Positions 1 through 64,000 are shown, numbered from the stretch's first letter. The stretch: 64,000 nt of DNA from an uncultured bacterium (GCA_963848965.1 CAWKFG010000001.1:1-64000); one strand, 5' to 3'. Notes: a model not told the origin generated them from the sequence alone. Numbers and translations: made by a program.

Positions 1-578
1 AGCAATGCGCGCTGTATACCCCTTACCGGCTCGCCCAATGACATCGTTGCATTGCACGTCATCGCAGGCGCGAATACAGCGGTCACACATAATGCAGGCG
101 TTGTGGTTGACCTGAATCACCGCCGAGGACATATCCTGCCCATTATCAAAGGGCCGGGCCGGAAAGCGTGGTGCTGTAACGCCTTGCTGGGCGGCCAGGT
201 CAAGAGTAAATTGCGCTTGCCGGTATAGGGCAATGCGTGTGCGGCCTGGCCATTGTCGGCTTTGGGATAATCCGCCAGCAGCAGTTCGGTGAGCATGCGG
301 CGCGACTTCTGCACTTTGTCACTCTGTGTATGCACCACCATGCCCTCCTCGGCCTGGCGAATGCAGGCAGCCTGCAGCACACGCGCCCCTTTGACTTCCA
401 CTACGCACATGCGACAGACAGCCACCGGTTGCAGCCTGGGGGAGTGGCAGAGCACGGGGAGGTCAATACCAGCGCCCTGGGCTGCATCGTACAACGTGGT
501 GCCAGCGGGGACGGTCACCTTCGTGCCATCAATCGTAACCGTTAGCGTTTGCACGACTGTCAGCGTAGCGTCAGACAT
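1..578 (-). CDS. NuoG/formate dehydrogenase alpha-like N-terminal Fe-S region; frameshift near ~200, runs off the window start
   Basis: 2Fe-2S motif LCH...CRMCVVEV...ACIR; a second frame at 1-120 reads NHNACIMCDRCIRACDDVQCNDVIGRAGKG (4Fe-4S). Confidence 0.8.
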
Positions 579-583
579 AATGA

Positions 584-2215
584 CTACCTCGTAATATAGC
601 GCAGAATATCGTCTTTAAAATATTTGATAACGGACAAGATAGGATTCGGCGCCGCCTGTCCTAAACCACAAATCGAGGTTAAGGCCATGGTGCTGGAGAG
701 CTCTTCGATGAGATCAAGATCAGCAGGCGTGCCTTCGCCCCGCACAATACCTTCGAGGAGCATGACAATCTTGTCGGAACCTACCCGGCACGGCACACAT
801 TTGCCACAGGACTCGTTGCGGAAAAAACGTCCGACGTTCAGGGCCAGTTGCAACATGCAGGTACCTTCCGCCACCGCCACCACCGCCCCGGAACCCAGCA
901 TGGAACCAGCCGCCGCCAGAGAACGGAAATCCAGCGGCGTCTGCACCATGCTGGCCGGCAAAAAGCCGGAGGACGCCCCCCCGGGCGCAAAGGCTTTCAG
1001 CGGTCGCCCCTGGCGTATGCCGCCAGCGCGTGCAAATAACTCGGCAGCCGTGATGCCCAGCGGGACTTCATACACGCCCGGCTCTTTGACATGCCCACTG
1101 ACCGCTAAAAATTTCAGGCCGCTGGCGCCATTCTTCCCCTGACTGGCCCACCAGGCCCCGCCTTTGAGAAGAATCCCAGGCACCATGGCAAAGGTTTCCA
1201 CGTTGTTAATCAACGTCGGTTGGGCAAACAGGCCATGCGTGCCAGGAAACGGTGGTTTATTGCGTGGCTCAGCCCTTTTGTCTTCCAGGGCTTCGAGCAA
1301 GGCCGTTTCCTCGCCGCAGATATACCCCCCTGGGCTGGCAAAAATTTCAAATTCCACCTGGTGTTGCGCCGAGCCCAGAATATGTGGCGATAAGATGCCC
1401 TCTTCGCAACGCTGGCGTAAGGTCTTATGCACAATCTCGCGCTCGCGGTCGTATTCGTGGCGGAGGTAGAGAATGGCTTTGTGCGCGCCAACGACCAGGG
1501 CCGCTAACGCCATGCCTTCCAGCACCAGATCAGGCATGGTTTGCAAAATAACGCGGTCTTTAAAGGTGCCAGGCTCACTTTCATCAGCGTTACACACGAC
1601 GTATTTGACGTTGCCAGGGGCGTTGCGCACCAACTCCCATTTCACCCCTGTGGGGAAACCGGCGCCTCCCATACCGCGCAAATTACTCTGTTTGAGTTCG
1701 TTCAGGATAGACTCGACATTGCCCTGTTGCACCAGACGCCGCAGGGCTTCATAGGCTGGCGTGCCGCTATAGGGATTACAGACAAATGGCCCATCTGGCG
1801 GCGACAGACGTTGCCGTCGCAAGGTCTGCCCCGCAGCCAGGGTGCGCAGCATTTCGGCAACGCGCTGCCCACTCACCCTGGTATAGCACTGATCGTTGAT
1901 AGTAATCGCTGGCGCCCCGTCGCATTGGCCTAAGCATGAGGTGGGCACAATGCGCACGTCAGTGACTCCAGCCGCCGCGGCTGCAGTGTGGATAATGTCC
2001 TGCAGGTCGGTGGCGCCGCGCAAAAAGCACGACATATCGCTGCAGACTTTCACCTCCACTGCTGGCGGTGGTTGCAAGCGAAAATGCGGATAAAAACTCG
2101 CCACGCCGTGCAGACGATACAGTGGAACGTTGAGGCGACGCGCTAACGCCTGCAGTTCGGTGGCTGGCAAATACCCATGGGTATTTTGCATGGTCTTGAG
2201 TTCGTGAATCAGCAT
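584..2215 (-). CDS. NuoE-NuoF fused NAD(H)-binding flavoprotein subunit (formate dehydrogenase beta/diaphorase type)
   Basis: VASFY, CSDMSC, SCLGQCD (NuoE); LRGMGGAGFPTG, CNADESEPGTFKDR, YICGEETAL, ESCGKCVPCR, SICGLG (NuoF). Confidence 0.9.
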   Translation of the reverse strand: MLIHELKTMQNTHGYLPATELQALARRLNVPLYRLHGVASFYPHFRLQPPPAVEVKVCSDMSCFLRGATDLQDIIHTAAAAAGVTDVRIVPTSCLGQCDGAPAITINDQCYTRVSGQRVAEMLRTLAAGQTLRRQRLSPPDGPFVCNPYSGTPAYEALRRLVQQGNVESILNELKQSNLRGMGGAGFPTGVKWELVRNAPGNVKYVVCNADESEPGTFKDRVILQTMPDLVLEGMALAALVVGAHKAILYLRHEYDREREIVHKTLRQRCEEGILSPHILGSAQHQVEFEIFASPGGYICGEETALLEALEDKRAEPRNKPPFPGTHGLFAQPTLINNVETFAMVPGILLKGGAWWASQGKNGASGLKFLAVSGHVKEPGVYEVPLGITAAELFARAGGIRQGRPLKAFAPGGASSGFLPASMVQTPLDFRSLAAAGSMLGSGAVVAVAEGTCMLQLALNVGRFFRNESCGKCVPCRVGSDKIVMLLEGIVRGEGTPADLDLIEELSSTMALTSICGLGQAAPNPILSVIKYFKDDILRYITR

Positions 2216-2962
2216 GGTACGGTTATCCCCGCTGGAGAAGATCAGGGTTACATGGCGCAACCTTACCCTGCTTCCGTGCCAGCGTCAACTTTTGTCCTGC
2301 AAGAGAAGCACCACACCGTATTTGCGCAGGCGTGTCAGTCCTGGCCTATGGCTTGCGGCTGCGGAAGCTTCGAGCTGTGAAAAGACCTGCTTTACTCCCT
2401 TACGCCCTTGTGGCAGAGGGAATCGCCGTGCCGGTCTGCTCTGACGTGTTCTGCAAGCTTAGCTTGAGGCATATGGACGGCCCGGTAGCGCCCCCGAAGG
2501 CCAGCCCGCAGGCAGCAGTGTCAGCCATATGCGCCCGAAATGATAGAAAAATCTTTACAAAGTCGATGGCGAGGGATATGCTTTTTTCAAGATTTTTCTT
2601 TAGAAAATCGACGCCAGCTATCAACTCAGGAGGTGGATTATGCCGCCGCCAGGCGCGCGTGTCAGGGCACGGGCAGCGAGACAGTACGCCGTAGCGACAA
2701 GCAGCAGGGCTCCGCAGGTGTGGGGCCTATACAGCAGCCTGGGCGCGTCCCGGCTTGTCATCGGCATGGCATACAGGTGAGCACGCCAGAAGGATGAGGA
2801 GCCAACTCGGTGTGGAAAACTCCCCACTTTCTGGCGGTATGCTTTTACCACAAAAGAGTTTCAGCCTTAGCGTATACAATGACACGATTTTTCCCTACCC
2901 TTGATCTCCATAGCAATGCGTCAGCATTAGGCGGTCTCACATTGCATACAAAAGGAGGCGTT

Positions 2963-3358
2963 ATGGCCATCAGTAAAGAGGCAAAGAGTCTTGGCATGCC
3001 CTGGGAACAAGAATACGGCTACGCTCAGGGGGTGAAAGTTGACGACACCATCTATCTCTCTGGGCAAGTGAGCCACGACGACCGGGGTACTATCCTCGGC
3101 CTCGGCGACATGGAGGTCCAGATGCGCCAGGCATATGCCAATGTCCAGAAAATGCTTGCGCAGTATGGCGCCACGCTGGCCAATGTGGTGGACGAGGTAC
3201 TCTTCGTGACCGATATAGAGGCGGCCTTTGCCGCCGCCGTCAAGGTCCGCCAGGAGGTGTTTTCCGGGCGCCCGGTCGTCGCCAGCACCCTCGTGCAGAT
3301 TCAGCGTCTGGCGTTCCCGGAGTTGATGATCGAGATCAAGTGCATTGCCAAGATATAG
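2963..3358 (+). CDS. RidA/YjgF family protein
   Basis: YAQGVKVDDTIYLSGQ ... LAFPELMIEIKCIA; AAGGAGG Shine-Dalgarno upstream. Confidence 0.9.
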   Translation: MAISKEAKSLGMPWEQEYGYAQGVKVDDTIYLSGQVSHDDRGTILGLGDMEVQMRQAYANVQKMLAQYGATLANVVDEVLFVTDIEAAFAAAVKVRQEVFSGRPVVASTLVQIQRLAFPELMIEIKCIAKI

Positions 3359-3398
3359 AGGACGGCGCTCAAGCGGAGTACCGCAAGGAGGCAACGCT

Positions 3399-3842
3399 AT
3401 GGCAGCAGGTAAGCAGGACAGGCAGCAGATTGCGGCAGTCCTTGAGCAGTATCGCCGTGGGTTTGCCACCCTGGACGTCGAGGGGCTTGCAGCCATCTGG
3501 GACCAGGACTACGACCATATCCTCTCTATTCCGCAGGAAGCGGCTCAGCCCGTGCGGGGCTGGGCCGGGGTCGCACAATACTACCAAAGGGTCGCCGGGT
3601 TGTTCGCACGGGTCAAGACCATGACGGTGAGCGACGTGTCGGTGGATGTGTTGGGTGAGGTAGCTTACGCTTTTTGCAGCTTCCACTTTGAGGGCGAGAT
3701 GCAGGGACAGCGTCAGCCTCACATTGCTGATGGACGGAACACTTTTATCTTGCGCCGCACGAGCGGGACGTGGAAGGTGATTCACTACCATGAGTCTCGT
3801 CCTGGCGACATCTCGCTGACCGAGGAAGGAGGATCCGAATGA
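3399..3842 (+). CDS. NTF2/SnoaL-like family protein
   Basis: GRNTFILRRTSGTWKVIHYHES; AAGGAGG Shine-Dalgarno. Confidence 0.85.
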   Translation: MAAGKQDRQQIAAVLEQYRRGFATLDVEGLAAIWDQDYDHILSIPQEAAQPVRGWAGVAQYYQRVAGLFARVKTMTVSDVSVDVLGEVAYAFCSFHFEGEMQGQRQPHIADGRNTFILRRTSGTWKVIHYHESRPGDISLTEEGGSE

Positions 3843-4471
3843 CACACGCCTCATCTCCAACGATTCAGGTGGCAGGGCTATGCGGTAGTCTCCGCCAGGG
3901 TAGTTTTGCCAGACTGGCGTTGCAGGTGGCGCTTGCAGGGGCCAGAGAGGCCGGCGCCCAGACGCGCCTGATCGACTTGCGTGAGTATCAGCTGATCTTT
4001 TGTGACGGCAAGGAGGATGAAAGCGGCTATCCCGCAGATGTCTTTACACTGCGCCAGGCTGTCCGGGCGGCCCAGGGGCTCATTCTCGCCACACCGGAAT
4101 ACCATGGCGGCTACAGCGGCGTCCTCAAGAACGCCCTCGACCTCATGGGATTCGATGAATTCGAGGGTAAGATGCTGGGGTTGGTGGGCGTCTCCGGCGG
4201 CACCATGGGCGCCTTTGGGGCGCTGAACAGTTTACGTGCCGTTGGTCGAGCGCTGCACGCCTGGGTGATCCCCGAACAAGTGTCGATTCCTGAAGCGTGG
4301 AAGGTATTCGACCAGTCAGGGAGCCTGCAAGATGGCGACCTGGAGAAGCGCCTCAAGGAAGTCGGGCGCCAGGTGGCCCGTTTTGCGTATCTGCATACCT
4401 CGGAACAAGCCCAGGAATTTCTCAGAGCCTGGGAAGGCGCTCCGGTAAATCCCGGGGGTGCCAGGGATTAG
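3839..4471 (+). CDS. NADPH-dependent FMN reductase
   Basis: GSLRQGS, TPEYHGGYSGVLKNALD; ATGA overlap with the upstream gene. Confidence 0.9.
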   Translation: MTHASSPTIQVAGLCGSLRQGSFARLALQVALAGAREAGAQTRLIDLREYQLIFCDGKEDESGYPADVFTLRQAVRAAQGLILATPEYHGGYSGVLKNALDLMGFDEFEGKMLGLVGVSGGTMGAFGALNSLRAVGRALHAWVIPEQVSIPEAWKVFDQSGSLQDGDLEKRLKEVGRQVARFAYLHTSEQAQEFLRAWEGAPVNPGGARD

Positions 4472-4599
4472 AAACGACAGAAAGATGGCACAGACGATGC
4501 AGTCCGGAGCCAGACAACACACCATTCAGGCATGGTTAGATACAGCCCTGCTCTTTCTACCGCGCCTGCTCAAGCCAGAACAGCAAATCGGTATGCAGG

Positions 4600-4840
4600 T
4601 CATACATGGCTAGGGGCTCCTTCTGTGTCCAATAACGGCTCCTCAATATCGACGTCGTTCTGCAGCAGGGCGACCCCGATCTGATGAAAAGCTCGTAAGA
4701 TGTTGGTCCGGGTGAGCAAGCCGACCACCTGGTGCTTCTCGACCACCGGCAGCGCCCCGATCTTGAACCGGAGCATGCGGCCAATCGCCTCATGCACCAG
4801 GCGGTCCGGAGCGGTGCTCACGACAAAGTGGGTCATCACC
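4600..4840 (-). pseudogene. C-terminal fragment of a CBS-domain protein, cut by the IS end
   Basis: VMTHFVVSTAPDRLVHEAIGRMLRFKIGALPVVEKHQVVGLLTRTNILRAF begins exactly at the IS inverted repeat. Confidence 0.75.
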
Positions 4841-6253
4841 CATAGGCGCGAACTTAAGGGAGATTTTAAAGTCATCCTACCTCATGCGGCATTGTCCTCC
4901 AGAAGCTCCCACGCGGGATTCCGCCCGGCCAGCCACGCACGGACGGCGGTTTCCTGATGTGCACGCCGACGCGGGCGGCTGCACAGGAAGCGGCGTAAGC
5001 GGGGGAGACAGGTCCGGAGCCGAGCCAACGACCACCGATGCTGCACCTGCTGCCGTAGCGTCTCCAGGCCCAATCCCACCAGCGACCACGTACTGACGAC
5101 GAGTCGCCCGTCCGGGTGCGTGTCCGGGTGGGTACTCGATGGCCCGCTCGGGTGCGCCGGGGGTAAGAGCGCCCGCAGCTCCGCCACGATCCCGTCCTGC
5201 AAAGCCCAGGCAACGAGCAGAGCCCGTATCGTCGCTTCGACCGTCGTGCGGTGGGTGCTGCGGAGTTGGTTGAAACGGAGGAGTTGTTTCATCCGTTTAA
5301 AAACCAGTTCCACTTGCCACCTGGCCCGATACAGCCGTAACACGTCGCTCAGCGGCCAGCCAGCGGCCAAGGTGGTCGCCACCAGGACCCAGTCGGCCAG
5401 GGCCACCATGGCGACTGACGGGGTCCGCCCATGCTTCTGGGCCTTCTGGTACGTGCGCTGGCGTGCCCGCGCCGCCGCCTCGGGCGGCAGGCGGGCCGCG
5501 AGCACGCGGACCGCATAGCGCTGCCCGTCATGGACACACCAGCCTTGCCACTCCTGCTGGGCCGCGCTCGCCCGGTACCCATAGCCATTGTCCACCACCG
5601 CGATATCGTCCGGCTGCAGCCTGAAGTGGGCGAGGCGTTCGGCGGTGTGCTGATCGGTCACCACGACCTCGTCCATACGGCCAGCGGTCAAGTCGTAGGC
5701 GAAATGGACCCGCCAGTCGTCGCCCGTGCCGCCTGGGTGCCGCAGACGGGTGGCATCGATCAGGCGGACCCGGCGAGCGCCCGACGCTGCGGCGCCCGCT
5801 GGCGGGCGTGGTGCCGCAATCAGTGCGCCCAGGAGCCACAGCAGCCAGGCGTTGGAGGCGCGGAGGCGCTTGCGCCACGCGGTCTCCGAAATGTCGGCGA
5901 GACCGATCAACACGGCCCACGCGCCGAGGCGGCGTGTCGACAGTGCCCCCAAGACGTAGGCGAGCACGGCCCGCAGCAGGTCTGAGGGGGTCGCCACGCC
6001 GCGGACGCGCTGGAAGGCTTTGAGCGCACGGGCCTGGGCGGCCAGGGCAGGCGGCAGGCGCGGGACTACCTCAGTCGCCCAGGTGTCGCCCACCAAGGAT
6101 ACAAGTTGTCCTGTCGCCGTAAGATCAATATGATAAAGGGGGGTCAACATAGGTTTCTCCTCTGGAGGGATGAAGATTCGCAACTCCACCCTACCACAAG
6201 AGAGCTATGTTGGCCTTATTTCAATAGTTTAAGTGTTTAAGTTCGCGCCTATG
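4841..6253 (-). mobile_element. IS4-family insertion sequence with IS231-subgroup-like ends
   Basis: Perfect 17-bp terminal inverted repeats CATAGGCGCGAACTTAA (4841-4857) and TTAAGTTCGCGCCTATG (6237-6253) enclose a DDE transposase. Confidence 0.85.
4882..6150 (-). CDS. IS4-family transposase, possibly with an internal in-frame deletion
   Basis: LIDAT, VVDNGY and the YREK signature LYRARWQVELVFKRMK. Confidence 0.85.
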   Translation of the reverse strand: MLTPLYHIDLTATGQLVSLVGDTWATEVVPRLPPALAAQARALKAFQRVRGVATPSDLLRAVLAYVLGALSTRRLGAWAVLIGLADISETAWRKRLRASNAWLLWLLGALIAAPRPPAGAAASGARRVRLIDATRLRHPGGTGDDWRVHFAYDLTAGRMDEVVVTDQHTAERLAHFRLQPDDIAVVDNGYGYRASAAQQEWQGWCVHDGQRYAVRVLAARLPPEAAARARQRTYQKAQKHGRTPSVAMVALADWVLVATTLAAGWPLSDVLRLYRARWQVELVFKRMKQLLRFNQLRSTHRTTVEATIRALLVAWALQDGIVAELRALLPPAHPSGPSSTHPDTHPDGRLVVSTWSLVGLGLETLRQQVQHRWSLARLRTCLPRLRRFLCSRPRRRAHQETAVRAWLAGRNPAWELLEDNAA

Positions 6254-7356
6254 GGGTAACCCCTCCCCGTCCAAAGCCGCGGCGAGATCAGCCAGGACCC
6301 CAGCGGGCGGGGCATGGCGGAGACGGTGGCGGGCCGCCTCGAACCAGCGGCGGGCCTGCGTGGTCCGCCCATCGAACCAGGCCGCCGCCCCCTTCCACAG
6401 GTGCTGCGCGGCGTGATAAAAATCCAGGACCCCCGTCGCATAGGCGGTAAAACACTCCTCAAACACGCGCCACAACCCCCGCGCGCCATCACTGAGCCAG
6501 ACCACCCGGGGCGCGTGTCGTGAGGCCCTGGCGGACGGCTGCGAGCCACAGACGCGACTTGAGCGCCTCGATGTTCCCCAGGACCGCCACCAGCCGGCGC
6601 TGATGCAGGCGGGTCACGACCTGCCCGGCCCGGGTGCGATGCTGTCCCAAGCGGGCGAGAATCCCCACTTTGACTTCACGCCAGGTGGTCTTGCCCTTGG
6701 GCGTGCCCGCCTCAGGCCGGAGGGGCACCATCACCCCATCAGCCCCGAGCAACAAGGGCATGGCGGCATGCTCGGGGGCCAGCGGCTCCTCCGGCGGCAG
6801 CGCCCCGGTGGCGAGCGCGTCGAGGTGCGCCTGGAGCGTGGCCATGGCCCGCTGGCCCGCCGCTTGCACCCACCCCCACACGGCCTGGGGGCTCACCAGC
6901 CGTCCACTGTACCAGCCGAGCAACGTCGCCGCCGTGGCAAACGGCACAAACACGGCCAAGGCACACCCCAGGGCCTGGAGCTCCCCGCTGGTCCGCTGAT
7001 GAGGCGACACTCCCAGTTCTGCATCCAAGGGGGCGACTTGCGGGAGATGTGACAGCCCCGCGGACACCGTCCGACCCGGCGCCGCCACTGCGAGCGGCCC
7101 AAACAGGCTGGTGACTTGGCGTTGACAAAAACCTTTACTCTCGGAGGCACGCTCCACAGACCGGGCAGGGGGGCCAGGAGGTCGGGCGCTGGGCGCGTTC
7201 CGCCAGCACCGATTCGACCACATGGATGGCCAGGAGGCGGGCCAACGGCCACACGGCGACGAGCAATGCCGTGAGCGTGGGAGCTTCGTCAACCGCACGG
7301 AGCAGCGGTTGCAAAGACGGCTCATGGTCGCGTATGATGTCAGAGAGGCATAGCAT
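6254..7356 (-). pseudogene. ISKra4-like transposase, frameshifted and truncated by the IS4 element
   Basis: Fragments across three frames: CPVCG; GADGVMVP...WREVKVG; WLSDGARGLW...LDFYHAAQHL. Confidence 0.75.
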
Positions 7357-7428
7357 CGGCAATCGTCCTCCTTTGGAAACCTTGGCAAGACCTCTCTCTC
7401 CTACGTCCCCTACTTTTTACTGTGGTAA

Positions 7429-8184
<756 letters not shown>

Positions 8185-8188
<4 letters not shown>

Positions 8189-8457
8189 GCCGGGCAAGCA
8201 TCGACATCGCCTACTTGCGCCGTCACAACTTGATCATCTTTGAGTGCATCAGTGGCAGTAAGGCGTATGGCACAGAGGTGCCGGAGTCTGACACGGATAT
8301 GAAAGGCGTGTTCGTGTTGCCCAAAGACATATTCTACGGGCTGGAGTATGTGGAACAGGTGAACAACGCTACGCACGACGTGGTGTTTTATGAGCTCAAA
8401 CGTTTCGTCGATTTGCTCGTGAAGAATAACCCCAATCTGCTGGAACTGCTCAATGTA
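8185..8457 (+). CDS. Second RlaP-type nucleotidyltransferase, N-terminal part only (cut at a junction)
   Basis: ECISGSKAYGTEVPESDTDMKGVF...YELKRFVDLLVKNNPNLLELL. Confidence 0.8.
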
Positions 8458-8655
8458 TGAATGCCCGGAGGCCGTGGCAGACATTACAGAAGGCGATGAG
8501 ATCGAAGTAAATCTTTCCACAGGCGAAATCTTAAATGGATCAGCGGGCATCAATACCAGGCACGTGCTCTGCCAGATTTTGTTTTGAAGATCGCAGAAGC
8601 GGGCGGTATCGTCAACTTCCTCAAATCGCATGATATGGAGGAATTGCTTGTATAA
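8458..8655 (+). CDS. C-terminal fragment of homoaconitase/isopropylmalate dehydratase small subunit (frameshifted)
   Basis: ECPEAVADITEGDEIEVNLSTGEI ... LPDFVLKIAEAGGIVNFLK; lies directly upstream of lysX. Confidence 0.75.
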
Positions 8656-8723
8656 CCCAGCAACCGACGGAGTTAAAGCTCTGTGTCTGTCAACTCTACT
8701 TTGGCAAACTAAAAGGAGAAACC

Positions 8724-9572
8724 ATGATTCGCATTGGCTTTTTATATACACGCCTGCGTGTGGAAGAGAAATATCTGCTGGAGGAACTTGGCAGACACAA
8801 CGATGTAGAGATCGTTCGCATCAATGATGGAGATCGGTTCTTTGATATCAATGGACTGCCCGAACCAGTGGATGTGCTGTTTGAGCGTTCCATTTCCTAC
8901 TCACGCGGACTATACATTTCACGCATTTTTGAAGCGCACGGTATCCCCGTGGTGAATTCATCCCTTGTGGCGGAGCGTTGTGGCGACAAGTACATCACCA
9001 GTCAAATTCTCGCAACGAACGGAATTCCAACTCCCAGGGTATTGATGGCATTCGACGAGGAGTTGGCTTTGCGGGCAATTGAAACGATGGGCTATCCCTG
9101 TGTAATGAAACCCGTGGTCGGTTCATGGGGACGTCTGCTGGCGAAAATCGAGAATCGTGAAATGGCAGAGGCACTGATCGAACACAAAGCGAGCCTGGGA
9201 AGTCCATCATCAAGTGTTTTACATTCAGGAATACATCGACAAACCTGGGCGCGACATCCGAGCCTTCGTCGTGGGCGATGAAGTGATTTGTGCCATCTAT
9301 CGCTCTTCAGAAAACTGGATCACAAATACTGGCGCGGTGGGGGTTGCCACAAATTGTCCGGTTACGGAGGAAATCGCGGAGGTGTGTCGACGCGCCGCGC
9401 AAACCGTCGGCAGAGGCTTACTGGCGTTCGATCTGTTTGAAACAGAAAACGAACTCACAATCAATGAGATTAATCACACGATGGAATTTCGGAACACTAT
9501 TGAGACACCGGTGTCAACATTCCACAAAGAATGATCGAATATGTCCTGGCACACGTGGCGATCGAGGTCTAG
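8724..9572 (+). CDS. lysX: LysX/ArgX RimK-family ATP-grasp ligase (frameshifts at ~9210 and ~9510)
   Basis: [53 protein letters not shown]. Confidence 0.85.
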
Positions 9573-9716
9573 GATGAACGCTCGGAAGGCCGTTGTATAA
9601 GTCTTTTGAGTCACAGAGTCGTAGAGCGTTGTGAGAATTTTCTCCAATGGCGGAGTGTGCTCTGTGGCTTGGAAGATCCTTTACCCAAGTTTCGACGCTC
9701 TCTGGAAAATTGCCTG

Positions 9717-9745
9717 TTGACTAGACAAATACATCGGATTAGAAT
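9717..9745 (+). promoter_or_regulatory. Sigma70-type promoter upstream of purL
   Basis: TTGACT-N17-TAGAAT. Confidence 0.5.
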
Positions 9746-9759
9746 ACCGACAAATTCAG

Positions 9760-10450
9760 ATGCCCATTCATAAATTTCTTAGTCATAATAAAACCAACGA
9801 CCCAAGAAACAGAGGCCATCTAAAAGATGCTCCACACGCTTGGGTTTTGGCACCTGAAGAGCATTCAGGTGCAGGACCTCTACTTTTATCGAGGGAACTG
9901 TCGCACAAGACTCGCAGCAGTTGGCTCTCAATCTTTTAAGCGACCCTGTAACACAGTCTGTTTCGTGGATCGAATTGTCATCAGACGAGACGGCCCTTTT
10001 CTCAGCCTGAGGGATGAATTCCATAATCCTGGAAATTGCCCTTCGCCCTGGTGTTACCGATCCTGTTGCCGAGCAACTTGTCCGCGCTGCACATGAACTT
10101 GGGCTGAATGGAGTTCAGCGTGCCGCTACCGGTCAGCGTTTTGTTTTGTGTTTGGATGAAAACGCAGATCCCACATCCACCTCGCAGTCCATTGCAAAAA
10201 GTTTGCTGGTGAACAGTGTTATCCAACATTGGACCCTCGGTGAGATCACACCGTCGTTTCCGGAGCAAGCCGCATCGAGCGGGACTGTAAGAGAGGATTC
10301 CAATTCGCAGTCTATCTGATGATCAATTGCTGGCGCTCTCCAAAGATCGCCGCGCCGCGTTGGACCTGGGGGAGATGCATGCCATTCAGAATTATTTCAA
10401 TCAGGTAGAGCGCGACCCAACCGATGTTGAGTTCGAGACCATCGCCCAGA
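9760..10450 (+). CDS. purL: FGAM synthase PurL N-terminal region, frameshifted and truncated
   Basis: EIALRPGVTDPVAE...NSVIQ; LDLGEMHAIQNYF...RDPTDVEFETIAQ, which stops just before the expected TWSEHC. Confidence 0.8.
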
Positions 10451-11730
10451 TTAAAGAGATGCTTGCTTTAAGAAAACCTGCAGGAACTATAAGCTACTTG
10501 TGGAATAATGCATATAAAACTGCTTATATCCAAAAGGTCGTCAAAGGTGGTGTTACGTATATCTTAGGTTCAGGTTTTTACCCAGAATCTGATGAATTTG
10601 TTACTAAGCGCCTTGTAAAGACAGCAGTTGCTTATTTTAATCAAAATGGAAAAGAGGCCACGTTTGCTCTTATTAACAACCCAAAAGGGCCCTTTACTAA
10701 GGGAGATATTTATATGGCAGCATATGATTTCAATGGAGTCACCTTAGCTCATGGACAAAATGCTGCTCTTGTAGGACAAAATCGTATCGACGAAGTTGAT
10801 TCACGTGGTAAACCGCTTATCAAAGAACTTATTGAAGTGGCACGCACTAAGGGTGGAGGATGGGTCGATTATTATTGGAGAAATGAATTTAAAAGAGGAT
10901 ATGTTGAACGTGTTATCGATCCTAAAACTAAAAAACCATATCTTATTACGGCAGGATATTATCCTAATATTACTTTACGAGTAGTACAAGGTTATGTAAA
11001 AAGAGCAATTACGTTTCTTAAGGCAAATGGAAGTAAAGTTGCATTTGCAGAATTTTCAAACCAAGTAGGGCAATTTGCTCGAGGAGGACTTGGTATAATA
11101 GTTTTTGATTACTCTGGTAAATGTTTGGCTAATGGAGAAAATCCCGGCTTTGTAGGACAAAATCTTCTTAAGGCTACTGATACATCAGGTAAGTTTTATG
11201 TACGAGAAATGATTAGATTAGCACAACGATATGGAAAAGGATTCGTATCATTACAGGATTATAATGCTCATGCTATCTTATATATTGAAGGAGTAGAGGT
11301 TCCAGACGGTAAGTTTGTTATAGGAGCTATGTATTTTCCTGATTCAAAAGTACAATCTACTCAGACGTTAGTTAATAGAGCAGTACGAGCACTTCGTGAA
11401 AGAACTGCTGCAGAAGCATTTCATGCATTTTCTAATCGTTCTGGTGAATACTACCAAGGAGATTTATACCTCTTTGCCTATGATAGTAAAGGTACTCGGC
11501 TTGTCAATGGTGCTCAAACTTCACAAACTTGGCGCAACTTTTTAAGAAGTACCGACCAAGAGGGCAAATCTGTTGTGGGCGATATTATTGCGACAGCTGT
11601 CAATGGTGGAGGCTGGATAGAATATAAAACACGTAATGCTACACGCCGAGTGTATACAAAAGCTATAGAAAAAGCTCTTGAAGGCGGTGATGTAAGGACA
11701 TTTATTGTAGGAACTGGTTACTTTATGTAG
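10451..11730 (+). CDS. Tandem Cache-domain protein, 5'-truncated
   Basis: Three complete repeats like AVAYF..NG.EA.FA.....G.F..GD.Y...YD..G...GGGWVDY...GYY plus one partial repeat. Confidence 0.8.
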
Positions 11731-12859
11731 GGAGCATTCTCTTTATCTCTAAAGCGATCTCGGTTGATTCATCGGTTGTGAGTACTGCTATTTTTGTAGC
11801 TGAGTGCTTATCTTCAATAAAACTGTTGTGTGTGCTATTTTTGCTTTCGTCAATCTGTATACCAAGCAATGCAAGCTTTTGGCAGATTCGCGAGCGTATA
11901 GGAATAGCATGCTCTCCTATGCCACCGGTAAAGATAAGAAGATCGAGTCCACCAAGTGCTACTGTATAAGCACCTATATATTTTTGAACTGCATAGACAA
12001 AGAAACTTATTGCTTCTTGTGCATGGCGATCTCCTTTTTCTTCTAATTCAAGGAGTAAGCGCATATCACCTGTTTGAGTACTTATCCCTAATAGGCCACA
12101 CTGATTTGAAAAAAAGGGAGTAGATTCTTCTACTGATAGTGAGAGATAGTGTGTAAGATAGGGTACTGCTGCTATATCAAGCATACCTATACGTGTTTGC
12201 ATAGGAAGCCCTTCTAAAGGGGTAAATCCCATAGAAGTATCAATGCTTTGTCCATCTTTTATGGCAGTAATACTACTACCACTTCCTAAATGGCATACGA
12301 GTATGCGTGCAGGAAGATGTCCTAAAAGTTTTTGTGCTGTACGTAGTACAGATTGTACAGAAAGACCATGATATCCAAATCGGTAAAGATCAAGACGTTC
12401 TGTTACTTCTCTAGGAAGAGCATATATCTTACTATGAAGGGGTAACGTACGGTGAAAAGCGCTATCAGATGCTCCTATAAGAGGAACAGCTGGTAAATAC
12501 TTTTTAAGTTCTGTAAGTTCAAAGAGTAAAGGCTCGATATGAAGTGGTGCTCTATCTTTGAGCATAAAGAGTGTCTGTAAAAATAATTCTGTTACAATGC
12601 ATGTTTGAGTAAAAAAGGTACCAGGAGCTACAACTCTTATACCTACAGCTGCAATATCTTTTGGCATGTGGTTAAGAAGATAAGCAAGGCTGTGAGCATA
12701 CTCGTTTTCAGAAATGGTAGTTGTACTCTGTTTCTTAATCGATACAAAGAACCCTTTATAAGAATGTTCAAAATGAACCTCAAGCTGCTTGGTAGTGTTC
12801 TCAAAGAGGGTATACCTTTTAGAGGAACTTCCTAGGTTTATGATGAGATACCTTTCCAT
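11723..12859 (-). CDS. ackA: Acetate kinase
   Basis: NLGSSSKRY, DSAFH, RFGYHGLS, HLGSGSS, DTSMGFTPLEGL, FTGGIGE. Confidence 0.95.
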   Translation of the reverse strand: MERYLIINLGSSSKRYTLFENTTKQLEVHFEHSYKGFFVSIKKQSTTTISENEYAHSLAYLLNHMPKDIAAVGIRVVAPGTFFTQTCIVTELFLQTLFMLKDRAPLHIEPLLFELTELKKYLPAVPLIGASDSAFHRTLPLHSKIYALPREVTERLDLYRFGYHGLSVQSVLRTAQKLLGHLPARILVCHLGSGSSITAIKDGQSIDTSMGFTPLEGLPMQTRIGMLDIAAVPYLTHYLSLSVEESTPFFSNQCGLLGISTQTGDMRLLLELEEKGDRHAQEAISFFVYAVQKYIGAYTVALGGLDLLIFTGGIGEHAIPIRSRICQKLALLGIQIDESKNSTHNSFIEDKHSATKIAVLTTDESTEIALEIKRMLPT

Positions 12860-15174
12860 TGCCACTCTTCTATTTCCTTTGGATCTACGCCATAGTTTAT
12901 AATATATTCGTGATGTTCTTTGAGTTTCTGCTTATAGTGTTTGGTGATAGTAACGCTTTCTTGTTCTGGGATAACGCCATTTTGTGCAAGAAGAGAAGCT
13001 GCTTTCATAATAAGATGATAGCGACTGGTACTATTTCTTACGTGCATATCAAAAGGCGTTGTAGTTGACCCTTCTTCTACATAACCATAGACAGAAAACC
13101 GTGCAGTATTTTTTTGTTCAAAGAGCATTGCTTGAATAGTTTCTGGATAGCCATGATAGTTTATGATAACAGGTTTATCTTCAGTAAAGTATTTGTTAAA
13201 TTCTTCAGTAGAAGAGCTTTTACAATTTCCTATAGTACTTCCTGTAAGCGTCATAATATTTACAAAGCGTGTTCTTACGTGAGGAAAGTGTGTTTTAAGG
13301 CCTTCTAATGCAGCAAGTGTCTCTTTTGTCATATAGTCACCAATAGCAGCAAATACAATATCGGGATTTTCATTACTTGCAAAATCCCAAATCATAAGGC
13401 CTGTTTTTAATTCTTGCTCTGCCATATCTATGGTGATCCATTGAGGTTCAACTGTTTTACCAGCTACTATAATATTAATCATGTTGCACGATGCAAGACA
13501 TTCTCGAAGAACACTTAATATGCTGTTACCATCAGGAGGAAAGTAGGCTTTAATAAATGGATATCTTTTTTCTAGCATACTTCCAATGAAAGCAGGACTT
13601 TGATGTGAAAATCCATTATGCTCTTGTCGCCATCCAGAAGAGGTAAGTATATAGGTAAGAGAAGGGCTTATTCCTCTCCAGGGCACTTCTTGTGCCTGCT
13701 TGAGAAATTTTGAGTGCTGATGTGCCATACTGCTTATAATCTCAATAAATGCTTCATAGGAGGAATAAATAGCATGTCTGCCGGTAAGTACATATCCTTG
13801 TGCAAGACCTTGTAACAGATGCTCACTCAGTATTTCGATAACGAGCCCATCGGGTGCAAGATCTTGGTCCCACTTTTTTAAAGGGAGCTCAAAGGCTCGA
13901 GGAGTCTCTTGTAAAATTGCATCAAGCTTATTTGAATAAATCTCATCAGGAGAAAAGAATCGTATGTTTCTTTTCTGCTTATTAAGAGCAAATACTTCTT
14001 TAAGATAGAGTCCTGCACGACGCATACTACTTGCTTCTTGTATACCAGGATGTGAGATATCTTCTGCAAGCGTATGAGGATCTGGCAAGATAAGAGGTTT
14101 ATATACCTTGCTGCTATAAGCATGCTTATTTTCACCCATTTTAAGAGAACCTCGTGGAATAAGGGAGAGAATATCTTTATCAAATCCTTTGTGTACATCA
14201 AAAAGCTCTTCAAAATGATATGATCGAAGCCACTTTTCTAACGCTTTACGTTCAAGACGGTCAGTTTTGGCATGATCTGCTACAACTTGATGAGAAAGGT
14301 TGTTACCTTCAATTTTTTTACCATGCAGGTACTTTATTCCTGTCCATCCTTTTGGTGTTTTTAAAATAATGAGAGGAAATTTATTAAATTGCGCTTTTTT
14401 CTGAGCTTGCTTTTTAATATCTTGAATAAGCTTATGACTTATCTCAAGTGCTTGTAACATCTTTTCGTATACAGCTGCACCTTCAACAATAAGGGGGTAA
14501 TAGCCATAGCCACTAAATAGTGTTTTAAGTTCTCTGTTGCTCATTCTACCAAAAATAGTTGGTCCTGATATTTTATAGCCATTAAGGTGAAGTATTGGTA
14601 ATACTGTGCCATTTGTGTGCGGATCAATGAATTTGCTTAAATGCCAAGAGGCGGCAGTAGGTCCTGTTTCAGCTTCACCATCGCCAATAAGACAAGCTAC
14701 AAGCAGGTCTGGATTATCAAGTGCTGCACCATAGGCAGTTGAAAGAGCATACCCTAACTCTCCTCCTTCTAAAATTGCTCCAGGAGTTGTAGGATTTGTA
14801 TGACTTGGAAAACCATACGGCCAACTAAAATTTTTGCACAGATAAGCAATGCCCTCTGCTGTATGAGTAGCTTGTGGATAATACTTACTAAGTGTTCCTT
14901 CAAGAAAAAGGTTTGCTTGTAAAGCAGGAAATCCATGACCAGGTCCTAGAACGAAGAGTGTTGAAACATGATACATATTTATACTGTTATTAAGATAAGC
15001 GTATGTAAAATTAATACCAGGACAGGTACCCCAGTGACCTAAAAGACGAGATTTTATATCCTCTGGTTCTAGCGGTCGTTCAAGGAGAAAATTATCCTTT
15101 AAATAAATTTGAGCAGCCGATAAGTAATTAGCAGCTCGTACATATTTTTTAAGGGCACTAATGTTCTGTTTCAT
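12838..15174 (-). CDS. xfp: Xylulose-5-P/fructose-6-P phosphoketolase
   Basis: LLGHWGTCPG, EGGELGYAL, GDGEAETGP, WRQEHNGFSHQ, EEGSTTTPFDM. Confidence 0.95.
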   Translation of the reverse strand: MKQNISALKKYVRAANYLSAAQIYLKDNFLLERPLEPEDIKSRLLGHWGTCPGINFTYAYLNNSINMYHVSTLFVLGPGHGFPALQANLFLEGTLSKYYPQATHTAEGIAYLCKNFSWPYGFPSHTNPTTPGAILEGGELGYALSTAYGAALDNPDLLVACLIGDGEAETGPTAASWHLSKFIDPHTNGTVLPILHLNGYKISGPTIFGRMSNRELKTLFSGYGYYPLIVEGAAVYEKMLQALEISHKLIQDIKKQAQKKAQFNKFPLIILKTPKGWTGIKYLHGKKIEGNNLSHQVVADHAKTDRLERKALEKWLRSYHFEELFDVHKGFDKDILSLIPRGSLKMGENKHAYSSKVYKPLILPDPHTLAEDISHPGIQEASSMRRAGLYLKEVFALNKQKRNIRFFSPDEIYSNKLDAILQETPRAFELPLKKWDQDLAPDGLVIEILSEHLLQGLAQGYVLTGRHAIYSSYEAFIEIISSMAHQHSKFLKQAQEVPWRGISPSLTYILTSSGWRQEHNGFSHQSPAFIGSMLEKRYPFIKAYFPPDGNSILSVLRECLASCNMINIIVAGKTVEPQWITIDMAEQELKTGLMIWDFASNENPDIVFAAIGDYMTKETLAALEGLKTHFPHVRTRFVNIMTLTGSTIGNCKSSSTEEFNKYFTEDKPVIINYHGYPETIQAMLFEQKNTARFSVYGYVEEGSTTTPFDMHVRNSTSRYHLIMKAASLLAQNGVIPEQESVTITKHYKQKLKEHHEYIINYGVDPKEIEEWQWKGISS

Positions 15175-15514
15175 TGGTTTCCATGTAAAGAGATAGCTAT
15201 CTTTATAATGTTATAGCACAGTTCCATTCTGGTTTTCAAACGTACGTATGCCTTTTTGAAAATATCCTAGGAGCTATTGTGAAACCGATGCTTCTAGAAA
15301 TTATGGATATGGTATCTCACAAAAAGAATCCTTTTGATTAAAGTGATTTTTTATAATATTTATTTTTTTTAAATAGTTAATTCACTAGCCATCCCTCTTA
15401 AATATTGACTGTTTTGAAAATAAATTTACACTAGTATCAAAGATAAAATATGGTAAAATACAGTAAGATTTTTGGGCGTATGTCTCTTTAAATCATGTTA
15501 TACAGGATTAAAGT

Positions 15515-18106
15515 ATGTTTATTATAAAATCATATAAGTGGTTACTAGGTGGTATATTTATTTTTAGTATGCACTCTCTTATAAGTATGAAAAGAGGAGA
15601 AGCTGATTTTCTTAGTGCAGAGCCTTTGAATGCTGAAGTAAGTAAAAAGCAAAAAGTAGATAGTCATGTGCTTACTATAAGACTATTAGATGCTGTTCAA
15701 AAGAATGATGGTCATGAAATTAAAGAGCTTATACGTCAAGGTGCTGATATTAACGCAGAAGATGCTGATGGTTGTACGCCGCTCATGATTGCTGTACAAA
15801 AAGAGTACTGCGATCTTGTTAAACAGTTTATTGAATGGGGAGCAGATATTAACGCTCAAGATGATGAAAGTAATACTGCATTATTTTATGCTGTAGAAGT
15901 TGGTAACAAAGAGCTCGTCAGAATACTTATTGATGCCGGTATTGATGTAAAGTGGACTAATTGTGATGATGTATCCGCACTTGAACTTGCTGCACAAAAG
16001 GCTAATGAAAGTGTTATGGAAGAGCTTTTACAAGCAGAACATGGTAATCGAAGAAAGGCAGAAGCACTCGCAGCCGCTGCTTATAGTGGCAACCCAGCTG
16101 CAGTAGAAAAGCTCTTGAAAGCAGGAGCTCAGGTTAATATGCCTTTGCAAGGAAACTTAACACCATGTATGTATGCTGTTGCAGGAAGACACAAAGAATT
16201 ATTAAAGAAGATTCTAGAAGCAGGAGCTGTTCCAACGAGTCATGATGAGCATAATATTTCTCCTCTGCTCTATGCAGTATGGAATAAACAGGAAGAAGCT
16301 GCTCAGTTGCTTATCAAACATGGTGCTTCTTCAGAGCCTGAAAAATTTGATGAAGCTCAAGAATTTGATAAGGAGCTTATACGCGCGTTAATAAAAAAAG
16401 ATATAAAGCAAGCATTATTCGTTTTAGAATTAGGAGCTAAAGTGCTTCCTCTCTTTCGTAAGATTGAGAATGAAAAGGATGATAATTTGCTCCAAACGCT
16501 TATTGAAGTAGTTGGCGGCGATGTAAACACAGTAAATAGTTATGGTTATACCTGTTTAATGATGGCAGCAGAGGCTGGTTTTTTGTATATAACTCAAGCG
16601 CTTCTAAAAAAGGGTGCTCAAGTAGACATAAAAACAGAGACTGAGGTAACGGCACTTACCTTAGCTGCAGCAAATGGGCATAAAGAAATAGTACAAGAGC
16701 TTCTTGCTCATGGAGCACTACCTGTATCAAATGACGCTGTAACTGATGATAGCAATGCATTTTTATTGGCTGTAATACGAGATGATCTTCCTACGGCTTC
16801 TTCCTTTATAGCATTACGCGGTAGAGATATTGCGCGAGTTTGTGGAGATGGTGGTATGACTTCTCTCATGTGGGCTGCTTGTATGAACAGTACACATGTG
16901 CTAAAAAGCTTGCTAGACGCAAAAGTTTCATTTGTTAAAAAAGACGCGCTTGGAAATACTGCTCTTTCTTTTGCTGTTGCTGCAGGAAATACGGCTATTG
17001 TGAAAGAATTTTTAGAAAATCAGTTTAAAAAGGTAGATTCAGAATCCAGATTTAACGATTTTATACAAAGAGTGTTTTCTTTTGTTAAACAGTATGTGTC
17101 TGCATTCTGGTCTCTTGCTGTGTCACCACAAGAACTTGTCGAAAGTATGTGTGCTACTTTGAAAGCTTCTTCATATACTGGAACAAACGATTTTATTATT
17201 ACCGTAGATAAGTTATTAGAAGAGAAATCTGCAAACTTCAAAGGTAATTTGAGAAGTATGGTAATCTTTTTTAGAGATTTTGTGAATGGCCAAAATAATG
17301 AAGGAGAGACGCCTTTAATGCTTGCTATTGGACGTAATCGTAAAGAGATATTTAACATGCTTTTAGAAGCGGGTGCACGGTGTGATGTAGCAAATAAAGA
17401 CGGAGATACACCGGTATCTCTAGCAATAGGTGAAGGTAATTGGGCGATGATGGTCAAGCTTGTAGAAAAAGGTGGTATAGGTAAGTTGAATGTTGAAGAG
17501 GTTTCAAAAAAACGAACTGAGGAGTATCTTCCTTTCTTCTTAAGCTCCTTTTCTCAACCGGAGATAGATCAATATCTTCGTAACTATAAAAAGTATCTTG
17601 CGTTTAGCAATGAAGAAATAAAGGCTCACTTGCTTGGAAGAACCTGTTTTAAAGATAATCATAGTAGATGCTTTCATCAAACAGTACTCATGTGGGCTGC
17701 ATTGTTTGGTCATGAAGAAATGGTAGATAAGCTTTTGGGATGCTCATTACCTGTATGGTATCTGAATGTGCACGATGCTTATGGTTGGACTGCAGTACGG
17801 TATGCGCTTCTTGTAGGCAACAGAAGTATAGCTCTTAAGCTTATTAATGCACACGAACAAGCGAGTAGCTCTTTAAAAAATAAAAGGGTTATTAACATTG
17901 CTGATGATAGAGGTGATACTGCTTTAATTCGTGCAATTGAACAAGGAGACTTATTACTTGTCAAACGTCTTATTAAAGTAGGAGCATGGCCTACTATAAG
18001 AGCAATCAAAGTTGCTGTTGAATTAGGCTATAGTGAAATGGCTACTCGTCTTCTTTCACTAATAGCTCTTAAGCCTAATGGACAACGATGGCCTAATCTT
18101 ATGTAG
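15515..18106 (+). CDS. Secreted ankyrin-repeat protein
   Basis: Signal peptide followed by many G.TPLM.A / GADIN repeats. Confidence 0.9.
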   Translation: MFIIKSYKWLLGGIFIFSMHSLISMKRGEADFLSAEPLNAEVSKKQKVDSHVLTIRLLDAVQKNDGHEIKELIRQGADINAEDADGCTPLMIAVQKEYCDLVKQFIEWGADINAQDDESNTALFYAVEVGNKELVRILIDAGIDVKWTNCDDVSALELAAQKANESVMEELLQAEHGNRRKAEALAAAAYSGNPAAVEKLLKAGAQVNMPLQGNLTPCMYAVAGRHKELLKKILEAGAVPTSHDEHNISPLLYAVWNKQEEAAQLLIKHGASSEPEKFDEAQEFDKELIRALIKKDIKQALFVLELGAKVLPLFRKIENEKDDNLLQTLIEVVGGDVNTVNSYGYTCLMMAAEAGFLYITQALLKKGAQVDIKTETEVTALTLAAANGHKEIVQELLAHGALPVSNDAVTDDSNAFLLAVIRDDLPTASSFIALRGRDIARVCGDGGMTSLMWAACMNSTHVLKSLLDAKVSFVKKDALGNTALSFAVAAGNTAIVKEFLENQFKKVDSESRFNDFIQRVFSFVKQYVSAFWSLAVSPQELVESMCATLKASSYTGTNDFIITVDKLLEEKSANFKGNLRSMVIFFRDFVNGQNNEGETPLMLAIGRNRKEIFNMLLEAGARCDVANKDGDTPVSLAIGEGNWAMMVKLVEKGGIGKLNVEEVSKKRTEEYLPFFLSSFSQPEIDQYLRNYKKYLAFSNEEIKAHLLGRTCFKDNHSRCFHQTVLMWAALFGHEEMVDKLLGCSLPVWYLNVHDAYGWTAVRYALLVGNRSIALKLINAHEQASSSLKNKRVINIADDRGDTALIRAIEQGDLLLVKRLIKVGAWPTIRAIKVAVELGYSEMATRLLSLIALKPNGQRWPNLM

Positions 18107-18307
18107 TAGACCGAAGCTTAAAAAGATTGAGCAGCTTGTATTAGCTTAGGTATATAGTGAAACAGCTATAGCTGTTTTAAAACACTTTGAAAAATACCTT
18201 ATAGACGTTGCTCCAAATGACCTGAATTACTATTTATGCAGTTAACTATTAGATCAAAGGAAAGCTCAATGTTCTAGTATTGCAGGTATTTTTAGAGACT
18301 CATAAGA

Positions 18308-18331
18308 ATAGCCCTGGTTTACCAGGGCTAT
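18308..18331. terminator. Hairpin between convergent genes
   Basis: ATAGCCCTGGT-TT-ACCAGGGCTAT. Confidence 0.6.
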
Positions 18332-18365
18332 GTATATCTGTAGTAGAAATAAGGACTTAGCTTCT

Positions 18366-19883
18366 TTATTTCATATCTTTATTCCACCAATGCTGCATAT
18401 TGTATCCCGTACGTATATTATGTTCTATTCTATCCCATGTTTCCATTTTGGATTGCAACTGTTGTAATCCAGTTTTCATGTTTTCAAGAGAAATAGCGCC
18501 TTCAGCAGATATTGTATCATTAATACAAATTAGAACTTGCCTTATCTCTTGAAAACATTCTATAACTTTATTAGTATATTGTATTTGGTGCTCGAGTAGT
18601 ATTGGTTTTACAAGATCTCTTTGTTTTATAAGGGCTTTTTCGTATAATTCTAGCACAGGAATCAATTCAATAAGTTTTTGTTTTATAGGTCTAAAATTGT
18701 GTGTTAGTATGCCTCCTTTAAGATAACAGTCTTTAAATGTCTCGTATTGGTAATTGAAGAAATTTCTAAGGTATGTTACTTGAGAAGGTACTTCTAAAGG
18801 ATATTCTTGTAATTGACTTTTTAATACCTCTCTCTCATGAACTTGTAGTTGTAATCTTTGAAGATTTGAAGTGGCAGTTGTAACGCTCTCTAGTAAGTGT
18901 TGCTCTCTTTGTTGCCATTGCTGATGTATCTTTGACCACTCTTGATGTTGCCCTTGTAATTGGTTATTGCTAGTAGCAAGTAAGTCTGTTAATCGTTTGA
19001 TTTCATTATTATCTTCTAATGATTTTTGTGCCGATTTAGCGCACTCGCCTTGTAATTGTTTTTCTAATGCAGATTTTTCTACACTTAGTTGATCAACTTG
19101 TTGTTTAACAGCAGCTACTGTGCTGTTACAAGCGCTCTCGAAAGAGCTTCTTGAAGAATGAAGATCGTTAAGTTGCTGCTGTATCTCTACAAATTTATTA
19201 ACCTGTCTCGTAACAGTAGCCATAAGGTGTTCAGGTTGGCTTAGGCAAGCAAATTCTTCTTTTAGAATATTAATTTTAGTTTGTATAAATGGAAGACTCT
19301 GTGCAATTACTGTAAGTAAGTCCCAATTATCAGTTTTTTGTATCCTCAATTTTAATAATTCGATTTCCTTTTTCCAGATAACTTGTTGCATATTAGCAAC
19401 TATCTCTCCTCTAAGGAAACCAACTACTATTATTAAACGATTAACTACTGCTATTTTAGATGCCAAAGCAAGCTCAATTATCGTTTCAGGCGAGTCCAGC
19501 TTTGAGCCATCTGCTTGACTTAAAGCTTGAAAATATTCTTTCCAGCATGGATATTCAGGAATAAGTATATTGGCAAGCGAACTTATTTGCTCGACTTTAC
19601 GTTCTTTTTCAAGTTCAGTCTTTGGTGCATCTGCTCCCGTAAATAGCAAAGCATAGAGATACTTATCTACTGTTGGATTACCCTCTTGTATTTGTTTGTG
19701 CTCTTTCCAAGCGTTAAATGCAAGTATGAGACCTTGTACAACTTCTTGATTTGCTCCCGTCGTTTCCGTTGCATAACGAGCTAGATCGTTTAAGAATAGT
19801 GGTTGATTTACTTTCTCTATCTCCATTGCATAACAAGCTAGATTGCTTAATAATAATAGACTAAAGTAGATTGTTTTGCTCAT
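18366..19883 (-). CDS. Secreted coiled-coil hypothetical protein
   Basis: MSKTIYFSLLLLSNLACYA|MEIEK; long Q/E/L-rich heptad region. Confidence 0.8.
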   Translation of the reverse strand: MSKTIYFSLLLLSNLACYAMEIEKVNQPLFLNDLARYATETTGANQEVVQGLILAFNAWKEHKQIQEGNPTVDKYLYALLFTGADAPKTELEKERKVEQISSLANILIPEYPCWKEYFQALSQADGSKLDSPETIIELALASKIAVVNRLIIVVGFLRGEIVANMQQVIWKKEIELLKLRIQKTDNWDLLTVIAQSLPFIQTKINILKEEFACLSQPEHLMATVTRQVNKFVEIQQQLNDLHSSRSSFESACNSTVAAVKQQVDQLSVEKSALEKQLQGECAKSAQKSLEDNNEIKRLTDLLATSNNQLQGQHQEWSKIHQQWQQREQHLLESVTTATSNLQRLQLQVHEREVLKSQLQEYPLEVPSQVTYLRNFFNYQYETFKDCYLKGGILTHNFRPIKQKLIELIPVLELYEKALIKQRDLVKPILLEHQIQYTNKVIECFQEIRQVLICINDTISAEGAISLENMKTGLQQLQSKMETWDRIEHNIRTGYNMQHWWNKDMK

Positions 19884-20224
19884 ATTTGTCCCTTTTAGGT
19901 TAACTGGCAATTACACTTAATAAGATTATTATAAGTTGAGACTTAAAATTGTCAAAGTAATTTCTTTCAGTAAAGAATAAGTAAAGATTTAGCTCAATTT
20001 TTGAAGAGGCTAAGCTATAATCGTGAGGCTTGACAGGCAGAGCGATCGCATATAATTTTAAGCAAGAAGAATATTACAGGAAAGGCAGGTTGCAGGCAAC
20101 CTTGGCGCTTTTGCAAGCTCGTCAAGATAGAGTTTTGCATCATAGTACAAGCTGTGTTGATTGAGCTCCCTTTCAGATTTTTTTAATGCGATTGCCCTAA
20201 GTAGAGCGAAAGCGAAGGATTCTT

Positions 20225-20596
20225 ATGATTAAAGTCATGCTAAAATTAGTCATTTGCACAGTATTTATAATGATTTCTCTGCATGCAATGCAGCAAGAAG
20301 TTAAACCAACTAATATTGTTACAAGCAAAATTGAGCAGACTAAAAGCGGTATTGTAGAAGCTCTAACTGAGGCAAGAGCAGTCTTGCATCTTATAAAAGA
20401 ACATCCTGTGCAAACAGTTGGCTTAATATCAGCAAGTGTGTTATTGCTTGCTTTATTTTGGGTTATTAGTCAACCGAGCCCACCTTCGTGTCTTGACTGT
20501 CTTGAAGCAGCGGCTTTTTCTGAGCGAGGGCCTTCTTCTTGTGATTTCATATGCAAAATCCCTATTTTAGGGAAATCCCACTTGACAGGACATTAG
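20225..20596 (+). CDS. Secreted/membrane hypothetical protein
   Basis: Signal peptide ending SLHA|MQQE, one hydrophobic segment, Cys-rich tail. Confidence 0.7.
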   Translation: MIKVMLKLVICTVFIMISLHAMQQEVKPTNIVTSKIEQTKSGIVEALTEARAVLHLIKEHPVQTVGLISASVLLLALFWVISQPSPPSCLDCLEAAAFSERGPSSCDFICKIPILGKSHLTGH

Positions 20597-20618
20597 TTTT
20601 TAAGCTACAACTTGAATC

Positions 20619-20948
20619 ATGGACTACAAGATAGAGATTCGTATCTATAAAACAGATACGGGAAAATCGCCTTATAAGATATGGCGAAACGAGCTAGATA
20701 AAAGCGTACAAGCTATCATAGCTAAGAGATTAGATCGAGTGCGTTTAAATAATTTCGGTGATTGTACTTGAATAAAAGATGGGAATGGTATATGAGAGTT
20801 AATAATCGATGTAGGTCCTGGTTATAGAATCTACTTCGGTAAGGTAAATACTACCGTAGCCTTGCTCTTAACAGGTGGGATAAAAAAGAATCAAACTAAA
20901 GATATAGAAAAAGCAAAAAAATATTGGCTTGATTTCTTGGAGGAGTAA
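20619..20948 (+). pseudogene. HigB/RelE-type addiction-module toxin with two in-frame TGA stops (20769, 20793)
   Basis: RLDRVRLNNFGDCT*IKDGNGI*ELIIDVGPGYRIYFG...LLLTGGIKKNQTKDIEKAKKYW. Confidence 0.85.
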
Positions 20949-20949
20949 A

Positions 20950-21264
20950 ATGAAAAAAACATTAAGTTATCATGATGATTTAATAGAAAATCTAAAAGAC
21001 ATAGATTTTAGCATAGCATATCTAAACGAATGTCTTAATGATGAAGACCCTCGCCTCTTCTTAAATGCTCTTCGCAATGTTTTGGAAGCACAAGGAGGTC
21101 TTAAAGAGGCCGCAAAAAAAGCAGACTTGAATAGAGAAAATCTTTATAGGATGCTTTCTGATAAAGGTAACCCACAAATAAATAGTATATATAAACTTAT
21201 GAGTAGTCTTGGTCTTAGACTCTCTGTAGGCCAATCAGATGAAAACAAGGCCCATAAAAACTAA
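20950..21264 (+). CDS. Addiction-module antidote (HTH antitoxin)
   Basis: AYLNECL...FLNALRNV...LNRENLYRMLSDKGNP. Confidence 0.9.
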   Translation: MKKTLSYHDDLIENLKDIDFSIAYLNECLNDEDPRLFLNALRNVLEAQGGLKEAAKKADLNRENLYRMLSDKGNPQINSIYKLMSSLGLRLSVGQSDENKAHKN

Positions 21265-21334
21265 TATATGCCTGTATACAATTAAGTGTCTTTCTATTTT
21301 AAAGAATTAGTAAAGTATATCAAGAGTAGGAAAA

Positions 21335-21457
21335 ATGAGCAAATTTTCGGCAAGATTGAGGAAAGCCCTAGAAGAAATAAAACAATGCGAAGAAGGTAAA
21401 GTTACACTTCGTACAGAACTTATAGAGATTCCAGAACCACCAGCACCCCTTAAATAA
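21335..21457 (+). pseudogene. Probable N-terminal remnant of a HigA-like antitoxin
   Basis: MSKFSARLRKALEEIKQCEEGKVTLRTELIEIPEPP stops before any HTH. Confidence 0.45.
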
Positions 21458-21560
21458 TAAGCTTTGAGCATTTTGCTTATAAAAAGTTGAATTCTTATCT
21501 TTTTTGAATTATTCTAAAAAATAAGTGGTATTTGTTTAGCTTTAGGCAAAGGGGTGTTCA

Positions 21561-21842
21561 ATGGTAAAGATTAAAATTACTCTAGTACTGCTGTTTATTA
21601 CTCTCGGTATTTCTAGTAATATGAGCGCTATGGCACCGGCTGCTCAGCAAGAAGAGGTTTCTATTGTAGGATTGTTAAAGCGTGGATGTAAGGACCTATG
21701 GACTTGGCTTGACAAAGTTGCTGAAGAAGAAGATAGGATAGATAGAGAAAGCCTTGATAAATTATTTAGAAAGCAAGAAAAAGATAGTAATCATACTCCA
21801 AGTGGCTCAAAAGAAAATACAGTTCCTAGTAAACAAAAATGA
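21561..21842 (+). CDS. Small secreted hypothetical protein
   Basis: Signal peptide ending NMSA|MAPAA; GGGG Shine-Dalgarno-like site. Confidence 0.7.
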   Translation: MVKIKITLVLLFITLGISSNMSAMAPAAQQEEVSIVGLLKRGCKDLWTWLDKVAEEEDRIDRESLDKLFRKQEKDSNHTPSGSKENTVPSKQK

Positions 21843-21894
21843 CTACTGTTGGTACTTTTGCTTTATTTAAATATTGTGTGATAGCTTAGGCTTT

Positions 21895-22305
21895 CTATGA
21901 GCTGCTCTTTAGAGGAGATTTATAGTAAGGCTCGTAAGTATAACCATCTAGATATTTTTTAAAAGAAAAAAGCGCAGTTTGCCACTTTGAGTATGCAAGT
22001 TCTAATAGTGCTATTACTGCGACTAAATTAACAGTACATTGAAAACCATTCATCAAATTTCCATATGGGTTCCCTCGAGGATCAGAATATCCTATTGCTT
22101 TCTGTAATCTATTGATTGTGAAACAGGCAGCAGCAAAATACATAAATGCAGTAGAGCTGCATCCTAAAGCTTTAAACATCTCGTATCCCCTATCTACATT
22201 AACTGTTTTTGGTCGTTGGTATGTTTGCTGAGGATTATCTTGTGTCATAGAATATACTGTGCTTATCAAGAATAAGAAAGGCAATAGTAAAAACATTATT
22301 TTCAT
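21895..22305 (-). CDS. Secreted/membrane hypothetical protein
   Basis: MKIMFLLLPFLFLISTVYS|MTQ; two hydrophobic segments. Confidence 0.7.
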   Translation of the reverse strand: MKIMFLLLPFLFLISTVYSMTQDNPQQTYQRPKTVNVDRGYEMFKALGCSSTAFMYFAAACFTINRLQKAIGYSDPRGNPYGNLMNGFQCTVNLVAVIALLELAYSKWQTALFSFKKYLDGYTYEPYYKSPLKSSS

Positions 22306-22520
22306 AGAAATTCCTTTATATATTTCATTGGTTTCTGTATGCAAACAAGGTTATAGCATGGATAACGTATGTTCTTCAAGAGATTAGAATTTTGATTAGT
22401 GCGTTTATAATAATAATTGTAATTTATTGCTATTTTTTAATACAAAGCTATAATTAAACTGGATGTATATACTATGCTCTCTAGACGTTTTGTAGGATCT
22501 ATCACTAAAGTAGGAATACT

Positions 22521-24251
22521 ATGAATTATAGTCGATATCTTATGTGTATATTTTTAGGTTTTTCTCTGTATGGTATGCAAAAGCCATCAGGAATCCAAGA
22601 ATATCATAAAAAAATTATTGTATTTTTAGATGCAGCTGGTAAGGGTAACAACGCTTTACTTGAAAGGCTCTTGGAACTTTCAGTACCAGTTAACGTCCGT
22701 GATAGTAAAGGTAATACTGCACTTATAATAGCAGCCTCAGTAGGAAAAATAGACACAATAAACTTTCTTATAGAACGTGGCGCATCTGTTAATGCTAAAA
22801 ATGAAGAAGGATGGACACCTCTATTGGTGGCTACAGCAACTGGTCAAACTGATGCTGTACGATGTCTTATTGAAAGAGGTGCGAGTATAAAGTGTGCAGA
22901 TGAGCATGGCGATACTCCTTTATTGCTTGCTGTGCATAATGGCTATATAGATCTTGTAATACTTCTCCTTGATAAGGGAGCGTATCTTGAAGAGATAAAC
23001 AAGCAAAAGTATACTGCTCTTTTGGCTGCAGCAGAAAAAGGTCGTAAAGATTGTGTAATCTTATTACTTGATAGGAATGCTTATATTGAAGCAAGATGTT
23101 ATGAAAAAGATACGCCATTGCTTGTAGCTGCAAATGGAGGTCATGAAGAAATAGTAGAACTGTTGCTTAATAAAGGAGCAGATATAAATGCGTGCAATAA
23201 GCAAGGTGATACTGCATTGATACGAGCAGCGTATAAAGGATATTCAAAAATAGTAAAGCTCCTTTTAGAAAGAGGGGCTCATAAAGAGACTACGAATGAG
23301 TATGGTACTACTGCCTTACTAGCAGCTGCTAGTAAAGGAGATGAGGAGTCAGTCAAGCTCTTGGTAGAAAGCGGAGCACAGATTAATGTACGTAATACAG
23401 ATGGTGCTACTCCTTTAGTCATTGCAGCAGTTAAGCGTCATAAAGAAATAGTAGAGTTTTTTCTTGAGCATGGTGCTGAAATAGACGTAATGCATCGTCG
23501 CGATGTTGCAGAACTGATAGAAGCTGGACAGGTCTTTGTGCAAGAGGATCTTGGCACTTTTATGGCAGCTCTTATGAAGAGAAAATTTAACGAAGTTATT
23601 ATAGCTTTATGTAAAATGGGTTTAAATATCAGAAGACGGTATGAACTTATAGAATATGGAGGCCAAACTATGCTCATAATGGCCGCCCGTTTTGATAATG
23701 CTCCAATAGCTCACTACCTTCTTTGCGAAGGAGCTCTTAGTGACCAAAGTGATGATTATGGCAAGACAGCGCTTATGTATGCAGCTCATCAAGGAAATAT
23801 CTCAATTGTATCTCTACTTATTGATAATAGTGCTAATATTGCTTTAAAAGCGCGGAATGGCACTACTGCTCTTACCTGTGCTTGTAGAGCCGGTCAGATA
23901 GAGGTGGTCAAAAAGCTTATAGCTACAGGAGCTTATCATAATGCATCCTTAGTAAATAGTGCGTTAAGGAGTGCTATAAAGTATAAATACTTTGACATAG
24001 CAAAAGAGCTGTTGGCGACAAGCGCAGTTGATGAGCATGGATACAAAGCTCTTATTGCTACCTTGGAAAAACATTATCCTGAGTGTAATCTAAGACTAAA
24101 AAAGTGTGTTATCTGCGGTACAAACAAAGAAAAACTCAAGATGTGTAGTACTTGTAAAATAGTGCCATACTGCTCCGTGGAGTGCCAAAAGCAGGATTGG
24201 AACATGCGTCATAGATTCGTCTGTCCTTCTTTAACTAAAGCTTCTTACTAA
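22521..24251 (+). CDS. Secreted ankyrin-repeat protein with C-terminal MYND zinc finger
   Basis: Regular ankyrin repeats; CVICG...CSTCKIVPYCSVECQKQDWNMRHRFVC. Confidence 0.9.
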   Translation: MNYSRYLMCIFLGFSLYGMQKPSGIQEYHKKIIVFLDAAGKGNNALLERLLELSVPVNVRDSKGNTALIIAASVGKIDTINFLIERGASVNAKNEEGWTPLLVATATGQTDAVRCLIERGASIKCADEHGDTPLLLAVHNGYIDLVILLLDKGAYLEEINKQKYTALLAAAEKGRKDCVILLLDRNAYIEARCYEKDTPLLVAANGGHEEIVELLLNKGADINACNKQGDTALIRAAYKGYSKIVKLLLERGAHKETTNEYGTTALLAAASKGDEESVKLLVESGAQINVRNTDGATPLVIAAVKRHKEIVEFFLEHGAEIDVMHRRDVAELIEAGQVFVQEDLGTFMAALMKRKFNEVIIALCKMGLNIRRRYELIEYGGQTMLIMAARFDNAPIAHYLLCEGALSDQSDDYGKTALMYAAHQGNISIVSLLIDNSANIALKARNGTTALTCACRAGQIEVVKKLIATGAYHNASLVNSALRSAIKYKYFDIAKELLATSAVDEHGYKALIATLEKHYPECNLRLKKCVICGTNKEKLKMCSTCKIVPYCSVECQKQDWNMRHRFVCPSLTKASY

Positions 24252-24491
24252 GCAGATTTTGTATACTTCTATGAAAAAACTGCCACTACTAAACAGCTGA
24301 ATAAAGCAGGCTTGCTTCATCAATTATATCTTATGTGATAAACAACTTCTGTACAGATACAAGTGGTTATTGTACTAGCAGAATAAAAGATATATTGAAT
24401 ATTAGTTTTAGGGGCCCCACAGATATTTTTTGACAAATTGGCTATAAAGTGTAAGCTAGAGAGGTAAACTATTTTTAAAGATAAGGACCTT

Positions 24492-25496
24492 ATGAAGAAT
24501 CTATTAGCAGTAGGAATATGTCTTTTAGCTATGTCATCTCTTTATGGCATGGAAAAAGACTACTCAAAGATTGCATTAAACACTAATGATATTAAGCTCA
24601 TTCGTATTGAAGCTTTCGTAACTCAAAAGATAAATGACCTTATTAAGCAAAATTTCGGTTGTGTTGCAGAAAGACTTGAAGCGATCAATAAGAAAGAAGT
24701 GCTGGATAATACAGACTATGAGTCTATAGAAAGCCTTGTAAAAAAGCTCGTTAGCATTGTATACAGGGATTTAGAAGCTGCAAAGAGTCAAACTATAGAA
24801 GCAGTTATTGAATTTTTAGTAGAGCAACACCTTAAAAAGGTATTCCCGCGCCTTTACGCAAATAAAAAGAGAAAAGTACAGGAGATAATTCCTCATCGAG
24901 TATCTTCAAAAGTTGCGCGCCTCATAGAAGGTGCAGATGTATCTTTAACTAATAAATTCTTACAAGCGACTCCATTAATTAATGCAGTAAAACAAAGAAA
25001 TATTGTCCTTGTTCGTAGCCTTATACACACAAGCGATGTAAATGAGCGTGACGGTAATGGGCGTACTGCTTTAATGCATGCATGTGCTCTTGGTTTTGAA
25101 GATATAGTCGATCTATTACTCTTTGAAGGAAAAGCTGATAGTTCATTAACTGATGAAGATGGTAACTCAGTTCTATTCTTTGCAGCAGAACATGGTCATG
25201 CTTCACTGGTAAAGATGTTTATAGAAGCCTATGGTATGGATGTAAATAGTGTAAATAGTCGTGGAACACCACTGCTTGTCTTAGCCTCATTTAAAGGGCA
25301 TTTGGGCGTAGTGCAAGAGCTGCTTCAACATCATCCAAAAGTTGTGGCTGTTGATGCACTTGGTAATAATGCATTACATGCTGCAGTATCTTCTGGTAAT
25401 AGCATACTTGTAAAAGTTCTTATAGAAGCAGGAGTACCGCTTAATACACCTAATAACCGTGGACAAAATCCATTAAATATTGCACTTGGTATATAA
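24492..25496 (+). CDS. Secreted ankyrin-repeat protein
   Basis: Signal ending SLYG|MEK; GRTALMHAC, GNNALHAA. Confidence 0.9.
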   Translation: MKNLLAVGICLLAMSSLYGMEKDYSKIALNTNDIKLIRIEAFVTQKINDLIKQNFGCVAERLEAINKKEVLDNTDYESIESLVKKLVSIVYRDLEAAKSQTIEAVIEFLVEQHLKKVFPRLYANKKRKVQEIIPHRVSSKVARLIEGADVSLTNKFLQATPLINAVKQRNIVLVRSLIHTSDVNERDGNGRTALMHACALGFEDIVDLLLFEGKADSSLTDEDGNSVLFFAAEHGHASLVKMFIEAYGMDVNSVNSRGTPLLVLASFKGHLGVVQELLQHHPKVVAVDALGNNALHAAVSSGNSILVKVLIEAGVPLNTPNNRGQNPLNIALGI

Positions 25497-25559
25497 ACGT
25501 TTGCTTTCTTACATGCATTGGCATAAGCTTCCTAGTAAGAAGGGTTTGCAGGAGATATT

Positions 25560-26798
25560 ATGAATTTATTATATAAGCTGACTATAGTTCTTTTATGTTC
25601 TATAAGTAGTATTATAGGTATGGAGCAAGACTTTGCAGAAAAGTATGCCCAGATGCCTCTTGAAGCTTCAGAAGAAGAGAAAGTACAGGTAATAACTGTT
25701 CTTGATAAAGTAATGGAACGTTACTTTACTGTGTTAAAAGATGCTTTTGCAAAAGCAGAAGAGAATCAACTACTTTATAGCACTATCATAGAAGAGCTAT
25801 GTAAAGAGATTAAAACGTCTGTATTGCAAGCGCTTGAAAAAGAAGGTGATGAGCGAGCTGGAAAAATAATAGATTATTTTATCAACGTGAGCCTTTTAAA
25901 AAGCTTTGGCTGTCAGCTTGTGTGTAAAGTGGCAAATACTCCTTCAACTTTAAAGGTTGCTAGTTCTTTAGCAACAGGTAAAAGAAAAGAAAGCGAAAAA
26001 GATCCAATACAAGAGCAGCCCCTGTTAAAGCAAGAGAAGCGGCCTAAACAAGAAAATGGGGTAAGTGGAATCAATACAATGCTCTTAATTGGAGCTGTGC
26101 AAGAGCGTAATAATGCTCTACTTCAGCTTCTTCTAACTAAAGACATTAACGTTGATGGTCAAGATAAAGAAGGTCGTACTGCTTTAATGCATGCATGTGC
26201 GCTAGGTGCTCAGTTAGAAGCAGAGGTGTTGCTTTTAGAAGGACATGCAAATTGTTCGTTAATGGATAACAAAGGAAACTCTGCTCTTTTCTTTGCAGCA
26301 GGTAATGGCCATGCTTCGCTTGTAAAGATGTTTATAACACTTTATAGCATGAGTCCAGATAGTAAAAATGGAGCAGGAATACCAGTGCTTGTATTAGCTG
26401 CGCTTAATGGGCACTTTGGTGTTGTTAATGAGCTTCTTGATCTTAAGGCTGATGTTCATGTATGTGATAGCGCTGGTCATACTCCACTTATGGCAGCAGT
26501 TATTTCGGGAAATGAAGAGCTTGTAGCGAGACTTATAGAAGCAAAGTCACCACTTAATAATTGTAATGGTGATGGAGAAACTGCATTAGTGCTTGCATTA
26601 AAGGCAGCTGCTGGTCTTATTAAAAAACTTGACGGCGGACTTTCATCTCAAACTTATAAAACTATTGCTCTTATGTTGGTTCAAGCGGGTGCCGATCTTT
26701 ATATAACTAATAAACAAAGTCTTAATGCGCTTTTAATTGCTCAAACGCACCTAGAAGACTTTTTAACAGTTCTTTTAGACGCATCAACTCAAAAATAG
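25560..26798 (+). CDS. Secreted ankyrin-repeat protein, paralogue of the upstream gene
   Basis: Signal ending IIG|MEQ; shares GRTALMHACALG and GHASLVKMFI with 24492. Confidence 0.9.
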   Translation: MNLLYKLTIVLLCSISSIIGMEQDFAEKYAQMPLEASEEEKVQVITVLDKVMERYFTVLKDAFAKAEENQLLYSTIIEELCKEIKTSVLQALEKEGDERAGKIIDYFINVSLLKSFGCQLVCKVANTPSTLKVASSLATGKRKESEKDPIQEQPLLKQEKRPKQENGVSGINTMLLIGAVQERNNALLQLLLTKDINVDGQDKEGRTALMHACALGAQLEAEVLLLEGHANCSLMDNKGNSALFFAAGNGHASLVKMFITLYSMSPDSKNGAGIPVLVLAALNGHFGVVNELLDLKADVHVCDSAGHTPLMAAVISGNEELVARLIEAKSPLNNCNGDGETALVLALKAAAGLIKKLDGGLSSQTYKTIALMLVQAGADLYITNKQSLNALLIAQTHLEDFLTVLLDASTQK

Positions 26799-26800
26799 CG

Positions 26801-27925
26801 CTATGCTCTTGGCATAATAAGAAGAGCGTTGGCTACTGGTCGTTCGCCATACTTTCCATAGGTGAGTCCATACTCACTTGAGGGGGAATTAACTATTTTG
26901 TTGTGTATTACCATAGTAGAAGAGTTATCTCCATCAAGATTAAGGGCTGTGACGCACCCTCGATCTTTAAGTAGTTGAGCAAGCTCTAAAAGAGAGGAGC
27001 CTCTACTTGAAGATTGATAACCGTCCACTACCACAAAAAGCCACTGTCCATTAGAAAGAAGGCCTACTGCTGTTCGTGGATGACGTTCTACATAAAATGG
27101 CGTTTTCTTTTTATATAAGCTTTGTACAATAACTCCATTCTTTAGTAAAAGAGGAGTGCTACCTAAAAGATAGTCCATAGTATGCCATTCATAAGTACAG
27201 TTACTTCCAGTAAATTTTTTTTCTATAGAAACCGGAACACCCGTTTTAAAAGGAACTGAAGTATCTTCAAGTGCATACACATATCCAGCACGAGGAATAG
27301 GAGTATTGCCTTGTCCTTGTATGATTTTTGTAACAGTAGTATGTTCGATAACTACCTCGGTTACTTTGCTTTTTAAAGGGGTCGTAAGACCATAAGCAGG
27401 CGTATAGAGTGTTGGCCCTTTAGCATATCGTTTATTCATATTCTTTATAGGATACTGTTTGTTATCTATGCTTATTGTCCACGATGTCTGAACAGCATCA
27501 AGTGCTACTTTCTGTCCATCTTCACTCCAGCCAAGCAAAGCTCCTTTGATATTAGAAAGAGAAAGCCATGCATCTTTTACTTTAAGACAGAAAACAGGAA
27601 ACGCATAATAAGGATAGATACCAACGAGCTCTAGCAACTTTATAAGAGTATACATGATAGTATTTTTCTGACCAAAATCAAAAAAACCTCCATTAACTGC
27701 AGCAACTGCCCGGTTGCGTTGAGCTATAGATGATGTTGTCTCTGCGTTGCCGTAATAAGACTGAGCTGGTTCAAGTACAATACGCGCTTTCTGTGGATCA
27801 ACCATTAAATAGTGAATTGATAATGAAGGCGCAGCTACATGCTCATACTCAACTCCCGGAATAACTATCTGTCCATAGTTATACTGTGTTGAAAAGCAAA
27901 AGAGAATAATCCATATCTTACGCAT
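26801..27925 (-). CDS. Phosphodiester glycosidase (NAGPA/DUF2233) family protein
   Basis: AVNGGFF, HPRTAVG, VVDG, ALNLDG.SSTM, RPVANAL. Confidence 0.85.
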   Translation of the reverse strand: MRKIWIILFCFSTQYNYGQIVIPGVEYEHVAAPSLSIHYLMVDPQKARIVLEPAQSYYGNAETTSSIAQRNRAVAAVNGGFFDFGQKNTIMYTLIKLLELVGIYPYYAFPVFCLKVKDAWLSLSNIKGALLGWSEDGQKVALDAVQTSWTISIDNKQYPIKNMNKRYAKGPTLYTPAYGLTTPLKSKVTEVVIEHTTVTKIIQGQGNTPIPRAGYVYALEDTSVPFKTGVPVSIEKKFTGSNCTYEWHTMDYLLGSTPLLLKNGVIVQSLYKKKTPFYVERHPRTAVGLLSNGQWLFVVVDGYQSSSRGSSLLELAQLLKDRGCVTALNLDGDNSSTMVIHNKIVNSPSSEYGLTYGKYGERPVANALLIMPRA

Positions 27926-28140
27926 ATCTTTCCTTAAGATGTATCCTTATTAAAAATACTATAGCGTATATTATAGTCTTTCGCTACTGGGCCTTTATAT
28001 TATTTTTCTTATCGAATTCAAAGCTTTTTTAAGTAAGTGCTTGGCTTGCGCCAAATGAGCTTTATTAATTCAATTTGACAAATGAATATGGTTATTTATA
28101 CTAAAAGATACCAATTTATTAAGAAGTATGAAAGGTTCTA

Positions 28141-29274
28141 ATGAAGAAAAGTTTAGTTCTTGCATGCGTGATGATCTTTGGTACCTCTTCTTTAAGATGT
28201 ATGGAACCTAAGAGAGCTCGCAATGAAAATTTTACAAGGCATTCTGTGCCGGAGAAGAAGGTAAAAAAAGAGAGTACTCAAACTGCTTTTATTGAAGCAA
28301 TATGTGCTGGAGATACAACAGAGATACTACGGCAAAAAGAATTAGGAGCTTGCTTAAATGTACATGACGATGAGGGAAGATTGCCCTTAGTAGAAGCAGC
28401 ACGTGTAGGTGATATGAGTACGTGCAATTTACTTATCTATGAGGGTGCAGAGGTTAATAAGATAGATAAAAATGGACAGACTGCGCTTATAGCTGCTATT
28501 AAAAGCGGTCATTATGACATCATGCATATGCTTTTAGAATCTGGAGTTTCGCTTACTACACATGGTCAAGGGTTAAGTGCTCTTTTTGCTGCGGCACAGG
28601 CAGGTAATAGTGTAGTGCTTAAAGCCCTGTTAGATGCTCGCGTTCCTCTTAATACTAGTAGTATAACAGAGATGCTTAAAAGAGCTTGTAATGTAGGACA
28701 TCTTCCTTTTGTTTGTGAATATATGAATTTGCTTAATTGTTCTCTTTTACAAAAGATTATAACTATTTTGGCTCAACAGCAAGATGTAAAAGAAATTGCT
28801 TTATTGCTGAGTATCGGTGCTGATGAAGAATTATCAAAATATAGGGCTAATCCTATTGGGTATAAAGATATGGCACTTGCTCATAAGGTTGGTTATTATA
28901 AAATAAAAGCATTGTTCGGTGCATGTATCTTTGGGCATACGGAGATAGTTTCTTTGTTACTTAAGGAAATGCCAAAAATGTACAGTAATACACGGGATAA
29001 ATTTGCAAGAACAGCTGTTTTATATGCAATGCGCTATGGTTACACAGATATAGTGCATATGATGCTTGAGCATCAGGGTAAGGCTTTTATTACTAATGCA
29101 GATGATGTAGCGGCAGCATTTAATTATGCTATTAAAGCCCATGATGTAAAGGCAATAAAGATACTTAGTGCTTTTGGTGCTCAATGTGGTATGAGCCATA
29201 TAGAACTTGCTTGTAAGGTTAATGATGAGCAAGTTACACAAGCAGTTATTGAAAATTATTATAAGGTAACGTAA
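28141..29274 (+). CDS. Secreted ankyrin-repeat protein
   Basis: Signal ending LRC|MEPKR; GQTALIAA repeats. Confidence 0.85.
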   Translation: MKKSLVLACVMIFGTSSLRCMEPKRARNENFTRHSVPEKKVKKESTQTAFIEAICAGDTTEILRQKELGACLNVHDDEGRLPLVEAARVGDMSTCNLLIYEGAEVNKIDKNGQTALIAAIKSGHYDIMHMLLESGVSLTTHGQGLSALFAAAQAGNSVVLKALLDARVPLNTSSITEMLKRACNVGHLPFVCEYMNLLNCSLLQKIITILAQQQDVKEIALLLSIGADEELSKYRANPIGYKDMALAHKVGYYKIKALFGACIFGHTEIVSLLLKEMPKMYSNTRDKFARTAVLYAMRYGYTDIVHMMLEHQGKAFITNADDVAAAFNYAIKAHDVKAIKILSAFGAQCGMSHIELACKVNDEQVTQAVIENYYKVT

Positions 29275-29435
29275 TGCTTCTGAAAAACAGAATTCTGGTG
29301 ATGAATATTAGAAATAATTTAACAGCAGAGATTAAATTTGCTTGCTTGATTAATTTTTTTAATAATGCTAATGTGAATAATGGAGTTTTGTTAATGTTAT
29401 ATAAAAGATCATAGTGAAAATTTTAGGAAAAGCAT

Positions 29436-31988
29436 ATGAACAAACTTTTTATATCTCTTATTATAGCTTGCCTCTCTTCTGCGCTTTTTGCGTCAGAATG
29501 TAATGAAAATGGCAAGCGCAATGCAGATAAGATAGAGAATGATGGTGTAAAAAAAGCTTGTATAAGGGAAGAGTCTAGTGCTCAAAATGAGGTAATAGCT
29601 CTTCTTTCGGAGCGTATAAAGTTTTTTGATACTGTTATTGAACGATTAACGGCTTTAAAAGAGCAGCAAGCAGAACAAAAGCTTGAAATATCTTCTTTAA
29701 GAAAGGCTTTAAGAGTTCAGGATAAGGGAAAAAAATCAGAAAGTGCTCCTGCGCCTATGGAAATTGAATCAGCAAGTCCAAAAGAATCACTGGTTCATCA
29801 GCTCTTAAAAGCAGGAAAAACAGGAAGTCTAGCTGCAGTAAGCTCTGTACTAAAAGCAGCGCCACCTGCAGCACCAAAAGCTTCTCCTTCTATTAAGTCG
29901 CTGCAACCTGTTGCAAGAAAATCTATAGGCGGAGTATCTCCTTTTGCAAAGAGACACAAAGAGCAGCTTACTCCATCATCATCGCCAAAGGTGCCTAAGC
30001 GTCCTGTTGTTCAGCCAGCAAAGACTATAGAAGGGGATGAATCCGAAAATAAATTATTTAAATGTCTATTCTCTCTTAAAAATCATAAAGGACCTATTGC
30101 TGCGCTTGCGTGTGATATGGAAGGAACGCGTATTTTTTCTGTAGGAAGTTTAGATAAAATGCTTAACATCTGGGATGCTCGCGCTAAACTTGTTATTAAA
30201 ACGCATCGTCTTTCTATAGCTCCTCTATTTTTAAAAGAGTATACTTCACAAACTCTTGCTTTAGGTGCTCCCCAAGGACATCTCGATCTCCTTGCACTTG
30301 ATACTGGAGAAATAAAAGAGCGTAGAGGTAAAGAAGGGCGAGGTATTACTGCGTTAGCACTCAGTCCAGATAAAAAGTTCCTAGCACGCGGTACAACTCG
30401 TGGTGCAAAACATGCTCTGTCTCTTTGGCAAATAGGAGCTGAGAAGAAAGACCGTTATGACTACTTTAACCCTATACGTGCCCTTAGTTTTACAGAGGAT
30501 AGTAAATCGGTGATTATTGCTACTGGTGCTACTATTATAGTAATCCGTAATGATACAAAAGAGAGCGTGACTATGCAAGGACATCTAAGTCCGGTGACGC
30601 ATCTCTGTGCTTTAGGTGATCAATGTTTTGCTTCTGCAGCTGACGATGGCAGTATATTTATATGGGATCTTAAAGATCGTGAACTCAAACATAGAATAGA
30701 AAAGGCTCACTCACAAGAGATAACAGCTCTTACTTTTAATGCTCACGAAAATATCCTTGTATCAGGAAGCAAGGATGGAATCGTTAAATGTTGGAACATT
30801 AAAGAGGGAACCTGCTATGATATGATACGATGTTCTGATGTAAAAGGAATTACTGCGCTTTGCTGTAACCCTATAAAAGGAGATATTATTGTGGGGTTAT
30901 CAGAAGAAGAGATACAGGTATGGCAGGTATGTGTACCTAAAGAAAAGGCTCCACAGCCTCTTCCTCGAGTACCCGACTATCAGGATATGCCGGATGTTCA
31001 TCAATTAGGAGTACCTAGTGAGAAAACTCTTGCTAGGCATTCTTTGCCTGAAAAACCGGCGGTACCTACTAGTGCAAGTACGCCTACTTTAAGCAGTGCA
31101 GTTACTAAGCTCTGTATTTCTGGTAATCCGGAAGAAATCATAGCTGGATATGCAGATGGAAGCATTAAGCGAATTACACCAAAAGGACAAATACCCTTAT
31201 TGGAAGGTCATGCAGGTGCAGTTTTAGATATGTACTTAAGTCCTTATGTGCTTCAACAGCTTATTTCATGTTCACAAGATGGTACTATACGTGTGTGGGA
31301 TTTAACAACAAATAGTTGTATTACTACTTTAGGAAGTGATGGTAGCGTAGCCTCCATTACCTCAGTTATTCCGCATCCTAATCCTACGTTTAAAGAGATA
31401 CTTATTTCAACTTCTCTAGATAAAACGGTAAAGATATGGGATATGGGAAGTGGTAGTTGTATTCAAACCCTACGAGAAATTACACCAGTTTCTTTAGCAA
31501 TACCGGTTATTTCTAACGTGCATCAACTTATTACTGCTTCTGGAACTCATATAACTCTTTGGGATCTTACAGAAGGAACTATATTACATACACGCGAAGC
31601 GGCAAATAGTAATATTACAGCTCTACTACCGTATTGTACTGAAGAGACTAAAAATGGTGTGGTAGTAGGTTCAGCAGATGGTACAATATTTATAGTTAAT
31701 GTTGATACCGGTTTTCTTGTAGGAAAATTGCAAGGCCATAAAGGTCAGATTAATGCACTGTGGTCCCCGCCGGGTGACAAGCGTCTTCTTGTATCGACTT
31801 CACAGGATGGCAGTGCTCGAGTATGGGATATGAAAACATCTAAATGTATTTATGTTTCTACTGAAGCAAATGGCTATCATACTGCATTATTACCGCATCC
31901 TAGTAATCCGGTAACTATGTTAGTAGGTACTTCTCGTGGTACAATTCAGGAGCTACTCTATCCGGTGATGCAAAAAGGTAGTAAGTAA
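29436..31988 (+). CDS. Secreted coiled-coil protein with two WD40 propeller regions
   Basis: Repeated GH...S.DG.I..WD motifs in two blocks. Confidence 0.9.
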   Translation: MNKLFISLIIACLSSALFASECNENGKRNADKIENDGVKKACIREESSAQNEVIALLSERIKFFDTVIERLTALKEQQAEQKLEISSLRKALRVQDKGKKSESAPAPMEIESASPKESLVHQLLKAGKTGSLAAVSSVLKAAPPAAPKASPSIKSLQPVARKSIGGVSPFAKRHKEQLTPSSSPKVPKRPVVQPAKTIEGDESENKLFKCLFSLKNHKGPIAALACDMEGTRIFSVGSLDKMLNIWDARAKLVIKTHRLSIAPLFLKEYTSQTLALGAPQGHLDLLALDTGEIKERRGKEGRGITALALSPDKKFLARGTTRGAKHALSLWQIGAEKKDRYDYFNPIRALSFTEDSKSVIIATGATIIVIRNDTKESVTMQGHLSPVTHLCALGDQCFASAADDGSIFIWDLKDRELKHRIEKAHSQEITALTFNAHENILVSGSKDGIVKCWNIKEGTCYDMIRCSDVKGITALCCNPIKGDIIVGLSEEEIQVWQVCVPKEKAPQPLPRVPDYQDMPDVHQLGVPSEKTLARHSLPEKPAVPTSASTPTLSSAVTKLCISGNPEEIIAGYADGSIKRITPKGQIPLLEGHAGAVLDMYLSPYVLQQLISCSQDGTIRVWDLTTNSCITTLGSDGSVASITSVIPHPNPTFKEILISTSLDKTVKIWDMGSGSCIQTLREITPVSLAIPVISNVHQLITASGTHITLWDLTEGTILHTREAANSNITALLPYCTEETKNGVVVGSADGTIFIVNVDTGFLVGKLQGHKGQINALWSPPGDKRLLVSTSQDGSARVWDMKTSKCIYVSTEANGYHTALLPHPSNPVTMLVGTSRGTIQELLYPVMQKGSK

Positions 31989-32002
31989 AAACTAGAGAGA
32001 GC

Positions 32003-33367
32003 ATGAAAAAACTGTTATTTCTTATAAGCATTTTCTTTCTATCTACTGTAAATGCAGGAGGAGATAATCAGTATCTTCAATTAGAAGAGCCGTTAGTAGT
32101 GTTCTCTCTTGTAAAGCAAGTGATTGAAAAACGTTCTCTTGCGCTTGATAAAATTGAAGAGCATCTCAAAACTCTTATTTCTAATTATATACAGCTTTAC
32201 GAGCATTTAGGAGTGCTAGAAAAGGGCAATACATATAAGGAGAGTTCGTTATCTCCACGTTTAAAAGCCCTTTTGCAGAGTGTAGGACGTCTTATGAGGG
32301 TATCATTGCATATAACAGAGCATACAAAATGGAATAGCATGCTTGATATTCTTAGAGAGCAAGATCAACGTATTAAGAATATTGAAGTCTGCATGTCTGA
32401 GCTTGAAGCATTACAGAATGATATTCAGCAGAGACTTAAAGAGATACATAAAAAGGGTTCAAAGGTACCAAAGCTTGTTCATAAGAACACTATAGTAGGC
32501 ATTCTGCTTGCACTTTATAACGCTAAAATGGACAAGCTTATTGCTTATTACGAAGATGATACTATTCGTATATGGGATCTTAAAACAGGTCAGTGGACAT
32601 TTGGTTTAGGAAGTGCTTATAAACGTATTGTTTTTGATCTTTGTACGCATGGTAACACTAGTTCTGAATATATTGTGGGGTTATCAGAGAGCATTGAGTT
32701 ATGGAATGAACGTGAACGTATTTGGAGATCAGAAAAATCTTTAGGGGACTGTTGTAGAGCGCTCTGTACAAGTCCTCATAACCCTAGTTTGCTGGTCTCA
32801 GGACATGGTAATGGGGCTGTACGGTTGTGGGATATTCCATCAAGGCAATATATTGAAGATGCTGTGGTACATGATGACATGGTCTTCGCTTTATGTATAA
32901 CACCTAAGAACTTTTTGGTAACGAGCACTCTTAGAGGGAAAATGAAAATAAAGCGTCTCGCACAAGATACAAGAGCATATGCTCTTGATATTGGCCATGA
33001 AATAGTATCGATACATTCTGACCCTTTAAATAGTGATCAGGTCCTCGTAGTAGGTGAGGGCATAGAACTGTGGGATATAGAGGCAAGAAAACGAGTAAGT
33101 GCTTTTGGTGTAGGAAATAAAATTACGAGTTGTGCTGTTAAAGAGTTTCCTTACCTCATTGCTACTGGTCAAGAAAACGGAGTTATCAAACTATGGAATG
33201 GGGTAACTGAAAAGTGCCTTTCCCGTATTGAGGCTCATACAGGTCCTCTCATTAACCTTGCTTTTAGAGGAGAAAATCAGCTTATTTCAGCTGGTGAAGA
33301 TGGTACTATTAAGCTCTGGCAGCTAAAAGATGATGAATGGTTACTTCTTCAAGTATTAGTGCCATAA
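32003..33367 (+). CDS. Secreted coiled-coil + WD40 protein
   Basis: TIRIWD, AVRLWD, AH...SAGEDGTIKLW. Confidence 0.85.
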   Translation: MKKLLFLISIFFLSTVNAGGDNQYLQLEEPLVVFSLVKQVIEKRSLALDKIEEHLKTLISNYIQLYEHLGVLEKGNTYKESSLSPRLKALLQSVGRLMRVSLHITEHTKWNSMLDILREQDQRIKNIEVCMSELEALQNDIQQRLKEIHKKGSKVPKLVHKNTIVGILLALYNAKMDKLIAYYEDDTIRIWDLKTGQWTFGLGSAYKRIVFDLCTHGNTSSEYIVGLSESIELWNERERIWRSEKSLGDCCRALCTSPHNPSLLVSGHGNGAVRLWDIPSRQYIEDAVVHDDMVFALCITPKNFLVTSTLRGKMKIKRLAQDTRAYALDIGHEIVSIHSDPLNSDQVLVVGEGIELWDIEARKRVSAFGVGNKITSCAVKEFPYLIATGQENGVIKLWNGVTEKCLSRIEAHTGPLINLAFRGENQLISAGEDGTIKLWQLKDDEWLLLQVLVP

Positions 33368-33557
33368 TTTGAGACTAAGAGCTTTCTAAGGGGCGTTTGC
33401 TTTTAGAGCTCATTTTTTTTAAAATGCCTATAAGTGAAACTCTAGCATAACGTATGAGATTTTGCTTATCTTATTATAATACTCGTTAACTCGAGGGCGT
33501 TATCCGAAAACGTGTTTGGGCTGAAATTGTTAAAGAATTAAGAATAAAGGAGGTCCC

Positions 33558-34472
33558 ATGATTAAGATAGTGCTCATGCATATGTTTAATGCGTCTACTT
33601 TTTCATTTAATAAGCTTCTTTTAAATGTACTGCCGCCATTTTTCTTGGCTGGTATAAGTGCATTAGGAGGTAGTATTCTTTTATTGAGTTCTCTCTATTA
33701 TAAAGGTACATTGGGCAGCGTGCTTAATCGTCGTATGCTCTTTGTCATTGTACCTTTAGCGCTCTGTATAACATACGCAGCAGGAATGCTTAAATTTTAT
33801 GCGCTTTCATGCTTAAGTTCATTTCATGTCGCTTTCTTTTCTGCATTAGATCCATTTTTGACAGCTCTTTTGTGTTATACACTACGAGGACAGCGATTAA
33901 CGAGCTTACAAATTATAGGCATTATACTGGCAAGCGTAGGATCATTACCTCTCTTTTTAAATAGTGCTTCACAATATACAGCTGAAGGATTGCATACAGG
34001 TTTTCCTCTTTTGCCGTTGTTAGCAGCGCTAGGATATATTATTATTAATCGGTACGGCTGGATTCGTATGACTGAAGTTGCAGCATCAGGAAACTATTCA
34101 GTATCGCAAATTGTCTCTCTTATGACCTTTATAGGTGCACTGTTTTCATTGGGTACTTCAGCAGTTACAGAACTGTATTGTACTTCATTTTCATGTCTCT
34201 TTTCTTTTTCTTTGCTAGGTATGTTAGGATATGTTATGGTAATAAGTACCCTTGTGTGTTCTCAGGCATATACAAGTTTGCTTAAAGACTATAGTGTGAC
34301 ATTTTTATCGTTGACTGAATTTTTGACACCACTTTTTGTTGCATTGTATGGATGGCTCTTTTTGCACGAAAGGGTAACATGGCATTTTTTTGTTTCTGCT
34401 CTCTTGGTTATCGTAGGTCTCTTTATTTTTTCGGTACCTACTTTATTTCATAAGAGGGTGAAAGAATATTAA
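33558..34472 (+). CDS. DMT/EamA family transporter
   Basis: About 10 TM segments; PLFVALYGWLFLHE. Confidence 0.85.
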   Translation: MIKIVLMHMFNASTFSFNKLLLNVLPPFFLAGISALGGSILLLSSLYYKGTLGSVLNRRMLFVIVPLALCITYAAGMLKFYALSCLSSFHVAFFSALDPFLTALLCYTLRGQRLTSLQIIGIILASVGSLPLFLNSASQYTAEGLHTGFPLLPLLAALGYIIINRYGWIRMTEVAASGNYSVSQIVSLMTFIGALFSLGTSAVTELYCTSFSCLFSFSLLGMLGYVMVISTLVCSQAYTSLLKDYSVTFLSLTEFLTPLFVALYGWLFLHERVTWHFFVSALLVIVGLFIFSVPTLFHKRVKEY

Positions 34473-34489
34473 CAAGAAAGTTAACACAT

Positions 34490-34945
34490 ATGTATAGTAA
34501 ACCTAAAAATATTATTTTTGACTTGGGAGGAGTCCTTTTTGAGCAATTGACCCCTGCTGGTTATTATAGTGAAAAGGCTTATAAGCCGCTCCCTTCTGGT
34601 ATAGCTTTACTGCATGACTGCTATGAAAAGAAGAAAGAGGAATGCAAATTTTTTATTTGCTCAAATTGGGGTGAACGTGCTCTTGATATTTTAAAAAAGG
34701 AATATCCAGAGATTCTTGCAATTTTTCAAGGGGTTGTTACACCTACAATGGCTCAAGCAAAAAAGCCAGACCCAAAAATTTTTAAATACCTTATGAATAC
34801 CTATAATTTACAAGCTCATGAGTGTATTTTTATAGATGATCAGGAACCTAATGTAAAAACAGCTGAATTTTTAGGTATGAAAGGAATCCATGTAACAGAT
34901 TTCACGACTGTTACTGCTAAACTTAAGAAGCTGCTTTCTGTATAA
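34490..34945 (+). CDS. HAD-superfamily hydrolase
   Basis: IFDLGGVL, KPDPKIF, FIDD..NV..A..LGM. Confidence 0.9.
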   Translation: MYSKPKNIIFDLGGVLFEQLTPAGYYSEKAYKPLPSGIALLHDCYEKKKEECKFFICSNWGERALDILKKEYPEILAIFQGVVTPTMAQAKKPDPKIFKYLMNTYNLQAHECIFIDDQEPNVKTAEFLGMKGIHVTDFTTVTAKLKKLLSV

Positions 34946-34958
34946 AAGGAGAAAAACA

Positions 34959-35969
34959 GTGCGCCTGTTAAAGATTCTTGTGGGTCTTATACTTATTCTT
35001 TCACCATCTTTGTATGGAACATCAGTAACTGGGTTGCCTTGTGTAGAGCATTATGAAGAAGTGACTGCAGTGCTGAAAAAGTACAAACGACCAGTAACGG
35101 TCCTAGAAATAGGACAAGCGTCGAGCAACTATACTTTTGCTCTTGCTAGTGAGTTTAAAACTGCCTTTTGTACATCATTAAGCTTTGAATATGCAGATTA
35201 TATAGCATCATTAGCTGCTCGCCGTGGCTCTACAAACATCTGTGTGCTTGCACCTTTTCATAAAAGTCATGCTCTGTATGATGCTCTCTTCCGACCGCAA
35301 TATCTTTCAAAGACAAATATATGCCGTGCACTCAGTCGTTGCGAGCATTTTGATATAGCCATTATTCATGATGTAGACATACTTTTCAAAAATACCGCAG
35401 AGATAATCAATGTACTTGTAAAATTGGCAGAGTTTGTTTTTTTTGAAGTACGTTCTCAAAAAGTAGCAAATCGAATAGCTAGTTCTCAAATACAGCTCGT
35501 GTGCAAATCTTGTGCGGGTGCTCTTCTTGTAAGTCATGACCTGCGTGACTCATTAGATATTGCTCGTTATACACAATGGCGTCGACGCAAGCCTCTTGAG
35601 CCAAAGTATCATATTGAAAGTTCATTTACTCAGAAACTCTTTTATAAAGAAAAGAGACAAGAAGCTGTTACCTGGGTTCCTGGTATAAATTTAATTACGT
35701 TCGTTATGTTGCGAGGGCTCTATCCTACTGATAGCATGATGAAGACCCAGCTAGCTTCACTAAAACAGAATATACCTCATCATAATGATTTAGTGCTCGG
35801 TAATATTGTTGTGCAAGGAACAAAGCTGGTTCCTATTGATTTTAATGATAAGCGGCGAGATGCTAATATGGACGATTGTATTAATGCAGCTCTTAAAGTA
35901 TTTAATAGTGATAAGACTCGTTTAAGAAATCCTGAAAAATGGATAAACGCCTATTATGATGCTCTATAA
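34959..35969 (+). CDS. Hypothetical protein with degenerate methyltransferase-like N-region and kinase-like C-region
   Basis: TVLEIG motif; HNDLVLGN...IDF. Confidence 0.6.
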   Translation: MRLLKILVGLILILSPSLYGTSVTGLPCVEHYEEVTAVLKKYKRPVTVLEIGQASSNYTFALASEFKTAFCTSLSFEYADYIASLAARRGSTNICVLAPFHKSHALYDALFRPQYLSKTNICRALSRCEHFDIAIIHDVDILFKNTAEIINVLVKLAEFVFFEVRSQKVANRIASSQIQLVCKSCAGALLVSHDLRDSLDIARYTQWRRRKPLEPKYHIESSFTQKLFYKEKRQEAVTWVPGINLITFVMLRGLYPTDSMMKTQLASLKQNIPHHNDLVLGNIVVQGTKLVPIDFNDKRRDANMDDCINAALKVFNSDKTRLRNPEKWINAYYDAL

Positions 35970-35973
35970 AGTT

Positions 35974-35995
35974 GGAGAATGCATATGCATTCTCC
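35974..35995. terminator. 22-bp palindrome between convergent ORFs
   Basis: GGAGAATGCATATGCATTCTCC. Confidence 0.55.
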
Positions 35996-36043
35996 TCAAG
36001 TGATATGCCGCACAACCACTGTTAGAGTTAACTTTGAGTAAGA

Positions 36044-36205
36044 TTAAAGAACATCCGTGTTACACGATGACTTTTTCTGCTTTTGATGATCTTTATCGTA
36101 CTGTGCTTTTTGTTCCCATGATTCATCTTCTACATTTACAAGACTTAACAAATTTGATGAAGTACATATGATAAGAAGCACTAAAAATGTAAGTTTTATG
36201 TACAT
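36044..36205 (-). CDS. Small (53 aa) secreted protein or gene remnant
   Basis: MYIKLTFLVLLIICTSSNLLS...; AAGGA Shine-Dalgarno; absent from the ORF track because of its size. Confidence 0.45.
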   Translation of the reverse strand: MYIKLTFLVLLIICTSSNLLSLVNVEDESWEQKAQYDKDHQKQKKSSCNTDVL

Positions 36206-36404
36206 AGCTTTCCTTTTTTACTTTTTCTCCTGTTTATAACCATAACAAAGTTAAGAGCAGAAAGTAAATATTTTTTAATAGTAAATTTTATAAAACAACT
36301 AGAGGAAGCTTGCGCAATAAATTAATGATTGAATTATCTTTTTAATCTGCTATAGTAAAAGAGTAATTGGAGCTCTAGTAGCACACATTGAAGGAACTAC
36401 TCGT

Positions 36405-38267
36405 ATGATTCAACTTCGTACAATATCTTTATCATTAGGTACCCAAGAAATTTTTAAAAATCTTTCTTTAGGTATTGGTGCTGGGCAGCGTATAGGAGTT
36501 CTTGGCAGAAATGGGGCAGGTAAATCTACATTACTTAAGGCAATTGCAGGACAGATCCCTCTTGATGGTGGAGAGATAGCTTTTGAGAAGGGCAAGAAGC
36601 TTGCTTATATGCCACAAGAGATTGTGGTGCTTTCAGAAAAAACTGTTTTTGATGAAGCTTTTTCTGTTTTTGAGCAGTTTACTATTTTAAAAAGGCGTAA
36701 AGAAGAGCTTGAACAGACGTTTGATGCTTCTGGAGCCCAAGAAGCTAGTCTTGATGAATACCTTAAAGTGCAGCAAGAGCTAGGGACATTTGATTTTTCT
36801 GCAGCTCAAGCACGTACTGAAAGAATTCTTACTGGTCTTGGTTTTAAACGTTCTTTATGGCAACAACCAGTAACTGCTTTAAGTGTTGGATGGAAAATGC
36901 GCCTTGTACTTGCTAAGTTGCTGCTCGAGGAGGCAGACTTTTACCTGTTTGATGAGCCTACAAACCACTTAGATTTGGTAGCACAAGAATGGTTTTTTGA
37001 TTTTTTAAAGAATGGTCGCTTTGGTTTTTTACTCGTAACGCACGATCGGTATTATTTAGATCATGGCTGTGATGCGATAGTTGAACTTGAGCGAGGAAAA
37101 GCACTTTTCTTTCATGGTAACTATACGCAATTTAAAAGTTTTAAAGAACAGCAGCAAAAAATGGTCCATGCTGCCTATGAACGGCAGCAAAAAGAGATAG
37201 CTCGCAAACAAGAGACGATTGATCGTTTTAAAGCAAAAGCTTCAAAGGCTCGAATGGCTCAAAGTATGATCAAGCAACTTGAAAAAATTGAGCGTATCGA
37301 AATAGAGCCTGCAGCTTCTACTATTAAACTCTCGTTTCCTCCAACAGCGCGTTCAGGAATGGTAGTACTAAAACTTGAGAATATAAAACATGCTTTTGAT
37401 AATAAAGCAATTTTTGAGACAGTATCTGCAGAAATTCAGCGTGGCGAAAAAGTAGGGCTCGTAGCTCCTAATGGAACTGGTAAAACTACGCTGTTTAATC
37501 TTATTACTGGAAAATATACGCTACAAAAGGGTAAAGTATCGTTTGGCCATAATGTTTTTCATACAGTGTTTGAGCAGGATCAAATGCGTGCATTAACTGC
37601 CAATAATACTATTTATGAAGAAATACTTTCTGCTTGTCCTACTATTAGTGAATCTGTTATTAGAAGTTTTCTGGGCTCGTTTCTTTTTAGTGGAGATACT
37701 ATTGAGAAAAAGATCTCGGTGCTCAGTGGAGGAGAGCGCAATCGCGTTGCTATGGTAAAGGTTCTTTTACAAAAAGCGAATCTTCTCCTTCTTGATGAGC
37801 CTACTAACCACTTGGATCTTTATGCAAAAGAGGTCCTTTTGCAAGCACTTCAAGAGTATGATGGTACTATGCTGTTAGTATGCCATGATCATGACTTTTT
37901 AAATAAAGTAGCAACACGAATCTTAGAATTAACTCCTACAGGACTTTATAGCTATCCAGGAAACTATGAATCATATCTTGAGCAAAAGCGAAATCAAATA
38001 CCTGTACAATCACAACAAAAAGTACAGAAGGTGCAAGAAAAGCCTGTATTGCAGGGCAAAGAGCTTTTTACTCTAAGAAAAGAGGTAACTTCTCTTGAAT
38101 CAAAAATAGAGAAGCTTGAAACTGAAGTAAGCTCTCTTAATAATCTTTTTTTAGAATGTTCATATGGAACACCTGCTTATAATGATGCTATGAATAAACT
38201 ACAAACAGCTCAAAAAAGCCTTGAAGATACAATGAGACGTTGGGAAGAGCTCCAATGCAAACTCTAA
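36405..38267 (+). CDS. ABC-F family ATPase
   Basis: Two NBDs (GRNGAGKST, LSVGW, DEPTNHLD; APNGTGKTT, LSGGE), no TM segments. Confidence 0.95.
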   Translation: MIQLRTISLSLGTQEIFKNLSLGIGAGQRIGVLGRNGAGKSTLLKAIAGQIPLDGGEIAFEKGKKLAYMPQEIVVLSEKTVFDEAFSVFEQFTILKRRKEELEQTFDASGAQEASLDEYLKVQQELGTFDFSAAQARTERILTGLGFKRSLWQQPVTALSVGWKMRLVLAKLLLEEADFYLFDEPTNHLDLVAQEWFFDFLKNGRFGFLLVTHDRYYLDHGCDAIVELERGKALFFHGNYTQFKSFKEQQQKMVHAAYERQQKEIARKQETIDRFKAKASKARMAQSMIKQLEKIERIEIEPAASTIKLSFPPTARSGMVVLKLENIKHAFDNKAIFETVSAEIQRGEKVGLVAPNGTGKTTLFNLITGKYTLQKGKVSFGHNVFHTVFEQDQMRALTANNTIYEEILSACPTISESVIRSFLGSFLFSGDTIEKKISVLSGGERNRVAMVKVLLQKANLLLLDEPTNHLDLYAKEVLLQALQEYDGTMLLVCHDHDFLNKVATRILELTPTGLYSYPGNYESYLEQKRNQIPVQSQQKVQKVQEKPVLQGKELFTLRKEVTSLESKIEKLETEVSSLNNLFLECSYGTPAYNDAMNKLQTAQKSLEDTMRRWEELQCKL

Positions 38268-39163
38268 ACTTTTATAGAGCTTTTTCTTGTCAGATCGTCA
38301 TAGTAGTATAACGAGAGTCCCATGACAACCATACAAAATGAAATGATATAGTTCCAGGAAATGTGTTCACCAAGAAGCATATAGCCATAGAAAGCTGCAC
38401 ATAGTGGGCTTAAAAATCCAGCAAATGCCATAAAAGTAGGGCTATAATAAGTAAGTAAATAAGCTTGTAAGTTCAAGCAGATAAAGTTACTAATAAGTAT
38501 TTGAGCTCCTACAAGAAGAAAGAACGTAAATGCATTGCCAAATAAAGGATTGGGTTCAACCGCAAGTGAAAGGCCAAATGAGAGGCCACCACCTAAGAGC
38601 ATGCTGATACCATTGGCAAGCATAGGATGACAACCACGATGTTTTACAAGTTTCTGAGTAGCAATAAGGTTGTATCCAAAAGAAGCAACTGAGCCGAGTG
38701 TGGCAAGTTCAGCAAGTGAGAAAAATGCTATGCCTCCTCGAATATTTTCAAGCGTAGAGCCTGTAAGCAATGTAGGAACCATACCAGTAAAACCTAACAG
38801 AAGTCCCATTGCTTTTTGATACGAAAGCCGCTCTTTATTAAGAAAATAAGCAAAAAGAGCAGTAAAAAAGGGCATAAGCGTAAATAAGAATGCTGCTTTT
38901 GTAGATGAAATGTATTGAAGGCCCCAAGCACGTAAGGTATAAGGAATAAAGATACCAAAAAGTGCGATTTGTGCGTAGTAATACCAGTCTTTAAATGAGA
39001 AAGAACAGTTCAATTTGCTTAAGACTATATAACTCAGTAACCCTGCGCTTCCTATAAGCATACGCAGTCCTACAATAAAAAAGGGTTTAGCATAAAAGAG
39101 AGTAACTTTACCAAGTGTGAATGTTAAACCAAAAAGGGCATAGAGTATAAAGACTAAAATCAT
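38264..39163 (-). CDS. DMT/EamA family transporter
   Basis: About 10 TM segments; PFFTALFAYFLNKE, PLCAAFYGYMLLGE. Confidence 0.85.
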   Translation of the reverse strand: MILVFILYALFGLTFTLGKVTLFYAKPFFIVGLRMLIGSAGLLSYIVLSKLNCSFSFKDWYYYAQIALFGIFIPYTLRAWGLQYISSTKAAFLFTLMPFFTALFAYFLNKERLSYQKAMGLLLGFTGMVPTLLTGSTLENIRGGIAFFSLAELATLGSVASFGYNLIATQKLVKHRGCHPMLANGISMLLGGGLSFGLSLAVEPNPLFGNAFTFFLLVGAQILISNFICLNLQAYLLTYYSPTFMAFAGFLSPLCAAFYGYMLLGEHISWNYIISFCMVVMGLSLYYYDDLTRKSSIKV

Positions 39164-39257
39164 AACGAAACCAATGATGTTTAAACAATGTGTAAAAGAA
39201 CAAAATGCTTTATCATAGTATAGCAAAATTCATGAAAAATATCTTTTGTTTAATTCA

Positions 39258-39286
39258 TTGACATTTAGTCCAATATATTGGAAAAT
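39258..39286 (+). promoter_or_regulatory. Toxin-antitoxin operon promoter with palindromic operator
   Basis: TTGACA at 39258, followed by the perfect palindrome TCCAATATATTGGA at 39269-39282. Confidence 0.6.
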
Positions 39287-39292
39287 AAAGAT

Positions 39293-39603
39293 ATGATTAG
39301 AATTATAAGAAAAACCTATAAGCTCTATAGAAGTCTAGATTATAACGACTGGTATAATTCTCAAGACACAGCAGCAAAACAGAACGTTTGCTGAAGATAG
39401 AACTTGAGGGATATTTTGGTGACCATAAACCAGTTACTGAGTTTATTTGGGAACTTAAATGGATAAATGGTAGAAGAATTTATTATGCCTATATAGCTGA
39501 ATTAGATATATTACTTCTTCTCGGAGGAAATAAAAATGGCCAAAGCAAAGACATCACCAAAGCAAAAAACATCTTCAAAAAATATTTTAACTCTCAAACC
39601 TAA
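39293..39603 (+). pseudogene. HigB/RelE-type toxin with a frameshift near 39380
   Basis: YNDWYNSQ... in one frame, then ERLLKIELEGYFGDHK...IWELKWINGRRIYY...LLLGGNKNGQSKDI in another. Confidence 0.75.
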
Positions 39604-39880
39604 TGCTCCTGCTTTGATTCCTTATAGTCCAACTGAAGAGATATTAAAAGATGACTTGATTGGTAAGGTTATAGTAGAATGCCTAAAAAACAACGATCCC
39701 GAAGGTGTCATGGATGCTATATCGCTTTATTTGGAGACTGTAAACAAAGTTAAGGCTATAGAGCAAGCATCTATTCCTAGGTCTACTCTTTATCACAGTC
39801 TAAAGAGCAGAAATCCTACTGTGAGAACGTTAGCTAAATTGGTATCACTCGGCGCCAATGAAGCGAGAAAAGTAAAATAG
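39536..39880 (+). CDS. HTH antitoxin (addiction-module antidote type)
   Basis: ECLKNNDPEG...IPRSTLYHSLKSRNPTVRTLAKL. Confidence 0.8.
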   Translation: MAKAKTSPKQKTSSKNILTLKPNAPALIPYSPTEEILKDDLIGKVIVECLKNNDPEGVMDAISLYLETVNKVKAIEQASIPRSTLYHSLKSRNPTVRTLAKLVSLGANEARKVK

Positions 39881-39958
39881 AGCATCATAGAGAAACCGAG
39901 CGGCATCCTTGTCTTGATGGCAAATTTTTTCTAAACTACTCTCTGTCAGGAGGTAGTT

Positions 39959-41266
39959 ATGCTTTTAAAATATTTTTTGTTAAGCTGTCTCATAGTCTCT
40001 TTTTTTTTAACTCATACTGCTGCTGATTGGACTATTTTTATCTATAGTGAAGCTGAAGGTATGGCGGATGCTGCATTACAGCATCTTACTGCTTTGGCTT
40101 CTGGATATAAAGTATGTACTACTTCAAAAGTAAATGTACTTGTACAAGTACATACTTCGGGGCCTACTGCATGGCGCTATGAGATACAAGAAAAAAGTAT
40201 TCGTACTCTAGAAGAAGTTGAGATAAGTACAAACTGTGCTCGAGACTTTCAAGAAGCTCTTACCTGGGCTTTTAAGAACTATCCTGCAAAGCAGCGTGCA
40301 TTGATACTCTCTGGTCATGGCTTTGGAGTAGTAGAGCCATTATGGAATGAATCTTGCAAGCAATGGTATCATCCTTATGAAGAGAAAGAATCTAATAGTA
40401 TTCATAAAGAGCTTTTAGACATTATTGAACAACATGCAGATCATAAGTATTTTTTGCCACGTGCGGGTTTAAATACGCTTCTCACAATACAAGATCTGTC
40501 GAGTGTCTTAAAAAAAGTAGTTGAATCTGCGTGTGATGGTAAGCAGTTTGAGATTATAGGACTTGATGCTTGTGGTATGGGTATGATTGAAGTGATGTAT
40601 GCTCTTGCTCCCTATACTCGTTATTGTATAGCATCACAGGAATGTGAAAGTACACAAGGGTGGGATTATAAAGCTCTTATTGAAAGCTTTCAAAATACTT
40701 ATGAACCATATCAGAGTGCTAGGAGTATTGTCTACTCATATAAGGCCTATTATAAAAATAAAAACGCTTCTCGATTTACGCTGTCAGCAATTGATCTTTC
40801 TTCTCTATCAAAAATTAAAGAGCATATAGATTACCTTACATCGCTCCTTATATCTGTACAAGAACAATATAAAGAGCGCTTTAATGCTGTTGTACTAAAA
40901 GCGCGAAAGAGAGGGCCTAAATTTTGCTGCGCGCCTTTTTATAAAGATATTTATGCTTTTTATGAAGCTCTTGCGCAAGAATTAGAAAACTTTGAATATA
41001 CAGAAAGCATAAGTAAACTTAAGCAGGCATTAGTACAGGGTATGCTTCTTTTAGACCAAGCTATTATTGCCAGTGCTTCAAGTACTTCTTTACATACCGC
41101 TCATGGTCTTTCGCTCTACTTTCCTCTTACTTTTCATCACTCATATATAAAAACTCTTTTTGCTCAAGAAAGTCTTTGGACAGAGTTTATAAAAAACTTA
41201 CAGAGCAATTCGTTGTGTAGAGAGAGTAGTTCGGCATCGTTGGTATTGCTGGAGGGGACTACGTAG
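39959..41266 (+). CDS. Clostripain-family (C11) cysteine peptidase, secreted
   Basis: WTIFIY, LILSGHG, GLDACGMGMIEV, ASQE, GLSLYFP. Confidence 0.85.
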   Translation: MLLKYFLLSCLIVSFFLTHTAADWTIFIYSEAEGMADAALQHLTALASGYKVCTTSKVNVLVQVHTSGPTAWRYEIQEKSIRTLEEVEISTNCARDFQEALTWAFKNYPAKQRALILSGHGFGVVEPLWNESCKQWYHPYEEKESNSIHKELLDIIEQHADHKYFLPRAGLNTLLTIQDLSSVLKKVVESACDGKQFEIIGLDACGMGMIEVMYALAPYTRYCIASQECESTQGWDYKALIESFQNTYEPYQSARSIVYSYKAYYKNKNASRFTLSAIDLSSLSKIKEHIDYLTSLLISVQEQYKERFNAVVLKARKRGPKFCCAPFYKDIYAFYEALAQELENFEYTESISKLKQALVQGMLLLDQAIIASASSTSLHTAHGLSLYFPLTFHHSYIKTLFAQESLWTEFIKNLQSNSLCRESSSASLVLLEGTT

Positions 41267-41830
41267 GCGATTGGCAATTGTCGCATTAAAGGTATTACGT
41301 TCCATTTGGCGAGTTTTAAAGTCTAGATCTTGACGTTGTTTAAGCATAATCATATATTCTTTTGCAGCGGCAAGACGATCTTGGCGCAAGGCTCCTCGTA
41401 CAAGTTGCGGAATCTGCTCGAGTGCTAGTGTAAAATCTCGATCACAATGCAACGTAGTTGCTGCATAAAAACGTCCGCGTGCTCGAGTTTGAGAAAATTC
41501 CCTATCCTGACAACGTTGATACTGCGTAAGAGGTATTCGTAGACGAGCTACCGTTACAACATTAAGTACTCTGCGTTCCATTTCACGAATCCTAAAATCC
41601 AAATCTTGATGCTGTTTAATCATAATCATATACTCTCGAGCAAGGCGCAGACGATCTTGAGAAATAGAGCCTTGCATTTGTCTGAGGATTCGCTCCATTT
41701 CAAGAGCATACCGTTGATCGCATGCAGTAGCAGGAGCAGCTGTACGTCCTTGCAATGCTGTAGAAGGAACAAGTTGAGCCTTACTTTGAATACACAATAA
41801 TAATGTTAGACATACTATAAGATAGTTCAT
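41198..41830 (-). CDS. Secreted hypothetical protein with an internal two-fold repeat
   Basis: Two copies of CD...QDRL..A.EYMIM.KQ.QDLDF..R.MER...RLR.PL.QYQRC. Confidence 0.75.
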   Translation of the reverse strand: MNYLIVCLTLLLCIQSKAQLVPSTALQGRTAAPATACDQRYALEMERILRQMQGSISQDRLRLAREYMIMIKQHQDLDFRIREMERRVLNVVTVARLRIPLTQYQRCQDREFSQTRARGRFYAATTLHCDRDFTLALEQIPQLVRGALRQDRLAAAKEYMIMLKQRQDLDFKTRQMERNTFNATIANRLRSPLQQYQRCRTTLSTQRIAL

Positions 41831-41889
41831 AGGACCCCTTTCTTTTATTTTAATTTTATTATAGAAAATAATAGCAAAGAAAGGCAACA

Positions 41890-41919
41890 AAAATGGCACT
41901 CTTTAAAGAGTGCCATTTT
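41890..41919. terminator. 30-bp perfect palindrome downstream of the 41930-42712 gene
   Basis: AAAATGGCACTCTTTAAAGAGTGCCATTTT. Confidence 0.65.
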
Positions 41920-41929
41920 ATACAATAAC

Positions 41930-42712
41930 TTACTGCGGGATATTGTGCTGAATTGCCATAGCAATCTCATCAAGGGTATCATGAAATGGTATTATATGAT
42001 TATTAAATAAGTCGTTCTGCTCAGCGAGTGATAGAGAAGATTCAGTTAAAATATAATTACGCATATTCATATACATATCAAAAAGATTGTTCAAATCTGT
42101 ATTAAGATCTTTAAGTACGTCTTCGTCGTGAAGAATATGTTCGGTCGTAGCTTTATTAACTTTGAAAACGAGCTCATTTATGCTTTGTTTCCAGGCTTCT
42201 AGATCTATACGAAACGATAAGCTGTCGATAATTTTCTCAAGTGATGAAGAAGGGCCTCCTAGTGCATGATGAAGTTTAGTTGGCTTTGATGTTGTTGAAG
42301 TTTCTGCTGTAATTTCATCACTATCAAGCTTGAGTTGTTCTGCTTGTTCTAAAAGAGTTTGTAACGTATTGCTTGTGTATCCTTGTTGTATATGAGAGTC
42401 TACTGAATTTTCAAACGTAGATACTTTTTCCTTGAAAGAGCTAATGGATGTGCGTAGATTTTTTATTTTTCCTGACTCATTAGCTTTATCTCTAAACTCT
42501 TTAAGCTCTTGTATCATTTCAACTGGAAAAATCGCAAAGAAAGAAGAACGGTCTAAGCGTAAAAGATCAAGTAGATCATATGAAGTAGACTGTTTTGTCC
42601 TTTTAACAGGTGTCCTCGGAGTATTATCTGTGTCTCTATCTCTTTTATGTTGTTCCATTGCATGAGCAAGAGAACAGGATAAAAACATAAGTGCTATATA
42701 CTTTTTATACAT
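41930..42712 (-). CDS. Secreted helical hypothetical protein
   Basis: Signal ending AHA|MEQHKR; basic cluster; FAIFPVEMIQEL. Confidence 0.75.
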   Translation of the reverse strand: MYKKYIALMFLSCSLAHAMEQHKRDRDTDNTPRTPVKRTKQSTSYDLLDLLRLDRSSFFAIFPVEMIQELKEFRDKANESGKIKNLRTSISSFKEKVSTFENSVDSHIQQGYTSNTLQTLLEQAEQLKLDSDEITAETSTTSKPTKLHHALGGPSSSLEKIIDSLSFRIDLEAWKQSINELVFKVNKATTEHILHDEDVLKDLNTDLNNLFDMYMNMRNYILTESSLSLAEQNDLFNNHIIPFHDTLDEIAMAIQHNIPQ

Positions 42713-43029
42713 AGTATTCCTTAAATAGTATATTTAATTTATATAATTTTATCATAATGTACAGAAAGAAAACCTACTTTCTCTCTTATGTCTAACCAAG
42801 CAGGGGTATCTTTACTAGAAGATGTTTGCTTAATTACTCGTTTGACATTCTTAAAAAGTATGATAAAAATAAGCTTTTTCCTATGAGAGAATTATATATT
42901 ATTTTTTTATATGCTTCAATAGTAGGTTTTATATTAATTAATTTTTATATGTAATATTATTGGGCAAAGGCCTCTAGAATACGCGCTTTTTAGTATACGT
43001 ACCATAAAAAAGTTCAGGTAAAAATTCAA

Positions 43030-43170
43030 TACTTTTGTTGTTTTTTTGAGTGTGTAGCCATCAAAGAGTAACCCAAAAAGAATAAACCTGCGCAGGATTT
43101 TTATAAAAAGCGAGGTTTTGCTATACTAAGTGAAGGGGCAACCCGTTTTCTTATGGAAAAAAGCCTTTAA
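43030..43170 (+). pseudogene. C-terminal remnant of a GNAT acetyltransferase
   Basis: NKPAQDFYKKRGF...LMEKSL* at 43081-43170; no intact upstream frame. Confidence 0.6.
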
Positions 43171-43184
43171 ACTGAAAGTATTAT

Positions 43185-44456
43185 ATGTCAACTGAATATG
43201 TGCTCATTGAGCAATCTCCTCCTTTACAAGGAACTGTGCCGCTTGTAGGAGCAAAAAATGCTGTTCTTGTTATTATGGCGTCGCTCATTTTGGCACCCGG
43301 TAAATCAAAATTAACCAATGTTCCTTTTTCTGATGATATTACGCAGATGATAAAGCTGCTTCATGAGCTAGGAGCACTAGTACATGCAGATGTAGGGACT
43401 AATACGTTAGAAATTGATACTTCCTATGTAGATAAACACAAAGTAAGTGCAGAGATAATGAAGAAGATGCGTGCTTCCATTTTAGTAATGGGCCCTCTTC
43501 TTGCTCGCTTTGGTAAAGCAGATATTGCCCAACCGGGAGGGTGCGTTATTGGTACTCGTCCAATAGATTATCATCTGAAAGCGTTTACAAAAATGGGTGT
43601 TTCTGTTGATGCTCAAGGTGATTTCTTAAATGTTCATACGCAAGGACTACTGCCAGCCCGTATTGTCTTAGAGTATCCAAGCGTAGGTGCTACAGAGAAT
43701 ATAATGATGGCTGCTGCTCTTGCTACCGGTAGAACACAGATTATTAATGCAGCTTTAGAGCCAGAGGTATTGGATCTTATTACAGTTCTCAAGAAAATGG
43801 GTGCTTCCATTACTATAGTACCTCCTGCAACTATTGAGATAGAAGGGGTAAAAGAATTAAAGCCTATTGAACATGCTATTATGTATGATAGACTTGAGGC
43901 TGGTGCGCTTATTCTGGCAGCTGCTATCACGGGCGGAGAGATAGCTCTTCCTCATGCTCCTGCTGAAAGTATGGATGTTTTTCTTGAGAAGCTACAAGAA
44001 ATGGGCCATGATGTAACGCGTGGGGTAGATGGCACTGGTGTCTGGTTTAAAGCAACAAGTAATCCTCATGCAGTCTCTTTTAAAACTATGCCCTATCCAG
44101 GATTCCCTACCGACTTACAGGCTCCTATGATGGCAGTGCTTTGTCTTGCTTCAGGAACAAGTGTTGTTCATGAAACTGTCTTTGAAAATAGATTACTTCA
44201 TGTGCGAGAATTGCAAAAGATGGGAGCTCAAATAACGGTTGAAGGGCATACAGCTACTATCTGCGGGGTAGATGAACTTTATGGAGCTCAGGTCATTGCT
44301 ACCGATATTCGAGCTTCATGCGCACTGGTGCTTGCAGGGCTTGTAGCTCAAGGACACACCTGTATGACAGGAGTTCATCACTTACGCCGAGGCTATCAAG
44401 GATTCATAGAGAAGCTGACTGCTTTAGGTGCTAAAATAGCTCTTAAACAGGAGTAA
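43185..44456 (+). CDS. murA: UDP-N-acetylglucosamine 1-carboxyvinyltransferase
   Basis: GAKNA, MRASILVMGPLL, PGGCVIGTRP, PYPGFPTDLQ, ATDIRA. Confidence 0.97.
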   Translation: MSTEYVLIEQSPPLQGTVPLVGAKNAVLVIMASLILAPGKSKLTNVPFSDDITQMIKLLHELGALVHADVGTNTLEIDTSYVDKHKVSAEIMKKMRASILVMGPLLARFGKADIAQPGGCVIGTRPIDYHLKAFTKMGVSVDAQGDFLNVHTQGLLPARIVLEYPSVGATENIMMAAALATGRTQIINAALEPEVLDLITVLKKMGASITIVPPATIEIEGVKELKPIEHAIMYDRLEAGALILAAAITGGEIALPHAPAESMDVFLEKLQEMGHDVTRGVDGTGVWFKATSNPHAVSFKTMPYPGFPTDLQAPMMAVLCLASGTSVVHETVFENRLLHVRELQKMGAQITVEGHTATICGVDELYGAQVIATDIRASCALVLAGLVAQGHTCMTGVHHLRRGYQGFIEKLTALGAKIALKQE

Positions 44457-44557
44457 CACGAGGCAAAAATAGTTGTTTCTTGGTGTACTTTTTTGATTTT
44501 TAAAGTATACTATTTTTTAGTAGAATAATAGTATAAATAAATGATTAGGCCGATAAA

Positions 44558-45889
44558 ATGATAAAAAATCTTCTTTATAATGCTTTTTTGTTCGGTGCTT
44601 TTACACTATATCCAATGTATAAGCCTACTTATACGGCAGATTCTTTAAAAAATATCAGTATCCAGCAACTTGCTCAAAAGCTTGTCACTTGCGATCTCCA
44701 GAGTCTTTTAGAGAATAGTAATCTAAACCAACTTCCAGAAGGTCTTACAGAGCATCTTAAGAAAGCTCTTATAGATGATAATCTCCTTGTGTATGTAGAT
44801 GTTTTTCAAAAAGATCTGATTCCTGAAGTTAAACATATTCCTCTGCAGTATTATTGTGCTTCTGATGGAGCTGCATTTATTACAACTTCTAGCAAAGAAG
44901 ATGGGACAAGCAGCATACATATTTTTCCCTGGCCGTCATTAGAGCTGAAAATAACTTTTGACTGTCCTGAAAGTATTCTGTCATTGGTAGCCGTTCCACG
45001 CTCTGAACTCTTTTTTACTGCTCATGAAGAGAGTATACGCTTATGGAGTATAAAAGAAAAAAGGTGTATACAAGAATTTAAAAAAGAAAAGGGAGTTATT
45101 TGTGATTTAGTAACTAATGTTCAAGGAACTATGCTTCTTATGCGTTCAGTACTTGATAATTGCAATTATAGACTTATGAAACTCACTTCCTTTCCTTATA
45201 CCTTATCTGAATCTTGTACTCAAACTGAGGGAAAAACTAACCTTGACCTTGAATTAACTCCTGATGGTGAGTATGCAATTGAGTCTGAGGATGGGTATAT
45301 TTGCTTTCTTTCACTGATTACCGGTAAAGTTATAAAGATTGCGACTATAAAGGAGCATGTAAGTAGTATACATCTAAGTCCTGATGGCAGTTTTTTAATA
45401 GCTCTTTTAGGAACAACTTTACCTGCTGTCAACGGGTTTAGCCAAATAACTGACATGCAACCGTACCTGTTTGCTGTAAAAGATGGAGAAAAGATGGTCC
45501 CTGTTCATCTTACAGGGCATAATTGTATGGTAAAAGCAGTAAAAATAAGTCCTAATGGTAGGTATTTTGTTACAGGAGATGAAAAAGGTACTCTTCGTCT
45601 TTGGGATCTGTGTACGCTTGCTTCTATAGAGTTAAAAAATCATCCATTGACCTGTATAAACGATCTTCAATGGTCGCCAGATGGTAAGTTTCTCTTTGTA
45701 AAAGGAGATAAGGAAGGGACATATGTGTATAATTTTGAATCACTTATGAATACTGCAACTATAAAAGAGCTTGTCCTTATTGCAAAGTTAAAAAAATTTG
45801 GTATTCAAGTGCTCAGTAGTTCCTCCTATAGATCTATCTTTGAAAAATCTTCTTATCATGATAAACTTTCTGAGTATTTTAAGATTTGA
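44558..45889 (+). CDS. Secreted WD40-repeat protein
   Basis: TGH..VKAVKISPNGRYFVTGDEKGTLRLWD; WSPDGK. Confidence 0.85.
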   Translation: MIKNLLYNAFLFGAFTLYPMYKPTYTADSLKNISIQQLAQKLVTCDLQSLLENSNLNQLPEGLTEHLKKALIDDNLLVYVDVFQKDLIPEVKHIPLQYYCASDGAAFITTSSKEDGTSSIHIFPWPSLELKITFDCPESILSLVAVPRSELFFTAHEESIRLWSIKEKRCIQEFKKEKGVICDLVTNVQGTMLLMRSVLDNCNYRLMKLTSFPYTLSESCTQTEGKTNLDLELTPDGEYAIESEDGYICFLSLITGKVIKIATIKEHVSSIHLSPDGSFLIALLGTTLPAVNGFSQITDMQPYLFAVKDGEKMVPVHLTGHNCMVKAVKISPNGRYFVTGDEKGTLRLWDLCTLASIELKNHPLTCINDLQWSPDGKFLFVKGDKEGTYVYNFESLMNTATIKELVLIAKLKKFGIQVLSSSSYRSIFEKSSYHDKLSEYFKI

Positions 45890-45933
45890 AAGAGCTACCC
45901 TAACAGCAGCTCTTAGATACTACGATAAGAATT

Positions 45934-46458
45934 TTATACAGCTTTTTCTATAAGAACTTTATAAGCAGGGTTTATCATTTGCATGATTTGAGTGGCTTTG
46001 CTTCTTTGTAACTCATTATCCTTTGGTTGCTTATCAGGATGAAAGCGGAATGTAAGAGCTCTATACCTTTCTAATAGAGCTTTTCTATTGAAGGCATCAT
46101 TAGGATGTAGTCCAAGAAGTGGAGCAGCAGTAGGAGCAAAATTTCTTGCAAATCCAAGCTGTTCATAAACATCTGCTCTTTCAGCTACAGGAACTTTATC
46201 ATCAAGAAGAATATGTTCATACACATTTTCCCACATACCAATGCCTTCGGCTCTTTTTTTTGGATTCTGCACAGTATAAGGTAAATGTTCTTTCTCTTGT
46301 TTGCCACCTTCTTGCTCTTGTCCTGAAGGAGTATAGCCTAGAGCAGGCTCTTCTTGAGGAGTTTCGGTAGAAACTAGCTCTTGTGGAACTGTTAACATTC
46401 CATAAAGAGGTATACTCAGAAGTACAAAACCTGCCAAAAGTACATAGTTGTTTTTCAT
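45934..46458 (-). CDS. Secreted protein with a C-terminal J-domain
   Basis: LLGL...RYRALTFRFHPDK...MQMINPAYKVL. Confidence 0.85.
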   Translation of the reverse strand: MKNNYVLLAGFVLLSIPLYGMLTVPQELVSTETPQEEPALGYTPSGQEQEGGKQEKEHLPYTVQNPKKRAEGIGMWENVYEHILLDDKVPVAERADVYEQLGFARNFAPTAAPLLGLHPNDAFNRKALLERYRALTFRFHPDKQPKDNELQRSKATQIMQMINPAYKVLIEKAV

Positions 46459-46581
46459 GGAAAAGTCCTTTATTTTTAAATAAACTATTTTTTATTATAG
46501 TAATTTAAAAGGGCATGATTTTTCAAGAAATTTACTTATCGTGAGGAATTTCTGCAGCAGTAGTAAAAAACTATAAAGACC

Positions 46582-47418
46582 TTAGTAGCTACTTGCAAGT
46601 TCAGTAAGTTCTCGAGTAATAATACTTTGCCGTGTTTTGTTATAGTCAAGGCGCATCGCTATAAGAAGATTATCGGCATTACGTGTTGCAGAGTCCATTG
46701 AAAGGAATCTGGCAGCTTGTTCTGCAAGAAGTGACTCAAATAGAATTTCTTGTAATGTTACAGAAATCATCATTTGTTGAATAATGGCATTAAGCTCTTC
46801 TAGAGGCTGTTCAAAGATGTAATCGCTTGGTTCAGCTGCTGTAGATTCTGTAGGCTCTTTAAGAGGTAATATAAATGTTTTTTGTGGCCTTTGAACAAAG
46901 AAACTACGTGAATAATTACTGTATACAGTAACAGTAGAATAAGGTAGTGGTGCTGTGATGATAAAAGAGGTAATTGCTTGGGCTATAGAAACAAAATGAG
47001 TTGAGGTAAAAGTATTATATGATGCTAGTGCAGTAATAGAGCGTTGCTTAAGGTAATTGGTGGCATACTTGCCTACACTGATAAAGTGATGCTCTGCACT
47101 ACTAGTAATAGTGGGGTTCTCTAGTTCAAAGTATTTAAAAAGAGCAGAATTAAAAGTACCACAGAGCCCTTTTTGTGCACTTACAATGATTATAAGATGT
47201 TGAGGAGTCTCTCTAGTAGATTCTTCTTGAGTAAGAGAAACAGTAGTTCGTACCTTTTGCCAAAGTTCCTGAAAAGCATCTTTATACTTTTGCAAATGAG
47301 CTTTTTTATGTCGTAGTCGTGAATGTGTTGACATAGAAATAAGGCGCATTGCATGTGTTATCTTTTTTATTGTTTCAATAGCTTTAATGCGCTGTCGCAT
47401 AAGGACAAGTTGTGCCAT
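46582..47418 (-). CDS. atpG: ATP synthase F1 gamma subunit
   Basis: KKITHAMRLIS, KGLCGTFN, AEQAARFLSMDSATRNA, RQSIITRELTE. Confidence 0.95.
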   Translation of the reverse strand: MAQLVLMRQRIKAIETIKKITHAMRLISMSTHSRLRHKKAHLQKYKDAFQELWQKVRTTVSLTQEESTRETPQHLIIIVSAQKGLCGTFNSALFKYFELENPTITSSAEHHFISVGKYATNYLKQRSITALASYNTFTSTHFVSIAQAITSFIITAPLPYSTVTVYSNYSRSFFVQRPQKTFILPLKEPTESTAAEPSDYIFEQPLEELNAIIQQMMISVTLQEILFESLLAEQAARFLSMDSATRNADNLLIAMRLDYNKTRQSIITRELTELASSY

Positions 47419-47432
47419 AGAATACCCTATAA

Positions 47433-47495
47433 TAGCAATGTACGTTTAAATAGTAGTATACTGAGTGTACAAAGTATCGGGCTCTTATGCAACTA
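47433..47495 (+). repeat. 63-bp direct repeat, copy 1
   Basis: TAGCAATGTACGTTTAAATAGTAGTATACTGAGTGTACAAAGTATCGGGCTCTTATGCAACTA; 2 mismatches to copy 2. Confidence 0.9.
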
Positions 47496-47915
47496 ACTAG
47501 TGAAAGGATTAATTATTTTTAACGTATTTTCAATTTCATGAAAATGATGCATATCTTCGGTAAATAATACTTCACATTGATTTTCTAAAGAGCTAGAAAT
47601 AATAAGACTATCATAATAGGAATAGCAATATTTGCCTGCTATAAAGAGAGCTTTTTGAATAGTAGAAGAAGTAATGGTTGTTACAAAAAAGTTTTCTAAA
47701 AGTTCCTTAACTACTTGAGCTACTATCTCGAGCTTAACCTTTTTCTTTCTGTGCATTACATGAATACACTCATTTAGTACTTGCGTGCTAATTATAAGCT
47801 GGTCAAAATTAGTAAACAAACGCTCAACTGCATGTTTCTTTAGAGGCTCATCCTGTGAATAGAGATAGATTATGATGTTAGAATCTATAAATATTCTATC
47901 TGGTATTGGCTTCAT
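47493..47915 (-). CDS. PIN-domain (VapC-like) toxin
   Basis: FIDSNIIIY, ISTQVLNE, SYYDSLII, LFTEDM. Confidence 0.9.
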   Translation of the reverse strand: MKPIPDRIFIDSNIIIYLYSQDEPLKKHAVERLFTNFDQLIISTQVLNECIHVMHRKKKVKLEIVAQVVKELLENFFVTTITSSTIQKALFIAGKYCYSYYDSLIISSSLENQCEVLFTEDMHHFHEIENTLKIINPFTS

Positions 47916-48105
47916 CTCGGTCAAATTTGAGTCCTTTAGTTTTTATTTTTACAGCTGTAAATTTTCTCTTGCGTTGAGGTTTTGCTTTAGGTGATTCGTC
48001 TATAAGGATAATAACCCTCAATTCATTTTGTAAATTATCAAGGTATTTCTTAGGAATCTTTATAGTGCCATCTTCAACTTTGGTAGTAAATTCAATAGCG
48101 CGCAT
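47896..48105 (-). CDS. Putative antitoxin
   Basis: 69 aa, AIEFTTKVEDGTIKIP...FDRDEANTR, overlapping the PIN gene. Confidence 0.75.
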   Translation of the reverse strand: MRAIEFTTKVEDGTIKIPKKYLDNLQNELRVIILIDESPKAKPQRKRKFTAVKIKTKGLKFDRDEANTR

Positions 48106-48234
48106 TGTAGTCTCCTTATATAGTTATTTCTTTTCTACTCTTATTGTACCATATTGTTATTAGGGCAACAATAATTATACAGCTTAGGAGGTATAAATTA
48201 CACAAGAGAAATCATTAAAAAGCCGACATTTACG

Positions 48235-48297
48235 TAGCAATGTGCGTTTAAATAGTAGTATACTGAGTGTACAAAGTATCGAGCTCTTATGCAACTA
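48235..48297 (+). repeat. 63-bp direct repeat, copy 2
   Basis: TAGCAATGTGCGTTTAAATAGTAGTATACTGAGTGTACAAAGTATCGAGCTCTTATGCAACTA. Confidence 0.9.
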
Positions 48298-48315
48298 GTT
48301 ACTAAGAAAGAATAG

Positions 48316-48891
48316 ATGATATTATTGGTTGATGGTTATAATCTTTTAAAATATATTATCAAAAAGGACTTTGCTACAGAAAAAGAGCGTAATTGGCTAC
48401 TATCTGAGTTGACAGAGTATGCTCGAGCAAAAAAGCACTCAATTATAATTGTCTTTGATGGAGGTCCTTATGAACGGCCTACCTATACAAAAAGAGGACA
48501 AGTTGCTATTCTCTATTCAGGAACTCGCCAAAGTGCAGATGATGTAATTAAAGAGCATGTTAGTCACTATCCAGCTTCACGGCTTCTTATTGTATCATCT
48601 GATAGAGGACTCTATTCATTTGCTGCACGAGCTCGTGTTGCTACTGTAGATGTAGAGGCCTTTTATGTGTTGATGCGTGAAAAAAAGCAACCTGCATTAC
48701 GACTTGAACGGGCAAAAGGATCAGCTCAAAAGCTGCATACAGAAAAGAATAAAGAGCTTGATACTCTTATGCAAGAGGCAAGTGAAGTACTTATGTATAA
48801 AGATAATGAAGGTCAAAATCATTCTGGCAAAACGACACAAAAACTTTCAAAAGAAGAGCGTAAATTACTAAAAATTACCAAAAAGCTATGA
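48316..48891 (+). CDS. NYN-domain RNase (YacP/Rae1-like)
   Basis: LLVDGYNL, IVFDG, SADDVI, IVSSDR. Confidence 0.85.
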   Translation: MILLVDGYNLLKYIIKKDFATEKERNWLLSELTEYARAKKHSIIIVFDGGPYERPTYTKRGQVAILYSGTRQSADDVIKEHVSHYPASRLLIVSSDRGLYSFAARARVATVDVEAFYVLMREKKQPALRLERAKGSAQKLHTEKNKELDTLMQEASEVLMYKDNEGQNHSGKTTQKLSKEERKLLKITKKL

Positions 48892-49307
48892 AGATTATCT
48901 ATTCCCTTGAAACAATAGACATACCAGTAAATGCCTTATATACACTTATGCCACAATGTGCAGTATTTACCTTTACAGGAAATTTAGGAGCGGGTAAGAC
49001 AACATTAGTACAGCATCTTTTGCGTCGTTGTGGAGTGCAAGAAGTAATTACAAGTCCAACATTTACGTATGTTAATACGTATACAAATGCTCAAGGCCAA
49101 ACATTCTACCATTTTGATCTTTATCGTATGCACTCGTTAAACGACTTTTTAGATGTAGGCTTTGATGAATATTTATATGCACCTCAAAGTTGGGCATTTA
49201 TTGAATGGCCAGAGATACTTACGCCTCTTTTAAAGCATAAGGTATGTCATAACCATATTGATTACTATGATCATCAAAGAGTGCTTGAATATACTGTTAT
49301 TAAATAG
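48888..49307 (+). CDS. tsaE: tRNA threonylcarbamoyladenosine ATPase
   Basis: GNLGAGKTT, SPTF, HFDLYR, FIEWPE. Confidence 0.95.
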   Translation: MKIIYSLETIDIPVNALYTLMPQCAVFTFTGNLGAGKTTLVQHLLRRCGVQEVITSPTFTYVNTYTNAQGQTFYHFDLYRMHSLNDFLDVGFDEYLYAPQSWAFIEWPEILTPLLKHKVCHNHIDYYDHQRVLEYTVIK

Positions 49308-49309
49308 CT

Positions 49310-49903
49310 TTAAAGATCTATATTTTTCCCACCTTTTTTGGCGACAACTTTAATATCACCGTATCCATTAATAGAAATTTCAGCAATAGTATCAATACCT
49401 TGTAAATTAACTTCTTTAAACGATCTACTTGTTATAATTGCAAGATCTGTTGGTGCAGCGGCTTTAACAAGGGTCATGACTTGTGGTTTGCTAAGGATAT
49501 TTCTATATTGTCCAGGTTTAAGAGGCTCTTTTTGCGCAGCTCCTTGTAATGTTTGTCGGGGGCCATAGACTGGACGATCAGTAGGGCGTATTCGTTGTGG
49601 TGGCACTGTTGGTTGTACAAATCTTCTCCCTTGTACACTTTGTCCAGCTGGTAATGTAGAAGTAGTAGACTGGATTCCTTGTGATGGAGCAGCCCCTTTT
49701 GCAGGTTCTTTAGGAGGAACAAAAGAGGGAACGTAGATGCCGTACATACCAGTAGTCTCTTTTGGAGAAAGTTTTTTCTTATCGTAAAACATAATAAAGG
49801 CAGGAGAATCTTTAAATTGATGGGTAACCAAATCTATACTTTTCAAGTACCCTTTAAGGAGTGGGGTGCAGCATAATATGAGTAAAATAAGAAATCTTTT
49901 CAT
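49310..49903 (-). CDS. Secreted hypothetical protein
   Basis: Signal peptide; P/Q-rich middle region. Confidence 0.65.
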   Translation of the reverse strand: MKRFLILLILCCTPLLKGYLKSIDLVTHQFKDSPAFIMFYDKKKLSPKETTGMYGIYVPSFVPPKEPAKGAAPSQGIQSTTSTLPAGQSVQGRRFVQPTVPPQRIRPTDRPVYGPRQTLQGAAQKEPLKPGQYRNILSKPQVMTLVKAAAPTDLAIITSRSFKEVNLQGIDTIAEISINGYGDIKVVAKKGGKNIDL

Positions 49904-50097
49904 GATAAACCTCTTTTAAATTTAATTTCATTTTTTAATAAAATAGCACGATGTGCTGAAACTTATCAATGATTTATATAAGTAATTTTGACAAATAAAT
50001 AGAAGATGAGGGTTCACTTAGAAATTAAGAATATGCTCTATAAATGAAACTTTATGTAAATTCGAGAAAGAGTAAAGCTTGTAGGTACTAGAAGATA

Positions 50098-50123
50098 AAG
50101 AGCTCTCAAATCTGAGAGCTCTT
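50098..50123 (-). terminator. Hairpin after the ankyrin gene
   Basis: AAGAGCTCTCA-AATC-TGAGAGCTCTT. Confidence 0.6.
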
Positions 50124-50126
50124 ATA

Positions 50127-51032
50127 TTAAGAAAGTTCTTCAATAGAGGGAAGCAAGCGATCTTGTTGAACAAATGTTAGTGCTATGTGAGCTCCATATG
50201 TTAAAAGGAGCTGCACTATTTCGCTGTTTCCGCGTCTTATGGCATTAACCAGGGCAGATTTACCTGTGTTATTTAATAGAGTTGTATCTGCCCTATGTTG
50301 TAAAAGAATGCTAATAATCTCTTTGCGACCAACAAGTGTAGCGAGCATTAAAGCAGTAGAACCATGTTCGTTTTGAATGTTTGGAGAAGCTCCGTTAAGC
50401 AGTAAGAAACGTACTATATTCTCCTGATTGCAAAATACTGCATCCATAAGTGCTGTTGATCCTGTATTATCTTGTTTATTAACATATGCTCCTTGAGCAA
50501 TAAGTTGTGCTACAGTTTCAAACTTACCATGCCAGCAAGCGAGCATTAAAGCTGTTTGTTCGTGCTCATTTTGTTCATCTACATAAGCTCCTGCGTCAAT
50601 CAATGCCTTAATACAGTAAGCATTTCCCTGTACTGCTGCAAAATGTAATGCAGTATTGTTATTATAACCTCTTTTATGCACATCAGCTTTATTGCTTAAA
50701 AGAAAGAGAATAACAGTATAATGTCCTTGTGATGCAGCAAGCATGAGCGCAGTTTTTCCCTGCTCATCTGTTGTGTTAATATCAATATGTGGAAGAAGAA
50801 GTTGTGCTCTTTCTATATCGGCTTCTTTAACAGCCTGTAACCATTCTGCTTCAAGCATATAGGGAAGAAAATCTTGAGAGAGGGTAGAAAGAGGTTCCCC
50901 TTTGGTTTTCTTCATAAATTGTATCCGTTCTTCATCATGAAGCCTTTTTTTAGGCTGTGGCTTTTCCATACTATAAAGTACAAAACTAGCGCTTATAAAA
51001 GAGAGCGCTGTTATTATAGAAATAAATTTCAC
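50127..51032 (-). CDS. Secreted ankyrin-repeat protein
   Basis: Signal ending LYS|MEKPQPKKR; G.TALM.A repeats. Confidence 0.9.
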   Translation of the reverse strand: MKFISIITALSFISASFVLYSMEKPQPKKRLHDEERIQFMKKTKGEPLSTLSQDFLPYMLEAEWLQAVKEADIERAQLLLPHIDINTTDEQGKTALMLAASQGHYTVILFLLSNKADVHKRGYNNNTALHFAAVQGNAYCIKALIDAGAYVDEQNEHEQTALMLACWHGKFETVAQLIAQGAYVNKQDNTGSTALMDAVFCNQENIVRFLLLNGASPNIQNEHGSTALMLATLVGRKEIISILLQHRADTTLLNNTGKSALVNAIRRGNSEIVQLLLTYGAHIALTFVQQDRLLPSIEELS

Positions 51033-51202
51033 TATATTTCCTTATTATTAAACTACTATATTAATTGAATTGATTGACAAAAATATAATTAATAATACCC
51101 GTTTTTCACTAAGAAAGCAAAATAAAGAGCTTATGGTTGACTTAATAAGCAAGATGGGAGTAGAATCTTAAAAATTTAATAACCATTACAGAAGGGGTCT
51201 CA

Positions 51203-51832
51203 ATGAAAATAAAATTATTAATGACTTGCTTACTACCTGCTTATATGCTTTTTGGTTGTGATAATAAAGAGTTATATGAAGCGGTTAAGAATAGTGACCT
51301 TTATACCTTTAATACTATCTTGAATGCTGAAAAGGTTGTGCTGACACAACAAGAGAAAAGTGAGTTATTAGGATTTGCTCAAGAAATAGTTGCGAGAAGG
51401 AAAAACCAAGCAACTAGTATAACAAATGCTCTTGTTAATAGGCATACTCTTTTTGGAGCTGGCCTCTTATATACAGCTTTTGTTTGCAAAACTATGTTAT
51501 CTTCAAATTGGGTTGAGAATAACCTACGTGAGCGGTTGCAAAGAGTTAGGGGTCACTTAAAACCTCATCAAGAGGGTGACCACTACATCTTTGACATTGA
51601 GGGTGGAGATATGCGAAAAGGTGCTTTTACACCACAAAGATATGTTGATTTTACAGAAGAACAGGCATTACAAGATTTTTCTAATTTTAAAAAAAATTTA
51701 GGATTTGTACCTTGGCTTTTTGCAGGTATTGGTCTTTATCATCTTTATAAGGGTGTTATAGATACTAATGCTAAAAAACAGTATAACAACGCTTGTGCTA
51801 TTAAAATGGTTATTGAAAACTATCCAATATAA
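51203..51832 (+). CDS. Hypothetical membrane protein, possible lipoprotein
   Basis: LFG|C lipobox-like; paralogue of the next gene. Confidence 0.7.
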   Translation: MKIKLLMTCLLPAYMLFGCDNKELYEAVKNSDLYTFNTILNAEKVVLTQQEKSELLGFAQEIVARRKNQATSITNALVNRHTLFGAGLLYTAFVCKTMLSSNWVENNLRERLQRVRGHLKPHQEGDHYIFDIEGGDMRKGAFTPQRYVDFTEEQALQDFSNFKKNLGFVPWLFAGIGLYHLYKGVIDTNAKKQYNNACAIKMVIENYPI

Positions 51833-51851
51833 AAAGAATAGGTAATAAGTT

Positions 51852-52469
51852 ATGAAGATACGATTGTTATACGTTTTTACTTTTACTTTTCCTCTTTACA
51901 GTGCTATCGACCAAACTTTACGTAATGCGGTAAAAAGTACCAACTTATATGCTTTAAACAATTATTTGCTAGCAAACAGGCCTCTTATTACTCAGGTAGA
52001 AAAATACGAGCTTTTAAAGCTTGCTCAAGAGAAGATAGTAAAACATAAGGGTCTAGCAGAAAGTAAGTTTAAACCGTTTTTTAATCGTGATACCTGGTCA
52101 GGAGCTGCGCTTTTAGCAGCAGCTATTGGACTTTTGAGCTTTGTCTATTCAGATAAAGTTGAAACAGACGTACAGCAAACACTAGGTAAAGCAGAAGCAA
52201 GCTGTTTACCTACAAGCTTTTCATTAGAAGTAACAGCGCAACGAGTAAAGGAGCATTTACAGACTGCTCAAACTACACTTACTGAGCGTTTGTCAAATAT
52301 ACGAGAAAGAGCTTTTCTTGCTCAAATGCTTTTATCGGCAGTTGGCTTGTGTAATCTGTATAAAGGCATAAAGAACAAAAGAGCATGGCAACGGTATCAT
52401 CATGCTGTTGCAGTTAAAGCTGCTATTGAGCACTATACTATAGGTGATAGAGAGCTTAAAATCAGCTAG
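51852..52469 (+). CDS. Hypothetical membrane protein (paralogue of 51203)
   Basis: Shares AVK...LY..N..L, EK.ELL..AQE, GL..LYKG, A.A.K..IE.Y with 51203. Confidence 0.7.
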   Translation: MKIRLLYVFTFTFPLYSAIDQTLRNAVKSTNLYALNNYLLANRPLITQVEKYELLKLAQEKIVKHKGLAESKFKPFFNRDTWSGAALLAAAIGLLSFVYSDKVETDVQQTLGKAEASCLPTSFSLEVTAQRVKEHLQTAQTTLTERLSNIRERAFLAQMLLSAVGLCNLYKGIKNKRAWQRYHHAVAVKAAIEHYTIGDRELKIS

Positions 52470-53032
52470 CATTTCATATTGTGATGCTTTTCTTCTAGAG
52501 CTTATAGTAAAAGGTTTTGTTAAGCCTCGCGATGATAGGTAAGGAGGCTTACATTGTCCATACATGTATCTGTTTTGAGTTATGTTGAATTAGTTCATTA
52601 GAGATTTTTTTATCCCATGGTTTAGAGAATTTGCCGTAATCCCTTCTTATTTATATGAAGGATGTAAGGCAAGCGTCTTCAAAACGCAAGTCAGTTGCAA
52701 AGGCTCTCTCTTAAGTTATACTGAAAACAGAGGAGAAAGCTATGCCTCTATTGACTATTGTAGCAAAGATAGAAACAGATGCCCATACTGAGCGTTTGCT
52801 AAAGGGAGTATGGAGCATTGAATATACTCAAGAAGTATGTATCTCTTGGTAATGAGAGTAGTGGGCCTGTGGCTTGTCCTGTAGTCTTGCTGTCCCCGTC
52901 TTTTAACCTTGATATGCATACGATCTACGAATCTCACTAGCATCTTAATGATGCCCCTTAATTTCATTAAGGGGAGAATGTCACAAGAGAAAGTAAAGGA
53001 AGTTGGCTCTTAAGCCGGTTACCGTAAAAGAG

Positions 53033-53061
53033 TTGAAATTACGACAGAAATGCTCTATACT
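53033..53061 (+). promoter_or_regulatory. Sigma70 promoter of tRNA-Tyr
   Basis: TTGAAA-N17-TATACT. Confidence 0.6.
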
Positions 53062-53071
53062 AGTACTATAG

Positions 53072-53157
53072 GGCGAGATTCCCGAGTGGCCAAAGGGGAC
53101 GGACTGTAAATCCGTTGGCAATAGTCTTCGTAGGTTCGAATCCTACTCTCGCCACCA
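53072..53157 (+). tRNA. tRNA-Tyr(GTA)
   Basis: GGCGAGA/TCTCGCC acceptor stem, CTGTAAA loop, long variable arm, GTTCGAATC, CCA. Confidence 0.97.
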
Positions 53158-53205
53158 GAAAAACTAGCAAATAGCAAAAAAGCTGTTATACTAGAAAAAG
53201 TTTAA

Positions 53206-53281
53206 GCGGGAATAGCTCAATTGGTAGAGCGGCAGCCTTCCAAGCTGTAGGTTGCGGGTTCGAGTCCCGTTTCCCGCTCCA
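53206..53281 (+). tRNA. tRNA-Gly(TCC)
   Basis: GCGGGAA/TTCCCGC acceptor stem, CTTCCAA loop, CCA. Confidence 0.97.
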
Positions 53282-53288
53282 GGTTCTT

Positions 53289-53364
53289 GCTGGCGTAGCT
53301 CAGTTGGTAGAGCAACTGATTTGTAATCAGTAGGTCGCTGGTTCAAATCCAGTCGCCAGCTCCA
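53289..53364 (+). tRNA. tRNA-Thr(TGT)
   Basis: GCTGGCG/CGCCAGC acceptor stem, TTTGTAA loop, CCA. Confidence 0.97.
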
Positions 53365-53418
53365 GATTATTCACCTTGTAATTTGGTTATTTTTAGGGTA
53401 TAGTAATACTATACACGC

Positions 53419-53495
53419 GCCCACGTAGCTCAGTTGGTTAGAGCACTTCCTTGGTAAGGGAGAGGTCACCGGTTCAAATCCGGTTGTGGGCTCCA
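53419..53495 (+). tRNA. tRNA-Thr(GGT)
   Basis: GCCCACG/TGTGGGC acceptor stem, TTGGTAA loop, CCA. Confidence 0.97.
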
Positions 53496-53514
53496 TAATT
53501 TTAAGTAGGTTATC

Positions 53515-53673
53515 ATGGCAAAAAATCGAGTTACAACTCACTTATCATGTGAGACATGTAGAGAACGCAACTATACACAAGTGCTGGCAAAAAAGCGTAC
53601 TGTTGGTTCGCTTAAATTAAGCAAATTCTGTAGTCGTTGCAGAGCTCATAGAGCGCATAAAGAAACGAAATAA
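53515..53673 (+). CDS. rpmG: 50S ribosomal protein L33 (Zn-binding type)
   Basis: MAKNRVTTHLSCETCRERNY...KFCSRCRAHRAHKETK (hand-translated). Confidence 0.95.
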   Translation: MAKNRVTTHLSCETCRERNYTQVLAKKRTVGSLKLSKFCSRCRAHRAHKETK

Positions 53674-53682
53674 AGCTTATGG

Positions 53683-53758
53683 AGGCCAGTAGCTCTAACG
53701 GCAGAGCGGCAGACTCCAAATCTGCGGGTTGGGGGTTCGAATCCCTCCTGGCCTGCCA
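53683..53758 (+). tRNA. tRNA-Trp(CCA)
   Basis: AGGCCAG/CTGGCCT acceptor stem, CTCCAAA loop, CCA. Confidence 0.97.
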
Positions 53759-53778
53759 AAGTAACAGGTGACAAAAAA

Positions 53779-53976
53779 ATGAAATCAATCCCACAATTTC
53801 TTAAAGAAGTTAGAATAGAATTATCACGCGTTGAATGGCCTAAAAGAGATGACTTTATAGGTGCTACAATTGTTACTCTTGTATTGGTACTCTTTTTTAC
53901 CATTTTCTTGGGAGCAGTTGATAAAGTAAACAAGTGGGTTATCTATGATAAGATTTTTAGCTCTGTTAGACGGTAA
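53779..53976 (+). CDS. secE: Preprotein translocase SecE
   Basis: FLKEVRIELSRVEWP plus one TM; synteny. Confidence 0.95.
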   Translation: MKSIPQFLKEVRIELSRVEWPKRDDFIGATIVTLVLVLFFTIFLGAVDKVNKWVIYDKIFSSVRR

Positions 53977-53995
53977 AGCGTGAGGCTCCAAGTAC

Positions 53996-54517
53996 ATGAA
54001 AAGATGGTATGTAGTCCAGGTATTTGCTGGATACGAGAACATAGTAAAAGCTGATATAGTAAAACGTATTGAAGAAGAAGGTCTTCAAGAGCAGTTTGGA
54101 GAAGTACTTATTCCTTCTGCAAAAATGAAGCAATTTTTTGATACCACTGATGCTCTCAAAAATCAGCAGCTTTTTCCTGGATACTTGCTTGTTGAGATGG
54201 AATCAACGCCTCAAGCAATTCGCTTAGTATCAAAGACTCCTCGTGTTACACGCTTTTTAGGCGGTGCAACACCAACTCCGCTTTCACAAAGAGAGATTGA
54301 TCGTGTGCTCGCTCAAATGCGTGGCGAAGTAATGGTCTCTGGTGAAAAACCAGTGTTTGAGACAGGCAAAGAAATTGAGATAACAGAAGGTCCTTTTGCG
54401 GGCTTTGTAGGTATCATTGAAAATATGGATGAAGAAAACGAGAAACTTACTGTTATGGTAAGTATTTTCGGACGTATGACACCGGTAGAACTGAGTTTTA
54501 ACCAGGTTAAACAATAA
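53996..54517 (+). CDS. nusG: Transcription factor NusG
   Basis: WYVVQVFAGYE, FPGY, GPFAGF, IFGRMTPVEL. Confidence 0.97.
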   Translation: MKRWYVVQVFAGYENIVKADIVKRIEEEGLQEQFGEVLIPSAKMKQFFDTTDALKNQQLFPGYLLVEMESTPQAIRLVSKTPRVTRFLGGATPTPLSQREIDRVLAQMRGEVMVSGEKPVFETGKEIEITEGPFAGFVGIIENMDEENEKLTVMVSIFGRMTPVELSFNQVKQ

Positions 54518-54532
54518 CTAAAGGAAAAAACG

Positions 54533-54958
54533 ATGGCAAAAGAAGTAAAAGCGAGACTTCGCTTACTTATACCGGGAGGCGCGGCGACGCCGGCACCACC
54601 AGTGGGTGCTGCTTTGGGACAGCAAGGGGTAAACATCATGGATTTTTGCAAGCAGTTTAACGCAAAAACTGCCGACAAAAAAGGCCAAACTATTCCTGTT
54701 GTGATCACTGTTTATACTGACAAAAAATTTGATTTTGTCATCAAAACGCCGCCGACCACCGAGTTAATTAAAAAGAAGATAAACCTTGAAAAAGGTTCAT
54801 CAAAACCGAAATCTGAAATAGCTGGTACTATTTCGATGAAGGATATTGAAGATATCGCTAAAATAAAGATGGTAGATCTTAATGCTTTAGATCTCGAGCA
54901 AGCAAAGAAAATTGTTGCTGGCAGTGCTCGAAGCATGGGTCTCCAGGTTGTCGAATAA
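54533..54958 (+). CDS. rplK: 50S ribosomal protein L11
   Basis: [23 protein letters not shown]. Confidence 0.98.
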
Positions 54959-54969
54959 GGGCGTGCACT

Positions 54970-55665
54970 ATGATGGCAAAACATGGTAAAAAATACGAAC
55001 AGGCTAAACAAGGGCTTGTTCCTGGCGAGCGATATTCTTTGCTTGATGGTGTAAAAAAAGTCAAGGATCTAGCATATGCACGCTTTGATGAGTCAGTAGA
55101 TGCTCACGTAAACGTTGGTATTGACCCTTCCAAGGGTGACCAAGTAGTACGTGGTTCTGTTGTACTTCCGCATGGTACTGGTAAAAAAATAAAAATTGCT
55201 GTTTTTGCTAAAGGTGACCATGCAGATGAAGCAAAAAAAGCAGGTGCTGATTATGTAGGCGCAGAAGATCTTATTGAAAAGATCGAAGGCGGCTTACTAG
55301 ACTTTAATTATGCTGTTGCTACACCAGATCTTATGGGTCTTGTAGGTAAAGTAGCAAAGATTCTCGGACCTCGTGGATTAGTTCCTAACAAAAAAACGGG
55401 TACCGTTACCTTTGATGTAGCAGATGTAGTATCAGATCTCAAAAAAGGACGCATATTCTTTAAAAATGATAAAAATGGTATTATCCATTTTTCATTTGGT
55501 CGCGTTTCATTTGATGCTCAAAAACTTGCAGAAAATCTTTCTGCATTCCTTCGTGCTCTTGCTGGGTCAAAACCACCTGCATCAAAAGGTAAGTTTATTC
55601 AAAAGGTGACGATTTCATCAACGATGGGTGTTGGCGTTCCTGTTAACCCAGACGAAGTCGCGTAA
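54970..55665 (+). CDS. rplA: 50S ribosomal protein L1
   Basis: [31 protein letters not shown]. Confidence 0.98.
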
Positions 55666-55678
55666 AGAAAGGGCACAT

Positions 55679-56200
55679 ATGAATCGTCAAGAAAAAAAAC
55701 AAGCTGTTGAAACAGTAAAGCACGATTTTGAGACAAGCCAAGCTGCTTTCATCGTTGCAGTACAAGGTATGACCGTAGAAAGTGTACAAAAGTTACGCAA
55801 AGAGCTTAAGCAGCAAGAAGGGTCAATTAAGGTTACAAAAAATACCCTTTTAAAGCTTGCAACACAAGATATGCCAGGTCTTGAAGGACTTGCTCCTTAT
55901 TTTAAGGAGCAAATTGCGCTTGTATTTGCGCATAAAGAGCCGGTATCAGTTGCAAAGCTTATCTTTACTGCAGCTCAAGCCGATGAAAAGTTAAAACTTG
56001 TAGGCGGTGCTCTTAAATCGAAAGTAATCGATAAGAATCAAATTGAATTTTTAGCTACGTTACCTCCACGTGAGGTAGTACTTGCTCAAGCACTTGGTAC
56101 AATGAAAGCACCTATTACTGCTTATGTAAGCGTGCTTAATCAACTTATACTAAGATTCTTGTGGGTGCTGAAAGCACTAGAAAAACAAAAACAACAATAA
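55679..56200 (+). CDS. rplJ: 50S ribosomal protein L10
   Basis: LRKELK...KVTKNTLLKLA, LATLPPRE; synteny. Confidence 0.95.
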   Translation: MNRQEKKQAVETVKHDFETSQAAFIVAVQGMTVESVQKLRKELKQQEGSIKVTKNTLLKLATQDMPGLEGLAPYFKEQIALVFAHKEPVSVAKLIFTAAQADEKLKLVGGALKSKVIDKNQIEFLATLPPREVVLAQALGTMKAPITAYVSVLNQLILRFLWVLKALEKQKQQ

Positions 56201-56243
56201 AAACAATGATATATACTTTTATCTCAATTGATGGAGAAAAGCC

Positions 56244-56633
56244 ATGGCAAATTCACATGATCAATTAATTAATCAAATAGGAAGTATGACAGTTCTTGAG
56301 CTTGCAGAGCTTGTAAAAGCGCTTGAAGAGAAGTTTGGCGTTTCTGCAGCAGCTCCTGCAATGGCAGCGGCTCCTGCAGCTGCTGCACCAGAGGCTGGCG
56401 CTAAGAAAGAAGAAGAAAAGTCTGAATACAAGGTTGAACTTTCAGAAGGCGGTACAGATAAGATCAAAGTTATTAAGGCTTTACGTCAAGTAATTCCTAC
56501 TTTTGGTTTAACTGAAGCTAAGAAAGCAGTTGAAGAAGCTCCAACAGTTATAGCAGAAGCTGCTTCTAAAGATGATGCTAAGAAGATGAAAGAAGCTCTC
56601 GAAGCTGCTGGTGCTAAAGTTAAGCTTTCATAA
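56244..56633 (+). CDS. rplL: 50S ribosomal protein L7/L12
   Basis: [37 protein letters not shown]. Confidence 0.98.
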
Positions 56634-56699
56634 CGGTATATAAGTAGTGAAGCACTGGCAAAAAGAAATGTTTAATATAGTATTACAAGGAGCAGCTTA

Positions 56700-59600
56700 A
56701 TGTCTAGCCTTCACATGGGCAAAGAACTTATCCGTCGTTCTTTTGGAAAAATAAAAGATATTGTTCCAGTTCCTAATTTAATAGAGATTCAATCTCGGTC
56801 ATTCAATGAGTTTGCACAGCTCGATTATTTACCATCAGAGCGACTGTCTATTGGATTAGAGAAAGTATTTAAGGATGTATTTCCTATCGATTATAATGAT
56901 AGGATGTCATTAGAATATGTAAGCTATGAATTAGGTCATTGGGCATGTACGTGCGGTAAAGTGACAGGAATTGTTAATCGCTATACATGGAGCTGCTCGT
57001 CTTGTAAAAAGTCCGATGTTTCGCGCCTTAATAACAATCTTGAATGTACCTTTTGCCATAAAAATACAGCACGCTATAAAACGTGCTCTAACTGCTTGTC
57101 CAGAGTCACTGTACAGTTACCGTTGACTCTGGATGAATGCCGATCAAGTGGTCAAACATTTGCTATGCCACTTAAGGTAAAAATGCAGCTTATTACCTGG
57201 GATGTAAGTCCTGAAGGTGCTAAGATTTTACGTGATGTGAAAGAACAGGATATCTTTTTTGCAGATATTCCTGTTATGGCCGATCTTCTATGAAGAGAAA
57301 TGGTCAGTTTAAACTCGGTAATTTAGGAACATTCTTAATTAATGGCGTTGATCGTGTTATTGTAAGTCAGCTCCATCGTTCTCCGGGTGTTGTATTTTCT
57401 CAAAGCAAAAAAGTTAAAGATGCTCGGGGTAAGCCATATTATTTAGCACGTATTATTCCAATGCGTGGTTCATGGCTTGATTTTGAATTTGATAGCAATG
57501 ATTACCTGTATGTTCGTATTGATAAAAAGAAAAAGTTGCTTGTAACAACATTTTTACAAGCATTGGGGGTACCTCGAGAACAAATTATACCATTCTTCTA
57601 TCGTTTTGATACTAGTACAAGTACAGAAAGGGTGAATTCTTATCAAACAATTGATGAGAGCCTTTTAGGAATACGTCTTGAAGCTGGTATGCTTCCAGGA
57701 TACAAAGATGAAGAATCACTTGTAGCAAGAAGGCTCACAAAGGAGCTTATTGCTCGCTTATTGAACGCGGGGATTGATAGAGTACTTTTGCGTAAAGCGA
57801 GTCTTATAAATAGGATATTTGGTACCGATGTGATAGATCCTGAGACAGGAGAGGTTCTTATTGAACAAGGGACTACACTGACCGAAGAGCATTATGAGCG
57901 CCTGAAAAAGTTTCCGAGCCTTCAGTTCCATCTTATTTCATCCTCCGGATATGTATTCCAGCCAACGATTCCACTTACCTTGAACCAAGATAAAGCATAT
58001 AGTGAAGACGATGCTCTTAAAGAAGTTCATGCTAAGATATGGCCCGGTGACAGCTCGTCACTCAAAGAGATTAAGGATCGTCTAGAAGGACTTTTCTTTA
58101 ACGCTCGTTTATATGATCTGACAAAAGTTGGTCGTATCCGTATGAACCGTAAATTAGGACTTTCTATAGCAGAAGAGATAACTACGCTTACGCGTGACGA
58201 TATTTTAGCTACTATTAAGTACTTAGTGAATTTGCGTGAGCGGGGTGAAGGTGAGCTTGATGATATTGATCATCTTGGTAATCGTCGTGTTCGTCTTGTA
58301 GGAGAGCTTCTTAATAACCAAATTTATGTAGGACTGTTGCGTATTGAGCGTATTGTGCGTGAGCGCTTTAGAATTCAAGAAACGCATGGTGCTTTAATGC
58401 CACAAGATTTTCTTAATGTAAAGCCACTCAATGCAGTACTGCGAGAATTCTTTGGTACCGGTCAGCTTTCACAATTTATGGATCAGACAAATCCGCTTTC
58501 TGAGATTGCACATAAGCGTCGTCTTTCTGCTCTTGGGCCAGGCGGTGTTATGAAAGATCGTGCAACGTACGAAATTCGTGACGTACATACGTCTCACTAT
58601 GGTCGTATTTGCCCTATTGAAACACCAGAAGGTCAAACCGTAGGTTTGATTTCTTCGCTTTCTACCTATGCATTGGTAAACGATCTCGGTTTCATAGAGA
58701 CAGCATATAGACCAGTTAATCAAGGCAAAATGCTTGATGAGGTAGTGTTTTTAGATGCGTTTGAAGAAGGAGATAAGTATCTTGCACAGGCAAATGCAGT
58801 TGATCCTGAAACGCAAGCTATTAAAGAGAACCAGGTATTTGCTCGTCATGAAGGAAACTTTTTATATGCAGAAAGCAAGAAGATCAACTATATTGACCTC
58901 TCGCCAAAGCAGCTAGTATCTGTTTCTACAGCACTTATCCCGTTCTTAGAGCATGATGACGCAACTCGTGCATTAATGGGTTCAAACATGCAACGACAAG
59001 CTGTTCCGCTTATCCGTATTCAGCCACCGCTTGTTGGTACTGGTATGGAAGGAGAGATTGCGCGTGCATCAGGAGCTACTGTTATTGCAAAACATGATGG
59101 TGTTGTTGAATATGTCTGACTCAGAGAAGATTGTAGTACGTGTTGATGAAAACAACTTCAAAAATACTGAAGATTGGATTTCTCAAGGAGTAGATACCTA
59201 TCCTTTACGTAAATTCCAGCGTTCTAGTTATAGTACCTGGATTCATCAATCACCTATTGTAAAACCAGGTGATACAGTAAAAGCTGGTGATATGTTAAGT
59301 AATGGTAGTGCGGTGTATAATGGTGAGCTTGCTTTAGGTTCAAACTTATTAATAGCCTTTATGCCATGGCATGGCTACAACTTTGAGGATGCTATTGTTC
59401 TTAATAAGCGCCTTGTTGCAGATGATGCATTAACGTCTGTTCATATTGATGAGTATGTCGTAGATGCTCGCGATACAAAACTTGGACCTGAAGAGATTAC
59501 ACGTGATATTCCAAATGTAAGCGAAGCTGCGCTTATAGGTCTTGATGAAGACGGTATTGTTCGTATAGGAACTCGGGTACGACCTGGAGATATTCTTGTA

Positions 59601-61034
59601 GGTAAAGTAACGCTTAAGGGAGATATTCAATATTCTCCTGAAGAAAAGTTGCTTCGTGCTATCTTTGGTGAAAAATCCAGAGAAGTACGAGATACTTCAC
59701 TACGCGTACCGCCAGGAGTTGAAGGTACTGTTATTGACGTTAAAATATTTTCAAGAAGTGGTGTCCGTAAAGACAAGCGCTATAAAGAGGTAGTAGCTCA
59801 AGAGACGCGTAAGTTAGAATCAGATTTTGCAATGCACATTGCTGCACTTGAAAAGATGATTGCTGCTAAAATACGTCAAGAATTGCATGGTCAAGCTCCT
59901 CATGGTAAAAGTGCTAAAACGCACCTTACTAATGACAAATTTGATCAGCGCAAGTTGGAAACTCTTTCAGCTCAAGAGTTAAGTGGCTTGAGAGTCTCTG
60001 ATAAAAGTGTTAATGAGCAAATAGACTTTTTACGAGCATCACTTGAAAATCAAATTCGTATCTTAAACGGACTAAAAGAAGAGCGTATTAACCGCCTTAA
60101 AAAGGGTGATCCATTACCATCTGGTGTTATTAAGATGGTAAAAGTCTATATTGCTATGAAACGTGCTGTTTCTGTTGGTGATAAAGTTGCTGGACGCCAT
60201 GGAAATAAAGGTGTGGTTTCTATTATTGTACCTCGTGAAGATATGCCATTTATGGATGATGGTACTGCAATTGATATTGTCCTTAATCCGCTTGGTGTAC
60301 CTTCTCGTATGAACGTAGGACAAATTTTAGAAACGATTTTAGGATATAGCAGTAGAGAAATTGGTAAAGAGCTTGGCGAAAAGCTCAGGGATAGTGCGTA
60401 TAAAGAAGTGCGAAAGCAACTTGAAAAGTGGTATGGTACTGAACTGATTAATCAGTATGAAGAAAAGTATGGCCAAGAAGGAATAATGGATCTTGCAAGG
60501 TCCACCGCGCGGTACGGCGTATTCTATTCTACACCGGTGTTTGACGGAGCTGATTTTGAAAAAGATATTAAGCCACTACTACGTACTGTTGGAGCACCAG
60601 AGGCAGGCTCATTTAAGATTCGTGATGGCCGTACAGGTGATTATTTTGATCAACCAGTGACCGTAGGGTATATCTATATCATGAAATTAAATCATATGGT
60701 TGATGATAAGCTTCATGCTCGCTCTGTTGGACCATACTCATTAGTTACTCAGCAGCCGCTTGGTGGTAAAGCACAACTTGGTGGACAGCGATTTGGGGAA
60801 ATGGAAGTATGGGCACTCGAGGCACATGGCGCTGCATATACCTTACAAGAGATGTTAACGTATAAATCTGATGATGTTACCGGTAGACATAAAGTGTACG
60901 AAGCATTAGTGCGTAGTGAAGAAGTTCCAGAACCGGGTCTTCCAGAATCATTTAACGTATTAATTAAAGAGCTTCAAAGCTTAGGACTTCGTATAGATCT
61001 ATTTAAGAGTGGCAAGGAGGAAGTCAGTGAGTAA
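56700..61034 (+). CDS. rpoB: RNA polymerase beta subunit, with apparent frameshifts at ~57290 and ~59115
   Basis: [57 protein letters not shown] across three ORFs. Confidence 0.97.
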
Positions 61035-64000
61035 TCGATTACTTGAGCGTTTTCGTGAATATATAAGTGCAACTCAATTTAACGCTTTTAGAATTGGCCT
61101 TGCTTCACCAGAAAAGATACGATCACTTTCGTATGGCGAAGTAAAGAAAATTGAAACAATAAATTATCGCACCTTAAAACCTGAGCGCGATGGTCTTTTT
61201 TGTGCTCGTATTTTTGGTCCTGTAAAGGATTGGGAATGTAATTGTGGTAAATATAAGCGGATGAAACACCGTGGTATCACATGCGAAAAATGTGGCGTAG
61301 AAGTTATTCAAGCTCGCGTTCGTCGTGAGCGTATGGGACACATTGAGCTTGTAGCACCAGTATGCCATATATGGTACTTAAAGGGTATTCCAAGCTATCT
61401 TGGTCTTATTATGGATATGTCCATTAAAGACCTTGAGCGGGTTATCTACTTTGATGCTTATTTGGTTATTCATCAAGGAAAATCACCGTATCCACGCAAA
61501 ACATTACTTTCCAAAAATGATTACGAGTACTATTTAGATAGTCATTCAGATGATTTAGAATTTGCAGCTGATACGGGTGCAGAAGCATTACGACAAGCAT
61601 TAAGTCTCGTAGACCTCAATGCTGAAATAAAGCAGCTTGAAGATGAATATGATAAAATTACCTCAGTTGCTGCAAAGCATAAACTTATGCGCCGTATTAA
61701 GGTATTTACCAATCTTATTCAAGGAAACTTGCGACCTGAATGGATGATTCTTACGGTATTACCAGTACTTCCTCCTGATTTGCGGCCATTAGTGCCGCTT
61801 GAAGGTGGTCGGTTTGCAAGCTCTGATTTGAACGAGCTGTATAGGCGTGTACTAAATAGAAACATTCGTTTACAAAGACTTATTGAAATTGAAGCACCTT
61901 CAGTTATTATAGAAAACGAAAAGCGTATGCTCCAGGATTCTGTAGATGCTTTAATTGATAATGGGCGTCGAGGACAAGCAGTACGAGGACCTAATAGAAG
62001 AGCATTAAAATCACTGAGCGAAATATTGCGAGGTAAGCAAGGGCGCTTTAGGCAAAATCTTCTTGGTAAACGTGTAGACTATTCAGGACGATCTGTTATT
62101 GTTGTTGATCCTGAATTACGAATGGATCAATGTGGACTTCCTAAAGTTATGGCACTTGAGCTCTTTAAGTCTCATGTCTTTGCACGACTATTAGAGCGTG
62201 AAGCTGCACCTAATTTGCGTGTTGCACGTCGTATGGTCGAAGAAGGTGTGCCAGAAGTGTGGGACGCGCTTGAAGAAGTAGTGCACGGTTATCCAGTATT
62301 ACTCAATCGTGCGCCAACATTGCACCGCCTTGGTATACAGGCTTTCTATCCAATTTTAGTAGATGGAAAAGCTATTAAAATTCATCCACTTGTCTGTTCT
62401 GCTTATAACGCAGACTTTGACGGTGACCAGATGGCAGTACACGTTCCGTTAAGTACACAAGCGCAAGTAGAATGTAAAAATCTTATTCTTTCAGTAAAGA
62501 ATATTCTTTCAGCAGCTAATGGACGACCGGTAACAGTTCCGTCTCAGGACATGGTTCTTGGACTTCACTATATGACCAAAGGTCGTCAGAATGTTGCAGG
62601 TGAAGGTATCATATTTAGTACGACACGTGAAGTTGTTTCTGCATACCAGTTTGGTAAAGTAGGACTTCATGCACGTATTAAAGTGCGTTTACATGATGGT
62701 AAAATTGTTGAAACGACAGCAGGACGGGTTATCCTCTTTGAAGCATTCCCTGATGGATCTGAATTTAATTGGGTAAACAAGGTTCTTACTCGTAGTGATC
62801 TTACTAAGCTTGTAGAACGTATTTATTCACGCTTTGGCAGTGAAGCTACTGTAAAATGCTTAGATAAGATTAAAAAGCTTGGCTTCTTTAACTCTACAAT
62901 GGCAGGGATCTCTTTTGGTATAACCGATTTGGTGATACCGCCACAAAAAGATGTTATTCTTGATAAAGTAGAAAAAGATGTTGAGAAAGTAGAACAGCTG
63001 TATATGGATGGCGTTATAACCAATGGTGAGCGCTATAATAAAGTTATTAGCTCTTGGTTTAATGCAACAGCAGATATTGCTTCTCAGGTAAATAAAACGT
63101 TGGAGAAAATGGATAAAGAGGCTTTCTTTAATGAAGACAAGTCTCATAGACCGTTTAACCCTATCTTTATGATGTTAGAGTCAGGAGCACGTGGTTCTAA
63201 AGAGCAGATTCGCCAGCTTGTTGGTATACGTGGTCTTATGGCAAAACCATCAGGTGAGATTATGGAAACTCCTGTAAAAAGCAACTTTAAGCAAGGGTTA
63301 AGTGTATTTGAATACTTTATTTCTACGCACGGTGCTCGTAAAGGGCAGGCAGATACTGCACTTAAAACTGCAAACTCAGGGTATTTCACACGTCGTCTTG
63401 TAGACGTTGCACAAGATGTTGTCATTAGCATGATTGACTGTAAGACTCTTGGGTATACTGAGATTGAAGAGCTTAAGGAAGGAGCAGATGTTTTAGCTCC
63501 ACTTGCTCAACGAGTATATGGACGTATTCTTGCTGCTGATGTAAAGGATCCAATTACAGGGCGTGTTATATTAAAGCAAGGAGATCCTGTATTGCGTGAG
63601 GACCTTGATGCGATTAATGATTCTGCTGTAGCTAAAATTGCTATTCGATCACCAATTGCATGTCAGGCAAAGCGTGGTATCTGTGCACAGTGCTATGGTT
63701 TTGATTTATCAAAAGGCGAGCTCGCTGATGTTGGTGCTACAGTAGGTATTATTGCAGCTCAATCAATTGGTGAACCTGGAACTCAGCTTACTATGAGAAC
63801 GTTCCACATAGGAGGTATTGCGAGTTTAACAGAGCAATCTTCTTATGTATCAAAGCTTGATGGTATCGTGCAATTACGTGGTGCTCGTATAGCAACTAAT
63901 AGAGAAGGTCAAACTATTGTGCTTAGTCGTAAAGCACGCATCGTGATGTTATCGTTTGATGGACGTGAATTACAGCGTCATGATTTAGAATATGGTACTA
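61027..64000 (+). CDS. rpoC: RNA polymerase beta' subunit (3'-partial)
   Basis: GTG start; [43 protein letters not shown] (~62407), [12 protein letters not shown]. Confidence 0.97.

Follow-up and report, generated by a model that had tools for sequence, protein, structure and literature searches.

A methionine directly after predicted Sec-type leaders of putatively host-directed proteins in Dependentiae

Among the closest described counterparts of the pattern reported here is the Q-rule of the Bacteroidetes, for which the passages concerned describe Gln at the first mature position (+1) of signal peptidase I (SPase I) substrates and its cyclisation to pyroglutamate (PMC5837995, PMC10653852). 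In the text of the Q-rule paper, the terms methionine, TM6 and Dependentiae do not appear. For the Dependentiae, a widespread and almost uncultured phylum of protist parasites, the signal-peptide passages in the accounts of Babela massiliensis (PMC4378268) and Chromulinavorax destructans (PMC6561590) put the ankyrin proteins that have signal peptides at 79 of 126 and the share of coding sequences with signal sequences at 44%. Those passages are silent on the first mature residue, and the word methionine does not occur in the main texts to which they belong. In work on anthrax lethal factor, the relevant part of the article describes how, for a bacterial protein that has been delivered into the host cytosol, potency is set by the N-terminal residue via the N-end rule (PMC2518864).

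Here, we describe predicted leaders that are followed at once by Met (the Met rule), a pattern noticed in a sequence-only reading of one stretch of DNA and for which, as that reading supposed, a literature search found no published description. The Met rule resembles the Q-rule in that one lineage strongly prefers a certain first mature residue after a Sec/SPase I leader, a preference thought to act via the stability of exported proteins. It differs in that the residue is Met and not Gln, that it marks one cargo class (about one third of predicted leaders) and not most SPase I substrates, and that no modifying enzyme is known for it. It is a second example, after the Q-rule, of a lineage-fixed first mature residue in exported proteins. 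With Babela and Chromulinavorax it shares, as far as the passages on them go, the phylum, the ankyrin/WD40/F-box/RING cargo and an inferred route of Sec plus type II secretion. The +1 Cys of the lipobox, with signal peptidase II, defines the fate of a mature protein. As in the lipobox (L-x-[A/G/S]/C), the leaders here have an [L]-[Y/F]-[A/G/S] end and then one invariant residue, but a +1 Met is not lipidatable via a thiol and the sequence downstream is polar and charged. As with lethal factor, the N-terminal residue left by processing is proposed to decide fate in the eukaryotic cytosol; that case, in the part of the article concerned, is experimental and involves a single protein, whereas the Met rule is proteome-wide and known from sequence alone.

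Leader junctions in the window

The window, by which we mean the whole 64,000-nucleotide stretch that was analyzed, comes from an uncultured bacterium (GCA_963848965.1, CAWKFG010000001.1:1-64000). Its translation contained all 13 of the junctions that had been listed from the sequence. Their leaders were 18–24 aa long, the inner Met codon was ATG in 13/13, and an AGGA-like Shine-Dalgarno (SD) motif was found 6–10 nt 5' of the first start, not of the inner Met, in 13/13 genes. The coordinates below cover the leader plus the Met codon, and a slash marks the predicted junction.

15515..15589, +, leader 24 aa: ankyrin protein, 863 aa, gene 15515-18106, HSLIS/MKRGEA
19824..19883, -, leader 19 aa: orphan coiled-coil-like protein with no Pfam match, 505 aa, gene 18366-19883, LACYA/MEIEKV
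20225..20290, +, leader 21 aa: orphan, 123 aa, gene 20225-20596, ISLHA/MQQEVK
21561..21632, +, leader 23 aa: orphan, 93 aa, gene 21561-21842, SSNMSA/MAPAAQ
22246..22305, -, leader 19 aa: orphan, 136 aa, gene 21895-22305, STVYS/MTQDNP
22521..22577, +, leader 18 aa: ankyrin and MYND-finger protein, 576 aa, gene 22521-24251, FSLYG/MQKPSG
24492..24551, +, leader 19 aa: ankyrin protein, 334 aa, gene 24492-25496, SSLYG/MEKDYS
25560..25622, +, leader 20 aa: ankyrin protein, 412 aa, gene 25560-26798, SSIIG/MEQDFA
28141..28203, +, leader 20 aa: ankyrin protein, 377 aa, gene 28141-29274, SSLRC/MEPKRA (Cys at -1)
42656..42712, -, leader 18 aa: orphan, 260 aa, gene 41930-42712, SLAHA/MEQHKR
44558..44617, +, leader 19 aa: WD40 protein, 443 aa, gene 44558-45889, FTLYP/MYKPTY (Pro at -1)
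46396..46458, -, leader 20 aa: protein with a weak J-domain match, 174 aa, gene 45934-46458, IPLYG/MLTVPQ
50967..51032, -, leader 21 aa: ankyrin protein, 301 aa, gene 50127-51032 with a GTG start, FVLYS/MEKPQP

The junction occurs in all six ankyrin proteins of the window, as had been claimed, and Pfam confirms their identity (genes at 15515, 22521, 24492, 25560, 28141 and 50127). It is absent, again as claimed, from the NAGPA glycosidase (NYG/Q) and the clostripain (TAA/D), both identified by Pfam, and present in one of three WD40 proteins (44558; not 29436 or 32003). The Pfam DnaJ match of gene 45934-46458 scored 26.3 bits, under the cut-off of 27.8. Hydrophobic stretches further downstream suggest that the product of gene 21895-22305 may be a membrane protein. 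For the orphan at 21561 the exact junction is ambiguous because another Met lies three residues upstream. The Pro and Cys at -1 in LYP/M and LRC/M are atypical for SPase I. The consensus put forward earlier, [LVAC]-[YH]-[AGS]/M-[EQ], includes a His at -2 that is rare genome-wide.

Enrichment, leader anatomy and cargo across genomes

The pattern is real and extends genome-wide, far beyond the 13 sites, with 180 strict cases. In this strict set a hydrophobic 8-residue window (KD ≥2.0, no charge) was imposed by construction, and the residues at -1 and -3 played no part in the choice of cases. The strict detector recovers 9 of the 13 window sites, so the genome counts are conservative; all cleavage sites are predictions from in-house heuristics. 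Met at +1 was expected to be enriched and is well above background by two counts. Under a cleavage rule blind to +1, it occupied that position in 135 of 437 predicted leaders, against a genome Met background of 1.7%. Met was also directly N-terminal to the first charged residue in 128 of 449 soluble leader proteins (binomial p ~1e-84 versus a generous 3% expectation), 101 of the 128 being Met-Glu. Met made up 7.2% of the residues at positions 19–23 of leader-like ORFs, compared with 2.1% in other ORFs.

The strict leaders were most commonly 18–22 aa long and had K/R within the first 8 aa in 157/180 cases. Their logo reads L/S/I/T/V/A at -3, Y/F/L/Q at -2, A/G/S at -1, M at +1 and E>Q>K at +2. 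Residues of the predicted cleavage type directly precede the Met, in agreement with the sequence-only reading: -1 was A/G/S in 143/180 and A/G/S/C/T in 167/180, and -3 was A/L/V/I/S/T/G/C in 173/180. A basic n-region, a hydrophobic core, small residues at -1/-3 and an SPase I gene, the marks of a Sec-type signal peptide, were all found; Peptidase_S26 (signal peptidase I) gave one match above cut-off in each of G000, G002, G003, G005 and G011.

Four other leader types were considered and rejected. A Tat signal peptide is contradicted by RR within the first 12 aa in only 1/180, and a lipoprotein (signal peptidase II) leader by a +1 residue that is Met, not Cys; true lipobox proteins exist separately, e.g., at 51203 in the window (MLFG/C) and the OmpA-family L150. 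Type IV pilin-like leaders are short, basic and cut after Gly, and their hydrophobic helix follows the cut, with Glu at +5; here the hydrophobic segment precedes the Met and the following 30 residues were polar (mean KD -0.94). The Q-rule itself does not apply, with Gln at +1 in 17/437 versus Met in 135/437.

The +1-blind rule placed Met at +1 in 48 of 78 ankyrin proteins genome-wide. The check proposed earlier, of ankyrin/WD40 proteins against periplasmic ones, came out in favor of the pattern: across the sampled genomes, Met was found in 78/161 ankyrin/WD40 leaders and in 3/78 leaders conserved in at least three genomes (Fisher p 1e-13). None of 22 conserved envelope proteins in the source genome had it, and BamA, secretin, OmpA lipoprotein, FKBP and DsbD all lacked it. 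Of 20 Met-rule proteins sampled systematically from outside the ankyrin/WD40 screen, seven had C2H2, RING, TPR, LRR or weak ankyrin domains; the matched 20 non-Met leaders contained no such domains, and among them were PI-PLC, PLD, AAA and some false leaders. The cargo is apparently a putatively host-directed set: ankyrin, F-box-like, C2H2, RING, TPR, LRR, MYND and some WD40 proteins, with many orphans.

These data make it very probable that Met-rule leaders belong to the ordinary Sec-type signal peptides and have a predicted SPase I cut, that in one cargo class Met at +1, with Glu, Gln, Asn, Asp or Lys at +2, has been selected, and that several Dependentiae genera and families share the rule as a trait of their lineage. 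That resident envelope proteins and lipid and sugar hydrolases stand outside the rule is part of the same reading. The rule was present in several genera and families of the phylum and absent from some sampled genomes. In G005 it was seen in 0/49 leaders, and the leaders of its five ankyrin proteins continue, by eye, with Gly, Ala or Thr instead of Met; leader ends in G056 read YA/AQE. Such ankyrin arsenals without the rule count against the functional explanation that we favor below, as does a conserved hydrolase-like family with Met in only 1/19 members.

Leader translation and the origin of the methionine

If the inner ATG were the true or an alternative start, the leader would be an annotation artefact, or would be made in a fraction of molecules to give exported and cytosolic forms. 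Such a start would suit an inner codon that is ATG in 180/180 and a genome in which many genes lack a clear SD anyway. However, 88/180 genes have an SD-like motif ahead of the first start, and only 2/180 have one ahead of the inner Met, a depletion when compared with the 412/4811 (8.6%) of other internal Mets. In addition, the upstream segment shows complete signal-peptide anatomy, which is not expected to persist in untranslated DNA across >180 genes and further genera. We consider an inner start highly improbable, and the refuting condition named earlier, that the downstream Met is the real start codon, does not apply.

The 180 strict cases represent 83 unrelated mature-region families, 72 of them singletons. 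The residue at +2 was Glu in 92/180 (51%), Lys in 21/180, Asp in 3/180 and small in 9/180 (5%). With one case per family, it was E/D/Q/N in 62/83, small in 5/83 (6%) and L/I/F/W/Y in 9/83, with Glu at 52%. Because the families are unrelated and the +2 bias persists at one per family, the sequence patterns favor selection on the Met over common ancestry of the genes or a mobile leader cassette; gene pairs similar at the 5' end (promoter and leader DNA) but not in the mature region numbered only 11/16110. Among 27 F-box-like paralogues, the distance from Met to motif ranged from 3 to >20 residues and the leader-end residue was Met in 22, Ile in 2, Leu in 1 and Ser in 1, with no visible leader in 1. 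The position of the Met follows the leader end rather than the domain. In within-genome paralogue alignments, Met conservation was 0.49 versus 0.19–0.34 for its neighbors, and 0.85 versus 0.32–0.68. In cross-genome alignments (G002, G010) the Met was conserved no better than -1, which counts against the favored explanation.

The sequence-only reading also raised the alternative that leaders were grafted in front of an ancestral start codon. By this account, upstream extension added a leader to once-cytosolic genes, many of eukaryotic or giant-virus origin, and the old start codon was left at the junction. Upstream extension is the simplest route to a leader, AT-rich upstream DNA encodes hydrophobic residues, the cargo is eukaryote-like, and two genes have a broken leader immediately 5' of an ORF whose present start is that Met. 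However, the +2 residues are unlike the native N-termini of the genome, where the second residue of 168 cytosolic-type proteins was Glu in 11 (6.5%) and small in 34.5%. Alignments to homologues that begin at the inner Met numbered only 10/1426, the Met is retained while leaders and the distance to the first domain change, no SD remnant precedes it, and a pattern common to several families of the phylum implies long retention. These comparisons weaken the grafting alternative, and we consider such a relic quite improbable.

Possible roles of the mature N-terminus

Host mimicry and a sorting code had both been proposed as the role of the Met. Both fit the data, and sequence can neither separate them nor prove either. 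The explanation that we regard as best, and hold tentatively, is that the Met is a retained "cap" that would make the cleaved N-terminus resemble a host-made one. Gln, Glu, Tyr, Lys and Arg are N-degrons in the eukaryotic cytosol, and these are the residues that source-genome leaders without Met would often expose. N-termini of the Met-Glu/Gln/Asn/Asp type are untrimmable by methionine aminopeptidase and are the NatB-acetylated class made by eukaryotes; a Met before a large polar residue would create this type. An SPase-cut protein might then reach the protist cytosol or nucleus resembling a host-made protein and evade N-terminal quality control. This reading is based on the enrichment, cleavage context, translated leader, convergence, non-native +2, tracking of the leader end, cargo class and the lethal factor precedent.

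As in NatB-type N-termini, the residue after the Met is mostly Asp, Glu, Asn or Gln (130/180, 72%) and +2 residues that permit Met removal are avoided. Unlike them, the N-termini here would be produced by bacterial proteolysis and not by host ribosomes, and at +2 Asp is rare and Lys common. Both residues count against the cap, as Asp is an equally good NatB partner and Lys is outside the NatB class. NatB works mainly on nascent chains, and acetylation of an imported protein by it is uncertain. The cap would also leave the choice of Met unexplained, since Ala, Ser, Thr and Gly are stabilising as well. A secondary prediction of mimicry, namely other stabilising residues in host-directed proteins that lack the Met, was not borne out with a noisy site predictor: among non-Met leaders, stabilising residues were no more frequent in ankyrin/WD40 proteins (42%) than in conserved residents (37%) or orphans (41%).

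A broader form of the cap reading, which we think possible but somewhat doubtful, is that Dependentiae use a two-part address. A Sec leader would serve for exit, and cleavage would then give every host-directed protein a eukaryote-style Met-Glu/Gln N-terminus that the host treats as self (untrimmed, possibly NatB-acetylated and hidden from the Arg/N-degron pathway). If true, the address would amount to a trans-kingdom code of N-terminal mimicry that spans the proteome, and it could serve to read the effectors of any Dependentiae genome straight from its sequence. More generally, the pattern bears on how Dependentiae, equipped only with Sec and a type II-like system, choose hundreds of eukaryote-like proteins and deliver them. 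The cargo appears to be marked by a leader with Met-Glu/Gln directly after it, which offers a practical effector predictor. Whether the SPase-made N-terminus decides secretion, or survival in the host, becomes a testable question; at least one Dependentiae member grows in amoebae, according to the passages concerned (PMC4378268).

The Met-Glu/Gln N-terminus left by SPase I could instead be a sorting tag, read in the periplasm, that separates exported cargo from residents. The Met rule does divide putatively host-directed proteins from residents, and the single SPase I in the five of five genomes checked means that any discrimination must follow cleavage. Secretins are present, three of them in tandem in the source genome, and type II secretion was the sole system detected in Babela in the passages on secretion (PMC4378268). 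Aromatic residues at -2 are commoner in Met-rule leaders (58/135) than in the others (76/302), which hints at a distinct leader flavor. However, secretin number is uncoupled from the rule (two in G002, with the rule, and two each in G005 and G011, without it). Clostripain, NAGPA glycosidase, PI-PLC and PLD, which are typical type II cargo by class only, lack the Met. We know of no linear N-terminal signal in type II cargo, and an unsystematic search came across no candidate receptor. On balance, we consider a sorting tag unlikely.

A role within the bacterium is decidedly improbable, in our view. Here, a +1 Met together with an acidic +2 would aid Sec export or SPase cutting of fast-evolving non-canonical leaders, or the Met would shield the following Glu/Gln from aminopeptidases or pyroglutamate formation. 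The Q-rule is a functional cousin of the shielding version and, in the passages describing it, a precedent for a lineage fixing its +1 residue for protein stability (PMC5837995, PMC10653852). However, residents without Met are cut by the same peptidase, Ala at -1 is equally common in both classes (60/135 versus 137/302), no modifying enzyme was identified (M24 peptidases number two per genome with or without the rule), and the restriction to putatively host-directed cargo is left unexplained. More in keeping with such a role are the frequent Gly, Ser or Cys in place of Ala at -1 and a net charge over +1 to +6 of -0.39 in Met-rule proteins, more negative than the 0.00 of the others.

Methionine at leader ends and translation of the leaders

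The sequence-only reading had listed 13 junctions in the window at which a Sec-type leader ends directly before Met, usually followed by Glu or Gln (hereafter, the Met rule), and all 13 were present. Their leaders are 18–24 aa long, the Met codon at the predicted leader end (the inner Met) is ATG in every case, with polar sequence downstream, and an AGGA-type Shine-Dalgarno (SD) sequence lies 6–10 nt upstream of the first start in each of the 13 genes. Pfam identified six of the proteins as ankyrin proteins (one with an additional MYND finger) and one as WD40, gave one weak J-domain match, and left five orphans. This confirmed the claim that all six ankyrin proteins of the window carry the junction. 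Of the three WD40 proteins in the window, just one has it, the two others having leaders without Met. The NAGPA glycosidase and the clostripain, said to lack Met, were indeed placed by Pfam among the window leaders without it. The eukaryote-type MYND zinc finger is at the C-terminal end of the ankyrin protein at 22521–24251 (residues 529–568, 43 bits in Pfam).

The window spans the opening 64 kb of contig C1 of G000, a genome of 1.73 Mb in five contigs (GC 0.37). MurA of G000 has 60–69% identity to loci labeled “Candidatus Dependentiae bacterium”. A home-made longest-ORF, greedy non-overlap caller found 1579 ORFs with a length of 60 aa or more in G000. Cleavage sites throughout are predictions of home-made rules. 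Where the N-terminus is leader-like (700 ORFs), Met occurred at positions 19–23 at 6.4, 9.3, 7.9, 8.4, and 4.7%, compared with 1.5–2.6% in the remaining 879 ORFs and a background of 1.67%. By a statistic that is agnostic to cleavage, the residue preceding the first charge was Met in 128 of 449 soluble leader proteins, 101 of the 128 being Met-Glu. The suggested enrichment of Met at +1, the first mature residue, was also borne out by a (−3,−1) rule blind to that position: 135 of 437 predicted leaders had Met, and the second most common residue was Leu (37/437). A leader PSSM trained on positions −12 to −1 found Met in 93/164, and in 19/79 beyond the training set, with a threshold that was unclean because the “non-leader” control included over-extended ORFs; these counts are given no weight. 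A liberal detector, allowing Met up to 11 residues past the core, was rejected as unspecific, as other residues scored equally high.

A strict set of 180 Met-rule genes recovers just 9 of the 13 window junctions, so the genome counts are conservative. Its logo has L59, S26, I22, T21, V17, A15 at −3; Y54, F31, L24, Q19 at −2; A55, G46, S42, C14, T10 at −1; and E92, Q29, K21 at +2, followed by K, Q, P, or R at +3 and E, D, or A at +4. An SD-like core precedes the first start in 88/180 of these genes and the inner Met in 2/180; in a control, it preceded 412 of 4811 other internal Mets. Early Lys or Arg (157/180), a small −1 residue (167/180), and an allowed −3 residue (173/180) are general, and twin-arginine was found in one of the 180 leaders. 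Met-rule leaders are translated; the full anatomy of a signal peptide would not persist in untranslated DNA. The inner Met as the real or an alternative start is rejected on SD position and leader anatomy, and we regard any initiation there as extremely improbable.

Descent, cargo, and distribution

The 180 strict-set proteins fall into 83 mature-region families, of which 72 are singletons and the largest, based on ankyrin, has 73 members. Expansion of a single family by descent is ruled out, as the 83 families have the same +2 bias: with one protein per family, +2 was E in 43, Q in 13, N in 5, D in 1, a small residue in 5, and L/I/F/W/Y in 9. A mobile leader cassette is likewise ruled out; 5′ DNA similarity was found in 32 of 16110 gene pairs, 21 of them plain paralogues, leaving 11 pairs with the 5′ module alone in common.

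That the inner Met is a relic start codon, left behind a grafted leader, we consider improbable. A homologue began at the Met in 10 of 1426 alignments, and the inspected examples were either offsets onto another leader's start or had upstream DNA that is a broken leader. G000_114 and G000_1388 begin at the “inner” Met after DNA resembling a broken leader (one with ...FSLNA before the ATG) and are probably decaying copies. At cytosolic N-termini of G000 (168 genes with ATG and SD), position 2 is E in 11 and small in 34.5%. Among 27 F-box-like paralogues, whose leaders differ and whose Met-to-motif spacers run from 3 to >20 residues, 22 have Met at the leader end, and the others have Ile (2), Leu (1), Ser (1), or no visible leader (1). 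Within G000, Met was kept at 0.49 versus ≤0.34 at neighboring positions in paralogues below 50% identity (617 alignments), and at 0.85 versus ≤0.68 at 50–80% identity (41 alignments). BLAST alignments to relatives G002 (106) and G010 (79) had no surplus identity at the Met over −1, and alignments of non-repeat Met-rule proteins with their best hits (29 pairs) seldom extended to the divergent N-termini.

The Met rule depends on cargo, as had been suggested. In all sampled genomes, Met was at +1 in 78/161 ankyrin/WD40 leaders versus 3/78 conserved non-repeat ones (those kept in at least 3 other genomes; Fisher p = 1e-13), and in 113/656 orphan leaders. In G000, phmmer found 147 ankyrin proteins, 78 with a predicted leader and 48 of these with Met at +1. 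None of 86 non-repeat Met-rule proteins was conserved in the samples of at least three relatives, versus 23/267 other leader proteins. Twenty conserved leader proteins examined with Pfam included BamA, a secretin, an OmpA-family lipoprotein, FKBP, DsbD, and a Cache protein, and just one, a hydrolase-like protein, had Met; in L152 and its relatives, a conserved family of hydrolase-like proteins, Met occurs in 1 of 19 members.

From the Met-rule proteins missed by the ankyrin/WD40 screen, we also drew 20 systematically. Pfam found two C2H2 zinc-finger proteins, RING, TPR, LRR, two weak ankyrins, a MutS-like protein, DUF6829, and a GspC-like anchor that is a probable false positive; 10 had no match. 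The interaction domains of this sample were absent from 20 matched non-Met leaders, which included PI-PLC, PLD, AAA, and DUF proteins and several false leaders (Rossmann N-termini). The starts of Met-rule proteins are slightly more charged and disorder-prone, and the genes cluster (24 adjacent pairs versus ~11.5 expected). At G000:C1:233000–241000 there is a tandem family (e.g., L242, L243) whose leaders end directly before MQE, with C2H2 zinc fingers (up to 8) in the two scanned members; G025, which belongs to another family, has a homologue that reads ...YSS before MQK. It is odd for a DNA-mismatch-type ATPase to be preceded by a signal peptide, yet three proteins combine MutS domain V with an N-terminal export leader, two without Met and one with it:

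L141, G000 C1:197471–199528, MutS domain V and leader
L142, G000 C4:643224–645308, MutS domain V and leader
L245, G000 C1:404295–407330, MutS domain V and leader

The same pipeline was run on 94–400 kb samples of 18 other Dependentiae genomes; the samples are small and kin are not independent, so the figures are rough. The phylum-level sample lies in one order (genomes of 0.8–1.9 Mb), and genomes without the Met rule give the pipeline its negative controls.

Predicted leaders whose +1 residue is Met under the blind rule (f-numbers are family labels)
G003, f1: 17/55
G004, f1: 14/63
G008, f1: 5/18
G002, f1: 11/90
G006, f1: 2/16 (4/18 by the charge statistic)
G021, f10: 5/26
G035, f11: 4/22
G025, f11: 4/35
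G056, f5: 7/39
G005, f1: 0/49
G011, f1: 0/37
G027, f12: 0/19
G040, f1: 1/17
G055, f14: 1/22
G016, f5: 3/41

Many genomes across the phylum follow the Met rule, but not all do: G000, G002, G003, G004, G006, G008, G021, and G025 are classed as following it, and G005, G011, G027, and G040 as lacking it. G010 scored 1/55 by the charge statistic, yet its ankyrin leaders end ...SLEA before MQE and ...SVEG before MQK; it appeared negative because Glu in the c-region misled the charge filter. The Met count of G056 is likely inflated, because many ankyrin proteins there (L116–L120) have another conserved leader end, ...S[M/V]YA before AQE; the most common residue preceding the first charge in that genome is Gln (14/37). 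In G005, five ankyrin leaders run on, by eye, into Gly, Ala, or Thr, not Met.

Export machinery and candidate roles

What the observations call for is a cargo-specific N-terminus, Met-[E/Q/N/D/K], that is under selection and that, on predicted cleavage, would be made by the general signal peptidase. In each of G000, G002, G003, G005, and G011, a single Peptidase_S26 match is accompanied by two M24 matches (one ~250 aa, one ~440 aa). Neither a second, dedicated signal peptidase I nor an extra methionine aminopeptidase was found in these five genomes, and the numbers are the same with or without the Met rule. A processing or protection preference as the source of the Met is, in our view, distinctly improbable. 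Secretins number three in G000 and G003 and two in G002, G005, and G011, with no clear link to the Met rule in these five genomes. Three secretin genes stand in tandem at G000:C4:764526–775000 (open frames of 1153, 818, and 796 aa).

We tentatively favor a Met cap suited to the host cytosol. At their predicted sites, leaders without Met in G000 often leave Gln, Glu, Tyr, Lys, or Arg exposed. In eukaryotes these N-terminal residues are N-degrons, and removal of Met is blocked by exactly the +2 spectrum seen here, which is largely the NatB class. By capping the mature N-terminus of proteins bound for the host cytosol, Met would avoid exposure of an N-degron, and the domains that make up the cargo are ones acting in the cytosol or nucleus of eukaryotes. 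The cap has weak points: Ala or Ser would be stabilizing too, there are few Asp at +2, and NatB acting post-translationally is doubtful. Nor, by a noisy site predictor, do host-directed proteins without the Met favor other stabilizing residues at +1 (42% versus 37% in conserved residents), as the cap would have predicted. A periplasmic sorting tag would account for the split between cargo and residents as well as the Met cap does, but it has no candidate receptor, and the classes of protein that type II systems typically carry have no Met in G000; we find it rather unlikely. Cleavage, delivery, and host effects, that is, everything downstream of the sequence pattern, we infer.

Experiments on a bacterial protein that is subject to the N-end rule once inside host cells provide a precedent (PMC2518864). 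Among described phenomena, the Bacteroidetes Q-rule (PMC5837995, PMC10653852) comes closest to the Met rule. Full-text literature on Dependentiae or Babela signal peptides, ankyrins, and secretomes yielded just PMC6561590, PMC4378268, and unrelated papers; these two describe most ankyrin proteins as having signal peptides and discuss Sec and type II secretion, and the word “methionine” is absent from their main texts. Wider literature on signal peptidase, N-terminal methionine, and effectors held nothing relevant, judged by title or the start of the abstract.

Other features of the contig

Window positions 1–10300 have a GC of 0.46–0.72 versus 0.37 for the genome, and encode a NuoF-like flavoprotein, RidA, FMN reductase, a DDE transposase, and an RlaP-family protein. 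Foreign origin, or a chimera at this end of the assembled contig, seems to be the explanation. Near the lower-GC boundary, the ORF at 10327–11730 has matches to FGAR-AT linker and Cache domains. At 11723–15174, an acetate kinase (Pfam) adjoins a 778-aa ORF that is phosphoketolase-like by eye; the pair is a small energy-metabolism remnant in an otherwise host-dependent genome.
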